Virus genome (UHGV): UHGV-0179428
DNA length: 64,000 nt
DNA from: a virus
Strand: one strand, 5' to 3'
The position numbers were made by a program, and so were the translations under genes. Shown here piece after piece: positions 1-64,000 of this stretch. How positions within the stretch are numbered: the stretch's first letter is position 1; every line of letters starts with the position of its first letter. The notes under the pieces were generated by a model, which saw only the letters and a list, made by a program, of their open reading frames with translations, did no database searches and was not told the origin of the DNA.

Positions 1-1193
1 ATTGCTTGCGCGTCGTTAATCTTCTTCTGATTATACCACCGGGCTTCACGAAAGACGTAGTTTTGACTGTCGAATTCGGTGGTGTTAAATACCCACTCAC
101 CCTCCTCCCATGTAGGCCAATAGCCCACCGTCTTTCCGAAACGATTATTTAAGTACCCTAATGGTTTTTCAGAATCAGGATCGCTAGGGTCCTTGAGATA
201 ACAACGTCCCCAAACTGCGTTATGCGATACACCCACAACCTCTTCTTCTAAATACGGATTATCTACCGTAAAGATAAACGAAGACTCGTGGAGTAAAAGC
301 GCCTTTAATGTTTCGGGGTTGCGAATACGTTGGACATTAGTAGGTGTTGATAAATCCCCTACACCGATGGCGTCCCAGTCGTAATAGCGGCGGGTTTCCA
401 GAACGGTCCGCGCAAGATCAAAATTCGGTAAAGAAATCATGATCGCACGGTCGGAGAAATAACCGCCCGGAGGCAACCAACGTAACAGTCCACCGATGAC
501 GAAACCCACCGTTTTTCCCGTGATAGATTCTGGCAGCGAAATCATTAGCGTGGAGTAATAGTCACGTGTAGTGTCGAGCTTGTTTAGGGTAAGGTTGGCA
601 ATGGGGTAAGTTTTAACATTCCCTAACTGACCAAAAACCATACAGCCGATATCTGGCGTACAGGCTCTTCGTACGATTTTACCGGCTCCAGGTAATCGCA
701 CACCTACGGTATCTGTCTGATGCGGTACCCATTGACCGTTAATGTTGTACAGTACACTATTACGGTATTTGTCCTTCCACTTGTCCTCACAAACGATGAC
801 AACGTCATCAGCATCGTCTAAGCTGAAATCTTGACTGTGGTGGTACCCAGGCGGACACAGATATGTTTCAACGGGTACGTCGGCATTAATCGATTGGTAA
901 TGTGCCCAACTGAATTCGAGTTTCGGCAATCCGGCCCTTAGAGTGGGGATGACGTTTCCGGCTTTTTCATTTAACCAATCTTGTAAAGTGTCTGTTCGGT
1001 TTTGTAGTTCGGCAAGATGGTATTGGCTGACTAACGTATAGTCTTTACCAAGTGCACTTAAACCGATCTCAAAGGTGTGGTAGTCTGAACACAACGTATT
1101 TAAGGGTTGCGTGACATCGATGGCTCCCCAGGTACGGGACTCTCGAGAGAAGCCAAAAGCGCTGTCGGGCCGCACTTGATAAGCAGTAGTCAC
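1..1193 (-). CDS. hypothetical protein, partial (C-terminal part lies outside the window)
   Basis: Stop-free minus-strand frame from the window edge to a GTG at 1191-1193 preceded by AGGA; translation begins VTTAYQVRPDSAFGF. Absent from the ORF track because no stop lies in the window. Hand-translated, so approximate. Confidence 0.55.
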   Translation of the reverse strand, partial: MTTAYQVRPDSAFGFSRESRTWGAIDVTQPLNTLCSDYHTFEIGLSALGKDYTLVSQYHLAELQNRTDTLQDWLNEKAGNVIPTLRAGLPKLEFSWAHYQSINADVPVETYLCPPGYHHSQDFSLDDADDVVIVCEDKWKDKYRNSVLYNINGQWVPHQTDTVGVRLPGAGKIVRRACTPDIGCMVFGQLGNVKTYPIANLTLNKLDTTRDYYSTLMISLPESITGKTVGFVIGGLLRWLPPGGYFSDRAIMISLPNFDLARTVLETRRYYDWDAIGVGDLSTPTNVQRIRNPETLKALLLHESSFIFTVDNPYLEEEVVGVSHNAVWGRCYLKDPSDPDSEKPLGYLNNRFGKTVGYWPTWEEGEWVFNTTEFDSQNYVFREARWYNQKKINDAQA

Positions 1194-1261
1194 AGCTCTT
1201 TTCCTCTATAGATTCAAGTCATAGTATGAACTTCGACGCCCACGGACTATAGGAGTAGAGA

Positions 1262-4200
1262 ATGGCTGTCGTCCTAGACCCACACTTCAAAAAACCGGGG
1301 AATAAAATAACCGGTGAAGCGGTCGCCGTCATTGGTACGAAATACCGAATGTTGGTACCTGCCCACGCCCCTTTTTTCACCACATCCCTGGTGGTCAAGA
1401 GCGGCGGCAAAACACTGACCTTAGGCGACGATTACATTATTACACACCCGTACGAGACCGGTATGTTGCGCACAGCCTATCTCATTCACGGGATGATTTG
1501 GATTGTTAATGACAAATACAAATCGAATTTTACGGTAGATTACCACGCCGTTGGTTGTGGTCAGGCTACCCAACAACAGATTACCGCAGAACGCGAACTC
1601 AATAAAGATAAATACCCGACTACGTGTCAGTGGGACACCGTCATCGGGGACGTTTACTTTCCGCCGGTCGATATCCAGTTCGATTGGGAGAATTGGAAAG
1701 GCGAACTGGAGTTAATGCAGGCTATTGCTGGATTAGGCGATTCGTTAGGGGAAGTCGTGAGTCGACTTAACCCCATCGCACGCAATACCCTGGATTTAGA
1801 ATACCGTGCTAACAGCAAGGTTATCACTTCCGAGCAGTATGCCGTATACGACAATAAAGGTGGTTTCACCTACAACACTACCCGTCATCGTTATAGCTTG
1901 AGTTATAAAACTGCAACCTTTAACGACTACGTCCTGTCCGTGAAACACAGAATTCCTGCTATTCTGCCAGACATGACGAAATTGAATCCAAACGAACAGA
2001 TCGATTGGATGCTCTGTTATGCTAACGGCGGTGCAAGCATTCTACGGTTGCAGCTAAAACAGCGCAAAATCTCACTGGTCTTAACGGTCGCTATTGGCAG
2101 CGGTTCAACAAACTACGATTATACGTTAATCAACGGTTTAACTGACGATGAGTTAAAAAACGATATCGATTTTAGTGTAACCCGTCAACCCGGAAACGGT
2201 GTTTACGTCATCGTAGTAAAAACAAATAAACAGACCATGGATTACACATTCAACGTCGATACGCCGCCTGATGAGTTCTCGGCAGGGTATTCGAAAACGG
2301 ATGTTGCTAAATGGTTGAAGTTTAAAACGAACATTAATCTAAACTGGTATGCGGCCGAAAACGATTATATTCAAATTCGTTCTTTACCCGGCGCACCAGA
2401 ACCTGACGTCGATAATGATGTTTACCAGTTAATAGTCAAATACCATCAGTTAGTTGAGCAGCTGTATCGTAACGCGCCTGCACACGAACACGTTACACGT
2501 AAGGACAACCCGCACACCGATACGTGGGGACCGATCCGTGCGTTAGAGCTGAATGGTATTGCGTCGGATGCCGCGTTAGCTTACGGGAAAACGAAACAGC
2601 AGTTAACGGATTACGTTAATGCTAAGTACCCAACACAAGCAACGTTAACCGCACAGAAAAAACTGCTTCGTGAATCGGCGAGCAAGAACGTTAACGGCAC
2701 GATTACCACACTTCCGGGTTTTACTTCGTTCACGACGGAAGTTGATCCGGTTTCGATGTCGAAATACGTGAGTCCTTATTTTAGCGAAAGCTATGTTAGT
2801 AGTGGTCACAGATATCACGGCGCGCTTCGTTACACAGGAACGAAAAGCGGTTTCAGTGCTAACTTTAATGCGGTGCCTGCCAACCTGCAAGATATTGACT
2901 TTATTGTTACTGGACGTAAAACAGCGTCTGGTAATGAAGCGGTCGGTAGGGTTGGTTTACGTTTCTACCAAAATCCTGGTAGTAACTCCGGTAAGTACGT
3001 AGAGATTACCGGTGAAATCTGGTCCGGTACTCTTACTATCGAACTGGCGTTGCACGGTTACGGTAGTCCGGTACCGGCAGTTCGGTATATTTCACAAGCT
3101 CCTAACCCGGCAATACCGGATGGGGATTTTACGCTACGTTTTCAACTGAAGCGTACAGGGAATGTGTTTGACGTCGTTATTACCGTAAACAGTAAAACGT
3201 ATAGCGGTCGGATTAACTTCAATAACATGGACGCTGCGTTAGAAGCATTAGAGAATCAGCACCACTTTAAATCGCTGATTAATAATGTTGCCGACGCCGT
3301 TACCATTAGTTCGCAAAACAAAGGTAACACAGTTACCATTAAGAAAGCACCGGATGTTGTTGACGAGACACGTTTAGGCGCTCAGTTTGTCGTTGATCCG
3401 AAATCCATTAAGTTCATCGGTCAAGGTTCTACTGATGTTAACGTGGGTAACAACCCCGTAACGTTCCAAGCAGGTACTAACCAGCTTGTGCTATACCCCG
3501 ATGACCGAGGATTGTTGTGGCGTGGTAAAAAACTCTTAGACCCCACCACCGTAGCCCCGTATCTGCCAGGCAATACCGCAGGTGGTACAGGTTTATTCTA
3601 CGCAAACTCGACAACAACGGTTACGATCACCGGTAGCGGGATAAAAGCCTCGCCGTTCGTAGCGACCTTTATTCTTCCTACCGCGACCGATACAACAGCT
3701 CTGGCGGCTTGGCAGTTGACCGATGAGTTTGGTACCGCTGAAAACCTTGCAGCAACGCCAGCACTGATTGAAAAACTCGATGCGGAGTTCACCGGTAAGT
3801 TAGTTGCAGTTAAATCGTACATTAACGACATGCAACTTACCAGCTCGGTTACTATCGATAAGATTACCTTTGGTTTAGGTAATGTTGCGAATACGCCTGA
3901 TGTTGATTTACCGATTTCTACAGCACAACGTGCGGAGTTAGATAAATACTCGCCTAAAGTTCACCAACACCCGTTTACCGCTTTTGGTACAGGGAACGCA
4001 ACCACAGCGAAACGTGGTCTGATTAAATTTGGTCTGGATGTGGATGATGCGACTTTAGCACTCGATGGGAGTGTGGTAATGGCGCAGACTTCCCAGATTG
4101 AAAAATTGGAGCGCGCTGTCAGCGGTGTTGACTCGGAGGCACGTCTTGACATTATACGTTTTGGTGAGTCTGGTAACGACTTAATAGACCTTACGGTCAA

Positions 4201-5584
4201 AGACAAAATTCTGGTCACGCTTCCAGCTTCAACGTATTTTATCGGTGGTGAAACATACGACGTTCCGTTGATGACGATTAACGTCAGTGAACGTTTTCCG
4301 AAATTGAATACAGAAATCTACGCAGGGATTTTTGTTGATATTGTTGACAACAAAGCGAAGTATATTGTCCATGACAGCTACAGTCAGGCTGAAACGGATA
4401 CCATGACGCGTGTAGGGTTGATTGGTGTTAACGACATTTCTGAGGTGTTCGTTACGGAGATGCGTAATGTCACACGGTTGGGTGATTTCCGTGAACTGAA
4501 AGATCATAAAGCCGATGACAACGCACACATTCAGCGCTCCGCGTCACGTGCAGCGCTTGGGTTAGCTAACTTAACCGTAGGCGCGCCTTGCTGGGCTTCT
4601 GGACTCCAGGCAGTAGTACGCGGTGAAGCAGATTGGCGTTATGTTGCCGGTGGGCAGTATAAAGCTTTAGACGGGGTGAAATACGACCAACTCGCATCAA
4701 AGTGGATTTTTGACGCGAAAGGGGTAAGCGATAACCTACACGGGTTTATCCACAACATGTTCCCAGCTTTTAAGAACGCAGGAATGCGGGTAAGTTGGGA
4801 AACAGAAAGCAACGCAAAAACCGGCACGGTGTTAGAAACTGTTTTAGGTTGTTGGAAAAACACCGACGGCGAGTTTATGCGGTTGTCGTTACTTATCACT
4901 CGTGGTTATCGTTTAACTGACAGCAATGGTGAATATTGTTACGCAGGGTTCGGTTTGAACTTCGGTAGCGGGAAATCGGTAGTGGTAGGTTTCACACCAA
5001 CGAAGCGTGTTACGCCTGCACCGTGGAATACGTTACAACCTGACGTAACGTTTACCCACACCCGTGCTGCAAACAACGCAATAACGTTTAACGCAACACT
5101 GACCTTAGCGGGCACTACGTATACCATCGTGGTGTTTTTATCTGCGACAGATAAATACGTAAGCTGCACGGCAGCAGGGGGAGCTACGCAGAAAATCCCT
5201 CTAACTGACCGTTTAACAGGGTTCAATATCGCACCTATCGTTAACGATCCGTATACCCCTATTTACTACGGTTTAGGGGGACTTTATGAGGATGAGGTTC
5301 GTGCCAACATCCGTTCTACGGCAGACAGCGCAACCTCGAATAAAGTCTATGGTACGTTGTTAGACTATATTAGCAACTATTCCTCATTAAATCGTGTGCG
5401 CGTTATGGAATTGACCGGTGTCAGTTCAGACCCCGAAACGCTTAATGCGTTAGTGGCAACTGAATTTAATAACAACCTGGCGGATTACGCTGCGTTACCG
5501 ATACCTCCTTATCTTAACAAGGAGCGCGTAATGTCGTTTATCGACACCAACAATAAAGTGCAGGCGGTAATCATTCGCGATTAA
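1262..5584 (+). CDS. giant tail fibre-like structural protein (1440 aa)
   Basis: Long ORF with AGGAG RBS; N-terminal module (PFF..LVV..G.TL.LGDDY) shared with the next three proteins; internal fibre-like motif FGLGNVANTPDVDLPISTAQ. Confidence 0.85.
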   Translation: MAVVLDPHFKKPGNKITGEAVAVIGTKYRMLVPAHAPFFTTSLVVKSGGKTLTLGDDYIITHPYETGMLRTAYLIHGMIWIVNDKYKSNFTVDYHAVGCGQATQQQITAERELNKDKYPTTCQWDTVIGDVYFPPVDIQFDWENWKGELELMQAIAGLGDSLGEVVSRLNPIARNTLDLEYRANSKVITSEQYAVYDNKGGFTYNTTRHRYSLSYKTATFNDYVLSVKHRIPAILPDMTKLNPNEQIDWMLCYANGGASILRLQLKQRKISLVLTVAIGSGSTNYDYTLINGLTDDELKNDIDFSVTRQPGNGVYVIVVKTNKQTMDYTFNVDTPPDEFSAGYSKTDVAKWLKFKTNINLNWYAAENDYIQIRSLPGAPEPDVDNDVYQLIVKYHQLVEQLYRNAPAHEHVTRKDNPHTDTWGPIRALELNGIASDAALAYGKTKQQLTDYVNAKYPTQATLTAQKKLLRESASKNVNGTITTLPGFTSFTTEVDPVSMSKYVSPYFSESYVSSGHRYHGALRYTGTKSGFSANFNAVPANLQDIDFIVTGRKTASGNEAVGRVGLRFYQNPGSNSGKYVEITGEIWSGTLTIELALHGYGSPVPAVRYISQAPNPAIPDGDFTLRFQLKRTGNVFDVVITVNSKTYSGRINFNNMDAALEALENQHHFKSLINNVADAVTISSQNKGNTVTIKKAPDVVDETRLGAQFVVDPKSIKFIGQGSTDVNVGNNPVTFQAGTNQLVLYPDDRGLLWRGKKLLDPTTVAPYLPGNTAGGTGLFYANSTTTVTITGSGIKASPFVATFILPTATDTTALAAWQLTDEFGTAENLAATPALIEKLDAEFTGKLVAVKSYINDMQLTSSVTIDKITFGLGNVANTPDVDLPISTAQRAELDKYSPKVHQHPFTAFGTGNATTAKRGLIKFGLDVDDATLALDGSVVMAQTSQIEKLERAVSGVDSEARLDIIRFGESGNDLIDLTVKDKILVTLPASTYFIGGETYDVPLMTINVSERFPKLNTEIYAGIFVDIVDNKAKYIVHDSYSQAETDTMTRVGLIGVNDISEVFVTEMRNVTRLGDFRELKDHKADDNAHIQRSASRAALGLANLTVGAPCWASGLQAVVRGEADWRYVAGGQYKALDGVKYDQLASKWIFDAKGVSDNLHGFIHNMFPAFKNAGMRVSWETESNAKTGTVLETVLGCWKNTDGEFMRLSLLITRGYRLTDSNGEYCYAGFGLNFGSGKSVVVGFTPTKRVTPAPWNTLQPDVTFTHTRAANNAITFNATLTLAGTTYTIVVFLSATDKYVSCTAAGGATQKIPLTDRLTGFNIAPIVNDPYTPIYYGLGGLYEDEVRANIRSTADSATSNKVYGTLLDYISNYSSLNRVRVMELTGVSSDPETLNALVATEFNNNLADYAALPIPPYLNKERVMSFIDTNNKVQAVIIRD

Positions 5585-5597
5585 GGAGAATTTTTTG

Positions 5598-8500
5598 ATG
5601 AAAGCGTATCCTTACGATCCTCGGGGGACGAAAGCCGAGAATCACTTCTTAGAGGAGCGTATCATCGGGTCAGAGAACAACAACGATCGGGTGGTGATTT
5701 TAGACCACCGCCCGTTCTTTGAAGATTTGGTCGTCAGACAACCAGGTTCAACCACCCCACTGAGTCGTGGGGTGGACTACGAACTGCAATATCAGCTGAC
5801 GGAACTGGATGACTCGGTAGCAGCCAACGTGTATTGTGGGGTACACCTTATCAACCCATCCATCAAGGGTATCGTAACCTTTGAAGGACAAATGCTCGGC
5901 GGTACGTTCTACGACCCGTTTGTTGATATTCTCGATGAACTGGTGAAATATTTGAATAACCCAGTCAGTGCTGACTGGTTGTTATTAGACGGTAGACCAT
6001 CGTTATATCCAGCGACGCCAGCAGCAACGTCCTGGGCGGATTTGCTGAACAAAAAATATTTAGCGTCGGCAGTTCACGACATTGAATTGAAAACCGACGA
6101 CGCTAACCAATTAATTAAAGACAAATTAGCTGAAGTTAAAGCGTTAGTGACTGCGTTGGGTAAAGAAATCGAAGCATTTAACTACCCAGCACATATCGCA
6201 GCGAAGAACCCGCACGAAACCACATCCGCGCAGATTAACGCGCATCCTGTTAACTTGAAAACCCCCGACACCTTTATGGCGTACGGGTTAAAGTTGAAAG
6301 CACTGACGGATGAGCTGAAAGCGTTTCGTTTACCCCAGTCAGTTATCGACACGTATATCTCTCACTGGATTTCTTCGGAAGTACGGGGCGTGTTTAACTG
6401 TACGGTGTCAGGAAACCGCGCACAGTTCCGTTCGAAAAACGGTGAGTCAGAAATCATTTTTGCCAACGATGGCTTTACGTTAAAATCCAACGGTTCTGTG
6501 GTATTAGCGGTAGGACATCTGGAAGGCACAGGTGCAGGACGTTACATTAATTGGCGTGCTGGTAAAAACACCTTACGTATCGAGTCAACCGGCGATGCTT
6601 TAGGGATGAACAAACTCACCCTGAATGGTAACCCGTTACTGACTACCACAGCTTTGATGGAATACCAACAAGATCCTGATGCTGGCGGGAGCGGCGGCGG
6701 TGATCCTGATGACTCGAAGGTGTACATCGAAGGCCGTAATGGGATTAGCTTCACCGGTAAAGGCTCTCGGACCGATCCTATCGTGGGTACTATCGACCCG
6801 ACGAAAGCGACAACCGCTGAAAAAGGTGTTGTTAAGCTTAAAACTGGTAAAGGTACAGAAACGGTTGGGGTTGCAGCAACGCCAGCGTCATTAACACCTT
6901 ATTCGACCGACCTATCAGGGTATGTGGCTAAAACGACCATGATTAACGGTAAGCCAATGAATGACGGCTCCAGGACAATCACGAAAGCTGACCTGGGGTT
7001 AGGGCAAGCGGATAACACCGCAGACCTTGACAAACCGTTGTCAACCGAGTTAACTAAGGCGGTTAGCGGTCTAGCAGATGTAGGCCATCATCACGATTGG
7101 TCGGAGTTAGGCATTTATAAAGCTTCTCAATCTGTTTACGGTATTGGTCGTTATGCAACTAACCAGAACGGTTTGGTTGAAAACCGTGCAGTGGTACCGA
7201 ACATCTTAAAAGAGCTTTCGGCACGTTTAAGTGTGGTCGCTGCGGCAATTGCAAATGCGAAAGAAGGAACAGTCACGGATTTCGCTGCTGTAAAAGGCGC
7301 AGACTGGCGATTTAATAGCCAGGGTACGGCAATCTCCGTTCAGGATTTGAAATATTTCTATTTGCTGGACGGCACGAAAGGTGACAGTACCGTTACCGGT
7401 GCGATTGACCTGCAAACCACCCCGATGTTTAACTGGTTCTCACCGAACAACCAACTTGAGCTGACTTGGGCTACGGGTAAGGTGAGTAACGGTACGGGAA
7501 TCAACTGGACGGGTATTGAAGAACCGCCATTGATGGGGTTCCAGTCTGTCCCGGTAGGTAAGACTGCTACACAGATGGGTGACCAGTCAGTTGTTACTGT
7601 ATTGGCAAAAACGCGTGTAAAAGCATACCAACCGAAGCTCTGGGTTTATGCTGCTGGGGGTGGTCCGGTTACGGTTTACATTAACGGTATCCAGGCAGCC
7701 ACAGGCCAGTCTCCACTCGTCGCGGTGTATGAAACGTCGTCAGACGTTGAAAATTACACAGTGGCGGTTAAAGCCGAGTGTAGCGACACGACTAAATCCG
7801 CAGCGGTACAGTTCGAAGTTTACGATGGTGACTACCCCGTTTATTTCAGTGGCCCTGAAACGCGCGTAGAGCTTCTCCAGGAGTTTGTTACAACGCACGT
7901 AGGGGTTCGTCACTATTTGTACGTTAACATGCTCACAGGCTCTCTGTATTCGCGTGCTGAACCGATTCAGAGTATTGCCGTCGACCCAGAACGCGGTTAT
8001 ATCGGTTATGTTGATATCGTTCCTGGTCAGTCTTACGCGAATAAAACTGTGGGATTTGAAACCACGTTTGATTTCGGGAAAAGTGCGGAAGTTAGCGAGC
8101 ACATCAGCACTCGTAAGGCACACGGTCTCAGCGCTGTTGACTGGGCGTTAACGGATAACCCACGGTTGCCGTTATTAAACCGTGCTATTGCTGAACCAAG
8201 AGCGTGTATCTTTAGGAAACCGTTAGCAACCGCTACAGGGGATGTTTTCCATCTTGTCAGTCGTGGCCTTTATACCTACGCACACAACCAAAACGTGAAG
8301 TCGAGTCTTCAATACGTTGTGATACCTGAAGGTGCTACGCCGTATTGTTGGTTTACACCATTTAACCCGAAAGAAAACAACGCACCGACATTCGAAGGCT
8401 CGTTTGCGTTCGATGTTGACGATGTTGGTGGAACGCAAGCCCTTGCTGCTGCGCCGGATTTGGTTCTATGCACGTCAACGCAAGGTAGCAGCGTTAAACG

Positions 8501-9779
8501 TCGCTATCTGCGCATTGACCTAACTACCAAAACCTGTAAGTTGGGGATTGGTTCCCGTTCAGATTCTGCTGTTACGGATATTCCGTTAGTGATGGAGGAG
8601 TCTGGGGAAACGGCAGTGGCCGCAACGTTTAAGGATGTGTTGTTCAACGGTGAGGAAACCAACGCGGCGACGCTCGACTTGATAGGTTGGGGTGCCAGCC
8701 GAGATAAAATTCCTGCAAACCATGCACCTCGTGGCATGATTCGCTATCGTTACAACGTAAACAGTCGGGTATTACGTTTAGCACTGACGTTCTCACAGTT
8801 CGGAACGACAACAGTTAAACATCGACAGCTGGAGATTCAATTCCCGTTCGATTTAGTGGATTATTTCACTGGCGACGGTGTGGGATTGTCGTTTAAAGAA
8901 CTGTCTGCGAAATGTCGTGTAACGATTAGTCACGCGCTGATTGATCCGGCTACGAGTAACGTCGACATTGATAAGTACCATTACTTACGTTCGTTGTTCG
9001 AATCGTATCTGGATTCGTCCGTTGGGTATTTGGCTGATACCAAAGACGTTGATTTTAGTCAGTCTGTGATTGACCCTGCGACTTATGAGGTTAGTCAAAA
9101 ATACCGCGTTACAGAAAGCATCGCGCTGCCAACCGGCCAGGGAAGTGTTGCTGTTTCCCATGACGGTCAGTTGCCTGCGCAGTTCTTTGACCGTAAGCTG
9201 TCTCGTGGTGCCTTGATGGCCAAGAAAGGTGAACTCAACGCTTCCTGGAATAATGAGTGGAGCACGACTAAAGCTGCTGCGAGTCGTTATCGCCATAAAC
9301 TCATTCTACGCTTTGCACAAGGTGCTGATAAACAGCAGTATCGCGTTGCAAAAGTGGCCGGGACGGTGAAGTCTAACTGGCCGGGTAAAGTGATTATCGG
9401 TGATGCCGGGAAGGACCCGTATGTATCGGCTATTGATAGCGTATCTTTTGCGCTTTCGACCGCCTCTGATACAGGTAAAGCGATTACTCTTACGCCAAAG
9501 GACTTACGTGTAGGTCAAGACATTTATATTGTCTTAGAACCGCCCGGCAATAATCCAGAAGGTTATGAACTTAACTTCACTTGTTCGTTAGATGTCACTG
9601 ACGAGAAAAGTGTCCGTCAAGATCAACTCAATGCACAGAGTTTCGAACTCCGTAGCGGCGAAAGTCAGTTCTTAATGGAGAAACGCAACCCGTACCACAT
9701 CACGAGTAAAGCGTGGAAGTGGATTCTGGCTGTACTGAAACGAGAACTTAACGGGAAGCAGTTAGGGGATCGTACTTAG
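5598..9779 (+). CDS. giant tail fibre protein (about 1393 aa)
   Basis: ATG at 5598 after AAGGAG (track start 5595 is TTG); shared N-terminal module (RPFFEDLVV...GVDYEL); fibre motif KADLGLGQADNTADLDKPLST and HHH box; terminator follows at 9817-9854. Confidence 0.85.
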   Translation: MKAYPYDPRGTKAENHFLEERIIGSENNNDRVVILDHRPFFEDLVVRQPGSTTPLSRGVDYELQYQLTELDDSVAANVYCGVHLINPSIKGIVTFEGQMLGGTFYDPFVDILDELVKYLNNPVSADWLLLDGRPSLYPATPAATSWADLLNKKYLASAVHDIELKTDDANQLIKDKLAEVKALVTALGKEIEAFNYPAHIAAKNPHETTSAQINAHPVNLKTPDTFMAYGLKLKALTDELKAFRLPQSVIDTYISHWISSEVRGVFNCTVSGNRAQFRSKNGESEIIFANDGFTLKSNGSVVLAVGHLEGTGAGRYINWRAGKNTLRIESTGDALGMNKLTLNGNPLLTTTALMEYQQDPDAGGSGGGDPDDSKVYIEGRNGISFTGKGSRTDPIVGTIDPTKATTAEKGVVKLKTGKGTETVGVAATPASLTPYSTDLSGYVAKTTMINGKPMNDGSRTITKADLGLGQADNTADLDKPLSTELTKAVSGLADVGHHHDWSELGIYKASQSVYGIGRYATNQNGLVENRAVVPNILKELSARLSVVAAAIANAKEGTVTDFAAVKGADWRFNSQGTAISVQDLKYFYLLDGTKGDSTVTGAIDLQTTPMFNWFSPNNQLELTWATGKVSNGTGINWTGIEEPPLMGFQSVPVGKTATQMGDQSVVTVLAKTRVKAYQPKLWVYAAGGGPVTVYINGIQAATGQSPLVAVYETSSDVENYTVAVKAECSDTTKSAAVQFEVYDGDYPVYFSGPETRVELLQEFVTTHVGVRHYLYVNMLTGSLYSRAEPIQSIAVDPERGYIGYVDIVPGQSYANKTVGFETTFDFGKSAEVSEHISTRKAHGLSAVDWALTDNPRLPLLNRAIAEPRACIFRKPLATATGDVFHLVSRGLYTYAHNQNVKSSLQYVVIPEGATPYCWFTPFNPKENNAPTFEGSFAFDVDDVGGTQALAAAPDLVLCTSTQGSSVKRRYLRIDLTTKTCKLGIGSRSDSAVTDIPLVMEESGETAVAATFKDVLFNGEETNAATLDLIGWGASRDKIPANHAPRGMIRYRYNVNSRVLRLALTFSQFGTTTVKHRQLEIQFPFDLVDYFTGDGVGLSFKELSAKCRVTISHALIDPATSNVDIDKYHYLRSLFESYLDSSVGYLADTKDVDFSQSVIDPATYEVSQKYRVTESIALPTGQGSVAVSHDGQLPAQFFDRKLSRGALMAKKGELNASWNNEWSTTKAAASRYRHKLILRFAQGADKQQYRVAKVAGTVKSNWPGKVIIGDAGKDPYVSAIDSVSFALSTASDTGKAITLTPKDLRVGQDIYIVLEPPGNNPEGYELNFTCSLDVTDEKSVRQDQLNAQSFELRSGESQFLMEKRNPYHITSKAWKWILAVLKRELNGKQLGDRT

Positions 9780-9873
9780 GACAGACTGCCTGCGGGCAGT
9801 TGTGTGTCCGTAGGTAACCCCTCCCTGTAATGGGGAGGGGTATCCATTTTATTTAAAAGTAGGAGTCTTTACG

Positions 9874-12800
9874 ATGCCGAGAGAAGACGCGGCGCAGTTT
9901 AACGGTACGCTAAGCACAGTGACGTACCCTAACCGATTTAACGTGGTCATTCCGCCTGAAGGACCTTTTTATCGTATCGGATTAAAACTCACAGTAGCCG
10001 ACGATACCGCGCCTAACGGACGTCGTACTCTGATTGAGGGGTTGGACTACTATTTAGGCTATTACTTTAAAGAACTCGCAGAAGCTGAACAAGATCAGAT
10101 TTATGGCGGGTTTATGTTGCTTACTGCAACAGAAATCGAATATGAGATTTTAGGGGTAGCACGGCAGTATCGTGTACCGCAATCTGAAATCGGGAAGTTC
10201 TTAGTTCGTACTGACCTGAAAGACCCACGTAACGTGGACTGGTCGGAGTTAATGGCGTACGCGCCGGTTATTCAACCAATCGACCCCCCTGCTAACTTAG
10301 AAGAAGCTATTCTGAGGGACGAGGTCGTTAAAGCGTTGAACGATATCCGCAAGAAAATCATTCAGCGTTCAACAGAGTTAGATGCGGCCTTCACCGAAGT
10401 CACTAACCTGATTTACGAGAACGGTAAAAAGATTTTCGATGAAGAACTATACCAACACCACCTTAATCCTAACGCTCACCAGTATACGACCAATGACGTT
10501 GGGGCCCTTCCGGTTTTAGGACGTGCTGTTGACGCTACAAAAGCGTTTGGGTTGACAATTGACCAACTGGCTACGCTGATGGGTTCGGCGGGCATTGAGC
10601 AATCAGACGTTGAACAGTTAATGGGCGAAGCCCTCGGTACCGTTTACGGTCGTTGGGGTACCACGAACGGTAATGAACTAACGTTTAAAACACCGGGTGG
10701 ACACATCATCAGCATCCGTGGTGATAAGTGGTTAATTACTTCACCACAACCGTTAGTGATTAAAGCAGACCAAGACAACAACGAATCCGGTTTGGCGGTT
10801 GAGTTTAGTGCGGGGCTGAATACGCTTTGGGTACACTCTGGGTCAGAACAGGATGTATTAGCACCGGTCTATAACTCTGTGTATTTGGTTACACCAGAAA
10901 TGGTGAACATGTACCTGACGTCTGTAACGTTACTTGAAGCGAACGCCTATTTCAAATCGTCTGACACCGTAAAACCGTACGGTACAGCGAAGCAGTCTAA
11001 CCCACTAACGTTGAATGCGAATATTCCCACAGCAACCGAGTCGGTTTATGGGGTGTTTTCGATTACGAATATCGCAACCTCTGTAGCGCTAGGCACTGCT
11101 ATTTCCCAAAAGGCTGTGACCGAGTTAAAAAACCGGTTGGACTTGTACGTTGATGATAGCTACACGGTTAACGGTAAAGGGTTTGTTAAGACAGGCGACA
11201 ACATGGTGTTAACCTTAACGAAGGCCGATTTCGGTATCGATAAGATGAATAACACCACACCCATCGCTAAACCGGTAACAAAAGCATTAGCGAACGTGCT
11301 GAAAAATAAAAGTTTGAAGGTACACACGCACACTACCGCTGATTTGGATAATGTCCCGATTGGTAGCGCAACAGTGGACGGTATCTTACAGCTGTGGGAT
11401 GCGATTGATACCACGAATGATAAAGCCGTTACATCACGCCAAGGGTGGTTGTTCGCAAAAGAGATTAAGAAGGTCTCTGATAAACTGAATACCCTCTTGC
11501 CCGCATGGACAACGGCCGGGAGCAAATATACCAACAATTCGATATTGCCGATCTTGTCGATGGGTAATTACGAAGGTTATGGTAAAAACATGGATGCGCT
11601 CCAGATGGTTATAGGGGTACAACAAGGTAAGCTTTACGCTTTAATTAGTTCTAAATCTGCCCTTCCGGGAACTGAGGGTATTTATTACGCTGTTGCTGGG
11701 TTAAAAAACGACAAAAGTCTCGGTGAAATTTACAAAACAACTTTCCGTTATAAGCCGAAAGGGTTAGAGACGAATTATCCGGGGGTGGAACTAAAAGAAA
11801 TTACCGTTACTGGTACCGAAGCATTTATAGCGAAGGGCAGCGACGATAATTATTATTTAGTTAAACTGAACGGTTCAATGGATTACACCAAACATACCGA
11901 TGTCAGGTTGGTAACTTTCTCAGAATTTGTTTCAGAAACAACATGGGAATTTGTGCCGAATATGTTCATGGATCGTGTGGTCATAGCCGATAACGGCGTC
12001 TATGTTTTGCGTACGATGCTAATGGCCGATCTGAAAAACAATAGTCTGGTGGACTACATTAAGGATACTCCGCAACCTATGTTCCGTGTTGGGTTATTGC
12101 GGCTTAATAAAACCGATCGGTTTGAACAGGTTGATTTAAGCTCTACACGAAAAATCGGTAAGTGTGCCGATTTGGTTGAACCTGGCGCGTTCGATGTAGA
12201 TAATCCGAATACGAAGCGTCTTGCCTACTTCACTGCGGAAGGCAAAGCGTTGTGGACAGTGAATTTACAATTAACTAGAGGGGTGTCAAGATGGATAACG
12301 CCCGTTGTTAAGGACGGTCACTTGTTAACCGTCGGCGTGTCTGGCGTTTGTCTTGGTTTTTCTTCAACGAAAGGTACCACATTCGGGCCATGGAATGGTG
12401 CTTATCGTCTCGACCTATTAACCGGGGAGGTTGGGTTAGAGACAACTAACATCTTCCCAATCAAAATCGATACTACAGGTTGCTACTTAAAAGACGGAAC
12501 AAAAATAGAGCTGAAATGGAAATGGGCTACTCGAAGTTCTGGCTATATGACCGACAATAGAATCTGTGTCGGTGATATGGTTTATTCTTGCTGCTGTTCG
12601 ACAGAAAAACAACTTGCACCATCTCTCCATTACCAGAAACTCCCAGAAGGAGTTAGTTATCTGGACTATGTTAAGTTGAGTGCGGGGTATGAGGGGCAAT
12701 CTACGTTTGAAAATCGGATAAACCCTGTGGTGGGTTCGGTGTGGAAACCGTCTATGACCTTCCCATTGTTCTTCCCAGGAACAAACAAAGTATGGCTTAA

Positions 12801-15060
12801 ACATCAAAAAACGGCTTATTTCATTGAAGCCGAATATGATAAAGATACGACTTATGGTTATCCTGGATACGGCGGGTTTGGACCAACATCCCGCCGTGTT
12901 GAAAAAAAAGCGAACGAATACGGCGTATTGACAAATATACCGCTGGTTGTTACGCCAGACATACCGAAAGGTCTACTAGATGGGGCTTACTTTATCGGTG
13001 CTGAAAGTAAACCATGTAAAGTTGTTTACGGTACCACTACGGTGGCTAGTGATCGGTTGTCTATCGATGCGGCAGAATGGGCGAAGTTGACTAATATTGT
13101 TCAGTCCAGCCAGTTCTCTGGGGCTTCTAACGGCAACGCCTATGAGCGGATTAGCGTAGCTAAGACCAAAAAGAACAACTACAGTTTGTCCTTTTGGGTG
13201 CTTGGTCAAACGATGTCTGGTGGTCCGCTTTGTATCGCGATAGTGAGTCTTATCTATAAAGACACTGACGGGGTAAATAAGTTTGCTTTTTACTTCTTTC
13301 AGGTAAAACCGACTATAACCAACGGGGTCATAAGGTTCGTTAGTTCGGAAGCGAGAATGATGACGTTCAGGGAAAAAGTGGCCAGTAACGCCATTAATCT
13401 CTCACCCACAGCTTTTAATGGTGAACTTAAACAACGCTCCGGTCAAGTTTTCCTTTATTCGCAAGACGGACAAAAGTTCAGATTCTCAATACATAACCTG
13501 GTTGGCGGGAATCTTGTAGGATCAGAGATTTCTTTTGCTTTTGGGATAAACTTGACTAAAAAAGGAGAATGGTTTACCGGCGAAATTCATCGGGCGTGGG
13601 GCTATACGTATACGCTGAATAATACATCTGAAGTCTATATACCCGATCTCTCGGGCATCGCGCTATTGACTTGTAACTCGGAAGATTTAAACGAGTTGTA
13701 TCTCGGTGGCGAACAGTATAGAATCTCTGATTTGTTTAACAAAAAATATACTGTTATCGATAAGATTATTATTGGCGGCGTACAAACACAGAGCGGTTGG
13801 AATTTCTATCTGACGGAGGAAACCGAGTTAAGTTTTGGAAATAAAAGATATACCGTTCCAAGATGGTCCGTTGATTTAAGCGATGAATTCCCGACTAATC
13901 ACGCTAACCAGACATTCTACGTTTATGCTGAAGTGGTCGGTTCTACTGCCCAATACCGCATCGGTTTAGAGCAGTTAGCTGATACCTCGTCGAGACTGTT
14001 TGTTGGGACAGTAACCACTGATTCGAACCGTATTACGGATATCAGTATCGATAAAGTAAAACGGTTAGGTCGTGTAAAAGAGCTGGAAAATCATGCCTCG
14101 GTTGTTGATCAGCACGATGTGGCGCAGGCGTTCGACAGGAAAACTGGTCCACTATTAACAGTGGTTAATAAACCCGTTAAAGCCATTACAGCATCTGCGA
14201 GCAAGGGTGCTGGGTATGTCGATGGTCAGAAATGGAATACGTTGTCCGGGATTGCAACGCGGCCCAGGTTGCCGGTACAGGAAACCTATTCAGGTTATAA
14301 AAGTATCAGCAGGGTGGCGTATGAGAACTGCGCTGACCAGTTCTGGCAGAAAGCGGTTGCTGCGAACGTTGCAGCGGCTACTGCTTCTGAGAACAAACAA
14401 GCAGCAACCGCGAACATGAAGTGGTTGGGTGCGTATACGAAACCGACTACCGGCGAGTATGCATATCTGGCATTGAGTCTGCGTGTTAAAGTACCTGGCG
14501 ATCCTGGTACTACTAATCGTCGACTGAAAATCAGGCTTGCGGCCCCGACAGGTATAACTCAAGTTCGTTACGGGCTAAATCAGTCTGGCGGTACGATGAC
14601 TGAACAGACAGTAACATTAACTGCTAACAGCTATCTGGAAAAAGAACACGCCGGATTTAAGCCAGCCGAAGAAGTCCGTGTACATGCTACGTTTGTCATT
14701 CCAAAAAATGAATACGATAGCTACCGTACGAAGTTCGGTGCTGTTCAGCTGATTGACGTTGAGTCGAACACTGTCATTAAACAGACAGATATCGACACAC
14801 CGTTTATCGTGTATACCGACACGGAGTTAGCAGCACAATCTGGTTTGGTGTATAAAGCGGTTAAGGGTCAGTTCCATCAACTCCCGTCTCAACCTGTCGT
14901 CATTGTAACTGATGGACAGACAGGGACTACGCCACCGGTGAAAACCTCGTTTGCTGACGGGACATTAACGGTCTACGTGGCAACCACGTACGACGCGGTG
15001 AATCCAGCACAAACGCGCGATATCGATAAGCTCCAGTTCAATCTTATGTTTACATCTTAA
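9874..15060 (+). CDS. giant tail fibre protein (1728 aa)
   Basis: AGGAG RBS; shared N-terminal module (GPFYRIGL...GLDYYL); fibre motif KADFGIDKMNNTTPIAKPV and HTHTTADLDNVP. Confidence 0.85.
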   Translation: MPREDAAQFNGTLSTVTYPNRFNVVIPPEGPFYRIGLKLTVADDTAPNGRRTLIEGLDYYLGYYFKELAEAEQDQIYGGFMLLTATEIEYEILGVARQYRVPQSEIGKFLVRTDLKDPRNVDWSELMAYAPVIQPIDPPANLEEAILRDEVVKALNDIRKKIIQRSTELDAAFTEVTNLIYENGKKIFDEELYQHHLNPNAHQYTTNDVGALPVLGRAVDATKAFGLTIDQLATLMGSAGIEQSDVEQLMGEALGTVYGRWGTTNGNELTFKTPGGHIISIRGDKWLITSPQPLVIKADQDNNESGLAVEFSAGLNTLWVHSGSEQDVLAPVYNSVYLVTPEMVNMYLTSVTLLEANAYFKSSDTVKPYGTAKQSNPLTLNANIPTATESVYGVFSITNIATSVALGTAISQKAVTELKNRLDLYVDDSYTVNGKGFVKTGDNMVLTLTKADFGIDKMNNTTPIAKPVTKALANVLKNKSLKVHTHTTADLDNVPIGSATVDGILQLWDAIDTTNDKAVTSRQGWLFAKEIKKVSDKLNTLLPAWTTAGSKYTNNSILPILSMGNYEGYGKNMDALQMVIGVQQGKLYALISSKSALPGTEGIYYAVAGLKNDKSLGEIYKTTFRYKPKGLETNYPGVELKEITVTGTEAFIAKGSDDNYYLVKLNGSMDYTKHTDVRLVTFSEFVSETTWEFVPNMFMDRVVIADNGVYVLRTMLMADLKNNSLVDYIKDTPQPMFRVGLLRLNKTDRFEQVDLSSTRKIGKCADLVEPGAFDVDNPNTKRLAYFTAEGKALWTVNLQLTRGVSRWITPVVKDGHLLTVGVSGVCLGFSSTKGTTFGPWNGAYRLDLLTGEVGLETTNIFPIKIDTTGCYLKDGTKIELKWKWATRSSGYMTDNRICVGDMVYSCCCSTEKQLAPSLHYQKLPEGVSYLDYVKLSAGYEGQSTFENRINPVVGSVWKPSMTFPLFFPGTNKVWLKHQKTAYFIEAEYDKDTTYGYPGYGGFGPTSRRVEKKANEYGVLTNIPLVVTPDIPKGLLDGAYFIGAESKPCKVVYGTTTVASDRLSIDAAEWAKLTNIVQSSQFSGASNGNAYERISVAKTKKNNYSLSFWVLGQTMSGGPLCIAIVSLIYKDTDGVNKFAFYFFQVKPTITNGVIRFVSSEARMMTFREKVASNAINLSPTAFNGELKQRSGQVFLYSQDGQKFRFSIHNLVGGNLVGSEISFAFGINLTKKGEWFTGEIHRAWGYTYTLNNTSEVYIPDLSGIALLTCNSEDLNELYLGGEQYRISDLFNKKYTVIDKIIIGGVQTQSGWNFYLTEETELSFGNKRYTVPRWSVDLSDEFPTNHANQTFYVYAEVVGSTAQYRIGLEQLADTSSRLFVGTVTTDSNRITDISIDKVKRLGRVKELENHASVVDQHDVAQAFDRKTGPLLTVVNKPVKAITASASKGAGYVDGQKWNTLSGIATRPRLPVQETYSGYKSISRVAYENCADQFWQKAVAANVAAATASENKQAATANMKWLGAYTKPTTGEYAYLALSLRVKVPGDPGTTNRRLKIRLAAPTGITQVRYGLNQSGGTMTEQTVTLTANSYLEKEHAGFKPAEEVRVHATFVIPKNEYDSYRTKFGAVQLIDVESNTVIKQTDIDTPFIVYTDTELAAQSGLVYKAVKGQFHQLPSQPVVIVTDGQTGTTPPVKTSFADGTLTVYVATTYDAVNPAQTRDIDKLQFNLMFTS

Positions 15061-15100
15061 CGCCACGAGACAAGGACGTCTCGGATTAAGGAGAGTGGCC

Positions 15101-16300
15101 ATGGCCTCCATTGTATACCAATACCCTTTAGATTTAACGGGAAGCCTAACCTCTAACGCCGTGGAGCGTCAGGTTACGTTAGGTACAGGTAAAGTTAACC
15201 GTGCGTTTGCTTTTCCTGATGGACCGTTTTATGCCGATACGTTCCGCTTGCGGGTTGCCAACCGACCCGATGCGACGTATGAGCGCGGAACGGACTATGA
15301 GTTGATTTTTGCACATCCGGCTTACGAGAAATTGACGAAGAACCGGGAAGTGGTAATGGCGGTTGTTGTAACGAACACCGCCATTCCGACCGATATCACG
15401 GTATCGGCGCAAGTAGTCGGGGGTCCGCAGTCTGCAAACGTGACTGCGATAGAACAGGCGATTGCTGAGTTGAATCTCGATAATCGAACTGTCGGCTTTA
15501 AAGACTTGCGAAATGTTCCTGATACATTTCCGTCAGCACCAACGTATAAAGACGTCGGTGATATTTACGGTTTCGAATATATCATTACAGTGCTCGCTGG
15601 CATTAAAGATGCGATAACGGCGGGCGATGCTGTACAGCTTGAGAACATCAAAGCGATTCTCGAAAGCCTGAAAAACGATTTCCTGGACGCGCTGAACGCA
15701 CACATTAACGCCACGGGTAACGTCCACCATCTGGATATTCACCAGGTTAACGGGTTAACAGAAACGGAGATCCGTGCACTTATCCGTGATGTACAGTCTG
15801 CCATCGATGCAACCATTACCGATATTAATGCGTTGAAGAAAGCAGATGAAGCGTTAGGAAAACGTATTGATGCTGTTGTCAAATCTTTGGAAGCGTGGAA
15901 CGACCAACTTAACATCGTTGCACAAAACTACCAGAAAATGGCATTGGCATTGGCGAACCTAAATTCGTTAGTGTTACAGTTACAGAAAAATATCAACGAT
16001 CTGAACACCAAACTCAACCAAGCGATTCAGCGCATTGCTGCGTTAGAACAGCGGGGTAATGAGTCCGATCAGAAAATTGATAATCTGCAACAAAACCTGG
16101 ATGCGCTTAAACAACAGGTTGCGAATAACACGAACGCAATCAGTCAGGCGAATCAGAACCTACAAAACCATATTGCGGCAGATAACCCACACACGGGCTA
16201 TCTCCACAAGAAATACGGTGGTGTGGTTCAGGCTCCAGTGCACGTTAACGCTAACTTGACGTCCCGTGATGACGTTCAGGCAGAAGCGGGTACGAAATAA
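15101..16300 (+). CDS. coiled-coil fibre/needle-like structural protein (about 399 aa)
   Basis: ATG at 15101 after AAGGAGAG (track start 15095 is GTG); shared N-terminal module (GPFYADTFRL...GTDYELIF); long heptad-like Q/N/L-rich coiled-coil region. Confidence 0.8.
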   Translation: MASIVYQYPLDLTGSLTSNAVERQVTLGTGKVNRAFAFPDGPFYADTFRLRVANRPDATYERGTDYELIFAHPAYEKLTKNREVVMAVVVTNTAIPTDITVSAQVVGGPQSANVTAIEQAIAELNLDNRTVGFKDLRNVPDTFPSAPTYKDVGDIYGFEYIITVLAGIKDAITAGDAVQLENIKAILESLKNDFLDALNAHINATGNVHHLDIHQVNGLTETEIRALIRDVQSAIDATITDINALKKADEALGKRIDAVVKSLEAWNDQLNIVAQNYQKMALALANLNSLVLQLQKNINDLNTKLNQAIQRIAALEQRGNESDQKIDNLQQNLDALKQQVANNTNAISQANQNLQNHIAADNPHTGYLHKKYGGVVQAPVHVNANLTSRDDVQAEAGTK

Positions 16301-16310
16301 CTTTATTACA

Positions 16311-16355
16311 GGAGGAACTATGCTTATGGGCGTAGTCCTCCATTCTTTTTTATTT
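16311..16355 (+). terminator. rho-independent terminator-like hairpin plus T-run between the fibre gene and the Cys-rich peptide genes
   Basis: Imperfect inverted repeat GGAGGAACTA...TAGTCCTCC followed by ATTCTTTTTTATTTT. Confidence 0.5.
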
Positions 16356-16367
16356 TAAGGATACGTG

Positions 16368-16763
16368 ATGGCGATCAGTGTTAAAAATGTACGTGACCGA
16401 ATCACCAACGTAGAGAACCAAATGGCAACTGGCCCACGTGTTGATCCGCAAGTTGCGTCGAAAGCACATAATGCCGCCGACACTTTTTCGGGTTGGACGC
16501 CAAGTCGGTTAGACTGCGGGGGGAGTTGCAGCTGGACGTGCTCAAACGGTTGTACGCATGGCTGTACGAGTTGTTCGGGCACCTGTACGTCAGTGTGTGT
16601 AGGTAGCTGCTCCTCTGCGTGCGGTAACCAGTGTACTGGATGTAGTTCAACGTGTTCCGGTGGCTGCTCAGGTTGCAGTGGGACCTGTGGGGGTGCTTGC
16701 TCGGGCCGTTGTTCTACGGGTTGTTCTGGTGCTTGCTCTGGTGGCTGTTCTGGCCCAACCTAA
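16368..16763 (+). CDS. Cys-rich repeat peptide A (131 aa), candidate radical-SAM substrate/precursor
   Basis: ATG after AAGGA RBS; N-terminus MAISVKNVRDRITNVEN, junction DCGGSCSWTCS, then about 80 aa of C-x3-C repeats rich in G/S/T; paralogous to the next two ORFs. Confidence 0.8.
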   Translation: MAISVKNVRDRITNVENQMATGPRVDPQVASKAHNAADTFSGWTPSRLDCGGSCSWTCSNGCTHGCTSCSGTCTSVCVGSCSSACGNQCTGCSSTCSGGCSGCSGTCGGACSGRCSTGCSGACSGGCSGPT

Positions 16764-16773
16764 GAGGTGAAAA

Positions 16774-17172
16774 ATGGCAATTGGATTACCTGCGCTACAA
16801 GCGCGGCTAAATAACATTGACAACACTGCATTGAAGAATACGGGTGCAGTACAAAACTATATTCGTGGGAAAGCGACGAACAACGCAGACTTATTCGGTG
16901 GGCAAGCTCGCAACCACTATGACTGTGGTGGGAGCTGTAGCTGGACCTGTTCGAGCTGTTCTGGTGGTTGTACAGGGAACGCATCAGGCGGCTGTGGTTC
17001 TTCCTGTTCTGCAAACTGTGTATCAGGTTGTAGTGCAGGCTGTAGTGGATGTTCGAATACCTGTTCTGGTGGCTGTTCAGGAAGCTGTACGGGGAGTTGT
17101 TCTAACTCGTGTGTAGGAAACTGTTCTGCAGGCTGCTCAGGTAGTTGTTCTGGTGGGTGTTCTGGGAGGTAA
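16774..17172 (+). CDS. Cys-rich repeat peptide B (132 aa), candidate radical-SAM substrate/precursor
   Basis: ATG after AGAGGTGA; N-terminus MAIGLPALQARLNNIDN, junction DCGGSCSWTCS, about 80 aa of C-x3-C repeats. Confidence 0.8.
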   Translation: MAIGLPALQARLNNIDNTALKNTGAVQNYIRGKATNNADLFGGQARNHYDCGGSCSWTCSSCSGGCTGNASGGCGSSCSANCVSGCSAGCSGCSNTCSGGCSGSCTGSCSNSCVGNCSAGCSGSCSGGCSGR

Positions 17173-17174
17173 TT

Positions 17175-17381
17175 GTGATTAGCCTTAAGAACCTTCGTGA
17201 TCGGTTAGTAACAGCGGAAGGGTATATTACGACCGCTAACGCAAACAACTATATTGCAAACCAGGGCACTGTGTCTTCAACCAATAACCTTGCCGGTTTA
17301 CCTTTAAGCCATTATAACTGTAACGGTGGATGTAGCTGGTCGTGCAGTGGTAGCTGTAGTAAAGGTGCGGGGGGAAGGTAA
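17175..17381 (+). CDS. Cys-rich peptide C (68 aa), short paralog of A/B
   Basis: GTG at 17175 five nt after GGGAGG, three nt after the stop of peptide B; N-terminus MISLKNLRDRLVTAEG, junction NCNGGCSWSCSGSCS, then only 8 more residues. The track start at 17145 is an upstream in-frame artefact. Confidence 0.65.
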   Translation: MISLKNLRDRLVTAEGYITTANANNYIANQGTVSSTNNLAGLPLSHYNCNGGCSWSCSGSCSKGAGGR

Positions 17382-17530
17382 CTAAGCCCTCCAGTGGTAG
17401 TATGTCTATTACGCAATAACCGAGTTAATTGTACGGGTTTACTACTGAGTTTCAAGTCACCGGTAGGCAATGGCGCGGTGGTTTCTATACCCTGAATGTC
17501 CGTTTGACCGTGAAATAATTGGAGCAATCA

Positions 17531-18418
17531 ATGAAGAATGATTTACATTTAGCGTACAAAACAATTTTCAATCATCCACTTCACATTTCTTCCCCTGATT
17601 CCGTACGTGCACACTTAGCAGATGAAGTTCGTCTGCTGACTCAGTTGCCGGGCGAATGGCCTAAAGTGCGCGGACGTTTCTTTACCGATCGTAAAAACTA
17701 TCGTGTAGAAAATACGTTTAAGATTCGTGATCTGACGGCAGAAAGTGTAGTGGTCTTTACCGGTGACTCCGAGTTGCGTGGTAAACTGGTTGCGGGTAAA
17801 TATTTCTTTAGTGACGGGATTTTGAATAACTCCGTAGATATGGAATTGTTCTTTACCCCATTTGAAGAAATGGGCGCAAAACCGGTTGCCCGTCGTTGGT
17901 GGTCACCGGATTACTTAGGCTCGTTCCCGTATTTCTTTACCCTGGTAACACCAGAAACGAAGAACTATTTCGATACGGAATCGTATATCGAAATTGAAGG
18001 GTACGAAGCGTTAGGGATTAATTGCTTAGCGGATTTAATGGCGTATAGCTATAAGTTCGTGTGGGATCGTGAACGTTCCGTGTGGGTTGCCCTGACGGAT
18101 GAACACGAAATCACAAAACGCATCCGTAAGCCTTGGATGCAGCATTTGATTCAAACGCGTATTGGCGAGCATCCGTCAACAGAAGCGGATCTGGCAAAAC
18201 TCGTTAGTTTCTTAATGACGAAAGTCACGTTAACTGACGAAGAGAAAGCAGCAGTGTCGGCGGTGTTGGACCGTAACGTAACGTTAGCGGATTTAGAACG
18301 TTTAAATGTCCGTTATAAAGACCTTAACCGTGTTTTGGAAGCGTATAACTCTCCATTTTTGTTAACCCCTGGTGCTAACGTAGACGACGATCCTTTGTTC
18401 GCCATTGATTATATTTAA
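17531..18418 (+). CDS. hypothetical protein (296 aa) inside the Cys-peptide/radical SAM locus
   Basis: ATG at 17531 seven nt after GGAG (track start 17519 is TTG); no recognisable motif; sits between the precursors and the radical SAM genes. Confidence 0.75.
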   Translation: MKNDLHLAYKTIFNHPLHISSPDSVRAHLADEVRLLTQLPGEWPKVRGRFFTDRKNYRVENTFKIRDLTAESVVVFTGDSELRGKLVAGKYFFSDGILNNSVDMELFFTPFEEMGAKPVARRWWSPDYLGSFPYFFTLVTPETKNYFDTESYIEIEGYEALGINCLADLMAYSYKFVWDRERSVWVALTDEHEITKRIRKPWMQHLIQTRIGEHPSTEADLAKLVSFLMTKVTLTDEEKAAVSAVLDRNVTLADLERLNVRYKDLNRVLEAYNSPFLLTPGANVDDDPLFAIDYI

Positions 18419-18439
18419 AAACGACCGGAGTCACCTGCA

Positions 18440-19363
18440 ATGACAACCAATGCAGAACCAAGGTTATCGAATCGTTTATACGATAAACCCACCGTATTGT
18501 CCGTAGTCGCTACGTCCAAGTGTAACCTGGATTGTAGCTTCTGCGGTGGAGCCTATTACATGAATCGTGAAGATTCTCCGCGAGAGTTTCAACGTGAGCG
18601 AATTTTGGAAGCGCTGGAAGCTAATCCAACCATTACCGAAATTCAGTGGACGGGTGGTGAGCCATTACTGGCAACCCGTAAAATTGAGGCGTTTGTTGAC
18701 GAATTAAAAGTGATTCGTCCAGAACTCAAACACCAGTTGTATACCAATGGCTTAAAGATGCGTAAATCGCATCTCCCGTTGCTAAAACAGTTTGACAATG
18801 TCTACGTTAGCATCGATGGGTTTAAGTCGTCTGAGCGCCCGTTTATGCGCTTTATTGACGAAGGCTGTTACGAAGCACTGGAAACGATCTACGAGCTGGA
18901 TAATGTCCAGACTTGGGGTGTCCTGACACGGGACCGTTTAGGGGACAAACGCTGGCACGAAGATATTATTCAGCTGCACAGCGCGATTTACCATTACGGT
19001 TTCCGTGCAATGACGTTACTCTTAGATGCGAAAATGCCAAAACCTTTATCGCCTGACCACGTCATGAACTTTATTTACGGCTACTATCAGGTTCAGGACA
19101 ACATTGAACGGCTGAATGTAGTAAATAGTCGTGAATGCGGCTTTACGGTAAGTAAAGTGTTTGAAGAAGGGTGTAACGTTTGCAGCGAAAGTCTTTGGAT
19201 TAATGCAGACGGTGGTGAGCACCAACTCCAGAATGCACCTAACGTTCTGGAATCGGGATGTAACCAACTGGCCTTCTCTATCGGTGTAGAGGCGTACGAA
19301 TATATTCGTCGTGTGGTGATGGCAGGGCGTAATAGAGGGGCGGCAAATGAGTCAAGTAAATGA
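18440..19363 (+). CDS. radical SAM enzyme (307 aa)
   Basis: CNLDCSFCGG (CxxxCxxC) near the N-terminus, GGEPLL glycine-rich motif, VSIDGFKSSERP segment, additional C-terminal cysteines (CGF...CNVC...GC). Confidence 0.8.
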   Translation: MTTNAEPRLSNRLYDKPTVLSVVATSKCNLDCSFCGGAYYMNREDSPREFQRERILEALEANPTITEIQWTGGEPLLATRKIEAFVDELKVIRPELKHQLYTNGLKMRKSHLPLLKQFDNVYVSIDGFKSSERPFMRFIDEGCYEALETIYELDNVQTWGVLTRDRLGDKRWHEDIIQLHSAIYHYGFRAMTLLLDAKMPKPLSPDHVMNFIYGYYQVQDNIERLNVVNSRECGFTVSKVFEEGCNVCSESLWINADGGEHQLQNAPNVLESGCNQLAFSIGVEAYEYIRRVVMAGRNRGAANESSK

Positions 19364-20669
19364 ATTCCCTAAGCAGTTAACGTATCAGATCGTAACCAAC
19401 CTTTCGTGTAACCTGGACTGCGAATATTGTTACGAACGTAAGTACCCGCGTAACAACAAAGCGGCTGACATTGTTGATTTCTTACACGCCTGTTTTGAAC
19501 GTGATAAAAACGAACCGAATGTTGAAGTTATTATCGACATTATCGGTGGTGAACCGTTCATGCAGCCTAAACTGCTGTTGGCTGCGTTTGAAACCGCTGA
19601 GCAGTTGTGTAAAGAACACAACCGACCGTTTATGTTTAGTATCTCCACGAACGGAACGCTGTTAGATCGTCCGTTGAACCGTGAGATTGTAGAACGTTGG
19701 AAAGATAAACTTTCGGTTGGGGTTTCGATTGATGGCTTACCTGAATCCCATGACCGTTATCGTATCTTCACAACAACACGCCAGGGTTCTTACGAAGCCG
19801 CAGTACGTGGCTATAACTACTTAAAAGAGGTTGGCATTGCAGAGCTCGGCGTAAAAGCAACCTTTACGTTAGAAACGCTGCCGTTCTATGCTGCGGGGAT
19901 GAAGTCATTAATTGACATTACTGGCGGTGGGACAATTTCTGGAAACGTAACTTTCGAAGACGTTATGCCACGTAGCATGGCGACGTCAATCGCTTTACAG
20001 ATGATGGATGTGATAGATTACTGGGTTGAGAAAGGATTACACACCAACCCACGTAATATCCTATCGCATATCATTCCAGAAGGGTTGGATTTCGACACGA
20101 TTTGGGAACCGAACTGGCGTGACCAGTTACTGTATAATGACACCGTACGGTTGAACCCGGAACGCTTACGTCCGTTCTGTGGGACGTTAACGCACATGAC
20201 GTGCTTAGGGTTTGACCGTAAGATCTTTGGCTGTAACCGCTTTATGTCAACGGTAACGTCGCGTTCTGCGGTGTTTGAGTTGGTAGGTCGGGAATTCGTC
20301 AGTCTGGACAACGGTAAATTGTTAGAAGAGATTCAAACGCAATATACCAACTACCCAGAGACCTGTTTAGGTTGTCCGATGAAACACGCTTGTGGTAGCT
20401 GCGCAGCGGCTTCTTACGAGAACGGGGAAGGAACGTTAGAAGACCGTAAAGCGTATCACGCTGAACGACGTCAGTGTGGCTGGACGACAGCGAAACTGAT
20501 GGTGGCGGAATACTGGAAACAGAAGATGGGTACGACGTCAGCAAAAGCGTTCCACGACACGAGTATGTGTTATTGCCCACGCTGTGTTCGTGAACGTGCC
20601 CAAAAGGAAAAATTATTAAGAGAAGCCAAAGATGAAACCAATTCTGATCAACAATATTACGAAGCGTAG
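19347..20669 (+). CDS. radical SAM enzyme with SPASM-like C-terminal Cys cluster (440 aa), anSME/peptide-maturase-like
   Basis: CNLDCEYCY (CxxxCxxC), GGEPF, SIDGLPESHDRYR, C-terminal CLGCPMKHACGSC plus further cysteines; overlaps the previous gene by 17 nt. Confidence 0.8.
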   Translation: MSQVNEFPKQLTYQIVTNLSCNLDCEYCYERKYPRNNKAADIVDFLHACFERDKNEPNVEVIIDIIGGEPFMQPKLLLAAFETAEQLCKEHNRPFMFSISTNGTLLDRPLNREIVERWKDKLSVGVSIDGLPESHDRYRIFTTTRQGSYEAAVRGYNYLKEVGIAELGVKATFTLETLPFYAAGMKSLIDITGGGTISGNVTFEDVMPRSMATSIALQMMDVIDYWVEKGLHTNPRNILSHIIPEGLDFDTIWEPNWRDQLLYNDTVRLNPERLRPFCGTLTHMTCLGFDRKIFGCNRFMSTVTSRSAVFELVGREFVSLDNGKLLEEIQTQYTNYPETCLGCPMKHACGSCAAASYENGEGTLEDRKAYHAERRQCGWTTAKLMVAEYWKQKMGTTSAKAFHDTSMCYCPRCVRERAQKEKLLREAKDETNSDQQYYEA

Positions 20670-21204
20670 AATTCGACTTCTGGATAAGTTTCTGGAAAAC
20701 AGTAAGCTATTTGGTTGTTATGTGGTGATTAACGGTGAAGATTTTACCGATGACGTAAAACGCTTGCTGATTCGTCACGGTGTGACTGTAATCATCCCAA
20801 TGTACTGCACCGAACTTACTGACCTGTCGGTCGCGGAAATTGAAAAACGTAACCCAGGGTTTGAAGAACGGGTATTGGATTTCCCACGTCACAAAATTGC
20901 GTTTCTACGCCGCTCTTTAAGCGAACCCAGCGCAGAATCTATCACTGTGTTGGCATTGTCCTTCCCCGGCATTACTATCTTCGCAACACGTAACCCGAAC
21001 TCACCGATTGATGGGTTTTACGATGAGCGGGAGAAATTTAATACCGTGATTTTTCCTGAGCTAACGCCAGAAGAATGCCAGGGTATCCGTATCGATTGGG
21101 AATCGGACTTCGACACAAGATTCCGTCATATCGATTTTGAACTGTTAATCGAATTAGGGTTGATTAAAGGAGACGATGAATGTCTGCTACTGGTGAAGGC
21201 TTAA
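20632..21204 (+). CDS. hypothetical protein (190 aa)
   Basis: ORF overlapping the 3' end of the SPASM gene by 38 nt; no motif recognised. Confidence 0.6.
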   Translation: MKPILINNITKRRIRLLDKFLENSKLFGCYVVINGEDFTDDVKRLLIRHGVTVIIPMYCTELTDLSVAEIEKRNPGFEERVLDFPRHKIAFLRRSLSEPSAESITVLALSFPGITIFATRNPNSPIDGFYDEREKFNTVIFPELTPEECQGIRIDWESDFDTRFRHIDFELLIELGLIKGDDECLLLVKA

Positions 21205-21851
21205 CGAAAGAAGAAATCCGTCGCCGTTATTTTGCGCATGATTTACCGATTGACCGTCATGGTAACTACATGGAGAAAATCGGTAGCGAAGATCACGGCC
21301 GTACAGGGTTTTGTGCGTTACTGCACTATAAGCTGATTGATGGGATGTCTGATCGCGAAGCATTGGAACAAATGCGTAACTACGACATGTCTGAAATCGA
21401 AGCACGGTTTACGCTACAGAAAGCGAAAGACTTTGTTAACGACACGTTGGGAATCGACCTGGAAGAAATTCGTACAGGTTTACGTTCCACGGTGCGGTAC
21501 ATCTTTACCGATGTTCAGAAAATTCTAAGCGCTCTGGAATTCCGTTATCAGGATGCACGCTATGCTGAGATTCAGGTAGGTGATTTCACTTTCCAGGCAG
21601 ATGAGAAGTCACAGGTAGCATTGAGTCGTTATATCCAGTCAGAAACTGCGCCAGCGTATTGGTTAACGGCTAACAACACCCGTATCGAACCGTTTACGTT
21701 AGAACAGTGCAAGACGTTGCTGGCAGCAATCGTTGAGCGTGATCAAAGACTACATCACGCAATGTCTGAGCAGAAAAGAGAAGTCAGGGCTTGGGCTGAA
21801 GCACGTGATTACGATTCGATAAAAGCGTTTGCGTTAGAGCAAGGGCTGTAA
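21180..21851 (+). CDS. hypothetical protein (223 aa)
   Basis: ORF with AAAGGAG RBS; last gene of the plus-strand block. Confidence 0.7.
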   Translation: MSATGEGLTKEEIRRRYFAHDLPIDRHGNYMEKIGSEDHGRTGFCALLHYKLIDGMSDREALEQMRNYDMSEIEARFTLQKAKDFVNDTLGIDLEEIRTGLRSTVRYIFTDVQKILSALEFRYQDARYAEIQVGDFTFQADEKSQVALSRYIQSETAPAYWLTANNTRIEPFTLEQCKTLLAAIVERDQRLHHAMSEQKREVRAWAEARDYDSIKAFALEQGL

Positions 21852-21874
21852 TCGACAGCGAAAAAAAAATAGTA

Positions 21875-21915
21875 TACCTACCTCCCGTAATAGGAGGTAG
21901 GTATTTTTATTTTTC
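21875..21915. terminator. bidirectional rho-independent terminator at the strand-switch point
   Basis: Perfect hairpin TACCTACCTCC-CGTAAT-AGGAGGTAGGTA flanked by an A-run upstream and TTTTTATTTTT downstream, between convergent gene blocks. Confidence 0.75.
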
Positions 21916-21930
21916 TGTTGTTGATTTTCA

Positions 21931-22461
21931 TTAGGCTGGAGTAAAACCGTCAAGTTCACTATTTAACGTTGACATGTCCGTAACAACACGTAGCGTCAGT
22001 GTGCACAAAGACCCAGGTTGAAATTTGAGATTACCACCTTTAACGTTACAGTTATACAGGGCTGTAGATTCTGTTACTGCGCCTTTAGCGATTATAACCT
22101 CACCTACCGCAAACTCATCGTCAACCCAACCGCGTTTCTGAATCAGCTCGTTGAGAATAGCGACAATCTGATCGTTATTCTTTTCAAGTTCTTCAGCAGT
22201 GGCTACATTGTAAGTTTGTGGGCCTAAAACATTAACCCCGGGAATTCGGGTATAGTGGAATACTTTAGAGCCTGTGAAATTTGCAGATGTGGGCCGTGCG
22301 GTGAGCGTTACTTGCGCGTTGCGGGAACTACCAGGTTCTGTAGGCTGGTAGTTGGCAACGCCTTCACCAAAGTCAACATCCTCTAAAGTCAGTGGTGCTT
22401 GAAGCTGATTGTTTTTAAGGTTTATTAAATCAATCAGCTGTTGTTCAGTGCTTTTAGCCAT
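21931..22461 (-). CDS. ELDGFT-family paralog (176 aa), probable virion-associated protein
   Basis: N-terminus QQLIDLINLKNNQL...LTLEDVDFG, C-terminal ELDGFTPA; paralogous to the two ORFs upstream. Confidence 0.75.
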   Translation of the reverse strand: MAKSTEQQLIDLINLKNNQLQAPLTLEDVDFGEGVANYQPTEPGSSRNAQVTLTARPTSANFTGSKVFHYTRIPGVNVLGPQTYNVATAEELEKNNDQIVAILNELIQKRGWVDDEFAVGEVIIAKGAVTESTALYNCNVKGGNLKFQPGSLCTLTLRVVTDMSTLNSELDGFTPA

Positions 22462-22529
22462 GGTAGCGATTTCTCTATCGTGAACTAAAAGATCTGGGGG
22501 TTAACACCCCCAGACGGTTCTTTTGGGAT

Positions 22530-23060
22530 TTAGGACGTAAAGCCGTCCAGCTCACCGTTGGTGGTAGCCAGGTCAATACGTTTGTCTTCCACTTTCGGGG
22601 TAATAACAAACGTTGCCATTACACCTGGTTTATAACGGAGGTTCTTTTCAGTAACAGTACACGTTACCGTACGCAGAGTAACGTTTTCATGTTCGTCTTT
22701 CTGGTCTTCGGTAGAATAAGAAACGTCCGCTGGATGAATAGCATCGTCCGGTTTAACTTTATTGATGTAATATTGTAACCATGCGCGCAATTCGTTTTGA
22801 TCTTCCCAACGAGACAGATCGTCAGTTAGTTCAATACGACCTACAACACCCGGTTCCAGACGATCGTAATGCAGTTCGATTGCGCCTTTGAAATTCTCAG
22901 AACCTGGTAGTGCAGTCATGGTAACTTTGGTATTCTTACCTTCGCCTTCCAGCGCAGTAGGGAGACCAAAGGACACTTCTTTATCAGTAATCTGATGTGG
23001 TAGCTCAGTGTTAGCAGCATTATAAAGCGCGACCAACATCATCTGGTTAGTAGCGGCCAT
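22530..23060 (-). CDS. ELDGFT-family paralog (176 aa)
   Basis: C-terminal GELDGFTS; same architecture as neighbours. Confidence 0.75.
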   Translation of the reverse strand: MAATNQMMLVALYNAANTELPHQITDKEVSFGLPTALEGEGKNTKVTMTALPGSENFKGAIELHYDRLEPGVVGRIELTDDLSRWEDQNELRAWLQYYINKVKPDDAIHPADVSYSTEDQKDEHENVTLRTVTCTVTEKNLRYKPGVMATFVITPKVEDKRIDLATTNGELDGFTS

Positions 23061-23125
23061 TATCTTAGATCCTTAATAATACGTTTTAAAGAAATATCGG
23101 GGGAGGACACCCCCCCCCGATTCAA

Positions 23126-23668
23126 TTACTCTTTAGGACTCGGTGCAGTGAAGCCCTCGAGCTCACCATCCAGGCTGTCCAGAGCTACCTTCTGAGGAGC
23201 CGGTACACGGTACTGGTAATTTGCAATCATACCAGCCTGGAACTTGATATGACCTTCTTTTACCTGTACAGTATAGTTGAAACCGCCTTCACCTGCATCA
23301 GTTTTCTGGATTTCCAGTTCTTCTGCGATAAAGGCATCATCGACATAACCTTTAGTAATCATGTCGGCATTCAGTGCAGCTACGATAACATCGTTAGCGA
23401 CATCAGTAGTTGCATCAGTAACGGTTTTCACACCGATTAAAGATTCGGCGACCAGACGGATATAATGGAACTCTTTGCTTCCGGTAAAGTTAGCGCTTTC
23501 GTCTTTTGCAGTCAGGACAACTTTAGTATTACGGTTGTCATCTTCGCCAGAAGGACTATAAAGTTCTACAGTACCGAAATTAACATCGCCAACAGTCAGT
23601 TGGTGTTCCAGGGAACCGTTTTTGGCATTAACGGCGTCAATAAGTTGCTGTTGAAAAGCTTTAGCCAT
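23126..23668 (-). CDS. ELDGFT-family paralog (180 aa)
   Basis: N-terminus QQLIDAVNAKNGSL, C-terminal GELEGFTAP. Confidence 0.75.
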   Translation of the reverse strand: MAKAFQQQLIDAVNAKNGSLEHQLTVGDVNFGTVELYSPSGEDDNRNTKVVLTAKDESANFTGSKEFHYIRLVAESLIGVKTVTDATTDVANDVIVAALNADMITKGYVDDAFIAEELEIQKTDAGEGGFNYTVQVKEGHIKFQAGMIANYQYRVPAPQKVALDSLDGELEGFTAPSPKE

Positions 23669-23808
23669 CGTTTTTACCTCGTGTGTGGCAGGGTGGATTG
23701 CATAGTATTGTTCGGATTATAGAAGTGGTGTTAATTGTTATGACAGACGGCAGTAAGGCTTGTCTGTAAAAATATTTTTTTAAACTTTTTATAAAAAAGG
23801 TGAAAAGT

Positions 23809-24291
23809 ATGATAAAGCGTTTTCTTATCGTTTTGGTTGGTGTTTTTTCGTTGGCAGGATGTGCTTTACAACCGAATAGTAACGGTCAATTCTCGACTGT
23901 GCCGGTGGAGCCACATGACATGGTTATTTACACCTGTATGGGTGTAGAGCAAGATTTTGCGAATTACAAACCTGTCGTCAGCTCGACTAACCTCATGTTA
24001 GGGTCAGTAACCGTACTCGATACTGGTGCTAATTGGGTAGCCACTTGGCCAAACGGTAAGATTGAGTCGCCACAACTTTATAAAGACTTATTAGGTAAAG
24101 TTAATGGGAATATTGATCCTATCACTGGACAACGTTACTACCGTGTAAATGGTTTACTTTCAAAAACACCAACATTTGCGTATTCTACTTTGGAATATAA
24201 AACGGGTGATGGTAAAGGCATTACTTTCTTCCGCTGTATAGAAGGTGTAGCGCCTGACACTGGAACAATGCTCCATCCTGCGGAACAATAA
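23809..24291 (+). CDS. predicted lipoprotein (about 160 aa)
   Basis: ATG at 23809 after AAGGTG; signal peptide with lipobox LAGC (MIKRFLIVLVGVFSLAGC); only plus-strand gene inside the minus block. Confidence 0.7.
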   Translation: MIKRFLIVLVGVFSLAGCALQPNSNGQFSTVPVEPHDMVIYTCMGVEQDFANYKPVVSSTNLMLGSVTVLDTGANWVATWPNGKIESPQLYKDLLGKVNGNIDPITGQRYYRVNGLLSKTPTFAYSTLEYKTGDGKGITFFRCIEGVAPDTGTMLHPAEQ

Positions 24292-24297
24292 AAACTA

Positions 24298-24333
24298 CCC
24301 TACTCCCGATAAGGAGTAGGGTATATTCATTTT
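24298..24333. terminator. bidirectional terminator between the convergent lipoprotein and peptidase genes
   Basis: Hairpin CCCTACTCC-CGATAA-GGAGTAGGG followed by TATATTCATTTT. Confidence 0.6.
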
Positions 24334-24406
24334 AACCGCCAAATAGTGCGTAAAACGCATTCTAAGCGTCTTTATACAAAATGAGGTATAAACACCTTAG
24401 AAATAG

Positions 24407-24922
24407 TTAAATATCGACTATGGCGCTCCAATCGATTGGTTTTTGCTTAACAACTTTCACAGTACCACGATTTGGTGACCAGAAAGTAATGTTAGGCTGG
24501 TTACGAACGTCGATGTGCAACCAACTGATGTCACATTCAATAAAGTGAATGAACGGAAACTCGTCAGGGTTAGCAGCGATATAGTCGTGGACCTGTTTTA
24601 CGGTGCTATCCAACAACGTTGCATCAATGGCGTTACCGAATTTGTGTTGACTTCCTGAATCGGCGTAAAGCTGCAATGCACGTTGTTTATAACTACCACC
24701 CTTAGGCTTTTCTTGATTAATAAAGAAATCTAAGGTTCTTAGTCCGCGTTGCTGTGCGGCAGTTGAGTTAATCACCATTCTACCGAAACGGTTACGAATC
24801 TGTTGTAGGGAAATCATTAGCAACGGATTCATAAACCGAATTGCGGAATCGCCGTATTTGGCAATGTAGGACTGTGGTACTAACTCTCTGAGTTTAAAGT
24901 TACTCGGATTTGGATGAAACAT
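24407..24922 (-). CDS. peptidase M15-like (D-Ala-D-Ala carboxypeptidase fold) cell-wall hydrolase
   Basis: Motif DSGSQHKFGNAIDA matches the S.H..G.A.D zinc-peptidase signature; sits in the lysis neighbourhood. Confidence 0.5.
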   Translation of the reverse strand: MFHPNPSNFKLRELVPQSYIAKYGDSAIRFMNPLLMISLQQIRNRFGRMVINSTAAQQRGLRTLDFFINQEKPKGGSYKQRALQLYADSGSQHKFGNAIDATLLDSTVKQVHDYIAANPDEFPFIHFIECDISWLHIDVRNQPNITFWSPNRGTVKVVKQKPIDWSAIVDI

Positions 24923-25574
24923 CTTCCCTCCCAGACAGAAATGCTCGTTTGATGTTCAGGTATTTGACATTAACGGGACAATCTGTGGTGATATCAATAC
25001 GTTCGTGGTCAGGGATTGCAGGTTCCTTAAACTCGCGAACGAATAAATAGTTTCGATTGTAATCTAACGTACGAAACGCGTTAGTGTTGTAGGATGGCTT
25101 TGCATTAGGATCTACGTAGGCATCCCAGCCGAATTCAACAACGGCCTTATAAAATGTTTGGCAGATATAAGGCGAGATTTCCAACGACTGCATAATACGC
25201 AGGAACGTTAAGTCAGAAAACTCTTTGTCGATAAAACGCGAAACGTTACCACCCGGTGTCATGGGATAGCTACGCTCCGTGTTACATTTTTGATAAAGTA
25301 GGTCGTGAATGCAGGCCGCAGGTGCCCACGGTCCGTCAGGATGAAAAATTCCCTGGAGGTGTTCAGGAATTGACGCTAAATCGGTAACGAACCCTTTCGG
25401 TGCCGTTAACCACAGTTGTGTGTCAGGCAATACACCTGTTAAATAAACCGCACGGTCTAAGTGTACGTGGTCGTGATAAATTTCACGTAACGTAAACGGA
25501 TAATGGTAATCCTCCGTTAATACAAACCACTTATTGTCTAAACGTTTATATTGAAGCTTCTCCATTACCCACAC
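24900..25574 (-). CDS. DUF1353-like protein (224 aa)
   Basis: FVTDLASIP ... IHDLLYQ motifs typical of DUF1353; overlaps the downstream gene by 23 nt. Confidence 0.5.
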   Translation of the reverse strand: MWVMEKLQYKRLDNKWFVLTEDYHYPFTLREIYHDHVHLDRAVYLTGVLPDTQLWLTAPKGFVTDLASIPEHLQGIFHPDGPWAPAACIHDLLYQKCNTERSYPMTPGGNVSRFIDKEFSDLTFLRIMQSLEISPYICQTFYKAVVEFGWDAYVDPNAKPSYNTNAFRTLDYNRNYLFVREFKEPAIPDHERIDITTDCPVNVKYLNIKRAFLSGREDVSSKSE

Positions 25575-25681
25575 CTTCCCTTATAGAAACCAGAAAAATT
25601 CGTATCCACGTTTTTCGTCTTTACGTTTCCGCCCAGACGTTAACGCCTTCCACAATAACGCTAAGAGTTTAGCAAACCAGT

Positions 25682-26272
25682 TCATTTTACTAACCCCGCC
25701 TTCGCCACATAATCCGGCATTTCCCTGAACACACGTGCGTACCAACCGTAAGCGAATTTTTCATTCTTCTTACGCTTTTCGGAGATTTCTGTGTAGTAAG
25801 TTACCTGGTGTGAGATTAATGCAAAGATTAAGATGCCTAATCCTTCGTCTTTACGGTATTTCAGATAAGCATTCAGGGCACCTAGCGTTTTAGGCCCCAT
25901 CCCCCCGTCGGTGTCAATATCTGCGTAAAGCTTCCCTTCGTTATTTAAAACGTTGAGAATACGTTGTAACGATTTCACACAGTTAACGCGGCCAGAGTTA
26001 ATAGCAAAATCAAACATCCGGTCTGCGAGCAAGGGTGAGATAGCGAAAATCTCATCGAGTTTAAGTTTCTTCCACCAACCGCGATCGTAAATATCAAACG
26101 CCTGCGCACGGGTCAGATCCTTCATTCTTCCTTTATACCCGTATTCGCGTGCAGTTGTTAGTGTTACACCGTGACAGGTTTCCCCACCTTTATCGTCGGG
26201 GTCGTTCACGTACCCACCTTCTAAATCTGTTTTCGAAGCAATAATACCTTCTTTAGTCCAACGTTCGGCCAT
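25682..26272 (-). CDS. endolysin, glycoside hydrolase family 108 with C-terminal peptidoglycan-binding region
   Basis: N-terminal LEGGYVNDPDDKGGETCHGVT is the GH108 signature; strong RBS AAAGAGGAG. Confidence 0.75.
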   Translation of the reverse strand: MAERWTKEGIIASKTDLEGGYVNDPDDKGGETCHGVTLTTAREYGYKGRMKDLTRAQAFDIYDRGWWKKLKLDEIFAISPLLADRMFDFAINSGRVNCVKSLQRILNVLNNEGKLYADIDTDGGMGPKTLGALNAYLKYRKDEGLGILIFALISHQVTYYTEISEKRKKNEKFAYGWYARVFREMPDYVAKAGLVK

Positions 26273-26285
26273 TTTGTTTAACTCC

Positions 26286-26328
26286 TCTTTTACACAAAAA
26301 AAGAAAAGAGGGTGGGATTACCCCACCC
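26286..26328 (-). terminator. rho-independent terminator downstream of gene 26334-26810
   Basis: Hairpin GGGTGGG-ATTA-CCCCACCC; on the minus strand it is followed by TCTTTTCTTTTTTTG. Confidence 0.6.
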
Positions 26329-26333
26329 TGTCG

Positions 26334-26810
26334 TTATTTCTTCTTAGCGCGTGATGGCTTAGCTGGCGGTGTTTCAACAGTCGGTTTACGCGCAACACGC
26401 ACTGTAAAACCACCGACCCAGGTTAGGCACTCAGGACGGAAGAAAATGCCGTGCTCGATTGCACTGCCGTCCAGCGGTAACTCACCAACCTGCTCTACCC
26501 ATACGTCGTCTTCAGTAAGGGTTAAGCCATACTGCTCGTTAATTACAGGCAACAGGTCCGCAGTCGTGGTTGCTGTCTCAACTAACAGTTTCGGCAATAC
26601 GTTGAGGAAATACAAACCTGCATCGATACGATTATACTGGAACGTTTGCTTATTAGCATAACCGAGATTCTTAACCGCCACAACCGTAATTTCGGTGTTG
26701 TACGCACCGGTACTTACGACGGGCTCACCCAATGTAACTTTGGCGGTGTCAAGCTCAGCGTCTGGGTTAGCCTTTTTAATAAGGTCGAAGATAGTTTCTT
26801 GACTGGTCAT
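26334..26810 (-). CDS. ELDGFT-family-related protein (158 aa)
   Basis: N-terminus ETIFDLIKKANPDAELDTAKVTLGEP resembles the family N-terminus; basic C-terminal tail. Confidence 0.65.
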   Translation of the reverse strand: MTSQETIFDLIKKANPDAELDTAKVTLGEPVVSTGAYNTEITVVAVKNLGYANKQTFQYNRIDAGLYFLNVLPKLLVETATTTADLLPVINEQYGLTLTEDDVWVEQVGELPLDGSAIEHGIFFRPECLTWVGGFTVRVARKPTVETPPAKPSRAKKK

Positions 26811-26823
26811 TACTGTAATCCTC

Positions 26824-27672
26824 TTAATCTAAGAATCCCGGTAAGACCGAATTAGTTTTAGCTAATTCAATCTTCGACTTCGGACGATCGGTTCCGTTAA
26901 AGTGGATTAACAGATTACCGGTCAGGTTAGCACACAGTCCACTGAGTGCGAGTACCAGCACACGCGTGTACTTCGTATTTGCGCCTTCGTAACCTGCGGT
27001 AGGGCCATCGTACATAACCTTGGCACCGTAGAGGTTATTAGCAGCGTTTTTAGGTACGCTTACCCATTTCTCATCAACGACGTTAACCAGTTTAGTGGCT
27101 AACTCAGCCAGGTCGACAGTGTCGTTAATGGTAATCGGATCGAGGTAATCTTTTTCTGCGGTGAAGTCAATTGGATAAGAATAAACCGCTGCGTTACCTT
27201 TCTTAGTGGACGGATACTCTACCAGGTTTTCTAATTGAGTAACAGGTAACAGTTTAGCCAGATCAATAGGATCGCGTAGCGTAAGTGTCACCTCGCCACA
27301 CCATTCGTAGGATTTCTCATTAGCGGTAAACTGATGGGTTTCACCTTCAACTTTCGCATCAATGATATCCGACGGCAGGATATTTAAATCGTATTTTGCG
27401 TTGATTGCATTAAGCAAATCTGCAGCGGTTACAACACCATCGTTACCGAATACCAACTCACCTGTTAGGTATTCGGGCAAGTTACGACGATGATAAGTCA
27501 CAGTTAAAGTAGTAGACTCATCGCCTTTGAGTTTAGAAGTCAGAACCACCTGGGTATCAACCCCAGTACCAGTAGGTTCGCCGATATCAACATCACTGAA
27601 GGTCAATGGCGGAACAATATTGTTTTCAGTGTTGATGAGTTTTAGCAGTTTCTGTTTTGACGTAAGAGACAT
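26824..27672 (-). CDS. ELDGFT-family-related protein (282 aa)
   Basis: N-terminus KLLKLINTENNIVPPLTFSDVDIGEP, C-terminal SVLPGFLD. Confidence 0.7.
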   Translation of the reverse strand: MSLTSKQKLLKLINTENNIVPPLTFSDVDIGEPTGTGVDTQVVLTSKLKGDESTTLTVTYHRRNLPEYLTGELVFGNDGVVTAADLLNAINAKYDLNILPSDIIDAKVEGETHQFTANEKSYEWCGEVTLTLRDPIDLAKLLPVTQLENLVEYPSTKKGNAAVYSYPIDFTAEKDYLDPITINDTVDLAELATKLVNVVDEKWVSVPKNAANNLYGAKVMYDGPTAGYEGANTKYTRVLVLALSGLCANLTGNLLIHFNGTDRPKSKIELAKTNSVLPGFLD

Positions 27673-27780
27673 CGCGTTAACTCACAATAAGTAAAAAAGG
27701 TTTAAGAGGTCGTTTTACATCCCTCAGCCAGCATAGGAATAGTCGAGTAGAGGGTAAGCAAAGTAATGTCAAAATAACAA

Positions 27781-27831
27781 AAAAGAAAAGGCAAAGAAAA
27801 TTAATTCCGCTATAGACCGAAGCCTATAGCG
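27781..27831 (-). terminator. rho-independent terminator downstream of gene 27840-28271
   Basis: Hairpin CCGCTATAG-ACCGAAGC-CTATAGCGG followed on the minus strand by a T-rich run. Confidence 0.55.
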
Positions 27832-27839
27832 GAGTGAGA

Positions 27840-28271
27840 TTAACGAACGTTGTGTGCTAAGTACATCAGAGAACGAGTGTCGGTGTCACGAGAAGTTTGT
27901 GACATCTGGCTCAGTAACTTGTTGGCGGTAGGATCGCTATAAAGACGTTTTAACCATTCGTCAACCATTTCTGGTACAGTGTCGACCAGCAGTGGATAGT
28001 TAAGATTTTCCAGTGTGTATTCAACGAATTCGTGCATCAGATTCTGGTCACGATACATGGTGTCACCTAACTCACCTGCGGGATACTCTTCACGAGGACG
28101 TTTACCCCAGCTACAAATCTCCATATAGGCCGTGTTTACAATCTCTTTGTATTCCTCTAACTTAAGTAAATCGAAGCCAGTATTCGGGCGGCAGAAACCT
28201 ACTAAAACGCTCAGAGCAATAGGGTTGTTACGAACGTAGTTACGGATTTCATCATTTAATACGAAAAACAT
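27840..28271 (-). CDS. hypothetical protein (143 aa), paralog of 29483-29911
   Basis: Strong RBS CCTAAAGGAG; similar to the ORF at 29483-29911 (NDEIRNYVRNNP vs NSDLRDYIRKYP, shared Cys/Trp positions). Confidence 0.7.
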   Translation of the reverse strand: MFFVLNDEIRNYVRNNPIALSVLVGFCRPNTGFDLLKLEEYKEIVNTAYMEICSWGKRPREEYPAGELGDTMYRDQNLMHEFVEYTLENLNYPLLVDTVPEMVDEWLKRLYSDPTANKLLSQMSQTSRDTDTRSLMYLAHNVR

Positions 28272-28340
28272 TTTAATACTCCTTTAGGTAAATACAATAA
28301 TGGAGGGGTGGTAAACCACCCCTTGTACGATTTTAGTTAA

Positions 28341-29462
28341 TTAACGAAATTTTTGACAAGCAGGGCAATCGCAGCCTATACCAGAAGATATTTCTCTAAA
28401 GATCGCGTCGAACGAGTGCTCATTATTCTTAAGAAAACGAGCTCCCGCCAAGTCACGCAGATGAGTTTTTAACTTTCCGATAATACCGGGTTCATAGTTG
28501 AGTAGAATGGTAAGTGTATTGTCTGTGTAAGTCCACTGACGGACTTTCTCAGGAAACCAACGAGCGATATCGCGCATAAACGTATCGGCATCTTCTTTCC
28601 CAATAGTAGTGATTGTTAGAAGACGTAGACGTTTGTCAACAATCTCATTAATGAGGTTGCTAATTTCTTCGTCAAGAGCAGCGTCCCACCATTTCCATTT
28701 AATGGTGAGTTTTTCGCCCTCGAGTTTAGTCTCTACTTTGGTAGGATAGAAAGCTGTCAAGGTATCATTAATCGCTTCGGCCTCTGGGCCAGTGTAAGTA
28801 AAGGAATACGGTTCTTCGAACCATTTAATAACGTCAGGATCATTATCAACAAGCACGGTTAGCGTGCCGTCGACATAATTAGACCCACGAATTTTCTTTT
28901 TGTATTCGTGAACAGCACTACGCATGACTGCATCTGCGTCTTCTTTTCCGATATCACGAACCGAAATAAGTCGAACGGCGTCTTTGACGATCAGAGCAAC
29001 GATGATGCGAATAGCTTTCATGATCTTAGGATCGAATTCCTTCATCCTGAAAGCCAACATGTCGTATTTTTGACTAATGTATAAGGCGTCGGGATAGAGG
29101 ATATTTAATGCTTCTTTAATTTTCTCGATCGTTTCGACATCATATTGATTTACGTATGACGTGTCATCATTGCCTACAGACCACTGCTGGTCTTTGACTT
29201 TCGGTTGCTCAGCCTCGGTCGCTTTTACCTTGGCGTTCTCGGCTACCGGGTTGAGTAACTCACCGATTTCCACCGCAATAGTGTCACAAAGATAATCGTT
29301 GCAGTGAGTCCAGTAGAATACGATGCTTTCATCGTTGACCTGCTCTACACGGAAATACACACCTTTATCCAGGAATATGCGATAAAGTTGATCGAGTAAC
29401 TGTGCTTCGGGAACCGGACGGATTTCAGTTTTAACGAGCGGGGTAATTTCGATATTAAACAT
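28341..29462 (-). CDS. hypothetical protein (373 aa) with internal duplication
   Basis: Two copies of an IGKEDAD.(V/F)MR...YTD.TLT(V/I)L segment. Confidence 0.7.
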   Translation of the reverse strand: MFNIEITPLVKTEIRPVPEAQLLDQLYRIFLDKGVYFRVEQVNDESIVFYWTHCNDYLCDTIAVEIGELLNPVAENAKVKATEAEQPKVKDQQWSVGNDDTSYVNQYDVETIEKIKEALNILYPDALYISQKYDMLAFRMKEFDPKIMKAIRIIVALIVKDAVRLISVRDIGKEDADAVMRSAVHEYKKKIRGSNYVDGTLTVLVDNDPDVIKWFEEPYSFTYTGPEAEAINDTLTAFYPTKVETKLEGEKLTIKWKWWDAALDEEISNLINEIVDKRLRLLTITTIGKEDADTFMRDIARWFPEKVRQWTYTDNTLTILLNYEPGIIGKLKTHLRDLAGARFLKNNEHSFDAIFREISSGIGCDCPACQKFR

Positions 29463-29482
29463 GTATTTTTCCTTTTGGTAAA

Positions 29483-29911
29483 TTAGCTGTAATTGTGCTT
29501 AAAGAACTCTAAAGCACGCTGGTCGTTTGTAATCGCCGTTGTGGACATTCGTTTCAACGCTTGGCGGCAGTAAGGGTCGTTCAGAATACGTTGCTGCCAA
29601 GCATTGACTATTTCCGTCACTGTTTCCCCTTCTACAGCAGTGTTAAGTTTATCGAGGCAGTGTCGCCCTAACAGAAACGCAACCGCATAATCTGTAAACA
29701 TCTCGGTGCCGAAATCCCCGTCGGGATAATCGCAACGTTTACGTACTGACGTTGCGGTAATGGAGTTATATGCGGTTTTTATTATCTCGTGAAATTGTTC
29801 CACAGTTAAGACGTTAACGTCAGTACCTGAAAGCGTAAGTGAAGCCAGTACAGGAATACTGGCTGGATACTTACGGATATAATCACGCAAATCTGAATTG
29901 AGTGTTTTCAT
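29483..29911 (-). CDS. hypothetical protein (142 aa), paralog of 27840-28271
   Basis: See paralog. Confidence 0.7.
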   Translation of the reverse strand: MKTLNSDLRDYIRKYPASIPVLASLTLSGTDVNVLTVEQFHEIIKTAYNSITATSVRKRCDYPDGDFGTEMFTDYAVAFLLGRHCLDKLNTAVEGETVTEIVNAWQQRILNDPYCRQALKRMSTTAITNDQRALEFFKHNYS

Positions 29912-30659
29912 TCATGAACCCCTTTGTTTTTATCCAATATAAGCAATTTGTACCAACCTGAACTGGTTCGATCCTATCGAGTTCTTCCATCAAAGCCAGA
30001 TAAGTCTGCCAAACGATTTGACGTTCGAGGAAAAATGATGTTGTGCCATTAGACCTAACACAAGCACGTACCAGGTGCTCGGTTTGTGAAAACTGAATAT
30101 TAACGTTGTTCAGGACACGTTGAATAGTATCAGAATCGTAATGCGCGAAACGATCTTTGTATACCAGAACCATCTCTATAGGCGTGGAGCCATCATTGAC
30201 TGAAAAAGGTTCGTCAATACGAATAAGGTTATTCCGGTGAGGTACCCCATCATAACCGAGCGTATAGACATCCATACCTTCCCCTGGGTTACAGTCGAAA
30301 TACTCCAGAAGTTTATCAGCGTTTTTCTCCGCTGAACGTTTAAAGTAAACAATATAAACGCCATGACTAACCTTCTCAACTTCGTATACTTTTTCGGAGA
30401 GTGCCCTGAAGATTGCCATGATGTTTAATCTTCCTTTGTCTTTAGCAACATAACTCGCAACCAAACACGTCGCGTTGCCATGAAGAACATCGTCAATGAA
30501 CTCTTTTGCACGTTTTAATTCTTCCTCGTTAAAACCACCGATAGTGAGCTCATTTCCACAAAACTGATAAGCGAGGTGCGAAGTAACGTTTTTCAGGAAA
30601 CTCGTAATGATGTGCGAGTATGCCCAAAGACTGCTATTTTTAAACTCAACAGTTTTCAT
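29883..30659 (-). CDS. hypothetical protein (258 aa)
   Basis: Long ORF in the co-directional block. Confidence 0.65.
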   Translation of the reverse strand: MKTVEFKNSSLWAYSHIITSFLKNVTSHLAYQFCGNELTIGGFNEEELKRAKEFIDDVLHGNATCLVASYVAKDKGRLNIMAIFRALSEKVYEVEKVSHGVYIVYFKRSAEKNADKLLEYFDCNPGEGMDVYTLGYDGVPHRNNLIRIDEPFSVNDGSTPIEMVLVYKDRFAHYDSDTIQRVLNNVNIQFSQTEHLVRACVRSNGTTSFFLERQIVWQTYLALMEELDRIEPVQVGTNCLYWIKTKGFMNENTQFRFA

Positions 30660-30714
30660 TTTTATCTTCCTTTTTAGTTTTTACATGTCGAAGTGATAAT
30701 GAGTTGATTTATGC

Positions 30715-31209
30715 TTAGAGATGTTTTCCGATAACTTCCGAAACTAATTCGTAAAGGTCATCGTCACTGCACAAGTCTACACTAATCCCAATGTCGATGC
30801 TACGGCTGCGGAATCCCACTTTCACCACTTTACCGAGTTCGGTTTGTAGGGCTTTATAGAGTCTATTCTTATCTTCTTCAGTGAGAGGAACGGGTAGCCT
30901 AACGGTGAACTTGTAATGTTCTTTCGAAACAAGCTCGTTGGAATAATTAAGTCGTTTGGCTACTTGCGTTCCGACAATCTGTGTTACCAGCTTAAACATT
31001 TCTTCGTCACTATACGGTGTTGCGCCATAACCGATATCAATAGAATTTCTACGGAAACCTGCGCAGAACAAAGCACCGAACTGCTCACGGAATTCTTTGT
31101 GTAGAATATCTTTTTCTACATCCAACAACCCGTAACCCAAGTCAACAGTGAATTTGTATTTTTCTTTGTCAACTAATTCGTTAGTGTAATCAAGTCTAGT
31201 GAAGTTCAT
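30715..31209 (-). CDS. hypothetical protein (164 aa) with tandem internal duplication
   Basis: Two about 75-aa repeats (YTNELVDKEKYKFTV...SIDIGYG / YSNELVSKEHYKFTV...SIDIGIS); promoter-like box and hairpin upstream. Confidence 0.7.
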   Translation of the reverse strand: MNFTRLDYTNELVDKEKYKFTVDLGYGLLDVEKDILHKEFREQFGALFCAGFRRNSIDIGYGATPYSDEEMFKLVTQIVGTQVAKRLNYSNELVSKEHYKFTVRLPVPLTEEDKNRLYKALQTELGKVVKVGFRSRSIDIGISVDLCSDDDLYELVSEVIGKHL

Positions 31210-31234
31210 GGTATATTCTCCTAAAATGGTTTTC

Positions 31235-31290
31235 GTTAAGTGAGAGCTTTTGTACTCTCACTTAAGTAATATATATCTGAAATTATTTTT
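31235..31290 (-). promoter_or_regulatory. promoter-like ATATATATTAC box plus conserved 5' hairpin (module c)
   Basis: Minus strand reads TTCAGATATATATTACTTAAGTGAGAG-TACAAAAG-CTCTCACTTAAC, then RBS and ATG at 31209. Confidence 0.4.
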
Positions 31291-31291
31291 A

Positions 31292-31573
31292 TTAAAAACC
31301 CGCAATAAAACTGCCTAGCGAGACACGCTGTAGGTATTTTGGCTTGCGAGCCAGGTAACAGTTCTTAGGATCACCTATTGCCATCTGCGCAACTGCACGT
31401 TCTAAACGCGGTGCTTCTAAGATGGCGCGATAGTTCCCTTCGTAATGCATTAACCACGCACATTCTTCAACGAAACGTTTTGCTTCTCGGTATTCTAATG
31501 TACGGATTAACTTCTTACCCCGGTACTGTTTTACATCACCGTTTTGACAAAATACAATAGTTTCACGCTTCAT
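31292..31573 (-). CDS. hypothetical protein (93 aa)
   Basis: ORF in operon context. Confidence 0.55.
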   Translation of the reverse strand: MKRETIVFCQNGDVKQYRGKKLIRTLEYREAKRFVEECAWLMHYEGNYRAILEAPRLERAVAQMAIGDPKNCYLARKPKYLQRVSLGSFIAGF

Positions 31574-31910
31574 TGATAATCTCCCAATTCGCTCTTATAA
31601 TCTCACGTTTACAGTCTTCAATATCTTTACGGTAAAACGACGTTTTTTCTTTTAATAGTTTTAATATCTCCTCTTTAGGCAATTTCCCCTCACAACCCAA
31701 TTCAGCAATAGCACAAACGAGAACAGTCAAATATTCTACTGAACCAGTTTTCGCACGGTATTCAGAGATAAGTTCTTGTTGTGTTTCAACTGTTTCTTCT
31801 AATAGCTTGATAAATTCTTCGTGCTTTGTGCACTCTTTGCATTTTCCGAAACCTAGCAATTTAAAAACCACTGTTACCTCCTCTGGCAATCCAGGTCGCC
31901 ACACGCACAT
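31563..31910 (-). CDS. hypothetical protein (115 aa)
   Basis: ORF in operon context. Confidence 0.55.
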   Translation of the reverse strand: MCVWRPGLPEEVTVVFKLLGFGKCKECTKHEEFIKLLEETVETQQELISEYRAKTGSVEYLTVLVCAIAELGCEGKLPKEEILKLLKEKTSFYRKDIEDCKREIIRANWEIINEA

Positions 31911-32172
31911 GGGCGTCCTGAAAGGATGAGATCAGTAAGATCACACCACCTAACGTACGAGGTACGCGTAAGGCTTCGAAACGTCGGCAGTAAGAGCGTA
32001 CGCAATACTCGGAACCTAAGATAGCGATTTCGCAGTATTCTGAACGAATAGGCAGTAGTTGAGAAACGAGTTTATCGCACGTTTCTTTGTTGTCTTCTAG
32101 TAACCCGCCACTGAGAATATAATTGACAATGTTCTCAGGTGCCGATGTGTTCGCGATTTTATTTTCCATCAT
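31861..32172 (-). CDS. hypothetical protein (about 103 aa)
   Basis: Start moved to ATG at 32172 (MMENK) after AGGAG; TAATG overlap with the upstream stop. Confidence 0.5.
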   Translation of the reverse strand: MMENKIANTSAPENIVNYILSGGLLEDNKETCDKLVSQLLPIRSEYCEIAILGSEYCVRSYCRRFEALRVPRTLGGVILLISSFQDAHVRVATWIARGGNSGF

Positions 32173-32570
32173 TAAACTCCTATTGTGATCTCCGTAATGT
32201 GCATTCTTCGCATCTCGCGGATCATTCTGTCCATTGCTCGTTGACACTCGAATAAATTGTCGTAGTATTTCTGGGCGGTAACATTGAATAAAACTCGACC
32301 ATCTTTCAATTGTTTAGCAGCGACTCTTATAGTTTCCGATTCAAACAACCGACCGCCACCCCTACCAACCTTAACCATAACGTCACGAATAGTAACGTTT
32401 ATAAGTTCACCGTTAGGGGAAGTCACAACCTCCGTATACCAGTCGCCTTCTTTAACGACATATTGTACCCTTTTACCGCACAGCCAGTTTTTAACTTTCT
32501 CGTTAACAAACAGTTGGGCTTTTAATGACAAACGCCTTTTTAAGTAAACTAAACGTATCATGTAAATCAC
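32172..32570 (-). CDS. hypothetical protein (132 aa)
   Basis: ORF in operon context. Confidence 0.6.
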   Translation of the reverse strand: MIYMIRLVYLKRRLSLKAQLFVNEKVKNWLCGKRVQYVVKEGDWYTEVVTSPNGELINVTIRDVMVKVGRGGGRLFESETIRVAAKQLKDGRVLFNVTAQKYYDNLFECQRAMDRMIREMRRMHITEITIGV

Positions 32571-32604
32571 CTTATCTCCCTCGGTATTCCCGAGGGAGAG
32601 ATAA

Positions 32605-32886
32605 TCACAGTTTCTCTTCTATTGTATCTAATCGAACTAGCGCATCGTGACTGACTTTACGTGCGTGTCCAATCGTACTACCTAAAGCTTTTGTTGTTGG
32701 GTCTAAGGTATTCAGACGGTGATACTGGTAATCGATATCTCGTATACAACGCGCCTGTTGTTTTACCATCCGAATTAATTGTCGTTTGGTTTGACGATTG
32801 TTACTAAGCTCCTGCCGTAATCGTGTGTTTTCTTTATAAAGCTCCTGTTGACGTGAGTTAATTAAACCCAACAACCAATCTAACAT
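32605..32886 (-). CDS. hypothetical coiled-coil protein (93 aa)
   Basis: ORF, Q/R/L-rich. Confidence 0.55.
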   Translation of the reverse strand: MLDWLLGLINSRQQELYKENTRLRQELSNNRQTKRQLIRMVKQQARCIRDIDYQYHRLNTLDPTTKALGSTIGHARKVSHDALVRLDTIEEKL

Positions 32887-32888
32887 TT

Positions 32889-33404
32889 TTACCCCCGGTG
32901 CAAGAAAATACGGTTAGTGTTTTCGAATTTCGGTTCTGTCCACTCCAGTTCCCAGTAAGCCTGGTTAATATCGCGAGACGTGAGTTTCAAATTCGAAACG
33001 CCGGGGATGTCGATCTGCTGCAGTAAATTAATAATCGTCACCAGCTCTTTACGAGGACGGTTCCAGATAACTTCAAGATATTCCTTTAGGCGTTCTGGGT
33101 AAGCGACAGGACGAATATAAACTAACCCAGAAGGATACTCAATTGCTGAGGGTGTTCTTGGCACTAACCAAACCCAGTCTTTTAATAGCGGTCCTGGGTG
33201 ATAGTTAGAGAGTTGAGTAAGCGCGTTTGCGACCGAACAACAACGGAAGTAGGTGATATCCCAATCGTGTTCATGGCAATTTCGCGCAACGATAACTTTT
33301 AAACGGTCAATAGGTTTACCGTCGATGGTCGTAACGCCAGGTTGATTCGCCAGAATCTGACGTTCACGTTTAGTATAAAGATTCATGTTAATATTTACTG
33401 ACAT
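32889..33404 (-). CDS. hypothetical protein (171 aa)
   Basis: RBS CCTAAAGGAG upstream. Confidence 0.65.
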   Translation of the reverse strand: MSVNINMNLYTKRERQILANQPGVTTIDGKPIDRLKVIVARNCHEHDWDITYFRCCSVANALTQLSNYHPGPLLKDWVWLVPRTPSAIEYPSGLVYIRPVAYPERLKEYLEVIWNRPRKELVTIINLLQQIDIPGVSNLKLTSRDINQAYWELEWTEPKFENTNRIFLHRG

Positions 33405-33447
33405 TTAATGCTCCTTTAGGTAAATGGTGGGGGTAGTTAATGCTTCG

Positions 33448-34275
33448 TTATTTAATATTCTGAATTTCTCTCATCTCGTTACAAAACTTATCAAACAGCT
33501 GGCCGTATACACACTCTCCAAAAAAGTGGTGTGCAAAGCGCTGTCTGATTTCCTTTTCGTATTTCTCGAGAACGTGTTTAAAAGATTCACTGTCTCTCTT
33601 AATTTTCTTCGCATGGGTTTCCAAAGTTTTAAGAAGTCGTGGTTCGTTTTTGATCAGGAGATGCAAGTCACCTTTAAGATATCTGCTTTGATAAATCATT
33701 ATTTTGGCGAGCTTGTGTTCACCTTTCACAACACTGATAAGCTCATCAGCACCGGCTTCTGTAATGTTTTCAACGGTAAATAGCAGAATATTTTCACCCT
33801 CTATATCTTTCAATAATTGATTTATACTAGCGCGATAAGCAGTATATTCATAGCTCACTTTAAGCATGTTGTCTTCAATCACATACGTGAATTTATCGCC
33901 GAAAAAATGGTATAGTATTGGTCCAATTTTATCTGCTTGTTTGGGGGTAAGTGGGAACTCCTTTGTGTAGTAAGCGACGTCTTTCGTAGTTGGCTTGTCC
34001 TTTAACCCACAAGTCGACTGTTCTGGTAATTCTGGATCTTTAGACACCTCAACAGACCGTACTAAAATATCCGTAATCGCACTAATGAGTTTGTTAGGAA
34101 AATCGACATCACCTTCTACCCAGAAAATGTTAAATGATTCCGATTTAACTTTATAGTAAAAGGTGTACGCTTTTTGTAGCTCAGCAATTTCCTTAATTTG
34201 TTCTTCAGTAGGGATAGGGGAGATCTTAAATCGGCTGATGACTTTTTCTTCTTCGGTGAGTTCGAACTGTAACAT
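33448..34275 (-). CDS. hypothetical protein (275 aa)
   Basis: Long ORF. Confidence 0.65.
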   Translation of the reverse strand: MLQFELTEEEKVISRFKISPIPTEEQIKEIAELQKAYTFYYKVKSESFNIFWVEGDVDFPNKLISAITDILVRSVEVSKDPELPEQSTCGLKDKPTTKDVAYYTKEFPLTPKQADKIGPILYHFFGDKFTYVIEDNMLKVSYEYTAYRASINQLLKDIEGENILLFTVENITEAGADELISVVKGEHKLAKIMIYQSRYLKGDLHLLIKNEPRLLKTLETHAKKIKRDSESFKHVLEKYEKEIRQRFAHHFFGECVYGQLFDKFCNEMREIQNIK

Positions 34276-34286
34276 GTTATAGTTCC

Positions 34287-34730
34287 TTAAATCATACCTG
34301 GGAATTCGAAATCGATTTTATCTAAAAGTTTGTAGTCTTCTTTTAGCTGAAGCATTAGCGTATTCTTAAACAGTTCAAGCGAACCGATAAAGTAAGCCGT
34401 ATAGCAGCTACCAAGAACAGAAGAGGAAAGACCCAAGTCTCTTAAACATTGTTTCAAGATTTCATGTTCTTCAGCGGTACCGAAAAGTTGGAAATTGATA
34501 ACGGTAATCTGTTTATTAATGATTGCCGATAACCATTCTTTAATTCTTCTCGTGGTTATACGTTCTTTGAAATCACTAGCTTCTGGCAACCAGGTAATGT
34601 GAACGAACGGTGCATCGTAATCCACGAGAACTTTCTGCTGCCAACGTACTTGCATCAAACCACGAATACGGTTTGCTAACGTTTCAGAATCACAAAGCAA
34701 CATAATGCCATTAGTAGTATTTGGTTTCAT
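34287..34730 (-). CDS. hypothetical protein (147 aa)
   Basis: ORF; 4-nt overlap with upstream gene. Confidence 0.6.
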   Translation of the reverse strand: MKPNTTNGIMLLCDSETLANRIRGLMQVRWQQKVLVDYDAPFVHITWLPEASDFKERITTRRIKEWLSAIINKQITVINFQLFGTAEEHEILKQCLRDLGLSSSVLGSCYTAYFIGSLELFKNTLMLQLKEDYKLLDKIDFEFPGMI

Positions 34731-35578
34731 AATTGCCCTTCCTTCTTAATGTAATCTTCAACCAACTTATCAAACACGATTTTTATCTTCTCGCGTTCTT
34801 TTTCACCCAATTCACCGGAACAGGTTAGTCCATTTATCTTTCCGTACCGTAATTCCAACACATATTTCAACCGATGACGTAAGGCTTGTTCAAAATGTGT
34901 CGGGATATAGATCGGTTCGAAGTTGTGCAATAAAGTAAAATTGTCTTCGGTGTGTTTAGGGGGTTCGAATTTTACTCTATCTAAGATAGTAAGCCAGCGT
35001 TGTCTGTCGACTAGCCGATCGTCCCAATAAACAGGTTTTGTTTTAGAGGGGGTAAGTGTATTGTAGTTACTGGAATCGGAGATACGGAAATTTGCTGTGA
35101 CGTAAGTCTTCGTGAGTAACGAGAGAAGACAAATCGTTCCTTCTTCGGAGTAACTTAAACCCTCGTCGAGTACGTCTTTAGCTTTCTTGAAGTAGTCTTC
35201 AATATAGTCTTCAGCAATTGGTTGAATCTCTACTTCTATAGCGCTAATTTGGGGCCCGTCTATCCGTAAAGGAAATTTTAGTTCAGCAATATATTGCCTA
35301 TCCGATGTATAAGCGCGTGTAATAATAGGGTAAGTAACAGGCTTAGCCAAATGACGATATTCACCAACCCTAATGACTGCGGAACGTCCAAAGTCACCTT
35401 TATTCGATTTTGAAAAACCGTAAAGGTCTTTTAGATACTCCAAATACTGGTCATCAGTCATTTCGTCGGTATTAAATTCACGAATGTAAAGTCGATTAAA
35501 AGATCCCTTTGTTTGTTCGTAGTAATAACCGGGGTCCCTATTTGCTAGAATGTGCGGGAGATAATACGGGTGATACAT
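34727..35578 (-). CDS. hypothetical protein (283 aa)
   Basis: RBS CCTAAAGGAGG; promoter-like box and hairpin upstream. Confidence 0.7.
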   Translation of the reverse strand: MYHPYYLPHILANRDPGYYYEQTKGSFNRLYIREFNTDEMTDDQYLEYLKDLYGFSKSNKGDFGRSAVIRVGEYRHLAKPVTYPIITRAYTSDRQYIAELKFPLRIDGPQISAIEVEIQPIAEDYIEDYFKKAKDVLDEGLSYSEEGTICLLSLLTKTYVTANFRISDSSNYNTLTPSKTKPVYWDDRLVDRQRWLTILDRVKFEPPKHTEDNFTLLHNFEPIYIPTHFEQALRHRLKYVLELRYGKINGLTCSGELGEKEREKIKIVFDKLVEDYIKKEGQL

Positions 35579-35605
35579 CTAATCCTCCTTTAGGCTATAA
35601 CTAAT

Positions 35606-35663
35606 GGAGTGAACGTAAATTTCACTCTCCCCTAGGTAATATATATCTGAGAAAAAATAAAAA
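35606..35663 (-). promoter_or_regulatory. promoter-like ATATATATTAC box plus conserved 5' hairpin (module a)
   Basis: Minus strand: T-run, TCAGATATATATTACCTAGGGGAGAG, hairpin GGAGAGTGAA-ATTTACG-TTCACTCC, RBS, ATG 35578; box nearly identical to the one at 53172-53197. Confidence 0.45.
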
Positions 35664-35697
35664 AGGTAGTAGGGGCTAAGCCCCTACTACCTAAAAA

Positions 35698-36318
35698 TTA
35701 CTTCATTCCGTTCTGAGAAAGTGTTGTCCCTGCAAGATGTTTAATAACGATCTTAACAGGTAAATTACCATTCTCGTACTGTACTTCGGTTTCAGACAAA
35801 TCGTCGATATTGATAACTTTAGAGGGTACCTTCGCTAAAACAACACGAATGGTGTGGGTTATTGTACTGGCTGTAGTTTTTGTATTACTAACGTAGAAAT
35901 ACGCATCAATAATACTACCATCCGCTGCCAGGTAAACCAATTTATTTTCCAACAGGCACTGGCTATAAATTGACACTCCTGATAATTGCGAAACACCCAG
36001 CCTGTTGTTAACGTCAACCGTTGTTTTGCAGATTACCGCACCACCCGTCAACGTTTTTTCTACTACCATATTTCCCGATAAGGTTTTTGCATCTATTTTT
36101 GGTACTACCGGATGAGCACCATTAACAAATAACCCATCGTTATTAGACTTAAGGATGTTATTCGCCGACGGACTCACTGTAACCTCAGTACCCCCTAATT
36201 TCTCAATCGGGAGTTGGTATTCAGTTTGTTCCTTAGACGCTAAGACTACTACACCCGTGACGTCTTCTGAAAGTGTCGGCAGTTCGTGAACGCGTACCTT
36301 TCCTACCAGTTCAGTCAT
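35698..36318 (-). CDS. short fibre-like protein (206 aa) sharing its N-terminal module with the long tail fibre
   Basis: MTELVGKVRVHELPTLSEDVTGVVVLASKEQTEYQLPIEKL aligns with the fibre N-terminus MAKAVKKIRLHDLRPYTGDIGEGVLLFSKDEKDYKLPVREI. Confidence 0.7.
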   Translation of the reverse strand: MTELVGKVRVHELPTLSEDVTGVVVLASKEQTEYQLPIEKLGGTEVTVSPSANNILKSNNDGLFVNGAHPVVPKIDAKTLSGNMVVEKTLTGGAVICKTTVDVNNRLGVSQLSGVSIYSQCLLENKLVYLAADGSIIDAYFYVSNTKTTASTITHTIRVVLAKVPSKVINIDDLSETEVQYENGNLPVKIVIKHLAGTTLSQNGMK

Positions 36319-36833
36319 TGGCGACCTCCGAATGTTAAGGCACGGTTATCTGCAGTGACGATTAAATCGTTGTCTTTTACTACAGCGGCTTCTTCGTCGT
36401 TACCGAAAACCAGAACGGAGAATTGACCTTTATAACCTAACGAGTTGGGTGAAACCTGTAATGTTACAGTGTCTCTCCCTACGGTAAATGGTTCGTCGGT
36501 AAGATCTTCGGCTTGTAAATTGCAACCACAAGCCGCGTTAATTCCGTCGATTAGATCGTGTGCGGTAAAGCCATTACCGAAAACCTTTACCAGAATAGGC
36601 TGCTGGTTTAACCACCGCTCTGCGGTTAAACGGTTGTAATAGATCTGTAACGTTCTGTTGCCAGGACGTTTGATCTTTACAACAGCGGTAGTATCACGAT
36701 CCATTTCATCGCTGATCTTTACTTCGCTGATTTCAACCTCATTCTCTTGCAGATTGAGCTGAAGGTCGTGGTTGATCAGCGAAATAACCATGTTAGGTGA
36801 GGTTAGCGACAAATCTGGCACGAATTGTCCCAT
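36315..36833 (-). CDS. hypothetical protein (about 172 aa), paralog of 42865-43431
   Basis: Probable start ATG 36833 (MGQFVPDLSLTSP); conserved VPDLSL, LINHD and CG.NLQ(A/P)EDL segments shared with the paralog. Confidence 0.65.
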   Translation of the reverse strand: MGQFVPDLSLTSPNMVISLINHDLQLNLQENEVEISEVKISDEMDRDTTAVVKIKRPGNRTLQIYYNRLTAERWLNQQPILVKVFGNGFTAHDLIDGINAACGCNLQAEDLTDEPFTVGRDTVTLQVSPNSLGYKGQFSVLVFGNDEEAAVVKDNDLIVTADNRALTFGGRQ

Positions 36834-36921
36834 AAGCTTACTCTCTACGGTTGGGGGATAAAATGATTCTAGCAATATTTTATCCCCGATTATATTTTCA
36901 AGCGCATTCAGTTGAAAATAA

Positions 36922-37425
36922 TTAGCTAATTCTCAAATCACGCAGCGCGCCTGTTGATTTCATCACGTTTTGGAACGCAGCGCTGATGTTATTAGTCCAG
37001 TAATAATGCTGTCCGTTAATAACCTGCTGATAGGTCAGCGCGCAGGTGTTGCCACCTAAATTTACGGTAATGTTAGAGCCTCTGCCTCCTTGTAAGTAAA
37101 CCGCTAAAGTAGGCTTTGCGTTGGCAACTATCGTTGTTAACTGTAACTCAATACCTACTAAAGTTCCCACCCCGCAGTTACCCGCGTTTTGAATGGTTCC
37201 CTGATTTTTCTGGTTTAACGGCCAGCTTGGTCCTACTGCGCCCCATTTCTTACCTAAAGAATCGCTATATGCAGCGGTTGCAATTTTACAGCCCATAGAT
37301 CGTCCCACCATTTGACTCATCATAAAAGGTCTACCCAATCCTAATTTACTACCAGCGGCGCTCATCCATTGTTCGCCCGTTTCGTTCTTGGCCGAAGAAC
37401 CGACCCATCCAGATGCTACCCCCAT
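36922..37425 (-). CDS. gp38-like adhesin paralog (167 aa) lacking the poly-Gly region
   Basis: N-terminus MGVASGWVGSSAKNETGEQWMS parallels the T-even gp38 attachment domain; C-terminus divergent. Confidence 0.6.
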   Translation of the reverse strand: MGVASGWVGSSAKNETGEQWMSAAGSKLGLGRPFMMSQMVGRSMGCKIATAAYSDSLGKKWGAVGPSWPLNQKNQGTIQNAGNCGVGTLVGIELQLTTIVANAKPTLAVYLQGGRGSNITVNLGGNTCALTYQQVINGQHYYWTNNISAAFQNVMKSTGALRDLRIS

Positions 37426-37441
37426 CTACCCTCTTTTTTAA

Positions 37442-38224
37442 TTAAACACGTGAACCGTATATTGCACCTACTGCGTCCCATCTTGGCGCATTACCAGTAA
37501 CAGCTTTACCAGCTGCTCCGCCGTTATATTCTGTACCGTTACCTTGAGTATTACATCTTCCTCCAGCAGCACCGACATTACCACCCGAACCGCCTGTATA
37601 TGCACTAAGAGACCCCTCACCAACAGATCCTCTACCAGGAGCGGAAATAGTACCAGCAGCTGCACCGGAACTCATATGAGAGGAAGACCCACCAGCACCG
37701 AATGGGCGACCACCGCCACCACCAAATATTAGTCTACCCCTGTTACCGCCACCACCGCCGCCACCGCCTCCGGCAATAGCGCCACGGTTGGTTATACGCA
37801 GTCTGTTTCCTATTCCGTTCTGTATTGCGGTTCCACCTGCACCGCCTGGTGAGTTAGAACCGCCGTTGCCTCCTCTGCCGTATACTGTAACCCCAGGATT
37901 GATGATGAGGGTAATATACGAATTTGGAAGATTGCTAGGGAATTCTAAACAAGGAACCGTGCTACTATGGGACACTAAATCCCCCGTAATAGTCACAACG
38001 ACAGCAGTAGAGCCTAAAGAACGTAAATAGTTAATAAGCGTATCTTTATTGTAATTGTGATTAGCCCCGATCGAATACTGAACCTCTTTTGATTTTCCCG
38101 CCAATTGCGACATCCAGCCTGGAACCGGCACACCAAGTGTGCGCATCGCGCCAGACATCCATTCGTTACCAGCTTCAGCTTTTGCTGAAGAACCAATCCA
38201 ACCACCTACGCCGACAACTGCCAT
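37442..38224 (-). CDS. T-even gp38-like tail-fibre adhesin with glycine-rich motifs (260 aa)
   Basis: N-terminus MAVVGVGGWIGSSAKAEAGNEWMS and multiple poly-Gly blocks (GGGGGGGGG, FGGGGGRPFGAGG, AAGKAVTGNAPRWDAVGAIYGSRV), recalled from memory as gp38-like; immediately downstream of the tail-fibre gene. Confidence 0.7.
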   Translation of the reverse strand: MAVVGVGGWIGSSAKAEAGNEWMSGAMRTLGVPVPGWMSQLAGKSKEVQYSIGANHNYNKDTLINYLRSLGSTAVVVTITGDLVSHSSTVPCLEFPSNLPNSYITLIINPGVTVYGRGGNGGSNSPGGAGGTAIQNGIGNRLRITNRGAIAGGGGGGGGGNRGRLIFGGGGGRPFGAGGSSSHMSSGAAAGTISAPGRGSVGEGSLSAYTGGSGGNVGAAGGRCNTQGNGTEYNGGAAGKAVTGNAPRWDAVGAIYGSRV

Positions 38225-41200
38225 TAGGATCTTCCTTTAATTTCGTTAACCTCTTGACGCAACGCTTTCATACCCTCTACTAACAGCGCAATAACGCCAT
38301 TGTAGTTTAGACGTAAACGTTTTTCGCCTGAAATGGCATCATCATCCTCAGACACAAGTTCAGGTAACGCTTCTAATGCGTCCTGAGCAATTAGACCTAC
38401 AGAAGTCTGCCAGCCGTCATCAGGATGCTGAATTTCGTACAAATAACCGGTTAGTAACTCTAACCGATCCAAAGCTTTATCCAGCTTCACCAGATTACGT
38501 TTGTTACGACGGTCAGAACGAATCTGTACGTCGTTAAACGAACCGTTACCGTTGCCAGTAACGTTATGTCCAAAGTTTACTTGGCCGTTAGAATTATTAA
38601 AAGACAACGGGCGTAATCCGTTCCAGGAACCCGCTGCGGCTTGTCCGGCGTCGGTTACTAAGAAATAGGTATTGGCACCGTCGTTACGTAAAATAAAACC
38701 GTAGGTACCGTAAGCGATTCGAAAATCAGGGTATTTAGTGGCCAATTTACCGTTAACGGTTAAATCGCCGCCTATAGTACCGCCCCCCGAAGGTAGTGCA
38801 CCCACTTCTGCAGCAGTTGGCTTGTTTCTCGTATTGTAAGCACGACGCCAGCCTGGTGAGTATGTATCGCCGTTAAATACGTAGATAAACTCCGCATTAG
38901 TGAGTGCGCCACCGACGCTCGCCGTTGTGGCAGTCGTTATACGGATCGTGTAGTTGTTTGTGCTATTACCGTTACTAATCACTTCTATAACGGCCCCAGC
39001 TAACGGAATAACACCACAACCCGTCTCGCTGTGTGGTATGGACGCACTAGCGGCATAAGCCCATGCACAGCGAGCAACCCACGATCTTGTGGTAAATGCG
39101 CCGTTATTTTTCAATAACGTCACTAGCTGTGCTGTAGTTATTGCGCCGCCATCTTTGCCAGTTTCTAACCAACCACTAGGCGATGCCGGACAACCTATAT
39201 CGGCAGGTCCTAACGATATATTTCTAGTGCCGTCAAATGCGATACCGTTAATGGTTCTTGCGGTTTGCAACTTTGTTGCCGTGGCTGCGTTTCCGGTGGT
39301 CGCCTGATTACCTGTTTGGTTTACTCCAGGTAAACTGATGTCTTTAGTACCATCAAAAGCTACACCACCTATATTTCGCGCAGTCTGGAGCTTAGTCGCT
39401 GTCGCCGCATTCCCCGTAGTCGATTGGTTACCGGTTTGGTTTACGCCAGGAAGATTAACGTCTTTTGTCCCATCGAAAAGCACACCGCCGATCTTACGTG
39501 CGGTTTGTAACTTAGTAGCGGTCGCTGCATTACCTGTCGTATTCTGGTTGCCTTGCTGGTTAACGCCCGGTAAATTGATATCACCTGTACCGTCAAAGGT
39601 AACGCCTCCGATCCTGCGAGCGGTTTTCAGTTTCGTCGCGGTAGCGGCGTTGCCGGTAGTATCTTGATTACCGGTGGCATTTACGCCAGGAATGCTGTCA
39701 CGGGCAGTATAAACTTGTGCCCAATCTGACCACGGCGCATCAGCCGTATCACGTCGACTACGAATATAAACTGGCGCGTGCGCACCACTCGTCCCCGACC
39801 ATCCGATTAACAGCTCGCCTTCACCTAGCGCAGTAGAACCACCCAAATGCAATAAGTTACCATAAGCGGTTGGATAACCGTTATTGTAAACTTCGTACAT
39901 CTGAATACCGGGTGTACCTTTGTTTGATCCAGTCAGTGCAGTAACACGTCCACGTCCTACCAACGTGTTGATATTGATGTCTCTAGACCCATCAAATTTC
40001 ACACCGTTGATGTTTCGAGCCGTTTGTAATTTGGTTGCGGTTCCCGCGTTCCCAGAGGTGTTTTGATTACCCTGTTGGTTCACACCAGGGAGGCTAATGT
40101 CGCCGCTACCGTCGAAACTTACACCGCCGATTAAACGGGCTGTTTTCAGTTTTGTTGCCGTTGACGCATTACCTGTCAATTCGCCCGATAACCCTTTTGC
40201 AAAGGTCTGTTTTTCTGCCCACGTATGCGCTGCATTCAATACGGGCATCTGGCGGCTAGTAATAGTACGTTTACCCTTTTCACCAGCGACGCGAACAGCA
40301 AAGAAGCGATAGTTAGCAGTAGACACTGTACCACGCCAGACCAACATACTCCGGCCAGTACCGGTGTCCTCCGACGCCCCTACAAGAATAGTGACCAAGT
40401 TACCGTCGATAACACCCCAATCCATTCCCGCAGGAATGTTTTTCATGGTATTCAACGGTGTACTTATCATCTGGCCAGGAACGAAGTCGAATGTTTGCCA
40501 GTCTAACGGATCGACCTTAGCAGCAACCCCACCGATCCCTAAAGTCAGCGGGAGTGAATAGGATGTGAAAATCTCTCGCCATTCGCTCCAGGCGTTTCCT
40601 GTACGAATTCGTTGGAACTTGCGACCTTTCGAAGTTGCGCCTGTACCGTATGTGGTATAATTTTGTTCAACACCTGAACCGTCTAAGCGTAAGGTAACTT
40701 CGCAAACGCCTAGCAAGGTTGCGCCAGCAGAGTCTGTTAACGGACTGTCTGTAGCCTCACCGGTAACACTAAAGCGACCTGGTTTAGTTAAGTCGTTAAA
40801 GCTACCCTTATAGTAGGCACCGTCTACCTGATACCCAACCTGAATCCAATCTTCCCACTGCGGATTAGACGAATCCCAAGTCGCAGTCAAACCACGGACA
40901 TACATCGTACCATGTCGTGTGGTGTATCGTTGCAACCGTCCGTAAAGACCACCTTCCATGACTTCTAATACGCCTTGCGCATTACCGCCCTCTTCAGGAT
41001 AATGTCTGTCGAACACCGCTAACGAACTGGACGAGTTACGCCAGTTACCCATGTGCTCAGCGCCGCCTAAGGAGTTCAGATCGATCGATGTAGATAACGG
41101 GCGTACACCGGTAGTTACCATTCTCCACGGTGACCACGGGCCATTAGTTCCGTTCCACGCACCTGACAACATACGGTTGTACACGTTACCATTACGGCAG

Positions 41201-42666
41201 GTAAAACGTTGCGCTCCACTGTAGTTGCCCGCTTTATACACTTCCAGATAACCGACTGCACCGTCTTCTGGGAAGTGTTTTGCCATCGACGCATTGGTTG
41301 ATGTCGACTTGGACCATGTTCCTGTGTAATTAGCATCTGGAGCAAATGTGTTAATATCAGCATCTACAGGCATTTCGCCACGGAAACGCAGATAGGTATC
41401 AGGAGATAGGCCGATATTGCGAGCAAAGGTTTCTTTATTGGGGATATCGGCACCGTTAGAATTTTTCTGTAATGCGCCGTTTGCTTTATCAACGGTGGGT
41501 TTCAAACCCAGGAAGTTAATGATATCCGCAGTTGACCCTTTCGCTAACAAGGATCTGGCAGTTTCTGTAAAATCGGTTAACTCGACTTTATTAGAGCCCG
41601 TGAAATACAGGAGTTTGTTTGCTGCACTTGTAACCGCAGCGATTGCGGTGAGTAACGGACTGAGAGGTTGTTTCTGAGCAAGCTCCTCAGTGATCGTTGT
41701 TGCGAAGTTAGGGTCATTACCTAACGCCTCTGCTAATTCCGCTAAGGTATTTAACGTCTCGGGTGAGGAACCAACCAATTCAGCAATCGCGTCACGCACC
41801 CAGGACGTTGTGGAGATGCTCGTGTCATTCGAGTCCTTCGGCGGTTTTGGTGTTGTCGGTTTACCCGTAAAATTCGGCGAATGTTTATTGGCTTTTAACT
41901 GTAATTCGTCGTTCAGCTGTTTAACAGTGGACGGCGTGGCAGCCTCCGTCACGGATTCGCTAGTCAGGGTATCGTTAAGTTTAACAATACCTTTACCGGT
42001 TGTAGTAGCGTCAACTAAGCCTTGGGCGGCGATTTTCTCCGCACGTAGGGCAGCTGACTCCGAACGCGTAGCTGCCCCTTCTGAGCTTTCTTTATCTTTC
42101 GCGACCTGTGCAGCAATCTTCTCCACTGCACCTTTACTGGCCTCAACTGAAGCCGCAGTATTTTCAACGCTGGTAGCCGCCTGTTGAACTTGTCCGGCCT
42201 GTTGCGTAACCGTTTCTGCTTTCTTAGTTACATCAGCCGCCGTAGCCGTCACAGATTGTTCGGATGTGGCGACAGCTTGAGCCTTCTCATTTACTGATTG
42301 TGAAACAGTATCTACGGCAGTTTTCGCTGCTAAAACCTCAGCGTGTTTTTTGTTAACCTCCGCAGTTTTAGTGGCAACGGTTCCCGCTTGCTCATTAACT
42401 GTGGAAGCTAACGTGTCAGTTTGTTGCTTCGCGGTTTCCGCTAAATTTTTTGCTTGCGCAGCTTCTGTTGCAGACTGTTGTGATTTGGCCGCAGCCGTTT
42501 GTGCATCAGCAACCGCGTTTCTGACGGTGTCAATGTCCGCAACGATTTCGCGGACGGGTAACTTATAATCTTTTTCGTCTTTCGAAAAAAGTAAAACGCC
42601 TTCGCCGATATCCCCGGTGTATGGACGCAAATCGTGTAAACGAATTTTCTTTACCGCTTTAGCCAT
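38224..42666 (-). CDS. long tail-fibre protein (about 1480 aa) with C-terminal intramolecular chaperone (peptidase S74-like) domain
   Basis: Start taken as ATG 42666 (MAKAVKKIRLHDL); about seven 37-aa repeats GNQ.TTGNAATATKLQTAR.IGGV.FDGT.DI.LPGVNQ; C-terminal segment SDRRNKRNLVKLDKALDRLELLTGYLYE...GLIAQDALEALPELV typical of self-cleaving chaperone domains. Confidence 0.85.
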   Translation of the reverse strand: MAKAVKKIRLHDLRPYTGDIGEGVLLFSKDEKDYKLPVREIVADIDTVRNAVADAQTAAAKSQQSATEAAQAKNLAETAKQQTDTLASTVNEQAGTVATKTAEVNKKHAEVLAAKTAVDTVSQSVNEKAQAVATSEQSVTATAADVTKKAETVTQQAGQVQQAATSVENTAASVEASKGAVEKIAAQVAKDKESSEGAATRSESAALRAEKIAAQGLVDATTTGKGIVKLNDTLTSESVTEAATPSTVKQLNDELQLKANKHSPNFTGKPTTPKPPKDSNDTSISTTSWVRDAIAELVGSSPETLNTLAELAEALGNDPNFATTITEELAQKQPLSPLLTAIAAVTSAANKLLYFTGSNKVELTDFTETARSLLAKGSTADIINFLGLKPTVDKANGALQKNSNGADIPNKETFARNIGLSPDTYLRFRGEMPVDADINTFAPDANYTGTWSKSTSTNASMAKHFPEDGAVGYLEVYKAGNYSGAQRFTCRNGNVYNRMLSGAWNGTNGPWSPWRMVTTGVRPLSTSIDLNSLGGAEHMGNWRNSSSSLAVFDRHYPEEGGNAQGVLEVMEGGLYGRLQRYTTRHGTMYVRGLTATWDSSNPQWEDWIQVGYQVDGAYYKGSFNDLTKPGRFSVTGEATDSPLTDSAGATLLGVCEVTLRLDGSGVEQNYTTYGTGATSKGRKFQRIRTGNAWSEWREIFTSYSLPLTLGIGGVAAKVDPLDWQTFDFVPGQMISTPLNTMKNIPAGMDWGVIDGNLVTILVGASEDTGTGRSMLVWRGTVSTANYRFFAVRVAGEKGKRTITSRQMPVLNAAHTWAEKQTFAKGLSGELTGNASTATKLKTARLIGGVSFDGSGDISLPGVNQQGNQNTSGNAGTATKLQTARNINGVKFDGSRDININTLVGRGRVTALTGSNKGTPGIQMYEVYNNGYPTAYGNLLHLGGSTALGEGELLIGWSGTSGAHAPVYIRSRRDTADAPWSDWAQVYTARDSIPGVNATGNQDTTGNAATATKLKTARRIGGVTFDGTGDINLPGVNQQGNQNTTGNAATATKLQTARKIGGVLFDGTKDVNLPGVNQTGNQSTTGNAATATKLQTARNIGGVAFDGTKDISLPGVNQTGNQATTGNAATATKLQTARTINGIAFDGTRNISLGPADIGCPASPSGWLETGKDGGAITTAQLVTLLKNNGAFTTRSWVARCAWAYAASASIPHSETGCGVIPLAGAVIEVISNGNSTNNYTIRITTATTASVGGALTNAEFIYVFNGDTYSPGWRRAYNTRNKPTAAEVGALPSGGGTIGGDLTVNGKLATKYPDFRIAYGTYGFILRNDGANTYFLVTDAGQAAAGSWNGLRPLSFNNSNGQVNFGHNVTGNGNGSFNDVQIRSDRRNKRNLVKLDKALDRLELLTGYLYEIQHPDDGWQTSVGLIAQDALEALPELVSEDDDAISGEKRLRLNYNGVIALLVEGMKALRQEVNEIKGRS
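39230..39700 (-). repeat. tandem about 108-111 bp coding repeats inside the tail-fibre gene
   Basis: Visible DNA-level periodicity corresponding to the 37-aa TATKLQTAR repeats; a second shorter block lies near 40010-40230. Confidence 0.55.
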
Positions 42667-42864
42667 GATATTTAATTCTCTATCTGGAGCTAAAAGATCT
42701 GGGAAGGTAAAACACCCCCCCAACATTTTTATAAGCGGACTATTATACTGGTTTTAATCCATCATCTTCTAACGTGAAAGTGATGTCCAATTCCGCGTTC
42801 TCATGATCTGGGTTTACTAAGTCTTGATAAAAGTTTGTTTTGGCCTCCGTTACCGGTAAAACCG

Positions 42865-43431
42865 TCAAGTTCCTGTAGCCGGGCTTTCCTCAGCTGTGTC
42901 GTCATCTGGAACCTCGAATGTAAGAACGGCTTCATCATCAATACAGAAGATTGCATCTTCTTCGTTTGCCAATGCCCGTTCGGTTGTATCAAATAACGTC
43001 ACCATAAACGCATTCATCCACGCAGGAGAATCGTCAGCAACGTTAACAGCAATGGGTTCGTTACCTAAGGTGATATCTGCAGCACGTAAATCTTCGGGTT
43101 GTAAGTTCGTTCCGCAGAATTCATTTACAACACCTAAAATGTCACGAAGGTTGTCTTCAGTACCGTCTAACGAAATCAAAATAGGTTCAGACGCTAACAC
43201 TTCGTCCGCATCCAAACGGTCGTAATAAACAACCACAGAAGCACCATCAGGTTTCCTGATTTTTGTAATCTCTGTCAGTGTGTTACGACGCGATGTGGTC
43301 GGGGACGGGTTTGCCATAGTGTTGCTAATACGGATTTCGTTTAGAGACAACCGTGAACCGTTATCGTGGTTGATTAAAGCGACCACCAATTCGGCTGAGG
43401 CCAGACTTAAATCAGGTACGTAAGTAGTCAC
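42865..43431 (-). CDS. hypothetical protein (about 188 aa), paralog of 36315-36833
   Basis: Probable GTG start at 43431 after GGGAGG (VTTYVPDLSLASA); conserved blocks shared with the paralog. Confidence 0.65.
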   Translation of the reverse strand: MTTYVPDLSLASAELVVALINHDNGSRLSLNEIRISNTMANPSPTTSRRNTLTEITKIRKPDGASVVVYYDRLDADEVLASEPILISLDGTEDNLRDILGVVNEFCGTNLQPEDLRAADITLGNEPIAVNVADDSPAWMNAFMVTLFDTTERALANEEDAIFCIDDEAVLTFEVPDDDTAEESPATGT

Positions 43432-43440
43432 TAAAACCTC

Positions 43441-43491
43441 CCAGATCAAAAAAAATAAAAACACCTACCGCCCATAGAATCGGGCGGTAGG
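43441..43491 (-). terminator. rho-independent terminator downstream of gene 43518-43892
   Basis: Hairpin CCTACCGCCC-GATTCTAT-GGGCGGTAGG followed on the minus strand by TGTTTTTATTTTTTTT. Confidence 0.7.
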
Positions 43492-43517
43492 CGGTCATTT
43501 TGCAGCTAAATATCAAA

Positions 43518-43892
43518 TCAGACCGTTAGTTCTCCACATAACTCAACATCGATACCGAACGTCATTCCCACTTCTTGAAGTTTGTTCGCCAGTAGGTGAC
43601 GATGACAAAACTTACCTGCGGGACAATAGCACATCAAAACCAAATCTTCGTGTCTAAGCAACGAGACCAACGTTTCGGCATCGGTATCTAACAGTCGTTC
43701 GAGTTTGTACAAATACTTTACCGTGTATTCACGCTCAGCGCCAGCGTCTTGGGCAGAATTTTTATACGCCATTAGGAAATCCCAGTCGGGGGCGAGTTCC
43801 TTTCGCCCTGACTTCACAGTGATATCCACTGCGTGAAATCCTTTTTGCTTAGCTAACCGCCACTTAGCGAGTTGTAGCGTCCAGATACGCAT
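43518..43892 (-). CDS. hypothetical protein (124 aa), possibly DUF488-like
   Basis: C-terminal LVLMCYCPAGKFCHRHLLA loosely resembles the DUF488 CHR..LA motif; weak. Confidence 0.5.
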   Translation of the reverse strand: MRIWTLQLAKWRLAKQKGFHAVDITVKSGRKELAPDWDFLMAYKNSAQDAGAEREYTVKYLYKLERLLDTDAETLVSLLRHEDLVLMCYCPAGKFCHRHLLANKLQEVGMTFGIDVELCGELTV

Positions 43893-44089
43893 TAGGAACG
43901 AGTCTGCGATTCAGCCATCAACGCACAGCTTCTTACAGCCTGTGCATGAAGCTCTGTACCGGGTGTATAATCCTTTATACAGTCCTGGTACAATTCACGT
44001 TTCGTTTCTAAAGTACGAGAGTCGTACTCGGCATTCGCTAAAGCCCCTGCAATAACGATAAAAACTACAATCGGCAACCAAATTTTCAT
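43892..44089 (-). CDS. small membrane-anchored protein (65 aa)
   Basis: N-terminal hydrophobic helix (IWLPIVVFIVIAGALA); paralogous to the next ORF. Confidence 0.55.
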   Translation of the reverse strand: MKIWLPIVVFIVIAGALANAEYDSRTLETKRELYQDCIKDYTPGTELHAQAVRSCALMAESQTRS

Positions 44090-44298
44090 TTCCCTCCTCC
44101 CATTCGTTTAGCGTATTCCGTACACGCCATTACTAATTCAGCGTAACGTGGGCTATCTACAGTAGTGCCTGACATACATTCACGATAAAGGGAGTCTCTA
44201 CGTGCTTCGTCAGACGTCTTAACGTAGAACATCAACATCGCTACAATCAACGCAGTTGAAACGATTGCTGAAATGATATATCCGTCATTTATTTTCAT
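44086..44298 (-). CDS. small membrane-anchored protein (70 aa), tandem paralog
   Basis: Hydrophobic N-terminal helix; conserved R..LY..C...T......A....C segment shared with 43892-44089. Confidence 0.55.
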   Translation of the reverse strand: MKINDGYIISAIVSTALIVAMLMFYVKTSDEARRDSLYRECMSGTTVDSPRYAELVMACTEYAKRMGGGK

Positions 44299-44815
44299 CT
44301 ATAAAGCACCAAGGTTCTGGATAAAAGTCTGTAAGTAAATCAACGTAAAAACTATGTAAATTTGTTAGCCTTATAACACACCCTAACAAATCGTGATCGG
44401 CGCGATGATAAATCACTACAGAAGTTTTTGATAATCGTTTAACATGTATAAACCCATCATCTTTTATTCTGCGATACAGCATCTTAAAATCGATTTCACC
44501 TACCGTATCAGGTTCACCTACGACGGAAAACCGAATATGTGGCCGTTCGCTACCTTGGGTTGATAAAAATTCCTCTGTCGTCATTGCATAAACCTGCCCT
44601 AAAAAGGATAGGTGGGGAATTACTTCTTTACGCAACTCGCTGCTCGAAATCTTAGCAAAAACCTGGCGTTCCGTTAAGTGCATTAACTCGCCTAATCTCC
44701 CCAAGTCTTTGTTATATCCCAAAAAAAGAGCCACTTTCTCGTCATGCGTAATAGGCGGCCATTCGACCGCCTTTGCCCGACGTTGCTTAAACCAACTCAC
44801 AAGTCGCGCTATCAC
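44285..44815 (-). CDS. hypothetical protein (176 aa)
   Basis: ORF. Confidence 0.6.
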   Translation of the reverse strand: MIARLVSWFKQRRAKAVEWPPITHDEKVALFLGYNKDLGRLGELMHLTERQVFAKISSSELRKEVIPHLSFLGQVYAMTTEEFLSTQGSERPHIRFSVVGEPDTVGEIDFKMLYRRIKDDGFIHVKRLSKTSVVIYHRADHDLLGCVIRLTNLHSFYVDLLTDFYPEPWCFIDENK

Positions 44816-44817
44816 GC

Positions 44818-45510
44818 TTAGTAATCCTCTTCCTGATTAACTACCGATTGGATACGCGTTGCGACTTCGCTAGTGTCCAGGTCAGTTTCGTCGACCTTAT
44901 CCACGAGCTTCTGTACTTTACGTACATGAGATTCGGTAACATCAAAACGACCACGATCGGCTAACAGCAACGTTACCATGTCCTTACGTGTAACCATCAG
45001 TTCTTCTTCAGGTAAGTGTAAGGATTTGTCTAACAGCCCAGAATGCATGAAGTTTTCCAGTAAGCGTTCTTCTCCCTGGTCGAAATCATAACGTTCGTTA
45101 GGTGCAGCAACAAAAGCATAACCGAAGTAGTTTTCTTCTGTCTCACGTAGCGATTTAATGATTTTGTCACCGTGTTGGCAGAAATCACTTAACGTGTAGT
45201 CGTCAAGTGTTGCCACGATGGTTTCTGCTTGTACACCGTTATCTGTTTCGTACAGATGCGCAACCCATAGTTTCCAGTTACGCGGTTCGTCAAACAGACC
45301 ACCGATTAACATATCAGTTGCTGCCATGCGCATACGCGGCGACGTTGTGAACTGGAAACCACGGCCCGCGTACGGGCCGATAGGACGAATAGAACTACCG
45401 ACGAAGGTAATGCGGTTTAACGCATTTTCAGCAATGGTATGCGCGGTACGGTTAGCAGCCGCTTTCGGGTTATACTTTTTGTTACGAGGTTTCTTTTGTT
45501 TGGTAGCCAT
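44818..45510 (-). CDS. hypothetical protein (230 aa)
   Basis: ORF with basic N-terminus. Confidence 0.6.
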   Translation of the reverse strand: MATKQKKPRNKKYNPKAAANRTAHTIAENALNRITFVGSSIRPIGPYAGRGFQFTTSPRMRMAATDMLIGGLFDEPRNWKLWVAHLYETDNGVQAETIVATLDDYTLSDFCQHGDKIIKSLRETEENYFGYAFVAAPNERYDFDQGEERLLENFMHSGLLDKSLHLPEEELMVTRKDMVTLLLADRGRFDVTESHVRKVQKLVDKVDETDLDTSEVATRIQSVVNQEEDY

Positions 45511-45992
45511 TATTTATTCTCAACTAATACTGTGTGAAATGCTTTGTAAAGAGCTTGACGTGTCTCAACTAACGCAGGGCGATTAATCAAGCACATGTAT
45601 CCGATTTTCCAAGACCAGTAAGAAGTGTCGTCGGTATTTAATCCATAGTCAGGTTCAAGATATACCAAATCCGTGTATGCATCTGGTATATAAAGACGAC
45701 ACAAACTAAGATTCCAAAAATTAGGTAAATCCGACTTTGCAAGTTCGGACATAACCTCCATTGGAAGCTGGCTTCCGATACCATCTGTTGCAAAAACGAT
45801 ATGCAGATTTCCAGGCGATTTAGAATACATACCGTGGCCTTCACAGCTCCACATCGTCGCCAGGTGCGGATGGTCGTTGATTAGTTTACAGGTATCACGA
45901 ACACCTTTCTCAATGTAACCGTTTTTAGTTGCAGACTGAGCACGCTCTTTAAATGACGCCAGTCTTTCTGCGTCAACAGAAAATTGAATCAT
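45510..45992 (-). CDS. hypothetical protein (160 aa)
   Basis: ORF. Confidence 0.6.
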   Translation of the reverse strand: MIQFSVDAERLASFKERAQSATKNGYIEKGVRDTCKLINDHPHLATMWSCEGHGMYSKSPGNLHIVFATDGIGSQLPMEVMSELAKSDLPNFWNLSLCRLYIPDAYTDLVYLEPDYGLNTDDTSYWSWKIGYMCLINRPALVETRQALYKAFHTVLVENK

Positions 45993-46453
45993 GACGGATT
46001 CTTCCCTAAAATTATCTCACGCATTTCCAGGTAGGTATCAAACGGCACTACGGTGTCTTTGTAACGCAACGTTACGTAAGTTACGAAGTGTTGCGGTGCC
46101 AGGAAAGCACGTTTTGGCGACCCGTCGTGGTTGTAATACTGTTTCGGACGATAGTTGTTGAAAATGTCTTCCCGTGGGAATAATGATTTCTGAATAACCA
46201 CTTCCCAGCGGTGTGGCGTTTCCAAGAGTCCAATACGGATCAGCATAGCATCTACCCACCGGCTCATGTTTTCGGTTAATACGAAACTGACGTGGTGGTG
46301 CTGTACCTCTGCTAACGCGACTTCGGGTTCTTTATCCAGTCGCATTAATACCGCAAACAGAGGACGATAGTCAGAATCGTACAGGTCACGGAAAGCGGTT
46401 TTCTCACGCTGTTTAAACAACTCAACAATTTCTTTAGATTCAAAACATTTCAT
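45989..46453 (-). CDS. hypothetical protein (154 aa)
   Basis: ORF. Confidence 0.6.
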   Translation of the reverse strand: MKCFESKEIVELFKQREKTAFRDLYDSDYRPLFAVLMRLDKEPEVALAEVQHHHVSFVLTENMSRWVDAMLIRIGLLETPHRWEVVIQKSLFPREDIFNNYRPKQYYNHDGSPKRAFLAPQHFVTYVTLRYKDTVVPFDTYLEMREIILGKNPS

Positions 46454-46498
46454 TTTCTTTTCTCCTAATCATTAAAATAGTCACAGTTGTAAAAAAGA

Positions 46499-47020
46499 CT
46501 ACGGGTTATAAGGCAGCGGTTTGCAATCCCGCTTTTTCAACTCCTCTACTAACTCAGGTAACGTACACCAGCGTTTAAATTGGTTGTTGGCTTTAAAGTG
46601 GCTAAGAATTTCCTCTACACGTTCAATAGACCAATTCCCTTTACCTACGTTATCTAAATCTTTACGTAGCGAGAGCGTCTCAATGGTAAACGCTAACTCT
46701 GAACTGTCCGAGTGGTCGTACAACAATCTTACTGGCGTGGACTGATGCAGCGTAACACGCCACCCTGACTCCTTAGCCCAATAGACATCCTTAATCCGAC
46801 CACTGACGTCAATTAAAGAGCTAATATAAGTCCATTCTCCTTCCAGTTTGTTCTCTTCGGCAGTTAATGCTTCTTCTAATCGCAAAGAGTTAGGGGACGG
46901 AATCCACCAACCGTACTTACCGTAATAATCGTCTATTACAGTAATACCTTCGTAATACAGATATTGTGTTTTTGTATTAACGAATATTTCATCGCCAATT
47001 AAGACAGCGTTTATCTTCAT
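46499..47020 (-). CDS. hypothetical protein (173 aa)
   Basis: ORF. Confidence 0.6.
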   Translation of the reverse strand: MKINAVLIGDEIFVNTKTQYLYYEGITVIDDYYGKYGWWIPSPNSLRLEEALTAEENKLEGEWTYISSLIDVSGRIKDVYWAKESGWRVTLHQSTPVRLLYDHSDSSELAFTIETLSLRKDLDNVGKGNWSIERVEEILSHFKANNQFKRWCTLPELVEELKKRDCKPLPYNP

Positions 47021-47505
47021 CGTAAGTGCTTCCTGTAAAACAAGTCATAGGTGGTCGAGCTAGATGGATCAATAGAACCTACCAATGGCATAATTTTCTT
47101 TTCTGATATTCCAGTTGCCCAAGCAGCCCGCGCAAAGTCGCCACCAGAACCCGTTGTCCAAACCGCATTTTTATTTATTACAAACGTTTTAAACTTATCT
47201 GCTACTAACGTCAACCAATGTGTTTCTCTAGCCGTAAAAATGACGATTTGATCGTATATTCGCTCTTTTTCGATAAGATCTGCAAACAGGGGCTCAACTT
47301 TCTTACGTTTATCCTCGTCTAAATATTTTTCTATAGCAGCGGTAATCGACATTTTCCAAAACTCGGTGTCCAGTACACGTTCACCCGTGTAGAAAACAAA
47401 CTTGTTTTTGTGTTTATGCAGTTTGGGCAATTCTTTAACCGTACCAGCATAATCCACAAGTCGGTCAGCTAAAATGTAATCCTTTGTTACTAATACCGTT
47501 GTCAT
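47017..47505 (-). CDS. HslV-like (proteasome beta-type, Ntn-hydrolase) peptidase (about 162 aa)
   Basis: Start ATG 47505 after GAGGTG gives MTTVLV (Thr after initiator Met, as in HslV MTTIVSV); GSGGDFARAAWA resembles HslV GSGGPYAQAAARA. Confidence 0.45.
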   Translation of the reverse strand: MTTVLVTKDYILADRLVDYAGTVKELPKLHKHKNKFVFYTGERVLDTEFWKMSITAAIEKYLDEDKRKKVEPLFADLIEKERIYDQIVIFTARETHWLTLVADKFKTFVINKNAVWTTGSGGDFARAAWATGISEKKIMPLVGSIDPSSSTTYDLFYRKHLR

Positions 47506-47521
47506 CACGCACCTCGAAGAA

Positions 47522-47556
47522 AAATAAAAGTACCCTCTCTCCAGACGGAGAGAGGG
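47522..47556 (-). terminator. rho-independent terminator downstream of gene 47564-47833
   Basis: Hairpin CCCTCTCTCC-AGAC-GGAGAGAGGG followed on the minus strand by TACTTTTATTTTT. Confidence 0.65.
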
Positions 47557-47563
47557 GCACTGC

Positions 47564-47833
47564 TTAAATCTTACGACTGCTACCGTAGCAGCCACAACCT
47601 GCTGTCGTTTTCGCAGCACTGGCCGGTGCTAACGCAACCATCGTGCCGTCGTCCTTAACAATCTGCAAGTTACCTGCGCGAATCAGACCTTTAAAGGTAA
47701 TCTTCACACCCTTACGTAAACTCTTCACATTGAAGCCGTCGAGTTTGAGTGTTTTAACTTTTTCAGGTTTACCTTCTTCGTAATAGGAAAGAACATTACC
47801 TGCACGTTTTTCAACAATATAAATCTTACCCAT
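47564..47833 (-). CDS. hypothetical small protein (89 aa)
   Basis: Promoter-like box and hairpin upstream, terminator downstream; lysine-rich with C-terminal CGCYG. Confidence 0.6.
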   Translation of the reverse strand: MGKIYIVEKRAGNVLSYYEEGKPEKVKTLKLDGFNVKSLRKGVKITFKGLIRAGNLQIVKDDGTMVALAPASAAKTTAGCGCYGSSRKI

Positions 47834-47856
47834 TTTAGATTACTCCATTTAGTTAA

Positions 47857-47897
47857 GTGAGAACTCTCACATAGATGAAATATATCTTAAATTTTTT
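47857..47897 (-). promoter_or_regulatory. promoter-like AAGATATATTTC box plus conserved hairpin GTGAGAG..CTCACTTAAC (module d)
   Basis: Minus strand: AAGATATATTTCATCTATGTGAGAGTTCTCACTTAACTAAATGGAG...ATG 47833. Confidence 0.4.
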
Positions 47898-47906
47898 AGA
47901 CAATTA

Positions 47907-48215
47907 TCAGTATAGCGCGATGTTAACCGACTTACCAGGTAGCGGGAAATGCTGTAGTTCTATTGACCGAAGTTTCCTGTCAATCGTCAGTATTTCATCA
48001 ACGTTGGGCGTAAGACGGAATACAGCGCGCGGTAGCGTGAAAGGCACGTTCGTCGAGCAGTTGTTTAACAGTAACTGATCCTGAGAATAGTCAATTTCTA
48101 CCACCCTCGCAATTACCCAACGTTCGTGAATCTCACCGCCTAGCGGTGCGGCGAGTGCCCGTTGCAAGCGCTGTGAATTCGTTTCGTTGGTATTAGTGTG
48201 GTTTTGGTTCGACAT
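47907..48215 (-). CDS. hypothetical protein (about 102 aa)
   Basis: Track start at 48245 is TTG; ATG at 48215 (MSNQNH) reduces the overlap with the upstream gene. Confidence 0.5.
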   Translation of the reverse strand: MSNQNHTNTNETNSQRLQRALAAPLGGEIHERWVIARVVEIDYSQDQLLLNNCSTNVPFTLPRAVFRLTPNVDEILTIDRKLRSIELQHFPLPGKSVNIALY

Positions 48216-48528
48216 AAGTTTCCCCAAACATGTATACGTGTTCAATCACGTATGCAGATTCTGTTTCAAGCGTCGGTTTAGCGACACGCCACTTCCATGC
48301 ACCGGTTTCAGGATCTTGCCAGGACAACAAAAGAGAACCCTCACAAATTTCAGAGGTATCGACCTCAGGGTGGAACAGCATGAATTCGTTTTCGTTGTCG
48401 TCCACTACGACGAATTGACCTTCTTCTACCCTTTCGAACTTAGCAACGCCTACTACAGTTGCTGGCTCGCCAACAGTAAATACCATTTCTTGTTTTGGTA
48501 AATCACGGTGAATCGCACTTAACCACAT
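48193..48528 (-). CDS. hypothetical protein (111 aa)
   Basis: ORF. Confidence 0.6.
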   Translation of the reverse strand: MWLSAIHRDLPKQEMVFTVGEPATVVGVAKFERVEEGQFVVVDDNENEFMLFHPEVDTSEICEGSLLLSWQDPETGAWKWRVAKPTLETESAYVIEHVYMFGETYVEPKPH

Positions 48529-48585
48529 TTAGCTGTTCCTCAATTAATTTTGTTTACGTGTGCATAATTAGACACGAAAGCGTAA

Positions 48586-48620
48586 AAATAAATTATCCCT
48601 CTCTCCGTTTGGAGAGAGGG
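48586..48620 (-). terminator. rho-independent terminator downstream of gene 48626-49132
   Basis: Hairpin CCCTCTCTCC-GTTT-GGAGAGAGGG, near-identical stem to the terminator at 47533, followed on the minus strand by ATAATTTATTTTTA. Confidence 0.6.
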
Positions 48621-48625
48621 AAGGT

Positions 48626-49132
48626 TTACAGTACGTTTTCTTCGCGATCGTCTACTAACACAGAAGTAATCACATAACGCGCTAAGCGATTACGTGCTTC
48701 TTCCGTTTCTTCTTCAGAAGGTAGCTGTTCGCCCGCAGGCGCACACAACGTTAGCCCAGACTCACGAAGCTGTTCGGCATAGTCTTCCACAGCGCTGTCG
48801 AACGTACCACGAATACCTGCTACCGCATCCATAATTTCGTCGTTCGGAATAATGGATTCTTTTAGCACGGCGTGAGCATCCGTAGGCTCCACCATTTGCA
48901 GGTTCTGTTCTACCAGCAACGCCTGTTTCGCTAAGCTGTCGGTGATAAAGCAAGACAGAATCTTTTCGAAATCGTCTAACGAGAATTCGGTGTCTTCAGA
49001 TGCCTCGGTAATCAGTTGCCCGTAGCGATTAAAGAATTCTTTACAACGTGTTTCGTAGTCAGCTTCTAAGTCGCGAACACCGAGATCAAAATCGTGCTGC
49101 TCCAGCTGATTAAAATCCAGAGTCTCTTTCAT
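48626..49132 (-). CDS. hypothetical acidic protein (168 aa)
   Basis: ORF, D/E-rich. Confidence 0.6.
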   Translation of the reverse strand: MKETLDFNQLEQHDFDLGVRDLEADYETRCKEFFNRYGQLITEASEDTEFSLDDFEKILSCFITDSLAKQALLVEQNLQMVEPTDAHAVLKESIIPNDEIMDAVAGIRGTFDSAVEDYAEQLRESGLTLCAPAGEQLPSEEETEEARNRLARYVITSVLVDDREENVL

Positions 49133-49170
49133 CTCTAAGTCTCCAGTTAAGAGGTCATATTACCTGCTGG

Positions 49171-49398
49171 TTAGAGTGCCAACGTTAACCCGGTATGGGT
49201 TTCTACTGAACCAACACCGTCACGTGCTTTTGCTTTGGCGATGAGTTTGTCAATCACGCGCTGATGGCTACGAGTAATGGCTTTACCTGGATAACCGATA
49301 ATCAGCACGTTCTCGTCATTAATAACCGCCGAGAACTCGTTATCACCTGCAACATAAGCAATCTTTTTGTCTTTGGTTACAATACGCTTGATTTCCAT
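49171..49398 (-). CDS. hypothetical protein (75 aa)
   Basis: ORF. Confidence 0.5.
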   Translation of the reverse strand: MEIKRIVTKDKKIAYVAGDNEFSAVINDENVLIIGYPGKAITRSHQRVIDKLIAKAKARDGVGSVETHTGLTLAL

Positions 49399-49407
49399 TC
49401 AATGTCC

Positions 49408-50181
49408 TTAAAAGATAAAATGGCCAGTTAATGCTTCTACCTCAACACCAGACATTGCTGGAGGTGCTGAGTATGGAAAAGTAAGACGCACGGTTGCACC
49501 CTTTAAATACGCAATACGGTAGTATGTGGTCAAGAGCGCAATCCCGTAAGTACAGTCGTTATAAAAGAAACCTTCGGTTGCAAACGTCTTTTCGTTGATT
49601 TTCGAATAGACTAAGATACCTTCAACTTTACCGTCTTTACGACAGCACAGCCCTTCAGCAGCCCCAATAGCTAACAATCCCAGGCAGTATGTATCTAAAC
49701 TGACATTAACCACCTTAGGGATCGTAAACGTTTCTTCTAACGTTAGAGATTCAATATCATCGACATCAGGTAAATCGGTACGAACCTCAGGTTTTTCAGT
49801 AAACGTCAGCTCATAGTCGATAGAGGTCGGTTGCATACTCAAGAACGCCATTAACTGATCGCGACGTTTTAGGTCGTTGGCAGGGTAAGTGATATCAAAC
49901 ACCTCCACATTTAACAACCGTTTGAGTTGTGCGAAATTGATGTTCTTCTTCGCAAACACAACGATTGCTGACATGTAGAAAATCTTACCGTCAGTGCGAC
50001 CGGAGAAGATTCCTTGCAGCTGATTCGTGTTCGAAAGAATGATAAAGGTCGGATCTTCAGATTCGCGAATGACGTCCTTTTCCAGTAACCCTTTCCGTAC
50101 ACGGGTTAGCGAAACCATTTTGCCATCCACACCAATTGCTAAATGGTCATTACGATAATCGTGGATATCCACTATGCGCAT
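49408..50181 (-). CDS. hypothetical protein (257 aa)
   Basis: ORF; start overlaps the dam stop region. Confidence 0.65.
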   Translation of the reverse strand: MRIVDIHDYRNDHLAIGVDGKMVSLTRVRKGLLEKDVIRESEDPTFIILSNTNQLQGIFSGRTDGKIFYMSAIVVFAKKNINFAQLKRLLNVEVFDITYPANDLKRRDQLMAFLSMQPTSIDYELTFTEKPEVRTDLPDVDDIESLTLEETFTIPKVVNVSLDTYCLGLLAIGAAEGLCCRKDGKVEGILVYSKINEKTFATEGFFYNDCTYGIALLTTYYRIAYLKGATVRLTFPYSAPPAMSGVEVEALTGHFIF

Positions 50182-50996
50182 TAGAGCACTCCCAGTAATT
50201 CAGTCACCGTTTTCCGAGCGGCACCAGACGCACCCATATAGCGACCGACCTCAATACTCCGCCACTCAAAACCGTAATAAATTTCGCGGGTGAGTAGGGT
50301 GTCTGCATTTGACAGCACGACGCTGTTGCCACGTTCCACCTGCTGCTGTAGTAACTTGGCTAATTCACGATGATCCGTTTGTGAGAATTCTTTACGGTGG
50401 TATTGTGCATGTTTCGCGGTATCCGAAAGCGGAATATAAGGAGGATCAGCATAAATCACGGCATCTTCAGGTGTCCGTGCTAATACAGAGCGAAAGTCCT
50501 CACAAACAATTTCCAGATACTCAACTTCTGCGCAACGTTTAGCCCAATCCCGAATTTCTTCTAATGGATAATAAACACCGTTCGGGTAACGTCCAAACGG
50601 AACATTGAACCCACCACTACTGTTATAGCGACACATCCCGTTATAGCCGTGACGCATTAAGTATAAAAACATTGCGGCACGTTCAACTTCGGTCATCGTT
50701 TTACCGCTATTAAACAGTTCACGACGTTCCATATACTTTACAGTGGTATTACCGTCTAAGAACAACGGTTGCGACGCAGCAATCAGTTCTTCAGGCTGTT
50801 CACGCGCAACACAAAGTAAGCGTATCAAATCAGGGTTAGAATCCGATAGAATATACCGGCTGTAATTCGTATTTAGGAAAACAGACCCTGCGCCCACAAA
50901 CGGTTCTACAAAGGTTGTACGTTTAGGTAAGACCTTTTGTAATTCACCCAAAACGCGTGTTTTCCCACCCATCCATTTAATTATCGGTTTCCGCAT
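50181..50996 (-). CDS. dam: DNA adenine methyltransferase (Dam family, GATC-type)
   Basis: Close motif-by-motif resemblance to E. coli Dam: VEPFVGAGSVFLNT, FLYL.R.GYNG.CRYN, FNVPFGRY, catalytic DPPY, LSN.DT.LTRE. Confidence 0.9.
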   Translation of the reverse strand: MRKPIIKWMGGKTRVLGELQKVLPKRTTFVEPFVGAGSVFLNTNYSRYILSDSNPDLIRLLCVAREQPEELIAASQPLFLDGNTTVKYMERRELFNSGKTMTEVERAAMFLYLMRHGYNGMCRYNSSGGFNVPFGRYPNGVYYPLEEIRDWAKRCAEVEYLEIVCEDFRSVLARTPEDAVIYADPPYIPLSDTAKHAQYHRKEFSQTDHRELAKLLQQQVERGNSVVLSNADTLLTREIYYGFEWRSIEVGRYMGASGAARKTVTELLGVL

Positions 50997-51975
50997 TATA
51001 TCCGCCTTGTAACGATGACATTTCGTCGCCTAACACCAACTCGACTCGATTTTTCCGACGCTCCCAACTGACAACATCGTCGTCACGCACTAAAACAAAT
51101 TCGTATTCGTAGGGGCGAAATTTAAATAATTCGACGGCCAGGTGCCTGAATGCAGGGTTGTTATTGAAACACCCTATCTCTAATGGTGCCGCTGTTGTCG
51201 ATGCAATCTGTAGAGCGCGATACAACAAAGTCCGTCCGATACCACGACCCCGATGTGTCTCACTTACCGCAATGGCTTTTAATTCACACTCGTTAAAATT
51301 ACGCAACTTAACTTGCACCACACCCACAACATCGTTGCCATCCATCCAAACGTAAGTGTGGTGGTTGACGTGGCGTACTAACTCCACCAACGTTTCGACT
51401 TGTGGCATGATTTGACGTGAGCGACTTACAGGGTCAGCGTTGATGTTTTCAACGACACTCGTACCCAAAAGCAACATAAGCTGTTCACGTTGTGCAGCGG
51501 TTAGCTCTTTATAAAAATCGCCGGAAATGTTCTTCACGTTTGTTGGTAGAGCGATATCCAATAACGAGCGTGTACCTAAACGATACGTAGTGTGGGTGTG
51601 TCTAAATCCTAAGTCATTAAGCTCAGCGATTTCTTCTACACCACTGGCGATTCGATTAAGATACGTAAAACCGGTATAGTCGAGTACCAGTAGCAGGTTC
51701 AGTTTGTTCAAACAACCCGGTACAATTTCATGCATATACAAACAGTGTAACGTTGGGTCGCCGTAAATGTGTTTTGTGATGATAAACCCTTGAATTGTTT
51801 TTCCTTTTTGTAAAGAGAACGTATTCAGCTCACTATTGCACAACGCCTCACGAATCACAGCACCGTTAGGGCCCGATAAACACGCCTGAAGTTGAGGATT
51901 GCGAATATCTCTACGTGCTAACCGACCTACTGTTAAATCCGTGGCGGTGCGTTCTATAGTCTTCCTAAAAGCCAT
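50977..51975 (-). CDS. protein with C-terminal GNAT acetyltransferase domain (332 aa)
   Basis: C-terminal ELKAIAVSETHRGRGIGRTLLYRAL (GNAT motif A R..G.G); N-terminal roughly 200 aa unassigned. Confidence 0.6.
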   Translation of the reverse strand: MAFRKTIERTATDLTVGRLARRDIRNPQLQACLSGPNGAVIREALCNSELNTFSLQKGKTIQGFIITKHIYGDPTLHCLYMHEIVPGCLNKLNLLLVLDYTGFTYLNRIASGVEEIAELNDLGFRHTHTTYRLGTRSLLDIALPTNVKNISGDFYKELTAAQREQLMLLLGTSVVENINADPVSRSRQIMPQVETLVELVRHVNHHTYVWMDGNDVVGVVQVKLRNFNECELKAIAVSETHRGRGIGRTLLYRALQIASTTAAPLEIGCFNNNPAFRHLAVELFKFRPYEYEFVLVRDDDVVSWERRKNRVELVLGDEMSSLQGGYNAETDN

Positions 51976-52023
51976 GTTAATTACTCCTTAAAAGGTCGTC
52001 TCAAAACAATACGCTAAAGTTGT

Positions 52024-52058
52024 AAAAACAAAAAAAGAAAGGGGAACCGAAGTTCCCC
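52024..52058 (-). terminator. rho-independent terminator downstream of gene 52071-52742
   Basis: Hairpin GGGGAAC-CGAA-GTTCCCC with a T-run on the minus strand. Confidence 0.6.
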
Positions 52059-52070
52059 AATTATTAAACA

Positions 52071-52742
52071 TCATGCAGAAGGGGCAGAGTTTGTAAAAGC
52101 AAGATTGGGTGTCAAGCCAGCTTTCCCTAATTTTTCATACAGGTAATTGAAAAATCTGAGATGGGCGTCGTAGTGGCCAGCCGCTACTCGCTGGCCGTAA
52201 ACTTCTACCAAGTCAGGCGAAAACTTAATATGGCAGTTTTGTCTAGAGAACAAAGGTTGTTGCACCCCGCCCTTAATTAAGATGCGATACTTTTTACCGT
52301 CGTCTGTTACGGCGTGAAGAATATTTGTACTGAAATGGAAATAGATAGAAGGGTTAAAACACAACCAGGTGGCGGCATTGATTAGTAAGTCAGCTAACTT
52401 AACAGCGATTTTGTCAAGTTCAGGCCCTTCAAACTTATGCATTAACCTCAGAAGAATTTCAGTAATAACCGTACCTGTAAGTAATTTGTCTCTATTAAGA
52501 CCAGGTGCAACCGCCAAAACATCACCATTATGAGTGCAGACAAGTGTGAATAGGTTGAAAGGCTGGTCTTGATAAAGTTCGAAAACCAGGTCAGTATACG
52601 GGCTAAAAGTTAAGAATTTCACCCCGAGTATTTCATTAACGCAGGGTAAAAGTTCAACCTTCGCAGCATGTTGAATTTCGTTGGCTTTAGTCTCGTTCTT
52701 TACAGTTTCTTCAATTACGGTTTTACCAATTTTCGGTGGCAT
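52071..52742 (-). CDS. hypothetical protein (223 aa)
   Basis: ORF. Confidence 0.6.
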   Translation of the reverse strand: MPPKIGKTVIEETVKNETKANEIQHAAKVELLPCVNEILGVKFLTFSPYTDLVFELYQDQPFNLFTLVCTHNGDVLAVAPGLNRDKLLTGTVITEILLRLMHKFEGPELDKIAVKLADLLINAATWLCFNPSIYFHFSTNILHAVTDDGKKYRILIKGGVQQPLFSRQNCHIKFSPDLVEVYGQRVAAGHYDAHLRFFNYLYEKLGKAGLTPNLAFTNSAPSA

Positions 52743-52763
52743 GATAATACTCCTTCAGGTTGA

Positions 52764-53123
52764 TTAGTGCGTTGCGGTGTTAGTGATAAAACGCACATTC
52801 TTCGTGGTGCGTTTAACGGACGTGTTTGCAACGTAGTCCAACGCGGACTCTACGTGAACGGTTACTGAGCAACGACCCTTAACGGAATTAAAACTAATCT
52901 GATATTTCAGACGAATCGCATCAGCAACTTTCATCATAATCGGTAAACTTAAACGTTCTACGCGGTCGTTCTTAATAGATGAGATAACGGGTTGTGAAAC
53001 TTTCGCAAGCTGGGCAAGCTCACGCTGGGTAATGTCTTTCGTGGTCAAATGACGAATTACGTAAGACAAGTGAAGACCGAATTTACGTTTTGCCAGAACG
53101 ATGGAATTGTGATTGTAAGCCAT
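52764..53123 (-). CDS. helix-turn-helix DNA-binding protein (119 aa), putative transcriptional regulator
   Basis: ITQRELAQLAKVSQPVISSIKN is a classic HTH segment; RBS CCTAAAGGAG. Confidence 0.5.
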   Translation of the reverse strand: MAYNHNSIVLAKRKFGLHLSYVIRHLTTKDITQRELAQLAKVSQPVISSIKNDRVERLSLPIMMKVADAIRLKYQISFNSVKGRCSVTVHVESALDYVANTSVKRTTKNVRFITNTATH

Positions 53124-53157
53124 GGTAATACTCCTTTAGGTTAAACGGTCGGTGTAA

Positions 53158-53210
53158 AGAGTTAATTGTAACTCTCCCCTAGGTAATATATATCTGAGAA
53201 AAAATAAAAT
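53158..53210 (-). promoter_or_regulatory. promoter-like ATATATATTAC box plus 5' hairpin (module b)
   Basis: Minus strand: T-run, TCAGATATATATTACCTAGGGGAGAG, hairpin AGAGTTA-CAAT-TAACTCT, RBS, ATG 53123. Confidence 0.45.
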
Positions 53211-53242
53211 ATAGGTACCACCGTTGGGTGGTACCTAAGCGG

Positions 53243-53866
53243 TTAGTTCGCTAAAATGTGCGTAACAATCTCTGCGGCTTTCAAACGGTAATCGTCATTC
53301 TGAGTTACCGGTAATAACGCGTGAAGACAACCGCCTTCTGTTAAGATGTGGTGTGCGAAACGATAATGGTCGCGTAAGCCATCCCAACATTGGTTGTCCT
53401 TTAGATACTTAACAGTAAGTACCTCGTCATCCCAATTCTTACCTTGTTCTTCTACACGTTTCTTAAATCGTGCTAACGCTGTTGGGTAATCAACATCTGT
53501 CCAAACATAAAGGTCAGGCGTGTGGAAATGACGAGTTAGTTTACGTTGGAAAACCACGTCCTTACCATCTGTCCCCTGATAAACAATCGTTGAAGGACAG
53601 AAGCGATCGAAAATAACGACATCGTATTCATCAACAACATGGTCCAACGTGTGAAGGAAATCATCACACATTGCTTCGGCAATTTTTGTTTTCGAAGCAG
53701 ACTGTACAACCAAGCTACGTGCACGAATGCCCGCCTCAGTTTCAGACGTCGGATGGTTCCGAATACAAACTTTTAATCCTGCGGACTCCAACATCGCTTT
53801 TACCATTTTACACAACGTTGATTTCCCAGAAAAATCAGGGCCATCAATAGACACTGTCTTAAGCAT
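53243..53866 (-). CDS. tmk: thymidylate (dTMP) kinase-like nucleotide kinase
   Basis: P-loop GPDFSGKST and FDRFCPSTIVYQG (DR(Y/F)..S...YQG motif). Confidence 0.65.
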   Translation of the reverse strand: MLKTVSIDGPDFSGKSTLCKMVKAMLESAGLKVCIRNHPTSETEAGIRARSLVVQSASKTKIAEAMCDDFLHTLDHVVDEYDVVIFDRFCPSTIVYQGTDGKDVVFQRKLTRHFHTPDLYVWTDVDYPTALARFKKRVEEQGKNWDDEVLTVKYLKDNQCWDGLRDHYRFAHHILTEGGCLHALLPVTQNDDYRLKAAEIVTHILAN

Positions 53867-53890
53867 TATTGTTTTACCTTTTTACGCACG

Positions 53891-53940
53891 TTAAGTGAAA
53901 CCTCTCACAATGAGAGTAACAGTTGTAATAATTTACAATA
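53891..53940 (-). promoter_or_regulatory. promoter-like AATTATTAC box plus conserved hairpin GTGAGAGG..CACTTAAC (module e)
   Basis: Minus strand: TAAATTATTACAACTGTTACTCTCATTGTGAGAGGTTTCACTTAACG then RBS AAAAAGG and ATG 53866. Confidence 0.35.
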
Positions 53941-53980
53941 AAAAAGAAACCCGCCCCTACCGTTAAGTAGGGGTAAGGTT

Positions 53981-54586
53981 TTATTGGTGATCAACAATCG
54001 GATCACTCCACACTTCTGACGTTTCCGGCGCGGTGAGGTTAGCAGCCTGTGCAGAAGTTACGCACAGCAAGACTAACCCTTGTTTAGCAAGATAATGTTG
54101 CATTCTTGCTGCCTGCACGGCGGTGTCCACAATAACGAGCTCAGCGCCACGTAGAAGCGTTAGAGCCGCTTGCCCCTCTTGCGGTGTGGTTAAAACATCG
54201 TTGTCGTCCAGAATGCGTTTAAGGCGGTTATATGCCAACCCAGTTACATTACTCCGGCCTGCACGAAGATCAACGACCATATTGCTGTATTCCCCCACCA
54301 CTTGTTGCGTCGAGTTTGGATAAAATCGAAACGCAGCACGGCGACGTTTACGTCGCACCTCAGAAATCGCGCGTTGTAAAACCAGCAATACGTATTTCGG
54401 AGCCGCTTCGCTATTCGGTCGTCGCATCTTGGCTAAACGTGCAGCTAAATCCAAAATTTTCGTTAAGGGATAGCGGTGTTTAAAGCCGTCACGTTCGATA
54501 GTAACGCCACGTTTAGGCAACTTGCCTGTTTTGTTGATATACGATACTGTAATCAATAGTAATGAATCGAGAATCATCTCTGACAT
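53981..54586 (-). CDS. hypothetical protein (201 aa)
   Basis: ORF, basic patches. Confidence 0.6.
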   Translation of the reverse strand: MSEMILDSLLLITVSYINKTGKLPKRGVTIERDGFKHRYPLTKILDLAARLAKMRRPNSEAAPKYVLLVLQRAISEVRRKRRRAAFRFYPNSTQQVVGEYSNMVVDLRAGRSNVTGLAYNRLKRILDDNDVLTTPQEGQAALTLLRGAELVIVDTAVQAARMQHYLAKQGLVLLCVTSAQAANLTAPETSEVWSDPIVDHQ

Positions 54587-54600
54587 TACAAGGCCCTCTC

Positions 54601-54972
54601 TTAGAACCCCTCAAGAACAGCTTTCACAAATTCGTAAACCGTGCGTCGGTGTTCTTCAAGCGGATAAACAAACTTAGAATAATCGTTGTTCCAGACAACC
54701 GGATAGAGGTCACCGTCACAACTTAAATAGCTCTTACGAACCATGTAATAATCTAAACCTACACGGAAGTTTAACGACAGACTCCCGTGTTTACTACAAA
54801 CGTGTAGCTGGAGCGATTTCACACCGTCATGAGTCGGCGATTCAATCGTTTCCGCATACAATACATCCGAACACTGTTCTATAGTGCTAACGACATCTCT
54901 GAGGTTGTTGTCCGCATCGATGGTCGCTTTTCGGAGAGCGTCGGTGTATTGCTGAAGTTCTCGATAGAACAT
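54601..54972 (-). CDS. hypothetical protein (123 aa)
   Basis: ATG with AGGAG RBS; its 5' end overlaps the 3' end of the upstream ORF by about 94 nt. Confidence 0.55.
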   Translation of the reverse strand: MFYRELQQYTDALRKATIDADNNLRDVVSTIEQCSDVLYAETIESPTHDGVKSLQLHVCSKHGSLSLNFRVGLDYYMVRKSYLSCDGDLYPVVWNNDYSKFVYPLEEHRRTVYEFVKAVLEGF

Positions 54973-55511
54973 CCTGCTAATCTCCTGTCTCTACCGTATG
55001 GCAGAGGAAATGCTTTGTGTTCAAATTCTGCAACGACATACGCAGGATAGAACAAAAGGTATTTATAGAACGTAGCTAACGTAACGTCCTTCGGGGTGGC
55101 TAAGAAGTAATTAAGATCGGGGTTGTCTGGAAAAGCAAAATGCAACCCTGTGTATACCTGACCTTTGTACTCCCCATTAAAGGGCGTCACTGCACACCGT
55201 GGACGTGTTGGTTCGACGTGTAACCAACGACTCCCAACATGATAAACACCGCGTACTACGGCGTTTCGTGTTTTGCCTAAATATCGACAACGGATATTCT
55301 TTTCCCACGCAGCACGTTGCGTGGGAGAACCCAGAGAAACAAACCGCGTTAAAGCTTCAGGTGTAAAGTAATCAAAAATACCCGTCGGTAAATACCAACA
55401 CGCCTTGTCGATTCGTACCACTCTCCAACCAGGACGAAAACCCACAGCGTAACGCTCTACACCAAAAGTATATCTAGACCCGTCGTGAAACGGTACGAAT
55501 CTTGCAGCCAT
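54879..55511 (-). CDS. hypothetical protein (210 aa)
   Basis: ORF; the C-terminal about 30 aa look low-complexity, so the true 3' end is uncertain. Confidence 0.5.
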   Translation of the reverse strand: MAARFVPFHDGSRYTFGVERYAVGFRPGWRVVRIDKACWYLPTGIFDYFTPEALTRFVSLGSPTQRAAWEKNIRCRYLGKTRNAVVRGVYHVGSRWLHVEPTRPRCAVTPFNGEYKGQVYTGLHFAFPDNPDLNYFLATPKDVTLATFYKYLLFYPAYVVAEFEHKAFPLPYGRDRRLAGCSIENFSNTPTLSEKRPSMRTTTSEMSLAL

Positions 55512-55512
55512 T

Positions 55513-55980
55513 TTAGATTTCCTTTATCATTTCCCTGCATTCAGTACGGAATCCCATTTTCTCATACAAGGAGATAGCTTTAACGTTGTTGTCCAGTACA
55601 TCCAAACTCATCCAACCACAACCTTTGGACTTTCCATATTCACGGACTTTGTCCATAAGCGCACGACCCACCCCTTGAGAACGCGCTTCGGGAATCACGT
55701 AGTAGTTCCCAATATAAACAAATGTGTCCTTCGAGCAAGAACCCATTGAAAAGGTCATGAAGCCCAGAAGTTGTTCGTTGTCATCCACGGCACACGCACA
55801 GAGATAATCTTGGGGCCAGATCTCTTCTAAGTGTTCAATTGGATTGAACGTGTCACGTCCGGTTAACTGACTAATACGCACTTTCTCTTCTGCGAACAAC
55901 ATGTTGTGCAGTTTGAGTACCTGGTCGCCGTATAACTTTCCGTATTTACTGTCGGGTTTGAGAATAATAGTGATACGCAT
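55513..55980 (-). CDS. GNAT family N-acetyltransferase (155 aa)
   Basis: YVIPEARSQGVGRALM motif A and typical C-terminal KAISLYEKMGF. Confidence 0.7.
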   Translation of the reverse strand: MRITIILKPDSKYGKLYGDQVLKLHNMLFAEEKVRISQLTGRDTFNPIEHLEEIWPQDYLCACAVDDNEQLLGFMTFSMGSCSKDTFVYIGNYYVIPEARSQGVGRALMDKVREYGKSKGCGWMSLDVLDNNVKAISLYEKMGFRTECREMIKEI

Positions 55981-57113
55981 TATTTAACCTCAATCAGTGA
56001 CAACCTGCACCATTCCAGTAACCCTTCCGCAACGCGCACTAACGAAGTAGTAAACGCATCTTCTAAACGCAGTGCGTTTTTATAACGTACGGTAGCGTCG
56101 CGTAACTCCCGCCCTTCAAGCGACTTAAGTTCCTTACGCATACGCTGAATCTCATCATAAATTCCTGTATACCCAACACTACGTCGTTTCGCACCACGCT
56201 GACGTAACGCTCGGATAATGTTTCTAACGGCGTCGAGTGCTGAACCGATTTCGTGCAAGTTCAGAGATTTAATTGTGTGGCCAAAATCGCCATCGCGGGC
56301 AATCGCCCACTCAATCTTACCGTTGTTGTGTTCAACGACCACCACGTTTCCTGGCCACGGGTATGCTTTCACCGTTTTAAACGGATCGATAATACCGAAC
56401 AGCCCTGCGCTTCGTTTAATCGCCCAGTTCGTTGACCGACCCACTTTCTCCAAACCGCTCTCGGTAACTTTCTTGCTCTTACCGATTAACGTACGTGTTT
56501 TAACGGTATACTCGTTGACCATCGCATCCATTGCACTCAGGTTCTTACTGAACTCAATACATGCTTTTACGTTAGGCTTGTCTTCTAAGCAAACTTTGGT
56601 TGTCCAACTTCCCGTGTCACAGTCAACCGGTTCTAAAGTGTCCTTGATACCGAGTAAACTTAAACGTGCTTCTAACTTCTGTAGCTTGCGCTCTAACGAC
56701 GATGCTTTGGACGTCGCTTCTTTCAGTTCATTAATAACTTCTTTACCGGCGGCTTCCGCGAAGTCGATAAACCGTAAGGCCAATTGCTTAGAATGTTTAC
56801 CTGCGAATTTTCCAGACGCTTTGGCTCCCGCCACTGCTGCTTTTCCAGCAACGCGTCCAACACCCTTAACCGCTCTGCCGGTCGCACGTGCGACCGCTTT
56901 ACCTACCCCTGCGTAAGGCTCGGTGTCCGCAACAAATTGCGCGCGTTCCATCATCGCTGCAGACTCCAACGCAACGTGGACATCATCTAAAGCCCACCGT
57001 TTTCGGATAGCGACAACCGCCGGATAGTTGTCTTTAACATTAAGCGATTCTAACGCGACCAAACGATCGTAGTCATCGCAAAGGACTTCTAAATCGGAAT
57101 CTAATGTTGACAT
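55980..57113 (-). CDS. hypothetical protein (377 aa)
   Basis: Long ORF with an Ala/Lys/Gly-rich central region. Confidence 0.65.
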   Translation of the reverse strand: MSTLDSDLEVLCDDYDRLVALESLNVKDNYPAVVAIRKRWALDDVHVALESAAMMERAQFVADTEPYAGVGKAVARATGRAVKGVGRVAGKAAVAGAKASGKFAGKHSKQLALRFIDFAEAAGKEVINELKEATSKASSLERKLQKLEARLSLLGIKDTLEPVDCDTGSWTTKVCLEDKPNVKACIEFSKNLSAMDAMVNEYTVKTRTLIGKSKKVTESGLEKVGRSTNWAIKRSAGLFGIIDPFKTVKAYPWPGNVVVVEHNNGKIEWAIARDGDFGHTIKSLNLHEIGSALDAVRNIIRALRQRGAKRRSVGYTGIYDEIQRMRKELKSLEGRELRDATVRYKNALRLEDAFTTSLVRVAEGLLEWCRLSLIEVK

Positions 57114-57163
57114 CCTTTACCCCATTTTAAGCTAAAGCGGGGAGAAGCCCGCCCTGACTAACT

Positions 57164-57712
57164 TCATAATAAGCGTAGGTCTTCTAACCACTTAGATGCA
57201 TCCGTAACATGATAATAACAAGGGATGTTCAGTGACTGTGCGTAGCGGACACCCATCGCCGTACCCCCTTTTGGATTTCCCTTTTTATCATGCTCAGCGT
57301 AATAATAGACGGCGTCTACATGATCGTCCAAAGAATCACCTGATACAATATTTAAGTTTCGTCCATGCAACACCCAAGCTATTTCCGATAGCTTATCAGG
57401 ATTAGGGTGAAGCGATGCCACAATCCCACGATAACGGACGTCTTGTGGAATAACGCGAAAATCCACATTCGGATGTAACTTACGTAACCACAACTTACGT
57501 TCGTCAGGCAAATAACAAATATGTGGTCCTGGTTCAGTACGTGCTAACATAAACTGTAATTGGTCTGGTCCTTTGTAACAACCGCCTGACCGCGTTTCGA
57601 TACTGTGCTGTTTATTACGAAGAATTTTGAACCCGCGTTGCAACACATCCAACATTTCATGCATCGTATCTTCGGGCGTTTCTCGAGAACCAATAATAGC
57701 AATTTTATACAT
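57164..57712 (-). CDS. hypothetical protein (182 aa), possibly Rossmann/SLOG-like
   Basis: N-terminal MYKIAIIGSRE resembles Rossmann-type nucleotide-binding starts; weak. Confidence 0.55.
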   Translation of the reverse strand: MYKIAIIGSRETPEDTMHEMLDVLQRGFKILRNKQHSIETRSGGCYKGPDQLQFMLARTEPGPHICYLPDERKLWLRKLHPNVDFRVIPQDVRYRGIVASLHPNPDKLSEIAWVLHGRNLNIVSGDSLDDHVDAVYYYAEHDKKGNPKGGTAMGVRYAQSLNIPCYYHVTDASKWLEDLRLL

Positions 57713-57741
57713 TTGTCACCTCCATACTGAAGTTGTGAAGT

Positions 57742-57785
57742 GAAAAAAAAGAAAGCAGGAGAGAACCTTTTCAGGGTTCTCTCCT
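57742..57785 (-). terminator. rho-independent terminator downstream of gene 57799-58437
   Basis: Hairpin AGGAGAGAACC-TTTTCA-GGGTTCTCTCCT with a T-run on the minus strand. Confidence 0.65.
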
Positions 57786-57798
57786 ATCGGTGATGTTA

Positions 57799-58437
57799 TC
57801 ACGCTTCTAAACCACTTAAAACGACGGTCTCGAGTAACGCTTTGCCCATCCAGACGTCCAACTCACCATCTAAGCCCCCTAAAGGACGTTTATTCAGTTC
57901 GTTGTTGTAATTAAGTCCGTCAAGGGTTTTATTCGTAATAATTTGCCCAATATGAAGCGGTAGAATAAATCGATTTCGTGCGCTATAAATAAACGAATCA
58001 CATTCGTAAATTACCACATAGCGCTCGAGATCCTCATCATACTCAACGTGACACTGCGAGCCCGTGTCCCACGCACGTGACAAAACCATACCACGATCCT
58101 GACACATCTTCTCTACCGACGCTTTCGCGGACTCTGCCCATTTATCGTAATTTTTCGGTTGGCCGTTTTCGAAATCGAACCAATCCAGATACTTACCGGG
58201 AATATCAAGAAAGTCGTTCAATTGAAGTTTCGTGTAAGATATCATCACCGCGTCGTTAATATCATTGCGGTTAGTTAACTTTACTCGATACCGACCTTCC
58301 GGTGTGGGTGCGCCTATTAAAGAAACATCCACTTTCTCAGCCGAAAGCTTTTTACGTACACTGCCGCTATTACAGTAACTAACGAGGTTGAGTAAGTTCT
58401 GTCTATGACCAACTTCAAAATCAATTACAAAAGACAT
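57799..58437 (-). CDS. hypothetical protein (about 212 aa)
   Basis: Start set to ATG 58437 after GGAG (MSFVIDFEV). Confidence 0.6.
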   Translation of the reverse strand: MSFVIDFEVGHRQNLLNLVSYCNSGSVRKKLSAEKVDVSLIGAPTPEGRYRVKLTNRNDINDAVMISYTKLQLNDFLDIPGKYLDWFDFENGQPKNYDKWAESAKASVEKMCQDRGMVLSRAWDTGSQCHVEYDEDLERYVVIYECDSFIYSARNRFILPLHIGQIITNKTLDGLNYNNELNKRPLGGLDGELDVWMGKALLETVVLSGLEA

Positions 58438-58460
58438 ACAAACTCCGCGGGGGTTAATCA

Positions 58461-58853
58461 CTAATACCCGTATAATGGGTACCGTGCGGTGATCTCATCA
58501 CCAACATAGAAAGTTAAACGTTGAACATTAATACTTTTATTTGCGTAGGGTACAGTTTCTAACGTTACCTTTACACTGGCAGAACAACTACCCGGATCAA
58601 CAAACTGATATGTACGCCGTTTGATGTTTACCAAATAGTAGCCGCCTGCCGGGCACAATTCGGTTTTACCGTAATTTACCGTGGCGAACTCATCGTTTTG
58701 AACTGCAACAACTGGCTGGTCGGTAGATTTAAAAACGACGGGTTTATCGCCCGGCACTGTAGGTTCAAAACGACTAATATCGTGCGGTTTAAATTCCGCG
58801 AACGCGGAAAACGAAAGTAACGTTAGAAATAGGGTAATAACAGATCGTTTCAT
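58461..58853 (-). CDS. secreted/periplasmic hypothetical protein (130 aa)
   Basis: N-terminal signal peptide MKRSVITLFLTLLSFSAFA. Confidence 0.6.
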   Translation of the reverse strand: MKRSVITLFLTLLSFSAFAEFKPHDISRFEPTVPGDKPVVFKSTDQPVVAVQNDEFATVNYGKTELCPAGGYYLVNIKRRTYQFVDPGSCSASVKVTLETVPYANKSINVQRLTFYVGDEITARYPLYGY

Positions 58854-59329
58854 CAGTCTACCTCATCAAGATGATCGCGTAGCCATGGCATCGACTCTAA
58901 GCGCGGAATCATATTCCGTGTGTTCGGCGAAAACCATAGCGCTTCACGATATTTCTTTTTGAAACGTTCCCAGTGATACGAGAAAGGTTTGGGTGTAAAA
59001 CCGCGCTCTTTTAGCACCTCCTCCCAAACCAAGTCTTTAATAAAATCGTCCACTAAAATTAATACCAACACTTTCCATTTACTGCGTCGGTAGTGCCGTG
59101 TAAAAGATTTGCGGAGATCAGAAAAGTCCTCTCGACGACGAGAACGTACTGCTGGAGTTGCCTTCTCTTTAAATTGCGAACAAGGATTATGTTGTAGTAT
59201 CGTTACAGGAACTCCCCGAACACGACCTGTACGTAAATCAACCTCGTGTGCGGGGATAACTTCAACGCAACGTAACACTTTTGCTTTATTGCCTTCCAAG
59301 CACCGCGTCTCATATTCGACACGAATCAT
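58853..59329 (-). CDS. hypothetical protein (158 aa)
   Basis: ORF, basic. Confidence 0.55.
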   Translation of the reverse strand: MIRVEYETRCLEGNKAKVLRCVEVIPAHEVDLRTGRVRGVPVTILQHNPCSQFKEKATPAVRSRRREDFSDLRKSFTRHYRRSKWKVLVLILVDDFIKDLVWEEVLKERGFTPKPFSYHWERFKKKYREALWFSPNTRNMIPRLESMPWLRDHLDEVD

Positions 59330-59348
59330 TTTGGGCTCTCAACTGTTT

Positions 59349-59825
59349 CTAATAAATCTTATCCGCAACAGAGAGAAAGATGGGGGTGTTTTCAATAAAA
59401 TCCACCAAATATCCTTCTTCCGGCGGGGCGTATGACGAATCAACGTTACTGTTCGTCATACGAAAATACCGACGGGAGTCACTGGCAATAAACCATCGGT
59501 CTATTTGGAAGCCTTTTTTGGAAAAGAAACACAGCCCGTCTATGTTTGAGGGATGGACACGACACATCACCATTTGACGATCTGAATTAAGTTGAACGTA
59601 TTTCAGTAGAAAGGAACCTACACCGCTACGACGAGAACCCTCGGCCACTACTAGATAGATAAGATTCCCCGGCTCCCAGATTGCAACCCCATGTGTAATA
59701 TCATCTTCAACGGCCAACGTGATTCTAACTGGCGTTTCCCGAATCGAATTTAAGTCTTTGACGTATTCACGTAATTCAGGAAATTTAGCGGAAATTTTGT
59801 CTTCGGTAATATCTAACTGCTGCAT
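59349..59825 (-). CDS. GNAT-like acetyltransferase (158 aa)
   Basis: VVAEGSRRSGVGSFLL resembles GNAT motif A. Confidence 0.5.
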   Translation of the reverse strand: MQQLDITEDKISAKFPELREYVKDLNSIRETPVRITLAVEDDITHGVAIWEPGNLIYLVVAEGSRRSGVGSFLLKYVQLNSDRQMVMCRVHPSNIDGLCFFSKKGFQIDRWFIASDSRRYFRMTNSNVDSSYAPPEEGYLVDFIENTPIFLSVADKIY

Positions 59826-60505
59826 TATTGTTCCCCTATCGATAAAACGTTTTTAACAAATTCATCCCACGTGGTGTTCCCACCAGAAGTAAATAAACTG
59901 CTAAGTGGAACGTTTCGATGCTGTGGAATAATCGCATCGAGTTTCGTTACTGGAACTTCGGCCCATAAAGCCCAACCATACAACCCTTCCACCGTTTTTC
60001 TCTCACCACGTAGGGATGGCACCCACCAGGTAAACTGTATAAATCTTTTGCCACGACAGATTTTAAGGCTGGTAGTAAAACCGTGGTCTAACATCCGAAC
60101 GTCATCAAACTTACAATTAATCGAGAAAAGACCATAACTGGCAAGCAATCTCCTTATCTGTAACATTAGGTCGTTTTGGTATTTGTTCAGTGTGGCAGTG
60201 TCTACAAAAACCTGTCCCTTCCCGACCCCAAACCCTTTCTTTTCTAAATGGTCCGCTATTAACGCAGACGTACTCCCCTCTACACCCGGACAATCTAGAC
60301 TGCCGGATAAAGGTACTGCACGATAATAGCGATGGAGCGTCTCTTGAAAAGCCGCCGTAACAATTTTTTCCTCTTTAACGAAATCAACAATTTCCCCATT
60401 AGAGGTGACCAACGGTCCAACCTTCAGGTCCTGAATAGGTATCAGTAACGTTCTGGTCATTAAGCGTAATGGTTCCACAATAGCACTCCTTCTTTTAAGT
60501 CTCAC
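59825..60505 (-). CDS. hypothetical protein (226 aa)
   Basis: ORF. Confidence 0.6.
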   Translation of the reverse strand: MRLKRRSAIVEPLRLMTRTLLIPIQDLKVGPLVTSNGEIVDFVKEEKIVTAAFQETLHRYYRAVPLSGSLDCPGVEGSTSALIADHLEKKGFGVGKGQVFVDTATLNKYQNDLMLQIRRLLASYGLFSINCKFDDVRMLDHGFTTSLKICRGKRFIQFTWWVPSLRGERKTVEGLYGWALWAEVPVTKLDAIIPQHRNVPLSSLFTSGGNTTWDEFVKNVLSIGEQ

Positions 60506-60519
60506 AGTATGTTTAAAAA

Positions 60520-60563
60520 TTGTAAAAATAAAAAGAAGTAACCTCTACCCGAAGGTAGAGGTT
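60520..60563 (-). terminator. rho-independent terminator downstream of gene 60568-61146
   Basis: Hairpin AACCTCTACC-CGAA-GGTAGAGGTT with a T-rich run on the minus strand. Confidence 0.6.
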
Positions 60564-60567
60564 AATG

Positions 60568-61146
60568 TTATTTCGTTGTTGGGCTTTCTGTCTTCGACTT
60601 AAGCTGGCCTGATTTCTCAAGCTTCTTCTCAACAACTTTTGTGGCTATCTCAAGAGACTTATAAGCCAACGTTTTAATCGGCCAAGTCGCAAAAACAACC
60701 AACGCAAAGAACGGTACCAACGTCACAATCAGAACATCTAAACTGTCTTCTGGAAAATGTTGATGCGTGTCGTATCCCAGGAAACCAGTTACAACAACCG
60801 TCGCTAACGTCAGAAGGGCAATAATGAACTTCTGGGGAGCAGATAATTTCGGCCATAAGGTTAGCATGGTTTCTTTGCTAATCTCATCCCCTAGAGATTC
60901 CACAGCGTCAGTTGCCTGCTGATGGAATTGTTCTGACAGTTTGCCTAAGTTATCGATTAGCGTCGGGCGTAAGTCGGAAAGAATCTTTGTTCCAGAACGG
61001 GTGACGTCAACGTCGACGTCATCCCCATACGCCGCTTTCAAGAGTTTCGTTAACTGTTCAGACTGTTCTTTACTTAACTTTCTGTTTCCAGCTTGGATCA
61101 ATAAGTCAAGTATTTCAGTGGGTAGTGCTTGTGTGCTCGGTTCCAT
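60568..61146 (-). CDS. predicted membrane protein (192 aa)
   Basis: Two hydrophobic helices (FIIALLTLATVVVTGFLGY; VLIVTLVPFFALVVFATWPI). Confidence 0.6.
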   Translation of the reverse strand: MEPSTQALPTEILDLLIQAGNRKLSKEQSEQLTKLLKAAYGDDVDVDVTRSGTKILSDLRPTLIDNLGKLSEQFHQQATDAVESLGDEISKETMLTLWPKLSAPQKFIIALLTLATVVVTGFLGYDTHQHFPEDSLDVLIVTLVPFFALVVFATWPIKTLAYKSLEIATKVVEKKLEKSGQLKSKTESPTTK

Positions 61147-61790
61147 TATCGTTTTCTCCGACGCCTTCTCCGCCTGGAGGTCTTAGTCGACTTTTGTTTA
61201 GGCGGTAGCAGGCTGTTTAAGTTTAACAGATTTACCCTGACGAAAATATTTCCCACCGCCACAGCATCAATACTGTGCTCATCTAACGTTGTAATATCAA
61301 ACAAAGCATGTTCACGGTAGAGCTTGGTCACGGCCCGAAACATATCGGTTTTATCCGTCCCCTTCGCTTCCACCCCAACGAATGATTTTACAATGATAGG
61401 ATTGAAGCCGTGTAAAATTTTCTCCGGGTAAACGTCCCACAAAGTACGTCGCAGCATTAATTGTAGTTCGACACCAGATTCATAAGCGGAGAGTTTTGCT
61501 CTCCGCATAAACGGTGTCTCTGTTGCAACGAAAGTTGGGCAGGCAATCCGAAGAAATTCACGGTAACAAGCTTCGAGCTTAACTAAACGATCGTCACGCT
61601 TACCGACACACTCTGCAAACGCATTTGGATGCGTTGGGTCTAATACATGCATGGTATCAGCCCAAACCACTTCGGCTTGATCGCTGCCGTATTCCCAATC
61701 CAATACTGCCATACCAAGATGGCTCGTACCGGGGTCTATTGCCGCGATTCTTACCATCTTATCTGGAAGTCTCGGCTCGGGTATCAACAT
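61146..61790 (-). CDS. RuvC-like Holliday junction resolvase with poly-Arg C-terminal tail
   Basis: VRIAAIDPGTSHLGMAV (RuvC-type IDPG start), FVATE, EHSIDAVAVG; C-terminal TSRRRRRRRKR; TGATG overlap with the upstream stop. Confidence 0.55.
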   Translation of the reverse strand: MLIPEPRLPDKMVRIAAIDPGTSHLGMAVLDWEYGSDQAEVVWADTMHVLDPTHPNAFAECVGKRDDRLVKLEACYREFLRIACPTFVATETPFMRRAKLSAYESGVELQLMLRRTLWDVYPEKILHGFNPIIVKSFVGVEAKGTDKTDMFRAVTKLYREHALFDITTLDEHSIDAVAVGNIFVRVNLLNLNSLLPPKQKSTKTSRRRRRRRKR

Positions 61791-62677
61791 CAGTTAGCTG
61801 TCCCCAGGAAGAACGGTGCAGGCTGCCCGATACGAATGGTCAAAGACAATTTGTCATTCGTCTGTGCCAGGTTGGTAAACATCGAAATATAGTACAACGC
61901 CTGAACACCGATCGCCTCGTTATAGCTGAATTTAGACCCAGTTGCAGAGTCCCCGGACGCGACCTGGTCTAACCCTGAGCAGAGTGCCAGTTCAGAGATA
62001 ATTGAACTACGCGGGCTACCACGCATAATGCTCGTTACGTTCATATATTCCTGAACATCAAAGTCTGTCCACGGAATAACCAGGTCAGCACCTGACTCCA
62101 CATAACGGCCATCTGGGATTGCAACGGTACCATCGTCGTCGTAATCGTAGTCCGGCAATACTTTCGGTACGGGGTTTAATTCCGTGTCTGTGTACACAAA
62201 GTCTTCGACGGTCTCAACACCGTTCTCACGCCTGATATCGTAATCGGTGGTTTTTACAGCGCGCATGTCGATGCGTTTTAAATAATACGCCCAGTATTCG
62301 CGTTTGTTAAACGTTTCCAAAGTACGAAAAGCGTAGTTCTTACGTTGTTCGTCAGACAGATCATTGTCTTTTGTACGCAGGACAAACGGAACGCGGGAAA
62401 ACATCCCGGAAGCAATAGGTTCTTTACCTACAGGCACAACGTCAGCCACCACATCAGAGGTGTCGACCATATGGCCACGGTTACCAATTGCCATGTACTG
62501 CAAATGAGGACGCGCTTTACCGTCCGGCACTGGTGTTTGCATGAGTTTATAGAACTCATTCAGTGTGGATTTTTGCGGGTATTGCACGTCAGCACCGGTA
62601 ATTAATGCGGTAGCCAAACGCATCGCATTAAGCGTTACCGTCGAGAGTTTACCGTCGTAAACTTTGACATTAGACAT
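61790..62677 (-). CDS. hypothetical protein (295 aa)
   Basis: Long ORF. Confidence 0.65.
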   Translation of the reverse strand: MSNVKVYDGKLSTVTLNAMRLATALITGADVQYPQKSTLNEFYKLMQTPVPDGKARPHLQYMAIGNRGHMVDTSDVVADVVPVGKEPIASGMFSRVPFVLRTKDNDLSDEQRKNYAFRTLETFNKREYWAYYLKRIDMRAVKTTDYDIRRENGVETVEDFVYTDTELNPVPKVLPDYDYDDDGTVAIPDGRYVESGADLVIPWTDFDVQEYMNVTSIMRGSPRSSIISELALCSGLDQVASGDSATGSKFSYNEAIGVQALYYISMFTNLAQTNDKLSLTIRIGQPAPFFLGTAN

Positions 62678-63197
62678 TGATTAATTCTCCTGGGCGGAAC
62701 CCATCCAACGCCAATTTCGTCACAAGAGACGCCAATTTGCGTGGGGTGGAATCAGTAAATACGACCGGAATCGTTCCTTTAAAAGACAAATGATTCGGGA
62801 CGAGACGAACATCATAAGAATCCAGCTCCTCTGAAATCGGCTCAATCATAATGTCGTCGGCACGCAGGTCAATCCCTGTTTGCGCAACGATATAATCAGC
62901 CAACTCCTCGCTGGACGTTACTGCGCCTTTCGGTACACTCACCGGTTCATCGGCCAGGAACGTTGCCAAATCAACGCGAGTTAAAATGAATTCCTGGTTT
63001 CCGACAACGCCGTTACGGAAGACGGCAGCAACCTTTGATTCTAGTCCGTAACGTTGACGTTCTGCTAAAGTTAGTGGTTGAACGCCGTTTGCGTTAAACT
63101 CGATGTTATCAGCAGTATAGGATAGACTAAATACGTAGTTAATCCGGTCTACTAAAATTTGTTTAGGTGCTTTCGTTAAATCGACACGATATGCCAT
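62670..63197 (-). CDS. hypothetical protein (175 aa), ELDGFT-family-like C-terminus
   Basis: C-terminal LALDGFRPGEL. Confidence 0.6.
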   Translation of the reverse strand: MAYRVDLTKAPKQILVDRINYVFSLSYTADNIEFNANGVQPLTLAERQRYGLESKVAAVFRNGVVGNQEFILTRVDLATFLADEPVSVPKGAVTSSEELADYIVAQTGIDLRADDIMIEPISEELDSYDVRLVPNHLSFKGTIPVVFTDSTPRKLASLVTKLALDGFRPGELINV

Positions 63198-63204
63198 GAT
63201 TCTC

Positions 63205-64000
63205 TCACTTAGGTAGCTGGTCTAACGTAAACCCTTCGAGATCGTTAATTTTCACCTGTTCGTTTAACGCCCAGTCGTCAAGTGAAGACTTGACCTTAAC
63301 AATCCCGGTGGTCGGTTCATTAATATCCACCACGACTTGCTGATTCACTCTCACGCGGATACCCATGTAAATGTTCATCCGTAGTTTGATGTGCTGCGGC
63401 ATGGACAGCTCTTTAATCACCGGCGCTGCGGGGAGCACTTTGTCCGTCGTCATGTATTGGTGTCGCGTAACTGACTGTACGCCTAAGAGAGGTTCAATGA
63501 TGGTAACTGTACCCTCCCCACTCATAGGGATATCCCCTAAGATTGGACAAAGCGGGTCCATAACGTCGTAAGAATCTGACCCCATTCGCGCAGCAAAATG
63601 TACGGTATACGACGAAAGCTTGGTCATCAATCGAACCATCGCGCGTTGTATTTCAGATTGCGAAATGGTTGCACGCGTTTCAAGGTTTGTTGCGGTGTTC
63701 AATGCATCGACTGCAATATCTTGCCACGTCTCTGCAGAGACCAACGTATAGTCTAGCCCAAAGGTCTTAAAGAACTCGTCGTAGTTACGATACTTTAACT
63801 TTAAATCACAGCGATAATCACGATAATGGTAATCGAACAGCATTAAGCCCGCGGCACGATCGGGAATCTTACGGCGGTTTTGGCTGTAACGCCAACGGCG
63901 TCGCTTCTGTAAGATAATTTCATTAATCGTATCGTAAAGTTCGTCGGCACTGAGAATGGTCCCGACTACCTCGCTGTGGGTGTCGGTGTAGTAGTTAATC
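63205..64000 (-). CDS. hypothetical protein, possibly 5'-truncated by the window edge
   Basis: Track ORF 63205-63843 begins at an ATG without a good RBS; the same frame stays open to position 64000 while both other frames contain stops, so the gene may start beyond the window. C-terminus ends NDLEGFTLDQLPK. Confidence 0.5.
   Translation of the reverse strand, partial: INYYTDTHSEVVGTILSADELYDTINEIILQKRRRWRYSQNRRKIPDRAAGLMLFDYHYRDYRCDLKLKYRNYDEFFKTFGLDYTLVSAETWQDIAVDALNTATNLETRATISQSEIQRAMVRLMTKLSSYTVHFAARMGSDSYDVMDPLCPILGDIPMSGEGTVTIIEPLLGVQSVTRHQYMTTDKVLPAAPVIKELSMPQHIKLRMNIYMGIRVRVNQQVVVDINEPTTGIVKVKSSLDDWALNEQVKINDLEGFTLDQLPK

Follow-up and report, generated by a model that had tools for sequence, protein, structure and literature searches.

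The best explanation of the DNA analysed here (the window, a stretch of 64,000 nucleotides of the virus genome UHGV-0179428) is that it comes from a jumbo phage that resembles SPN3US, is related to Seoulvirus and infects Salmonella-type hosts, and that the locus at positions 23809-26272 is an envelope-degrading gene block. We put at about one in two the probability that this block is an operon for late lysis whose wall hydrolases are assisted by a phospholipase. A preliminary description of the locus as a lysis neighbourhood is thereby supported in part. The two wall hydrolases are present and replace one another in related phages; however, the phospholipase A2 (PLA2) class of the DUF1353 protein and a conserved 34-codon ORF between the GH108 and DUF1353 genes had been missed, and the proposed spanin-like role of the lipoprotein did not hold up.

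The locus consists of four tightly packed minus-strand genes between two hairpins and of one lipoprotein gene on the opposite strand. From 5′ to 3′, the block encodes a GH108 muramidase, a 34-aa micro-protein, a DUF1353 protein and an M15-like peptidase, and an export signal is absent from all four proteins. The three enzyme genes previously described as lying in a row, together with the lipoprotein gene, were all recovered. The upstream hairpin (26309-26329, minus strand), which was identified from a terminator scan and the sequence as a G+C-rich stem with a T-run, follows the upstream DUF7941 gene, lies 25 nt ahead of the GH108 ribosome-binding site and is the upstream limit of the four-gene block. 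Because similar hairpins follow each of the neighbouring paralogue genes, this hairpin may attenuate transcription rather than stop it fully. The hairpin at 24296-24323, which the terminator scan of both strands and the sequence identify as a bidirectional terminator with a stem of 11-12 bp, is common to the M15-like and lipoprotein genes. The lipoprotein gene had been regarded as divergent from the hydrolase genes, but the two are convergent and their 3′ ends meet at this hairpin; it is divergent only relative to the DUF7941 gene at 23668. Sigma-70-like promoters at the locus showed no excess over chance, the early-promoter motif TATATTAC did not occur near the block, and no shared late motif was seen by eye.

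The first gene of the block (25682-26272, minus strand) encodes a GH108 N-acetylmuramidase of 196 aa, as indicated by Pfam, PHROG and PDB matches. Glyco_hydro_108 (PF05838; E = 1.2e-23, 83.9 bits against a curated cut-off of 21.2) and PG_binding_3 (PF09374; E = 1.6e-16, 60.7 bits against 24.6) occur in the expected N-to-C order, the catalytic E-G-G-Y motif is N-terminal (LEGGYVNDP, residues 17-25), and the protein matches phrog_315, labelled 'endolysin', and has no signal peptide. The closest solved structures are 6V40/6V3Z (E = 1.7e-44, residues 6-179), and on these matches the protein is classed as a TtsA-type enzyme, a close relative of the solved TtsA-type structures. We rejected its assignment as a TtsA equivalog and consider it a relative only, since its score against the NCBIfam model NF040573, 'holin-associated N-acetylmuramidase' (71.6 bits, E = 7e-20), is far under the equivalog cut-off of 240 bits.

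The micro-ORF (25581-25685, minus strand), an unannotated feature read from the sequence, encodes the 34-aa peptide MNWFAKLLALLWKALTSGRKRKDEKRGYEFFWFL with a net charge of +5. Its ATG overlaps the TGA stop of the GH108 gene within AAATGA, and to judge from this junction the micro-ORF is translationally coupled to GH108. The junction and the NWF...RKR peptide are kept in SPN3US, phiEaH2 and Asesino-like phages, in which GH108 is only ~62% identical. Moreover, 13 codons vary among six sequences of the window clade, 10 of them solely synonymously, a pattern that indicates purifying selection on the micro-ORF. The helical hydrophobic moment of the peptide is not higher than that of shuffled versions, 44% of which reach it, and an amphipathic helix is therefore not called with confidence. 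Disruptin gp28 of phage phiKT is a cationic peptide that replaces spanins. Likened by description alone, the window peptide shares with gp28 the properties of a small, highly cationic peptide inside a spanin-less lysis cluster; however, it is shorter (34 aa), and its amphipathic moment does not exceed that of the shuffled controls.

The DUF1353 gene (24900-25565, minus strand) encodes 221 aa, or 224 aa if the GTG at 25574 is used as in the ORF reported at 24900-25574. The ATG at 25565 is likely the true start, because a ribosome-binding site precedes it and because the protein collection lists the 221-aa version. The protein matches PF07087 (E = 1.2e-14, 54.1 bits against a curated cut-off of 22.5), as do all 24 aligned homologues. 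The founding member of the DUF1353 family, TtaP, is an experimentally shown phospholipase A2 that hydrolyses the sn-2 position (PMC11525133). In the window protein, H90, D91 and D121 are the equivalents of H70, D71 and D85 of TtaP, and these residues and the GFVTDLASIP motif are invariant in the 24 homologues and near-invariant in 42 diverse ones. The H-to-D spacing is 15 residues in short family members, as in TtaP, and the jumbo-phage forms add an insert of 16 residues at this point. We thus regard the window protein as a candidate TtaP-class phospholipase A2. The preliminary description had correctly listed a DUF1353 protein, and what is added here is an experimentally defined enzyme class with its catalytic residues.

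Compared with TtaP, the window protein is ~100 aa longer owing to an N-terminal beta domain, the insert between HD and Asp, and a C-terminal extension, and the extra N- and C-terminal domains are specific to jumbo phages. A profile of the 42 diverse DUF1353 members gave nine weak matches in the PDB, four of which were group XIV PLA2 structures with the motifs aligned (8k1w, E = 0.15; 1faz/1lwb, 0.25; 7ygk, 1.1; 4aup, 2.4); a profile of the jumbo-phage members only had no PDB match. The predicted structure (pLDDT 90) gave no meaningful Foldseek match in the PDB and no link to PLA2 structures, and its matches among viral models were mainly other DUF1353 proteins, with one weak 'Phospholipase A2' entry. 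The prokaryotic PLA2 family PF09056 had no match in SPN3US, and no control genome reached its cut-off.

TtaP is encoded together with TtsA, a GH108-type muramidase, and the authors of that study mention prophage relatives of both; deletion of ttaP in S. Typhi gave no envelope phenotype (PMC11525133). The typhoid-toxin islet and the window therefore encode the same two families side by side, a GH108-type muramidase and a DUF1353 PLA2 (a candidate one in the window), and in both cases the two proteins are without a signal peptide. The window pair differs in being carried by a lytic jumbo phage, with a coupled micro-ORF and an additional M15 peptidase.

That last enzyme, encoded at 24407-24922 (minus strand, 171 aa), is a divergent M15/LAS zinc peptidase according to its PHROG match, motif and fold. 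The first 23 nt of its gene are shared with the end of the DUF1353 gene, and eight of nine loci show such an overlap, of 23-29 nt. Although the window protein matches phrog_894, 'endolysin', at 6e-28, it has no Pfam match at E <= 1; among its homologues, 15 of 23 match PF08291, Peptidase_M15_3 (best 6.8e-8), and 12 of 23 match PF13539. The zinc-ligand pattern S-x-H-x-x-G-x-A-x-D...H is present (SQHKFGNAID, WLHID), and H93-x6-D100...H136 and E129 are invariant in the alignment. Furthermore, the eight top PDB matches of the predicted model (pLDDT 93) in Foldseek are LAS enzymes, namely, the Zn DD-peptidase 1lbu (probability 0.96, E = 0.02), LdcB and hedgehog N-domains, and in Vibrio podophages its homologues carry the annotation endolysin. 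The H-x6-D...H triad, the LAS fold and the lack of a signal peptide are shared with phage M15/LAS endolysins of the T5 L-alanyl-D-glutamate peptidase type and with the endopeptidase ChiX, which serves holin-dependent secretion in Serratia (PMC4259817). In contrast to these enzymes, the window protein is too divergent for Pfam detection, and its homologue has been seen as traces in some SPN3US particle preparations. The earlier claim that two different peptidoglycan-cleaving types are encoded in a row is thus borne out at the level of prediction by a GH108 muramidase and an M15/LAS peptidase.

Comparison across phages identifies the DUF1353 gene as the constant member, beside which the muramidase and the peptidase take each other's place in related genomes. 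Whole-genome searches of eight complete relatives, in which a 220.8-kb record ~94% identical to the window served as its stand-in, found GH108 only in three (phiEaH2, Caitlin and Wellington), the M15-like gene only in three (Phobos, CR5 and Derbicus), and both in two (SPN3US and the window clade). This swapping implies that the M15-like protein is an alternative endolysin and fits a role of both proteins as lysis enzymes. By synteny in 18 jumbo relatives, DUF1353 is present in all, with GH108 adjacent in 15 and the M15-like gene adjacent in nine. Outside this group, 40 non-redundant loci of unrelated phages contained 13 peptidoglycan hydrolases and seven Pfam holins within two genes of DUF1353, and Fusobacterium phage FNU_1P has the order endolysin, small proteins, DUF1353, holin. 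The association with wall hydrolases is not universal, because the distant jumbo phages RSL2 and pVa-21 have no recognisable wall hydrolase beside DUF1353.

The lipoprotein gene (23809-24291, plus strand) encodes an outer-membrane-type lipoprotein of 160 aa with two conserved Cys. The lipobox LAGC noted earlier is confirmed: 11 of 12 homologues retain it, and the residue at +2 is Ala. The protein matches phrog_9559 (function unknown) and shows no homology to named families in Pfam or NCBIfam, its family being confined to this phage group; its candidacy as a lysozyme inhibitor was rejected because no such family matched. Two alleles that are ~72% identical occur in phages that are otherwise 93-96% identical, and this hypervariability fits a surface or exclusion role better than a spanin. 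The lipoprotein is probably a separate transcription unit that is not part of the mechanism of the enzyme block, and its sequence variation suggests that it is probably a surface or superinfection-exclusion factor. Of the features expected of an exclusion lipoprotein of the T5 Llp/Cor type, it shows a lipobox, its own terminator and two divergent alleles, but it lacks homology to any named family and has no early-promoter motif upstream. Accordingly, of the two roles first proposed for it, spanin-like or exclusion factor, we retain the latter as the better fit.

Several other readings of the locus must be weighed against a late lysis operon. The preliminary description would be refuted, on its own terms, if the DUF1353 and M15-like proteins were structural enzymes of the virion unrelated to lysis, and the proteomics of SPN3US points partly in this direction. 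In purified wild-type virions, the DUF1353 homologue gp157 is recorded among the low-copy proteins of the head (PMC5694885, Suppl. Table 1). The M15-like homologue gp158 was detected only in trace amounts, in some particle preparations, and the authors considered these traces non-specific; GH108 (gp156) has never been reported from virions. The listing of gp157 makes an entry-enzyme role a live rival, according to which the phospholipase, and perhaps the M15-like peptidase, would be a low-copy virion enzyme that travels in the head, enters the cell along with the DNA and acts on host membranes; in these nucleus-forming phages it could make or open the lipid early-infection vesicle, with its adjacency to endolysins being incidental or reflecting dual use. 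The protein probability of 100% for gp157, marked 'Head', and the occurrence of gp158 in tailed but not in tailless particles speak for this role, as does the fact that SPN3US-type phages form membrane-bound early-infection vesicles. No explanation exists for how these vesicles arise and open, and no lipase has been proposed for the task. Nevertheless, we think it unlikely. The spectral counts of gp157 are very low (4 peptides, 9 spectra, SC/M 0.37 versus 0.93 for the 12-copy portal; PMC5694885), the protein was not found in three preparations of mutant particles, and it ran at full length, with no A-x-E prohead-protease motif seen in the window homologue. Moreover, its gene is coupled to genes of non-virion hydrolases, and DUF1353 also occurs widely in small temperate phages and in prophages; these form no such vesicle, and endolysins and holins flank the gene there. 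The fuller version, in which the ejected PLA2 cuts inner-membrane lipids to form or open the vesicle and is used a second time at lysis, appears distinctly improbable. The position of DUF1353 genes in many phages downstream of tail-fibre or DUF4376 genes agrees with an entry enzyme and also with a non-enzymatic tail or tail-fibre assembly chaperone that has the two hydrolases as unrelated neighbours. PHROG 1158 is indeed labelled 'tail assembly chaperone', and the window has a radical-SAM tail-fibre module immediately upstream. However, the label seems to have been assigned from gene position only. Against a chaperone stand the invariance of the catalytic His-Asp...Asp and of the GFVTD loop even among highly diverse members of the family, the proven PLA2 activity of one member, and the weak profile matches to group XIV PLA2 structures; we give this reading very little credence.

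The remaining readings concern how the membranes would be opened. Holins are notoriously hard to recognise by homology. No holin or spanin family of Pfam, PHROG or NCBIfam was matched by the membrane-protein candidates tested in the window or in the 221-kb, ~94% identical genome, and no membrane-helix ORF lies within 24296-26329, in agreement with the lack of an obvious holin or spanin first noted. The block might accordingly be a self-contained lysis system without holin or spanins, in which the micro-protein and the phospholipase open the inner and then the outer membrane. Conservation of the micro-ORF and its apparent coupling to the muramidase are in keeping with such a system, and sister clades have single-helix micro-proteins of 30-52 aa in the same gap. 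Yet the window clade is without a single-helix micro-protein, the hydrophobic stretch of its peptide comprises only ~14-16 residues with an amphipathicity no better than that of shuffles, and the holin could be one of the other membrane proteins that the genome encodes elsewhere, so that we hold a self-contained system to be improbable. Alternatively, the lipoprotein could be the outer-membrane component of a lysis device of spanin type, acting together with the hydrolase block. Its conserved lipobox and outer-membrane sorting signal would suit this function, it lies less than 2 kb from the block in 15 of 18 relatives, and it is present in all five genomes with GH108 and absent from the three without GH108 (Phobos, CR5 and Derbicus), which keep the DUF1353-M15 pair. 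This co-occurrence may rest on one evolutionary event, because the three lacking genomes are a single lineage. Against a spanin, whether of the Rz/Rz1 type or a unimolecular one like T1 gp11, stand the lack of a type-II membrane partner, whether adjacent or embedded, and of a C-terminal membrane helix, a mature part of ~140 aa with a conserved globular core, a gene that lies on the other strand, has its own terminator and varies in orientation between clades, and the allelic replacement between otherwise near-identical phages. We therefore consider a spanin-like device very unlikely.

We return to the late lysis operon as the preferred reading. With the lambda S-R-Rz/Rz1 cassette, the block shares soluble endolysins without export signals and compact, overlapping genes, and it is probably expressed late, as a canonical lysis cassette is. 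It differs in lacking a recognisable holin or spanin and in having two unrelated wall hydrolases, a putative phospholipase and a cationic peptide of 34 aa. The block proteins would be made late and accumulate in the cytoplasm; since they lack export signals, the endolysins can get to the wall only through a membrane lesion, and a breach of the inner membrane by an unlinked holin, unrecognised in the window clade, would admit them to the periplasm. There, the muramidase would cut glycan strands and the peptidase would cut peptide stems. The phospholipase, with divalent cations, would hydrolyse envelope phospholipids to lysolipids and fatty acids and thereby weaken the outer membrane at the step that lacks a recognisable spanin. 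The micro-protein may be a membrane-active helper, and the lipoprotein would act separately, probably at the surface or in superinfection exclusion.

Our literature search for a phospholipase as a phage lysis partner found only the proposal for Wolbachia phage WO, which has a patatin-based putative lysis cassette (PMC9203015). In both cases, a phage-encoded PLA2 is proposed to act in lysis, in WO beside a small holin-like protein (PMC9203015). However, the enzymes are unrelated in fold (patatin versus a putative group XIV-like helical PLA2), and the WO phospholipase is proposed to replace the endolysin, whereas that of the window accompanies two; both systems are proposals.

Jumbo-phage lysis is poorly understood, and a 2026 review of jumbo-phage biology makes no mention of holin or spanin. 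The conserved micro-ORFs between the block genes are unannotated in most records, and if DUF1353 proteins are PLA2 enzymes, the widespread annotation of their genes as 'tail assembly chaperone' would need correcting. The proteomic assignment of gp157 to the head means that the DUF1353 gene may instead bear on the handling of host membranes at entry; if that were true, the enzyme would parallel, in a bacterial virus, the capsid-borne PLA2 with which parvoviruses escape from the endosome. If, by contrast, PLA2 is a regular partner of endolysins, it would represent a third kind of device for breaching the outer membrane, besides spanins and disruptin, and this phage group would offer a tractable model for the role of TtaP next to TtsA.

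With a probability of roughly one half, we consider the minus-strand block of four genes to be a late lysis operon in which two interchangeable wall hydrolases are joined by a phospholipase of the TtaP class and a cationic micro-protein. The region shares approximately 70% DNA identity with Salmonella phage SPN3US and its relatives from Erwinia, Cronobacter and Proteus, and its gene order is syntenic with SPN3US genes 0156-0159; homologous proteins are also present on contigs of approximately 226 kb in Salmonella assemblies. An IMG/VR genome of 220.8 kb (G001), approximately 94% identical across most of the window, served as the whole-genome stand-in for the phage. The preliminary description named a GH108 endolysin, a DUF1353 protein, an M15-like peptidase and a lipoprotein, and all four ORFs were found as described. 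Its interpretation is partly supported: a lysis neighbourhood with two wall hydrolases remains our preferred reading, and the spanin-like part proposed for the lipoprotein is not supported.

The GH108 muramidase (25682-26272, minus strand, 196 aa) carries Glyco_hydro_108 and PG_binding_3 domains and an EGGY motif, has no hydrophobic stretch at its N-terminus, and is closest among solved structures to the TtsA-type muramidases 6V40 and 6V3Z (E 1.7e-44). The M15-like protein (24407-24922, minus strand, 171 aa) gave no match in a Pfam search. Its label is nonetheless justified by a match to PHROG 894 ("endolysin"), by the matches of 15 of its 23 homologues to Peptidase_M15_3, by the motifs SQH93KFGNAID100 and WLH136ID, which are invariant in the homologue alignment, and by its fold. 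The top eight PDB matches of the structure model (pLDDT 93) are the Zn DD-peptidase 1lbu (probability 0.96), LdcB and hedgehog N-domains.

Among 18 jumbo-phage loci in which DUF1353 is the constant member, GH108 and the lipoprotein gene each lie next to it in 15, and the M15-like gene does so in 9. According to whole-genome searches, GH108 is present and the M15-like protein absent in phiEaH2, Caitlin and Wellington, the reverse is true of Phobos, CR5 and Derbicus, and both are present in SPN3US and the window clade. From this complementary pattern, what is conserved is DUF1353 together with one wall hydrolase or more, and the distribution of the M15-like protein is that of an alternative endolysin. 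A wall hydrolase beside DUF1353 was not found in RSL2 and pVa-21.

The block lies between a minus-strand hairpin before GH108 (26329-26309) and a bidirectional hairpin after the M15-like gene (24323-24296), and a hairpin scan found no strong hairpin between them. Its genes are tightly packed, with a 4-nt overlap between GH108 and the micro-ORF, a 15-nt gap between the micro-ORF and DUF1353, and a 23-nt overlap between DUF1353 and the M15-like gene; the last overlap measures 23-29 nt in eight of nine loci and is replaced by a 9-nt gap in SPN3US. Because each flanking paralogue gene is also followed by a hairpin, directly before the next ribosome-binding site, the hairpins may be attenuators. 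A motif search for the phiKZ-type early-promoter core TATATTAC returned five copies in the window (17223, 31266, 35636, 37911 and 53183) versus 2.7 expected by chance, with no copy between 21.5 and 28.5 kb, that is, none near the block. We infer that the block would be expressed late.

The DUF1353 protein (24900-25574, minus strand) matches its family above threshold. Its likelier start is the ATG at 25565, which is preceded by GGAAGGTG, and the protein collection carries a 221-aa form. According to a 2024 study, TtaP, a DUF1353 protein of 125 aa encoded beside the muramidase TtsA in the typhoid-toxin islet, is a phospholipase A2 and a distant relative of the group XIV enzymes; H70, D71 and D85 are catalytic, the D85A mutant is inactive, and the authors note that TtaP and TtsA both have prophage relatives (PMC11525133). 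Residues H90, D91 and D121 and the GFVTDLASIP loop are invariant in 24 jumbo-phage DUF1353 homologues, and the same positions are nearly invariant across 42 diverse phage members, of which the short ones share the 15-residue His-to-Asp spacing of TtaP. A profile of these 42 sequences gave nine weak matches in the PDB, and four of them are PLA2 structures (8k1w, 1faz/1lwb, 7ygk and 4aup), aligned over the motifs HD..Y, D..F and Y.AVR.FG. The PLA2 matches are individually weak, and jointly they appear unlikely to be due to chance. A Foldseek search with the DUF1353 model did not recover the link to PLA2 structures. Relative to TtaP, the phage protein is enlarged by a beta domain at the N-terminus, 16 inserted residues and a C-terminal extension of 80 residues, and the model is confident in all three parts (pLDDT 90). 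On these grounds, DUF1353 would be a phospholipase family and the window protein a candidate member of the TtaP class. The literature searched does not describe a part for DUF1353 in phage lysis. For phage WO, a lysis cassette built on a phospholipase has been put forward as a hypothesis (PMC9203015); the WO enzyme is a patatin, unrelated to DUF1353.

GH108 and DUF1353 are separated by 107 nt, in which there is a minus-strand ORF of 34 codons (MNWFAKLLALLWKALTSGRKRKDEKRGYEFFWFL) that the preliminary description overlooked; the ATG of this ORF overlaps the TGA stop of GH108 (AAATGA). This junction and a related peptide (NWF...RAL...RRKR) also occur 3′ of GH108 in SPN3US, phiEaH2 and an Asesino-like phage, whose GH108 proteins are only approximately 62% identical. 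Among six window-clade sequences, 13 codons are variable, 10 with synonymous changes only and 3 with an amino-acid change. This mostly synonymous variation indicates that the ORF is translated. The hydrophobic stretch of the peptide is too short to span a membrane, and its amphipathic moment does not exceed that of shuffled sequences. In the window clade it is the only micro-ORF of the gap. Further ones occur in sister clades, namely a "GFFKLLRAIF" peptide and a protein of 30-52 aa that has a single full membrane helix. The gap of the sister clades (4703-4993 in L016, the SPN3US locus; also the related loci L013, L014 and L017-L023) contains up to three micro-ORFs of three kinds, the third being the NWF cationic peptide. 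Parts of these micro-ORFs appear fused or rearranged from clade to clade, and only one of them carries an annotation, which stands in one GenBank record alone (SPLA1a).

Beyond these phages, we tallied two genes on each side of DUF1353 in 40 non-redundant, unrelated IMG/VR loci, some of them related among themselves. The upstream genes include M15_4 (6), M15_3 (1), GH108 (2) and Amidase_3 (1), and the downstream genes include Phage_holin_4_1 (6), a 3-TM holin, SLT, Phage_lysozyme and Muramidase. The Fusobacterium phage FNU_1P encodes an endolysin first, then three small proteins, of which one has a membrane helix, and after these DUF1353 and a holin. Tail-fibre families also occur upstream, together with DUF4376, the commonest non-lysis neighbour (6 of 77 upstream genes), and in CR5 the DUF1353-M15 pair lies directly 3′ of a radical-SAM/DUF4376 tail-fibre module in the same orientation. 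Gene position alone cannot separate the end of a tail module from the start of a lysis module. In the window, a plus-strand cluster directly upstream (16365-21851) encodes Cys-repeat proteins, two radical-SAM enzymes and a DUF4376 protein.

The enzyme might instead be delivered by the virion and act at entry, and the proteomics of SPN3US bears on this reading. The DUF1353 homologue gp157 is listed among the wild-type virion proteins and marked "Head", with 4 unique peptides, 9 spectra, 25% coverage and an SC/M of 0.37 versus 0.93 for the 12-copy portal (PMC5694885), which makes a low-copy head-packaged phospholipase a real possibility. Phages of the SPN3US type form lipid early-infection vesicles, for whose formation and opening there is no explanation, and no lipase is mentioned or proposed in the papers that describe these vesicles. 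However, gp157 is missing from the particles of three mutants. The M15-like homologue gp158, with 2-7 spectra in some preparations, was found neither in tailless particles nor in the wild type, and the authors considered its signal non-specific; gp156 and gp159 have never been reported in particles. By the preliminary description, its reading would be refuted if the M15-like and DUF1353 proteins proved to be virion structural enzymes unrelated to lysis; the head listing points partly that way for DUF1353, and the M15-like homologue was seen only in the traces that the authors considered non-specific. We regard an entry role as rather unlikely. A self-contained lysis system that operates without holin or spanin appears more doubtful still, and chaperone and spanin readings are rated below all of these. 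A hydropathy scan of all window ORFs revealed no membrane protein in the block, and the small membrane proteins of the window match no lysis family, which bears out the earlier remark that no obvious holin or spanin lies nearby. The small membrane proteins are two paralogous proteins of 65 and 70 aa from adjacent overlapping genes (43892-44298, minus strand), each with one N-terminal hydrophobic helix and conserved cysteines and neither matching a PHROG or NCBIfam family, and a 192-aa protein (60568-61146, minus strand; phrog_8722, a label without function) with two C-terminal membrane helices. The latter has a soluble N-terminal half, a highly charged tail and a holin-like topology, approximately 35 kb from the block. 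In G001, the only notable candidates lie 35-45 kb from the block and belong to PHROGs without assigned function. They are an SLT transglycosylase of 241 aa with a signal peptide, a 159-aa protein that has two or three helices, a helix protein of 61 aa, and a 167-aa membrane-helix/coiled-coil protein with a secreted proline-rich protein of 152 aa encoded immediately after it. All fall within a gene cluster in which membrane and secreted proteins are frequent (G001 153410-162065, outside the window), and they are possible unlinked holin- or spanin-like genes; four tandem secreted small proteins lie at G001 147914-149632.

The lipobox of the lipoprotein (23809-24291, plus strand) is conserved in 11 of 12 homologues; the residue at +2 is Ala, and two cysteines are conserved. 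Described earlier as divergent, the lipoprotein gene is convergent with the M15-like gene, with which it shares the bidirectional hairpin, and the suggestion that the protein is spanin-like fails, since neither a partner membrane protein nor a C-terminal helix was found. Members of the family come from this phage group alone (13 clusters among 1.84 billion representatives); they occur in the five GH108-bearing genomes and in none of the three M15-only genomes, which represent one lineage. Within the window clade, two alleles are approximately 72% identical between flanking genes that are 93-96% identical, and replacement extends to the adjacent head paralogue. A role at the surface or in exclusion would be plausible from these features. 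The alleles (window versus the related loci L010, L012 and L015) look like a local recombination or diversification hot spot; the DUF7941 copy beside the lipoprotein is 52-58% identical in several otherwise near-identical phages and approximately 97% in one. Six such DUF7941 paralogues (PHROG 4862-1037, "virion structural protein") surround the block at 21931-23668, 26334-27672 and 42865-43464, and most are followed by their own hairpin. Three tandem small copies in the window correspond to one in SPN3US, gp160, a head protein present in more than 300 copies.

If the block is a late lysis operon, a phospholipase of the TtaP class and a cationic micro-protein would act beside the two wall hydrolases at lysis.

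Follow-up and report, generated by a model that had tools for sequence, protein, structure and literature searches.

Jumbo phages of the phiKZ type do not rely on the host polymerase for their development (PMC13282480, PMC10914365), and the class of early promoters that they use with a virion-borne RNA polymerase (vRNAP) is already known. The early consensus is TATATTAC in phiKZ and ...TATATTACDWHDGTG in 201phi2-1 (in full TTAWTAVAA..TTTRARR.BTATATTACDWHDGTG; PMC7058600, table 2), and an early-promoter consensus of phiKZ-like jumbo phages is also given in PMC7598289. The AR9 early consensus is AAATATATATTAT-(6N)-G+1, and phiKZ and phiR1-37 likewise start 6 nt past the box (PMC5312081). For Pseudomonas phage OBP and Klebsiella phage N1M2, the consensus TTTCARRYAKATATTATYWAAGTGWA is a bioinformatic prediction. 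Salmonella phage SPN3US belongs to the phiKZ family and carries vRNAP subunits in its virion (PMC5312081), its lineage encodes split beta/beta' polymerases (PMC7058600, PMC5312081, PMC8244752), and both SPN3US and Erwinia phage Asesino form a phage nucleus (PMC13282480).

Coliphage N4 also delivers a virion RNA polymerase to its early genes, whose promoters contain an inverted repeat. Specifically, the N4 polymerase is a single-subunit enzyme that requires a DNA hairpin, which is GC-rich, centred at -11, located on the template strand and aided by gyrase and SSB (PMC4496689). The non-virion polymerase of AR9 recognises its promoters in single-stranded DNA (PMC7598289).

At the RNA level, the stabiliser leaders of E. 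coli ompA and papA have a 5'-terminal stem-loop. The phage T7 gene 10 leader is also a 5'-terminal stem-loop mRNA stabiliser. RppH and RNase E both require single-stranded 5' termini, which explains why secondary structure at the 5' end, as has long been known, stabilises transcripts (PMC3997798).

Here we analyse a window of 64,000 nt from the virus genome UHGV-0179428. The original prediction described five intergenic regions of its minus strand (sites 1-5) as a phage promoter class in which a T-run and a box are followed by a hairpin and a strong RBS. This pattern holds at four sites, but not at site 5, which scores with neither of the PWMs used below.

Results

The window comes from a jumbo phage that is syntenic with Asesino and SPN3US; its Asesino affiliation is indicated by synteny and PHROG matches. 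Many genes each in Asesino and SPN3US carry the annotation 'RNA polymerase beta subunit'. T-even resemblance in the window is confined to tail-fibre segments. The searchable literature yielded no mapped transcript starts, expression timing or polymerase requirement for any SPN3US-group phage.

The 13-mer AGATATATATTAC occurs exactly three times in the window (31278-31266, 35648-35636 and 53195-53183, all on the minus strand; sites 1, 2 and 4), with a chance expectation of 0.00 copies in dinucleotide shuffles. All three copies are intergenic and on the coding strand. A PWM for class A (TTAC boxes), trained on 40 sites from jumbo-phage contigs, selects exactly four window sites, namely site 1 (63.6 bits), site 4 (46.4), site 2 (36.6) and site 3 (14.8); the next-best window match scores -0.1, and shuffled sequences reach at most -0.25. 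Site 3 is a variant: its box has three mismatches to AGATATATATTAC, and it scores 26.4 bits with the class B matrix, above the best shuffle scores of both matrices (-0.25 for class A and 15.7 for class B). Sigma-70-like sites are at chance level in scans (32 vs 31.8; 20 vs 21.6). The T4 late promoter TATAAATA (gp55), likewise a short AT-rich phage-specific box, shows no enrichment in the window (2 copies vs 3.3 expected, 0 at the studied sites), in agreement with the original prediction. The elements of the sites are as follows.

31257..31305, minus: site 1 class A promoter, exact 13-mer, with A/T-rich upstream element, box AGATATATATTAC 31278-31266, spacer TTAAGT 31265-31260 and predicted +1 G 31259
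31242..31259, minus: site 1 predicted 5'-terminal stem-loop GAGAGU-ACAAAA-GCUCUC, RNAfold -8.8 kcal/mol, z = -2.5
30715..31209, minus: first gene of the site 1 unit, 164 aa, SD TAGGAG 31223-31218, 5' UTR 50 nt
35664..35692, minus: intrinsic terminator abutting site 2 upstream, 13-bp stem then TTTTTTATTTT
35627..35675, minus: site 2 class A promoter, exact 13-mer, with box 35648-35636, spacer CTAGGG and predicted +1 G 35629
35607..35627, minus: site 2 predicted stem-loop GAGUGAA-AUUUACG-UUCACUC, starting at +3
47866..47914, minus: site 3 variant (class B-like) promoter, with box AGATATATTTCAT 47887-47875, spacer CTATGT and predicted +1 G 47868
47857..47870, minus: site 3 inverted repeat GTGAGAGTTCTCAC, then CACTTAAC, SD GGAG and ATG at 47833
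53212..53237, minus: intrinsic terminator abutting site 4 upstream, 11-bp stem then TATTTTATTT
53174..53222, minus: site 4 class A promoter, exact 13-mer, with box 53195-53183, spacer CTAGGG and predicted +1 G 53176
53157..53176, minus: site 4 predicted 5'-terminal stem-loop GAGAGUUA-CAAU-UAACUCUU, upstream of the HTH gene
53891..53940, minus: site 5, outside the promoter family, TTATTACAACTGTTAC, inverted repeat CTCTCA-TTG-TGAGAG 53916-53902, then CACTTAAC

An inverted repeat and a Shine-Dalgarno sequence stand behind each of the four promoter sites, as predicted. Behind the stem-loop of site 2 come SD AAGGAGG and the ATG (35578) that opens the gene of a 283-aa protein; neither this protein nor the 164-aa protein of site 1 has a family match. 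The gene behind site 3 encodes 89 aa (phrog_12339). The unit headed by site 4 contains a gene for an HTH DNA-binding protein (52764-53123) and one of 223 aa, and it ends at a terminator at 52058-52041. Site 1 is orthologous to the Asesino promoter upstream of gp152 (predicted TSS 117136), and boxes orthologous to site 4 precede the HTH genes of Asesino (predicted TSS 96817) and SPN3US (predicted TSS 94258). The sequence of site 3 is invariant in four related contigs although the upstream flank diverges; an alternative register, TATATTTC-6N-G, would place its +1 at 47870.

Sites 2 and 4, for which 26 identical nt had been reported, share 39 consecutive identical nt. They belong to a 47-nt repeat family, D2, with 94% identity between them, and site 1 is also a member. 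At sites 2, 4 and 5, most of the T-run belongs to the tail of an intrinsic terminator immediately upstream (35692-35664, 53237-53212 and 53973-53954).

The conserved sequence covers ~30 nt and takes in TCAGATA, YTAGGTGA and the C at the end of the box, with an A/T-rich stretch upstream of the boxes at about -45 to -20. Among 39 non-redundant sites, position 7 is G in 36, position -1 is T in 37 and position +2 is A in 37. In the window, T(-1) and G(+1) lie 6-7 nt past the box, and in the first 100 kb of phiKZ all 10 canonical boxes have T-G at positions 6-7. The window reads TATATTAC-CTAG-GTG, so that it has the same AT-rich core as phiKZ, 201phi2-1 and AR9 and the same distance to GTG and the +1 G as the published consensuses. 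The window sites also resemble phiKZ-like early promoters in being T/A-rich upstream, intergenic, co-oriented with genes and often directly behind terminators; the conserved block of the window is longer (TTTCAGATATATATTACYTAGGTGAG). Site 1 (TTTCAGATATATATTACTTAAGTGAGA) agrees with the predicted OBP/N1M2 consensus at 24/26 positions, including the upstream TTTCA and the downstream AAGTG. Canonical window boxes end in TTAC, whereas the OBP/N1M2 motif ends in TTAT; the class B boxes AGATAGATATTAT of Asesino and SPN3US have the same ...ATATTAT ending as that motif. Sequence comparison shows that the four sites belong to the promoter motif family and that the boxes are conserved at orthologous genes. 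The published consensus, the synteny and the orthologous HTH-gene boxes make it very likely that sites 1, 2 and 4 and the variant site 3 are phiKZ-type early promoters, and the proposed promoter class survives for these four of the five sites.

Site 5 lies between a terminator (53973-53954, upstream) and a thymidylate kinase gene (53243-53866, downstream). It has no hit with the class A or class B PWM and no consensus box, and its conservation is absent in L123, L125 and Asesino. It has TTACAACTGTKAC in common with the 46495 region. The hairpin GTGAGAG...CTCTCAC, said to be common to three sites, occurs in this exact form at site 1 only: site 3 has GTGAGAGTTCTCAC, the arms of site 5 are reversed, and the three share only CACTTAAC.

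Folding was analysed in 39 non-redundant box copies from contigs of at least 200 kb, in which a ~21-nt stem-loop usually begins at the predicted +1. The mean MFE of +1..+32 is -5.9, compared with -3.0 in 60 control sites with the same 15-mer (p = 6e-6) and -2.2 further down the same loci (+65..+96; p = 5e-6). The first paired nucleotide is within +1 to +3 at 32/39 sites and a helix is found at 33/37, with exactly +1 as the commonest start (13/33), although these counts are not fully independent because duplication links several of the copies. Folding is more favourable on the sense strand than on the antisense strand (-6.1 vs -4.8; p = 1.5e-4), with 22 G.U pairs. With energies of -3 to -10 kcal/mol the stems are weak, and the arms (5-9 bp), spacers (3-12 nt) and arm sequences vary widely between sites.

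At orthologous HTH-gene promoters, the stems differ in sequence yet stay complementary, as in the compensatory stems GAGAUUAC/GUAAUCUC of the site 4 orthologues. When 12 hairpins are aligned in a 20-nt register, the share of paired cells is 95.8%, compared with 80.5% in shuffles (0/500 reach this value), and both sides have changed in 3/8 pairs. These comparisons of sequences show that the hairpin and its strand bias are real; the compensatory changes and the controls bear out the structured 5' UTR of the original prediction.

A purely 5'-terminal RNA hairpin fails to explain one feature, the upstream extension of the repeat. Complementarity reaches 1-6 nt upstream of the predicted +1 in 13/33 helices, and the DNA inverted repeat of site 1 is longer than its stem-loop, with perfect 11-bp arms TTAAGTGAGAG/CTCTCACTTAA (31265-31236). 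The site 3 stem folds only if GU at -2/-1, upstream of the predicted +1, is transcribed.

In Asesino and SPN3US, the hairpin is present at 15/15 class A boxes and at 4/25 class B boxes, which front core genes (an RNA polymerase beta gene, for example). This shows a coupling of the hairpin to the TTAC class, of which no description was found in the searchable literature. The early promoters of phiKZ mostly lack the hairpin (present at 2/10), in contrast to the window promoters with their stem-loop from +1. Because phiKZ and class B promoters are mostly without it, the hairpin is needed neither by the polymerase nor by early mRNAs generally.

Discussion

We consider it probable that the window contains vRNAP early promoters with a 5'-terminal, putatively stabilising hairpin. 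The preceding unit would be closed by an intrinsic terminator (hairpin and TTTTATTTTT tail) or by the end of the upstream gene, and the near-invariant TTTCAGATATATATTAC with the spacer YTAGGT would place the enzyme. The reader of the promoters is most likely the phage's own multisubunit vRNAP, which the virion carries and delivers together with the DNA, and their timing is presumably early. Transcription would start at the G 7 nt past TTAC, which as +1 stands between T at -1 and A at +2, a prediction accurate to about 2 nt. The first ~21 nt of a class A RNA would form an A/U-rich stem-loop of 5-9 bp beginning at most 2 nt from the 5' end, followed by an unstructured leader and, ~25-30 nt further, a strong Shine-Dalgarno sequence.

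Three roles had been listed for the hairpin, of which the stabiliser fits best because the stem begins at the predicted +1. RNase III processing is a poor fit because the stems have only 5-9 bp, and a translational operator is a poor fit because the Shine-Dalgarno sequence is not sequestered. The hairpin would most likely keep the triphosphate at the 5' end out of reach of RppH and of the RNase E 5'-end sensor, which would give longer-lived first accessory mRNAs after injection; we assign this blocking role only tentatively. Compared with the leaders of ompA, papA and T7 gene 10, the stems of the window are weaker and A/U-rich, their stabiliser role is putative, and they are tied systematically to one non-host-polymerase promoter class, not to individual genes.

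The repeat overlaps the predicted start, and its upstream extension, with the perfect 11-bp arms of site 1, is what would be expected of a DNA-level initiation element, in which an A/T-rich repeat over the start site is extruded or melted in the genome after injection and helps a sigma-less vRNAP to open or escape class A promoters. N4 is a precedent, AR9 shows promoter reading from single-stranded DNA, and the restriction of the hairpin to one box variant resembles a promoter part. However, the N4 hairpin is not downstream of the start, whereas the window repeat occupies +1..+21, is A/U-rich and has its better fold on the sense strand. The better sense-strand fold and the G.U pairs argue against a symmetric cruciform or an N4-like template-strand hairpin, exactly +1 is the commonest helix start, and phiKZ promoters with the same TTAC box are mostly without the repeat. 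A DNA element is unlikely on this evidence.

Palindromic arms over a start site are in the classical repressor position, and the repeat could be an operator at which a dimeric phage regulator ends class A transcription after the early phase. The HTH protein encoded just downstream of site 4 would be one candidate. A class A promoter drives the HTH gene in the window as well as in Asesino and SPN3US, conservation of the 5' arm (GAGAG/GAGAU) is fair, and the site 3 orthologues have a perfect 14-nt palindrome. However, the variation of arms and spacers is too wide for a single protein to read all repeats, the conserved half GTGAGA doubles as promoter/start-site consensus, and the G.U pairs and strand asymmetry favour a single-strand fold, which makes an operator quite improbable.

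We regard as very improbable an attenuator, in which the hairpin and a U-rich stretch form a promoter-proximal terminator or pause that, in the absence of an antiterminator, yields very short RNAs. phiKZ and 201phi2-1 often terminate prematurely in 5' UTRs (PMC10914365, PMC11512511), UUUU or UUUAC follows several hairpins (e.g. AACUCUUUUAC), and the T content directly past the stem is 46% vs 33% background; but at least 3 T within 4 nt past the stem are found at only 22% of sites, the stems are A/U-rich compared with the GC-rich terminators of the same phage, and a 22-nt product would mean termination nearly at promoter escape.

Host sigma-70 promoters with TATATT as the -10 element and incidental repeats left by duplicated promoter cassettes are scarcely credible: the box does contain TATATT, with one weak match at site 1 (TTAATA-16-TATATT, 9/12), and the 39 nt shared by sites 2 and 4 show recent duplication, but there is no conserved -35 element, sigma-70-like sites do not exceed chance, the ~30-nt conservation is unlike a sigma-70 pattern, phiKZ-type phages do not depend on the host polymerase, and the compensatory stem changes rule out pure duplication debris.

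Promoter boxes in the window

The original prediction placed a promoter-like box at five recurrent intergenic spots on the minus strand (sites 1-5, near 31235, 35606, 47857, 53158 and 53891), and four of the five hold. These four have, near −10, an AT-rich box of ~10 nt built on a TATATTAC/TATATTAT core. Specifically, sites 1, 2 and 4 carry an exact ATATATTAC, and the box region of site 3 reads TATATTTC/TTTCAT. The boxes are as follows.

31278-31266, minus strand, AGATATATATTAC, site 1, intergenic, upstream of minus-strand genes
35648-35636, minus strand, AGATATATATTAC, site 2, intergenic, upstream of minus-strand genes
47887-47875, minus strand, AGATATATTTCAT, site 3, three positions different from the 13-mer
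53195-53183, minus strand, AGATATATATTAC, site 4, intergenic, upstream of minus-strand genes

The 13-mer AGATATATATTAC has exactly three copies on the minus strand of the window, all of them intergenic (3/3), compared with 0.00 in dinucleotide-preserving shuffles. A repeat finder groups sites 1, 2 and 4 in a 47-nt repeat family, across which site 2 has 94% identity to site 4. The identical run predicted for these two sites is real but longer than the 26 nt counted originally, with 39 consecutive identical nucleotides. Because TATATTAC with at most one mismatch and the 13-mer with at most three mismatches occur at chance level in the window, the signal resides in the long motif only.

An exact IMG/VR scan with TCAGATATATATTAC returned 120 loci, ~42 of which are in contigs of 205-246 kb, SPN3US itself among these ~42. 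A PWM built from 40 sites out of the IMG/VR jumbo-contig matches picks four places in the 64-kb window, at 63.6, 46.4, 36.6 and 14.8 bits; the next score is −0.1 and the shuffle maximum is −0.25. [quoted passage not shown] All four window sites are on the minus strand, intergenic and co-oriented with the gene, 35-53 nt before the start codon, and head operons.

Site 5 (53891-53940), upstream of a thymidylate kinase gene, does not belong to the promoter family. It has no recognisable box and fails the PWMs of both promoter classes described below; these failures, with its lack of conservation, also exclude it as a degenerate member. The T-run described before the box is, at sites 2, 4 and 5, mostly the tail of an adjoining strong intrinsic terminator directly upstream.

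35692-35664, minus strand, intrinsic terminator upstream of site 2
53237-53212, minus strand, intrinsic terminator upstream of site 4
53973-53954, minus strand, intrinsic terminator upstream of site 5

The T4 late promoter sequence TATAAATA is not enriched in the window, in agreement with its reported absence, and T4 late promoters were rejected. Host sigma-70 promoters were likewise rejected, such sites being at chance level in the window.

Similarity to early promoters of jumbo phages

DNA searches with the window found scarcely any close match; ~1.7 kb matches Erwinia phage Asesino with 73% identity. PHROG families and gene order are as in Asesino (HTH protein, thymidylate kinase, DNA methyltransferase, internal head protein and virion proteins) and also agree with SPN3US. 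The nearest sequence found is an uncultivated IMG/VR contig of 220,786 bp (IMGVR_UViG_3300045988_113438); three of its loci (L028, L104 and L122) match the window sites with 92-100% identity. The annotation 'RNA polymerase beta subunit' is given to at least seven genes each in Asesino and SPN3US, both ~240 kb, whereas the annotated window ORFs yielded no polymerase gene. SPN3US is treated as a phiKZ-family phage with vRNAP subunits reported in virions (PMC5312081), and both Asesino and SPN3US form a phage nucleus (PMC13282480).

An AT-rich box of ~10 nt near −10 is the vRNAP early promoter in every RNAP-encoding jumbo phage examined (PMC7598289). Published early-promoter consensus sequences are TATATTAC for phiKZ, ...TTTRARR.BTATATTACDWHDGTG for 201phi2-1 and TTTCARRYAKATATTATYWAAGTGWA for OBP and N1M2 (PMC7058600, table 2), and T/A-rich conserved positions near −20 and −30 have been described for phiKZ and 201phi2-1 (PMC8244752, PMC11512511). 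The AR9 promoter is AAATATATATTAT-(6N)-G+1, and starts in phiKZ and phiR1-37 likewise lie 6 nt past the box (PMC5312081). The window motif TTTCAGATATATATTAC-CTAG-GTG shares core and spacing with the published phiKZ-type vRNAP early promoters, and site 1 matches 24 of the 26 positions in the N1M2 consensus. Judged by sequence, the promoter class is one already known, of which the window is a further member from an undescribed phage. The predicted phage promoter class with a structured 5' UTR is supported.

Predicted transcript start

In the sequences, T-G occupies positions 6-7 after the box in all four window sites and in 10/10 canonical phiKZ boxes. Among 39 non-redundant sites, G lies 7 nt past TTAC in 36, with T just before it in 37 and A just after it in 37. 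Because of this G, and likewise the T-G of phiKZ, the starts (+1) are predicted as follows, with an uncertainty of ~2 nt.

31259, minus strand, predicted +1 of site 1
35629, minus strand, predicted +1 of site 2
47868, minus strand, predicted +1 of site 3
53176, minus strand, predicted +1 of site 4

The rule for early transcription units in this enterobacterial jumbo phage and its relatives would be a box, 6 nt, and G at +1.

A hairpin at the predicted start

The first nucleotides of the predicted RNA would form a stem-loop. The mean MFE of +1..+32 is −5.9 kcal/mol at the 39 jumbo-contig sites, compared with −3.0 kcal/mol at 60 controls with the same 15-mer in unrelated contigs (p = 6e-6) and −2.2 kcal/mol at +65..+96 of the same 39 loci (p = 5e-6). 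Counted from the predicted start, pairing opens between +1 and +3 in 32/39 sites, and the hairpin averages 21 nt across the 39 sites. The Shine-Dalgarno sequences of the window sites are not sequestered by the hairpin. In the whole window, Rfam covariance models gave 0 matches at the gathering threshold, and in the searched literature, outside which lay the Ceyssens 2014 phiKZ paper, we found no description of a +1 hairpin or of SPN3US-group promoter sequences.

The stems vary yet stay complementary (GAGAGUUA/UAACUCUU, GAGAUUAC/GUAAUCUC, GAUAGA/UCUAUC, GAAUGAC/GUUAUUC and GAGCAUUGA/UCAAUGCUU). The orthologous promoter of the HTH gene, a DNA-binding protein gene downstream of site 4, has four stem-loop versions across the window, two related contigs, Asesino and SPN3US. 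When twelve hairpins are set in a shared 20-nt register, 95.8% of cells are paired, compared with 80.5% in shuffles (0/500 reach the observed value) and 38-52% with the partner slid; the twelve were picked for their folding, so that the paired fraction is inflated and the double changes are not. Changes on both sides are found in 3/8 pairs of this set, and the covariation score of the hairpins is 0.379, compared with 0.099 in shuffles. The pattern indicates that selection acts on the structure of the hairpin and not on its sequence.

The hairpin said to be shared by three sites is only partly so: exact GTGAGAG...CTCTCAC arms occur at site 1 only, while CACTTAAC does follow the repeat at sites 1, 3 and 5, directly 3' of it.

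31242-31235, minus strand, CACTTAAC at site 1
47859-47852, minus strand, CACTTAAC at site 3
53897-53890, minus strand, CACTTAAC at site 5

UUAAC or UUUAC takes this place in many of the related leaders. CACTTAAC resembles UUAACUUUA, a translational enhancer in the leader of T7 gene 10. The site 3 repeat (47870-47857) reads, in four related contigs (L126-L129), as the perfect 14-nt palindrome GTGAGAATTCTCAC, with GAATTC inside it.

Two promoter classes

In Asesino and SPN3US the boxes fall into two types. Class A, the TTAC-box promoters, has TCAGATATAT(A/T)TTAC-YTAGGT-G at 8 Asesino and 7 SPN3US sites; class B has AGATAGATATTAT-CTTGGT-G at 13 Asesino and 12 SPN3US sites, and resembles the OBP/N1M2 consensus. 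In genome-wide scans all Asesino hits (24/24) are on the coding strand, as are those of SPN3US except one. The predicted class B starts are listed below.

Asesino (NC_031107): 8029, 16356, 16448, 24575, 29814, 74000, 74919, 94449, 101978, 111675, 186047, 195753, 242461
SPN3US (NC_027402): 15633, 23829, 25245, 28988, 72505, 72703, 92559, 100834, 109912, 174973, 184063, 191621

A hairpin near +1 (MFE <= −3.5 kcal/mol) is found in 15/15 class A sites vs 4/25 class B sites (Fisher p = 1e-7), and the MFE values of the two classes also differ (Mann-Whitney p = 7e-6). In Asesino class A, pairing begins at the predicted +1 in 8/8 sites. The 5' UTR is ~50-60 nt long in class A and ~25-35 nt in class B, a gap of ~20 nt that is close to the length of the hairpin. 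One promoter flavour of the SPN3US/Asesino group is thus predicted always to give mRNA with a base-paired 5' end, and the second mostly not.

Of the window sites, 1, 2 and 4 belong to class A, and site 3 favours the class B matrix, with 26.4 bits. Since site 3 and its whole leader are invariant in the four related contigs L126-L129, in which the upstream flanks diverge, it is probably a conserved variant rather than a product of decay.

phiKZ also has the TTAC box, and the hairpin is found in 2/10 of its sites and missing from 8/10. This rules out a hairpin general to phiKZ-like phages and indicates that the coupling belongs to the enterobacterial group, not to the polymerase family. The strict tie of one box variant to a +1 hairpin, which neither the second variant nor phiKZ appears to have, is a modest finding.

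Downstream of class A are mostly small genes of unknown function, and the HTH gene; among those downstream of class B are an RNA polymerase beta gene and one coding for 618 aa. On one reading, the promoters of the SPN3US/Asesino group would serve two tiers, class A small accessory genes, and class B, hairpin-free and with shorter leaders, core genes such as polymerase beta. We consider it improbable that these promoters encode a two-tier early programme in which the class A hairpin is a sorting mark on vRNAP transcripts. Such a mark could determine how transcripts are handled at the early infection vesicle or leave it by extrusion (10.1101/2023.09.20.558163), give differential decay, or serve as a timed switch that a phage protein reads.

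Possible roles of the hairpin

In the proposed mechanism, the end of the upstream gene or a terminator would insulate the unit, vRNAP would bind the box and initiate at G, and the first ~21 nt of class A RNA would fold back on themselves into a 5'-terminal hairpin that may protect the transcript. RppH and the RNase E 5' sensor need single-stranded 5' ends, and 5' stem-loops have long been known as mRNA stabilisers (PMC3997798). Because of this requirement, we infer 5'-terminal mRNA protection as the most economical reading of the hairpin. As a stabiliser, the hairpin would protect in cis the earliest phage messages, at a stage when the phage has yet to make its own countermeasures, and would be a compact promoter-plus-leader part for engineering.

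One main rival is a DNA-level role of the repeat in promoter opening or escape. Complementarity runs 1-6 nt upstream of the predicted +1 in 13/33 helices (a helix was found in 33/37 sites). At site 1, the inverted repeat (31265-31236, minus strand), with perfect 11-bp arms TTAAGTGAGAG/CTCTCACTTAA, reaches 6 nt beyond the predicted start; Asesino retains this extension, slightly altered. Two unrelated promoters extend via G.T pairs (at locus L083, near position 3751, and locus L015, near position 10230), and the site 3 fold requires transcription of two bases before the predicted +1. This upstream complementarity may mean that some promoters start 2 nt earlier, that the repeat serves in read-through transcripts, or that it functions as DNA. 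If the hairpin works at the level of DNA or polymerase, it would be a clue to initiation by a sigma-less virion polymerase.

A second main rival takes the inverted repeat as an operator. Folding is stronger in the sense strand than in its complement (MFE −6.1 vs −4.8; p = 1.5e-4), and 22/259 pairs are G.U, which points to a structure of RNA or of the non-template strand rather than a duplex palindrome. The third is a promoter-proximal attenuator; a terminator-like U-tract after the hairpin was rejected, its enrichment being weak. In the N4 vRNAP promoter, the DNA hairpin forms on the template strand and has its centre before the start, at ~−11 (PMC4496689); a promoter of this type is rejected, as the repeat here lies at +1..+21 and the sense strand folds better.

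Other features of the window

A second intergenic motif, TTTTTACAAYT, recurs in the window, mostly just past terminators.

46485-46495, minus strand, TTTTTACAAYT
52018-52028, minus strand, TTTTTACAAYT
53921-53931, minus strand, TTTTTACAAYT
60518-60528, minus strand, TTTTTACAAYT

Site 5 belongs to this motif and has TTACAACTGTKAC in common with the 46495 copy; a similar sequence is found near 57745. The motif may represent a further promoter class or belong to the terminator tail. As a conserved promoter class it was rejected, since it recurs in the window and is not recurrent in Asesino. The following terminators have a common tail, TTTT(A)TTTTT, which recalls the TTAT-containing terminator motif of phiKZ (PMC10914365).

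35692-35651, terminator with common tail
53237-53201, terminator with common tail
52058-52031, terminator with common tail
60564-60529, terminator with common tail
48621-48586, terminator with common tail

The RBS context CCTAAAGGAGTATTACCATG is repeated near-verbatim before several genes (33406-33424, 35580-35598, 52740-52763 and 53121-53144).

The tail-fibre module (37442-38224 and 38224-42726, minus strand) is a mosaic. Its adhesin-like gene shares ~77-82% DNA identity with the gp38-type genes found in RB49/JSE-like T-even phages, and the 1500-aa fibre matches the P1/P7 S protein and T4-like long fibre proteins. These mosaic matches point to an Escherichia-like host and horizontal exchange. 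A T4-like origin of the window is rejected, as megablast of the region gave only the gp38-like tail-fibre piece and synteny is with Asesino and SPN3US. Within the 1500-aa ORF (38224-42726), a 38-nt segment occurs six times between 39260 and 40176, mostly 120 nt (40 codons) apart. Two adjoining radical SAM genes (phrog_1802) lie at 18440-20669 on the plus strand, syntenic with Asesino gp180-gp181 and with SPN3US ACQ60_gp102 and ACQ60_gp103.

Follow-up and report, generated by a model that had tools for sequence, protein, structure and literature searches.

[quoted passage not shown] The preprint also reports gp22, gp23 and eight additional DUF7941 proteins in Goslar virions, gp91 among the eight, and places a DUF7941 module at the N-terminus of gp92 (10.64898/2026.04.21.720040). 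In the phiKZ baseplate, the gp139 band ends at gp127 on the outer rim, and the outer periphery is described as a fibre-attachment platform to which the fibres gp131, gp133, gp134 and gp135 attach via their own larger shared N-terminal domain and not via gp127 (PMC13250141). Wild-type SPN3US virions yielded gp123 and gp124 but no detected gp122, which was seen only in one mutant preparation, with 5 spectra versus 6 for gp123 from that same mutant (PMC5694885). Apart from mass-spectrometry detection, nothing has been published on a function of SPN3US gp122-124. The SPN3US “paralog family B”, which our own analysis confirmed to be PF25613 (DUF7941), was assigned to the head because of its presence in a tailless mutant (PMC5694885), and this assignment conflicts with an exclusively baseplate location of DUF7941.

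Gene content of the block

The stretch of DNA analyzed here (64,000 nucleotides of the virus genome UHGV-0179428, hereafter the window) contains what is best explained as the variable host-recognition locus of an SPN3US-like chimallivirus, a nucleus-forming jumbo phage of ~223 kb, of a type seen with Salmonella, Shigella and E. coli. All genes of the block (35664-43493) are on the minus strand, with coordinates that agree with those of a preliminary description of this DNA, and the block is bounded by two terminator-like hairpins, also read on the minus strand. The upstream hairpin (43462-43493; 13-bp stem, 9 GC pairs, then TTTTTATTTT) sits between the end of a DUF488 gene (43518) and the GTG start of the first gene of the block (43431), and the downstream hairpin (35664-35692; 13-bp stem, 8 GC pairs, then TTTTTATTTT) begins 6 nt past the last stop codon. 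The genes between them are, in order, a small DUF7941 gene (DUF7941-A), a deletion scar, a long T-even-like fibre, two gp38-type adhesin genes, a second small DUF7941 gene (DUF7941-B) and a gene for a 206-aa protein (p206), and all tested genes of the block are under purifying selection.

DUF7941-A (42865-43431, 188 aa) and DUF7941-B (36315-36833, 172 aa) score 68.4 and 66.2 bits against Pfam PF25613, for which the cutoff is 27 bits. The paralogy of the two, as first proposed from shared VPDLSL, LINHD and CG.NLQ.EDL blocks, is confirmed by BLASTP (E = 4e-31, 34% identity and 53% positives over 172 aa), and the blocks fall within the alignment. DUF7941 is a Chimalliviridae-specific virion module. 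The AF2 model of DUF7941-B has a confident domain (residues 1-145) and a disordered tail (150-172), and its sole significant fold match in the PDB is the N-terminal domain of phiKZ gp127 (9xqd_0; Foldseek E = 8.5e-9, TM 0.55-0.62), with a sequence identity of ~19%. A profile of DUF7941-A and -B also matches phiKZ gp127 in PDB 9XQD (E = 1.4e-4). Two further DUF7941 genes are encoded on the minus strand at 26334-27672: one of 282 aa (26824-27672), which matches the full-length PF25613 profile (E = 1.7e-52), and one of 158 aa (26334-26810), which matches over the N-terminal domain only (E = 5e-30). An endolysin gene (25682-26272) comes next, so that the succession of a 282-aa, a 158-aa and a Glyco_hydro_108 protein is the one seen in Goslar gp22, gp23 and gp24. 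The two DUF7941 genes likely encode the bulk filament subunits.

The long tail fibre (38224-42666, 1480 aa) opens with an N-terminal anchor, followed by an Ala/Gln-rich segment and a shaft of repeats; a Gp34_trimer domain comes next, and an S74 intramolecular-chaperone domain closes the protein at its C-terminus (Pfam Phage_fiber_2 221-261, Gp34_trimer 1256-1355, and Peptidase_S74 1384-1438). The fibre matches many PHROG tail-fibre families; its shaft is 51% identical to the Goslar fibre gp90, and SSU5-like and P1-like fibres are the best matches for its tip. By eye, the Ala/Gln-rich segment is coiled-coil-like. Next comes a T2-type gp38 adhesin (37442-38224, 260 aa; Pfam Gp38_N and GP38, E = 5e-70), whose gene is ~78-82% identical in nucleotides to the gp38 genes of RB49, JSE and Phi1 (Krischvirus) and to CMS-2020a. 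A second protein with the gp38-type N-terminal domain (36922-37425, 167 aa; Gp38_N E = 3.5e-20; phrog_1121 “tail fiber adhesin” E = 2e-45) may serve as an alternative adhesin, and close relatives carry 170- or 181-aa variants in its place (63% and 37% identity).

The last gene encodes p206 (35698-36318), with an anchor at residues 1-45 and a confidently predicted beta-sandwich at residues 71-200 (35719-36108). The fold matches lectin-like and fibre-tip-like domains, and the same C-terminal domain also ends other phage fibres. p206 is a short lectin-like protein of the receptor-binding type.

A scar in place of two ancestral genes

The 198-nt gap between DUF7941-A and the fibre contains a deletion scar made of two gene remnants on the minus strand. 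The first (42801-42905) is the 5' end of a pseudogenized gp123-type anchored gene; its translation is MTTQLRKARLQELDGFTGNGG followed by an out-of-frame stretch that reaches a stop after 34 codons in total. It was recovered with the anchor HMM at E = 0.0025 among 2529 ORFs, and its position is the exact gp123 start site in SPN3US, Asesino and the relative L012. The second (42743-42840) is the 3' end of a gene for a gp124-type 1000-aa tail protein, ending in NFYQDLVNPDHENAELDITFTLEDDGLKPV before the stop, and it matches the C-termini of SPN3US gp124 (ending in IYRDLAIPDHTTASLDITFTIPDDPLETN) and of the L012 ortholog. The scar DNA can be aligned with that of intact relatives as far as codon 14-18 of the gp123-type gene, and the same scar is common to all genomes of the deletion lineage. 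By blastn, the window from 42796 downstream corresponds to positions 10935-11235 of L012, and therefore ~3.37 kb has been deleted.

DUF7941-A thus adjoins the fibre gene only because ~3.4 kb carrying the gp123 and gp124 orthologs was deleted. The claim that each paralog lies immediately upstream of an anchored protein is accordingly correct for DUF7941-B, whose stop overlaps the p206 start (ATGA) with GGAGG 6 nt upstream of the p206 ATG, but not for DUF7941-A, which is separated from the fibre by the 198-nt scar. Among genomes without gp123/gp124, the dN/dS of DUF7941-A is 0.05-0.19 (dS up to 0.27), and this persistent low ratio indicates that the protein is still needed.

The shared anchor and its neighbours

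Residues 1-41 of the fibre align with p206 at E = 1e-6 (34% identity, 68% positives), and an HMM built from the copies of other phages scores both anchors (fibre, 42532-42666, MAKAVKKIRLHDLRPYTGDIGEGVLLFSKDEKDYKLPVREIVADI; p206, 36184-36318) at about 68-72 bits. The common N-terminus noted in the preliminary description is therefore supported over 41-45 aa, and the similarity of the N-termini, like that of the paralogs, survives statistical alignment. In all, 17 proteins were found to carry the anchor. They come from six related phage lineages, SPN3US gp123 and five fibres of Klebsiella phage Eowyn among them, and give the consensus Ma..v.KkrlheLp.y.g....GvlL.skd.keY.lp. Selection on the anchor codons is very strongly purifying (dN/dS 0.03-0.13). 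These sequence comparisons support a true, conserved and modular anchor. In the p206 monomer model, residues 1-70 have a pLDDT of ~30 beside a beta-sandwich of ~90, so that the anchor is predicted to be disordered when alone. Compared by hhalign with the inter-subunit linker of DUF7941, the anchor shows no significant similarity (E = 0.55). It is absent from every fused DUF7941 protein retrieved, and was not found in the Goslar regions examined (1-50 kb and 75-115 kb).

A small DUF7941 gene followed by an anchored gene recurs in SPN3US, Asesino, Eowyn and all relatives examined. Arrays opened in this way include gp122>gp123 in SPN3US, gp139>gp140 in Asesino, those of the relatives L014, L012/L016 and L026/L027, and gp229>230, gp234>235/237 and gp238>239 in Eowyn. 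Relatives without the deletion have the order DUF7941-A, gp123-like (anchored), gp124-like, and fibre (anchored), and further on DUF7941-B and p206. The earlier suggestion that each fibre has its own partner holds only in part: the order recurs, but the relation is not one-to-one. Relatives carry 3-5 anchor-bearing proteins versus only two small DUF7941 genes (four in Eowyn, which has five anchored fibres), with five anchored proteins in one of the lineages with two, and the adjacency of DUF7941-A and the fibre arose from a deletion. Across nine pairs, the identity matrices of DUF7941 and of the anchor are correlated (r = 0.64, Mantel p = 5e-4), although part of this signal is shared phylogeny. 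Where two cargos follow one DUF7941 gene, their anchors are mutually closest (Eowyn gp235/gp237, 52%; gp123-like protein and fibre of L012, 56%). On the other hand, the anchors do not form clean A and B classes, as the anchor of p273 is 47-49% identical to those of the fibre, gp123 and p206 alike.

Goslar gp92 appears to join the two sides of this arrangement. Residues 277-1188 are 37% identical to SPN3US gp124 (E = 0, 578 bits), while residues 45-142 match Pfam DUF7941 below threshold in our own search (E = 0.047); gp92 thus corresponds to a DUF7941 module plus a gp124-like domain. In a family search (1795 representative clusters), N-terminal DUF7941 domains were found on many proteins of 600-2900 aa. 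Goslar gp91, a small DUF7941 protein, is encoded directly upstream of the fibre gp90, which has no anchor, and therefore adjacency does not require the anchor.

We infer, with about even confidence, that the small DUF7941 proteins are adaptors on the baseplate or filament side and that the 45-aa peptide docks receptor-binding proteins on them. Besides the family and fold, the conserved gene order, the anchor itself and the correlated divergence, the fusion of DUF7941 to cargo in Goslar gp92 (Rosetta-stone logic) speaks for this pairing. The small DUF7941 proteins would act as sockets joining the peripheral baseplate or DUF7941 filaments, and the anchor would be a plug that folds on docking, either directly on the socket or at a site that the sockets create. 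One socket type may serve more than one cargo. The arrangement would be a split form of the single-chain DUF7941-cargo fusions gp86, gp92 and gp161 of Goslar, and duplication into A and B together with cassette gain and loss, here the loss of the gp123/gp124 cargo, may tune host range. If the plug docks on the socket, several interchangeable receptor-binding proteins could share one virion, and the duplicated socket-then-plug cassette suggests how such jumbo phages mount interchangeable host-recognition proteins.

The reading closest to the preliminary description, in which all anchors use one conserved non-DUF7941 site on the baseplate or fibre platform and the small DUF7941 proteins are filament or cap subunits of the same late operon, is somewhat unlikely. 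In its favor are five anchors versus two small DUF7941 genes, anchors without clean classes and without resemblance to any part of DUF7941, Goslar gp91 preceding an anchor-less fibre, and the attachment of phiKZ fibres via their own N-terminal domains instead of gp127 (PMC13250141). What it fails to explain is that in six lineages no anchored array opens without a small DUF7941 gene, joined to it by an overlap of stop and start codons, the fusion of DUF7941 to the same gp124-like cargo in Goslar gp92, and the correlated divergence of anchors and DUF7941. The lack of detection of SPN3US gp122, unlike gp123 and gp124, in wild-type virions (PMC5694885) and the predicted disorder of the isolated anchor would instead fit small DUF7941 proteins that are non-structural assembly factors, holding the unfolded fibre N-terminus until mounting and then being released. 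This role is improbable for a structural family in which the baseplate model of phiKZ includes the N-terminal domain of gp127, the Goslar preprint reports gp22, gp23 and eight more members including gp91 in virions, and gp122 itself reached a spectral count near that of gp123 in one SPN3US preparation. For known fibre chaperones, such as S74 domains, Tfa proteins and proteins of the DUF4376 type, the coding sequence lies inside the fibre gene or downstream of it, and the locus described here already has elements of this kind.

The short length of p206, the loss of p206 and most of the next gene in the relative L019, and the frequent deletions at this locus could also suggest that DUF7941-B and p206 are a decaying duplicate in which p206 is a truncated fibre no longer in use. 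This possibility is largely refuted and very remote in our judgment, as dN/dS is 0.14-0.33 for p206 and 0.09-0.21 for DUF7941-B, the p206 start overlaps the preceding gene and follows a strong ribosome-binding site, full length is kept in a 50%-identical ortholog (P0022), and the beta-sandwich is of a confident, lectin- or fibre-tip-like fold that also occurs at the C-terminus of other phage fibres.

Comparison with known systems

Several described systems lie close to this locus. SPN3US gp122-124 and Asesino gp139-141 are the direct orthologs of module A (45% identity for DUF7941, 53-58% between the fibre anchor and the SPN3US gp123 N-terminus, and the same synteny after the DUF488 gene) and represent the ancestral cargo whose scar remains in the window. 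Unlike the phage described here, SPN3US has one module and one anchored protein; the present phage has gained an inserted block (the fibre, two gp38-type genes, DUF7941-B, p206, and further genes up to a p171 homolog) and has lost gp123/gp124. Of the outer peripheral baseplate proteins gp127 and gp126 of phiKZ (PDB 9XQD; PMC13250141), gp127 has an N-terminal domain with the fold modelled for DUF7941-B, and it is part of the virion, where it lies on the rim of the platform for fibre attachment. However, gp127 is larger (290 aa) and has a C-terminal domain, and no plug peptide is known in phiKZ.

Goslar gp23 and gp91 belong to the same family and have the same architecture of an N-terminal domain and a flexible tail without a C-terminal domain. 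Goslar also has a small DUF7941 gene beside a long fibre gene with a homologous shaft, and the gp92 cargo domain is homologous to the SPN3US protein whose ortholog was deleted here. In Goslar, however, DUF7941 and cargo form one chain (gp86, gp92, gp161), or the fibre N-terminus differs, whereas in the present phage the cargo is a separate chain opening with the 45-aa motif; neither split modules nor the anchor motif are described in the Goslar preprint (10.64898/2026.04.21.720040). The Goslar fibre N-terminus is P2-gpH-like by eye.

The fibre resembles T2/T6-type tips in its terminal S74 chaperone domain and in the complete GP38 adhesin gene that comes after it. Here, however, the fibre sits on a chimallivirus via a foreign N-terminal anchor, two different genes with the gp38 N-terminal domain follow one fibre, and the nearest matches of the tip are fibres of phage-plasmids of the SSU5-like and P1-like kinds. 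Phages with multiple receptor-binding proteins, such as CBA120 (TSP1-4), G7C (gp63.1/gp66) and those with RaK2-type branched fibres, use shared N-terminal anchor domains and adaptors. Together with the phiKZ gp131 paralogs (PMC13250141), they resemble the present locus in having several receptor-binding proteins per virion, a conserved N-terminal attachment module and exchanged distal cassettes. In comparison, the anchor described here is much shorter (~45 aa), predicted to be disordered alone, and unrelated in sequence, and the candidate adaptor is the chimallivirus-specific DUF7941 domain.

Gene order of the locus and its fibre genes

The locus lies on the minus strand, and its edges coincide exactly with two terminator-like hairpins (35664–43493), each with a 13-bp stem followed by a T-run. 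One hairpin (43493–43462) is located directly upstream of the gene for the 188-aa small DUF7941 protein A (42865–43431), which a gene for a DUF488 protein (43518–43892) precedes in gene order, and the other (35692–35664) begins 6 nt past the stop of p206. After A and an intergenic stretch of 198 nt, the block encodes a long tail fibre of 1480 aa (38224–42666), a 260-aa gp38 adhesin (37442–38224), a 167-aa Gp38_N protein (36922–37425), the 172-aa small DUF7941 protein B (36315–36833) and the 206-aa lectin-like protein p206 (35698–36318). The stop codon of B overlaps the p206 start (ATGA), with GGAGG located 6 nt 5' of the ATG. A promoter scan that covered the sigma-70 type alone was uninformative, with 21 found against 18.9 expected.

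The fibre contains Phage_fiber_2 and Gp34_trimer domains and ends in a C-terminal Peptidase_S74 chaperone (residues 1384–1438), and its stop is overlapped by the gp38 start at 38224. The 260-aa protein is a complete T2-type adhesin (GP38, E=5e-70; Gp38_N, E=5e-14), and the locus has the arrangement of a T2-type long-fibre tip, in which an S74-ended fibre is followed by a Gp38_N and glycine-rich GP38 protein. The gp38 DNA is approximately 80% identical to its counterparts in the Krischvirus phages RB49 and JSE, and the fibre tip has its nearest matches in SSU5-like and P1-like phage-plasmids. The tip and gp38 form a mosaic (38224–39216 and 37442–38126), the former most like SSU5-like phage-plasmid fibres (CMS-2020a, Cyrano) and a P1 variant and the latter most like Krischvirus gp38; SSU5-like CMS-2020a CP053388 matches both gp38 DNA and fibre tip (68% coverage), and CMS-2020a CP054387 matches the fibre tip. 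One fibre is followed by two differing Gp38_N genes (36922–38224), the second of which is swapped among otherwise near-identical genomes: the product has 167 aa in the window, 181 aa in L004 (8614–9399; 37% identity, with an additional 76-aa ORF behind it) and 170 aa in L011 (13051–13560; 63% identity). This suggests that the swapped genes encode alternative adhesins for the same fibre tip.

Two nearby pairs of small genes also appear to be paralogous (27840–28271 with 29483–29911, and 28341–29462 with 33448–34275), as shown, for example, by the similar N-termini of the 143-aa and 142-aa proteins (...NDEIRNYVRNNP... and ...NSDLRDYIRKYP...). A full-length DUF7941 protein of 282 aa, a 158-aa protein with only the N-terminal domain of DUF7941 and a Glyco_hydro_108 endolysin are encoded at 25682–27672 (minus strand). 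Their order matches that of Goslar gp22, gp23, and gp24, of which the first two are the most abundant DUF7941 proteins of the Goslar virion (10.64898/2026.04.21.720040).

Small DUF7941 proteins and the shared N-terminal anchor

The preliminary description had reported that A and B are paralogs and that the fibre and p206 share an N-terminus, and BLASTP-type alignments confirmed both: A and B align over their full length (34% identity, E=4e-31), and the fibre and p206 align over residues 1–41 (34% identity, 68% positives, E=1e-6). A and B match PF25613 (DUF7941) with 68.4 and 66.2 bits, respectively (gathering cutoff 27), and cover positions 3–153 and 3–166 of the 276 in the profile, i.e., the N-terminal domain only. 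The AF2 model of B (pLDDT 77 overall, 80–92 across most of residues 1–145) has a confident alpha/beta domain at residues 1–145 and a tail at residues 150–172 that is predicted to be disordered. In the PDB, the model had a significant fold match to 9XQD chain 0 alone (9xqd_0; E=8.5e-9, TM 0.55–0.62), a chain of the outer peripheral baseplate of phiKZ that represents the gp127 N-terminal domain, while the second-best match reached E=0.08. A sequence profile of the paralogs found the same chain at E=1.4e-4; single-protein sequence searches of the PDB gave no match for A or p206.

DUF7941 is known as a chimallivirus-specific module made up of an N-terminal domain and a disordered linker, to which some members add a C-terminal domain; in Goslar, head-to-tail oligomers are predicted, gp22 filaments were seen by negative-stain EM, and anchoring at the peripheral baseplate has been proposed (10.64898/2026.04.21.720040). 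In phiKZ, the gp139 band of each star lobe terminates at gp127, and the outer periphery has been named a fibre-attachment platform, the phiKZ fibres sharing an N-terminal domain of their own (PMC13250141). On the other hand, ‘paralog family B’ of SPN3US was placed in the head, as seen in a tailless mutant (PMC5694885), and this family (gp140, 141, 143, 145, 148, 151, 154, and 160; L025, SPN3US 117–139 kb) is DUF7941. The head assignment conflicts with a baseplate position, which was observed for gp127 of phiKZ and put forward for Goslar, so that any location given for DUF7941 proteins is tentative. A DUF7941 profile search of 1.84 billion representative proteins returned 1795 clusters, whose members include many proteins of ~170 aa, tandem arrays and N-terminal fusions to proteins of 600–2900 aa. 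At the tandem extreme, one protein of 2250 aa has 15 matched DUF7941 stretches (P0118–P0259, e.g., P0177).

The N-terminal anchor recurs among relatives, with the consensus Ma..v.KkrlheLp.y.g....GvlL.skd.keY.lp over 17 sequences. The motif of the fibre and p206 also opens SPN3US gp123 (MATVVKKKRLHELDSYDGD..AVALISVDEKEYKLP), which matches the fibre at E=7e-9 and p206 at E=1.6e-5 in pairwise alignments, and an HMM built from 13 anchors scores the fibre and p206 at 68–72 bits. Small DUF7941 genes and anchored genes are strictly linked, with 17 of 17 anchored genes located downstream of a small DUF7941 gene when each is assigned to its own array; the p206 gene overlaps that of B. No anchor was found inside fused DUF7941 proteins in a set of 259 proteins, 22 of them fusion or tandem-domain proteins of 362–2032 aa, nor in Goslar gp25, gp26, gp29, gp90 and the SA002 region, and the interdomain segment of Goslar gp92 (residues 150–276) gave no signal for a gp123-like segment by HMM or shuffled Smith-Waterman (z<1). 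A search of an index of 5.8 billion proteins with the 45-aa anchor profile, a query too short for that search, returned only two fragments. A possible mimicry of the DUF7941 inter-subunit linker by the anchor was not counted as evidence: with hhalign, 13 anchors compared with nine DUF7941 proteins of full length reached E=0.55, and this best, non-significant alignment fell on the linker region.

Several receptor-binding-type proteins share an N-terminal peptide that is conserved and strongly constrained, with dN/dS of 0.03–0.13 over the first 60 fibre codons. The ratios are 0.14–0.33 for p206, 0.09–0.21 for B and 0.13–0.14 for A, and the reading of the second module as a decaying duplicate is nearly excluded.

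Cargo loss and gain among relatives

The window DNA has patchy similarity (~72–73%), in syntenic stretches, to SPN3US-like and Asesino-like jumbo phages. Seoulvirus and Eowynvirus belong to the Chimalliviridae, and by sequence the phage of the window is placed in this family. The exact p206 sequence is present on contigs of ~223 kb from several metagenomes, and p206 and near-identical homologs were likewise found in assemblies that carry the label of Salmonella, Shigella, or E. coli. The phage of the window is present as a near-complete contig of ~223 kb in such assemblies of Salmonella (serovars Kentucky, Chester, Weltevreden, and Agona), Shigella (boydii, sonnei, flexneri) and E. coli (L004–L009, P0003–P0022). 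This occurrence could reflect a carrier state or sequencing together with isolates, and may indicate a broad host range.

The ancestral module is that of SPN3US and Asesino, in which it is the only one and lies behind the DUF488 gene; in SPN3US it consists of gp122 (a small DUF7941 protein), the 156-aa gp123 and the 1005-aa tail protein gp124. Two viral contigs from the clade of the window (L012/L016 and L013/L019) have more of these genes, in the order A, gp123-like, gp124-like, anchored fibre, gp38, Gp38_N protein and B. In L016, B is followed by p206, whereas L019 has lost p206 along with most of p283, the gene behind it (7504–7803), and has an intact DUF7941-B, so that a small DUF7941 gene has outlasted its cargo there, as A has in the window.

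The gap between A and the fibre contains a deletion scar (42743–42905, minus strand). Its 5' part holds the first 14–18 codons of a gp123-type gene (MTTQLRKARLQELDGFTGNGG...), and its 3' part, out of frame, the last 30–35 codons of a gp124-type gene for a tail protein of ~1000 aa (...NFYQDLVNPDHENAELDITFTLEDDGLKPV and stop). Compared with L012 and L013, ~3.37 kb is missing in the window, and the scar is present in all genomes of the deletion lineage. That A lies next to the fibre is therefore secondary. In genomes without gp123/gp124, A has a dN/dS of 0.05–0.19 (dS up to 0.27), and it thus retains a function independent of that cargo.

Cassettes have also been gained among the relatives. The more distant L027 encodes five anchored proteins and two small DUF7941 genes, in a first array of A, p153 (anchored), p1001, fibre (anchored), p273 (anchored) and a DUF4376 protein, and a second array of B, p205 (anchored), p710 (anchored) and a DUF4376 protein. 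Two of its anchored cassettes have no counterpart in the window (8009–9388 and 10655–13357; same positions in its sister L026). One consists of p273 and the other of p710, which has an Ig_Rha78A_N domain, and behind each lies a gene for a DUF4376 protein, possibly a fibre chaperone. An apparent DUF7941 match inside p710 was discarded as spurious because Pfam gives an Ig-like domain there. In L026, gp123/gp124 have again been lost and an anchor remnant is kept. Klebsiella phage Eowyn has four small DUF7941 genes among five tail-fibre genes, all five starting with the anchor motif. Strict cognate anchor classes for A and B were considered and rejected, as the anchors of p273 and p710 are about equally similar (37–49%) to those of the fibre, gp123, and p206.

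Of the interpretation offered in the preliminary description, the shared anchor and the partner proteins stand, the latter belonging to a virion-type family, DUF7941 (PF25613 matches, with the gp127 fold for B), while the one-to-one pairing does not: the fibre owes its directly upstream partner A to the deletion, and the five anchored proteins of L027 share only two small DUF7941 genes.

Proposed mounting of receptor-binding proteins and comparison with Goslar

The small DUF7941 proteins could serve as sockets or adaptors, placed either at the peripheral baseplate or within DUF7941 filaments, and the ~45-aa peptide would act as a plug that folds upon docking, with one to three cargos per socket. 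Whether the anchor docks directly to DUF7941 is evenly poised in our estimation. Counted for docking are the DUF7941 fusion protein gp92 of Goslar, the gene linkage and the co-divergence of DUF7941 and anchor, whose divergences are correlated (r=0.64, Mantel p=5e-4), with phylogeny accounting for a part of this; where two cargos lie behind one small DUF7941 gene, their anchors are the most similar. Counted against it are the dissimilarity of the anchor to the DUF7941 linker, the lack of an anchor in Goslar gp90 and the fact that the anchors do not separate clearly into A and B classes. Binding of the anchors to another conserved baseplate site, the main rival, is a rather unlikely reading.

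That the small DUF7941 proteins act as chaperones is improbable. In SPN3US, gp123 and gp124 were detected in wild-type virions and gp122 in one mutant preparation only, with a spectral count near that of gp123 (PMC5694885). Returning to direct docking, its furthest extension is doubtful at present: the 45-aa peptide would be a universal plug across the SPN3US and Eowyn clades, by which interchangeable receptor-binding proteins attach to small DUF7941 proteins, dedicated sockets that copolymerise into the proposed DUF7941 fibre cloud. If so, host range would be set by the plug-bearing cassettes behind each socket, and re-engineering would amount to fusing the peptide to a new binder. A plug-and-socket system would make the 45-aa peptide a handle to retarget therapeutic jumbo phages against Salmonella, E. 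coli, or Klebsiella.

For DUF7941, a family of nucleus-forming jumbo phages first characterised in 2026, the link to receptor binding rests on a few fusion proteins of one phage. The locus is a genetically split and naturally variable version of this link. With two putative sockets, two to five plug-bearing binders and natural deletions of single cargos, it makes the mounting of receptor-binding proteins on the chimallivirus baseplate directly testable.

The sharing of an N-terminal anchor by several receptor-binding proteins is a well-known principle. The same does not hold for the components, namely a putative chimallivirus-specific DUF7941 adaptor and a 45-aa plug, in natural split and fused forms; no description of this pair was found in the papers that were searchable, and neither the Goslar preprint nor the phiKZ atlas (PMC13250141) describes the split arrangement or the 45-aa motif. 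Three Goslar proteins are listed with DUF7941 fused to putative host-recognition domains, and gp92 is described as a DUF7941 fusion (10.64898/2026.04.21.720040), although our Pfam match to DUF7941 in its residues 45–142 was sub-threshold (E=0.047). Residues 277–1188 of gp92 are 37% identical to SPN3US gp124 (E=0), and therefore DUF7941 and the gp124-type domain form a single chain in Goslar, whereas SPN3US-like phages distribute the same order over three chains, gp122, gp123, and gp124. In Goslar, another small DUF7941 gene, gp91, immediately precedes the long fibre gene gp90, the shaft of which is 51% identical to that of the window fibre, whereas its N-terminus differs.
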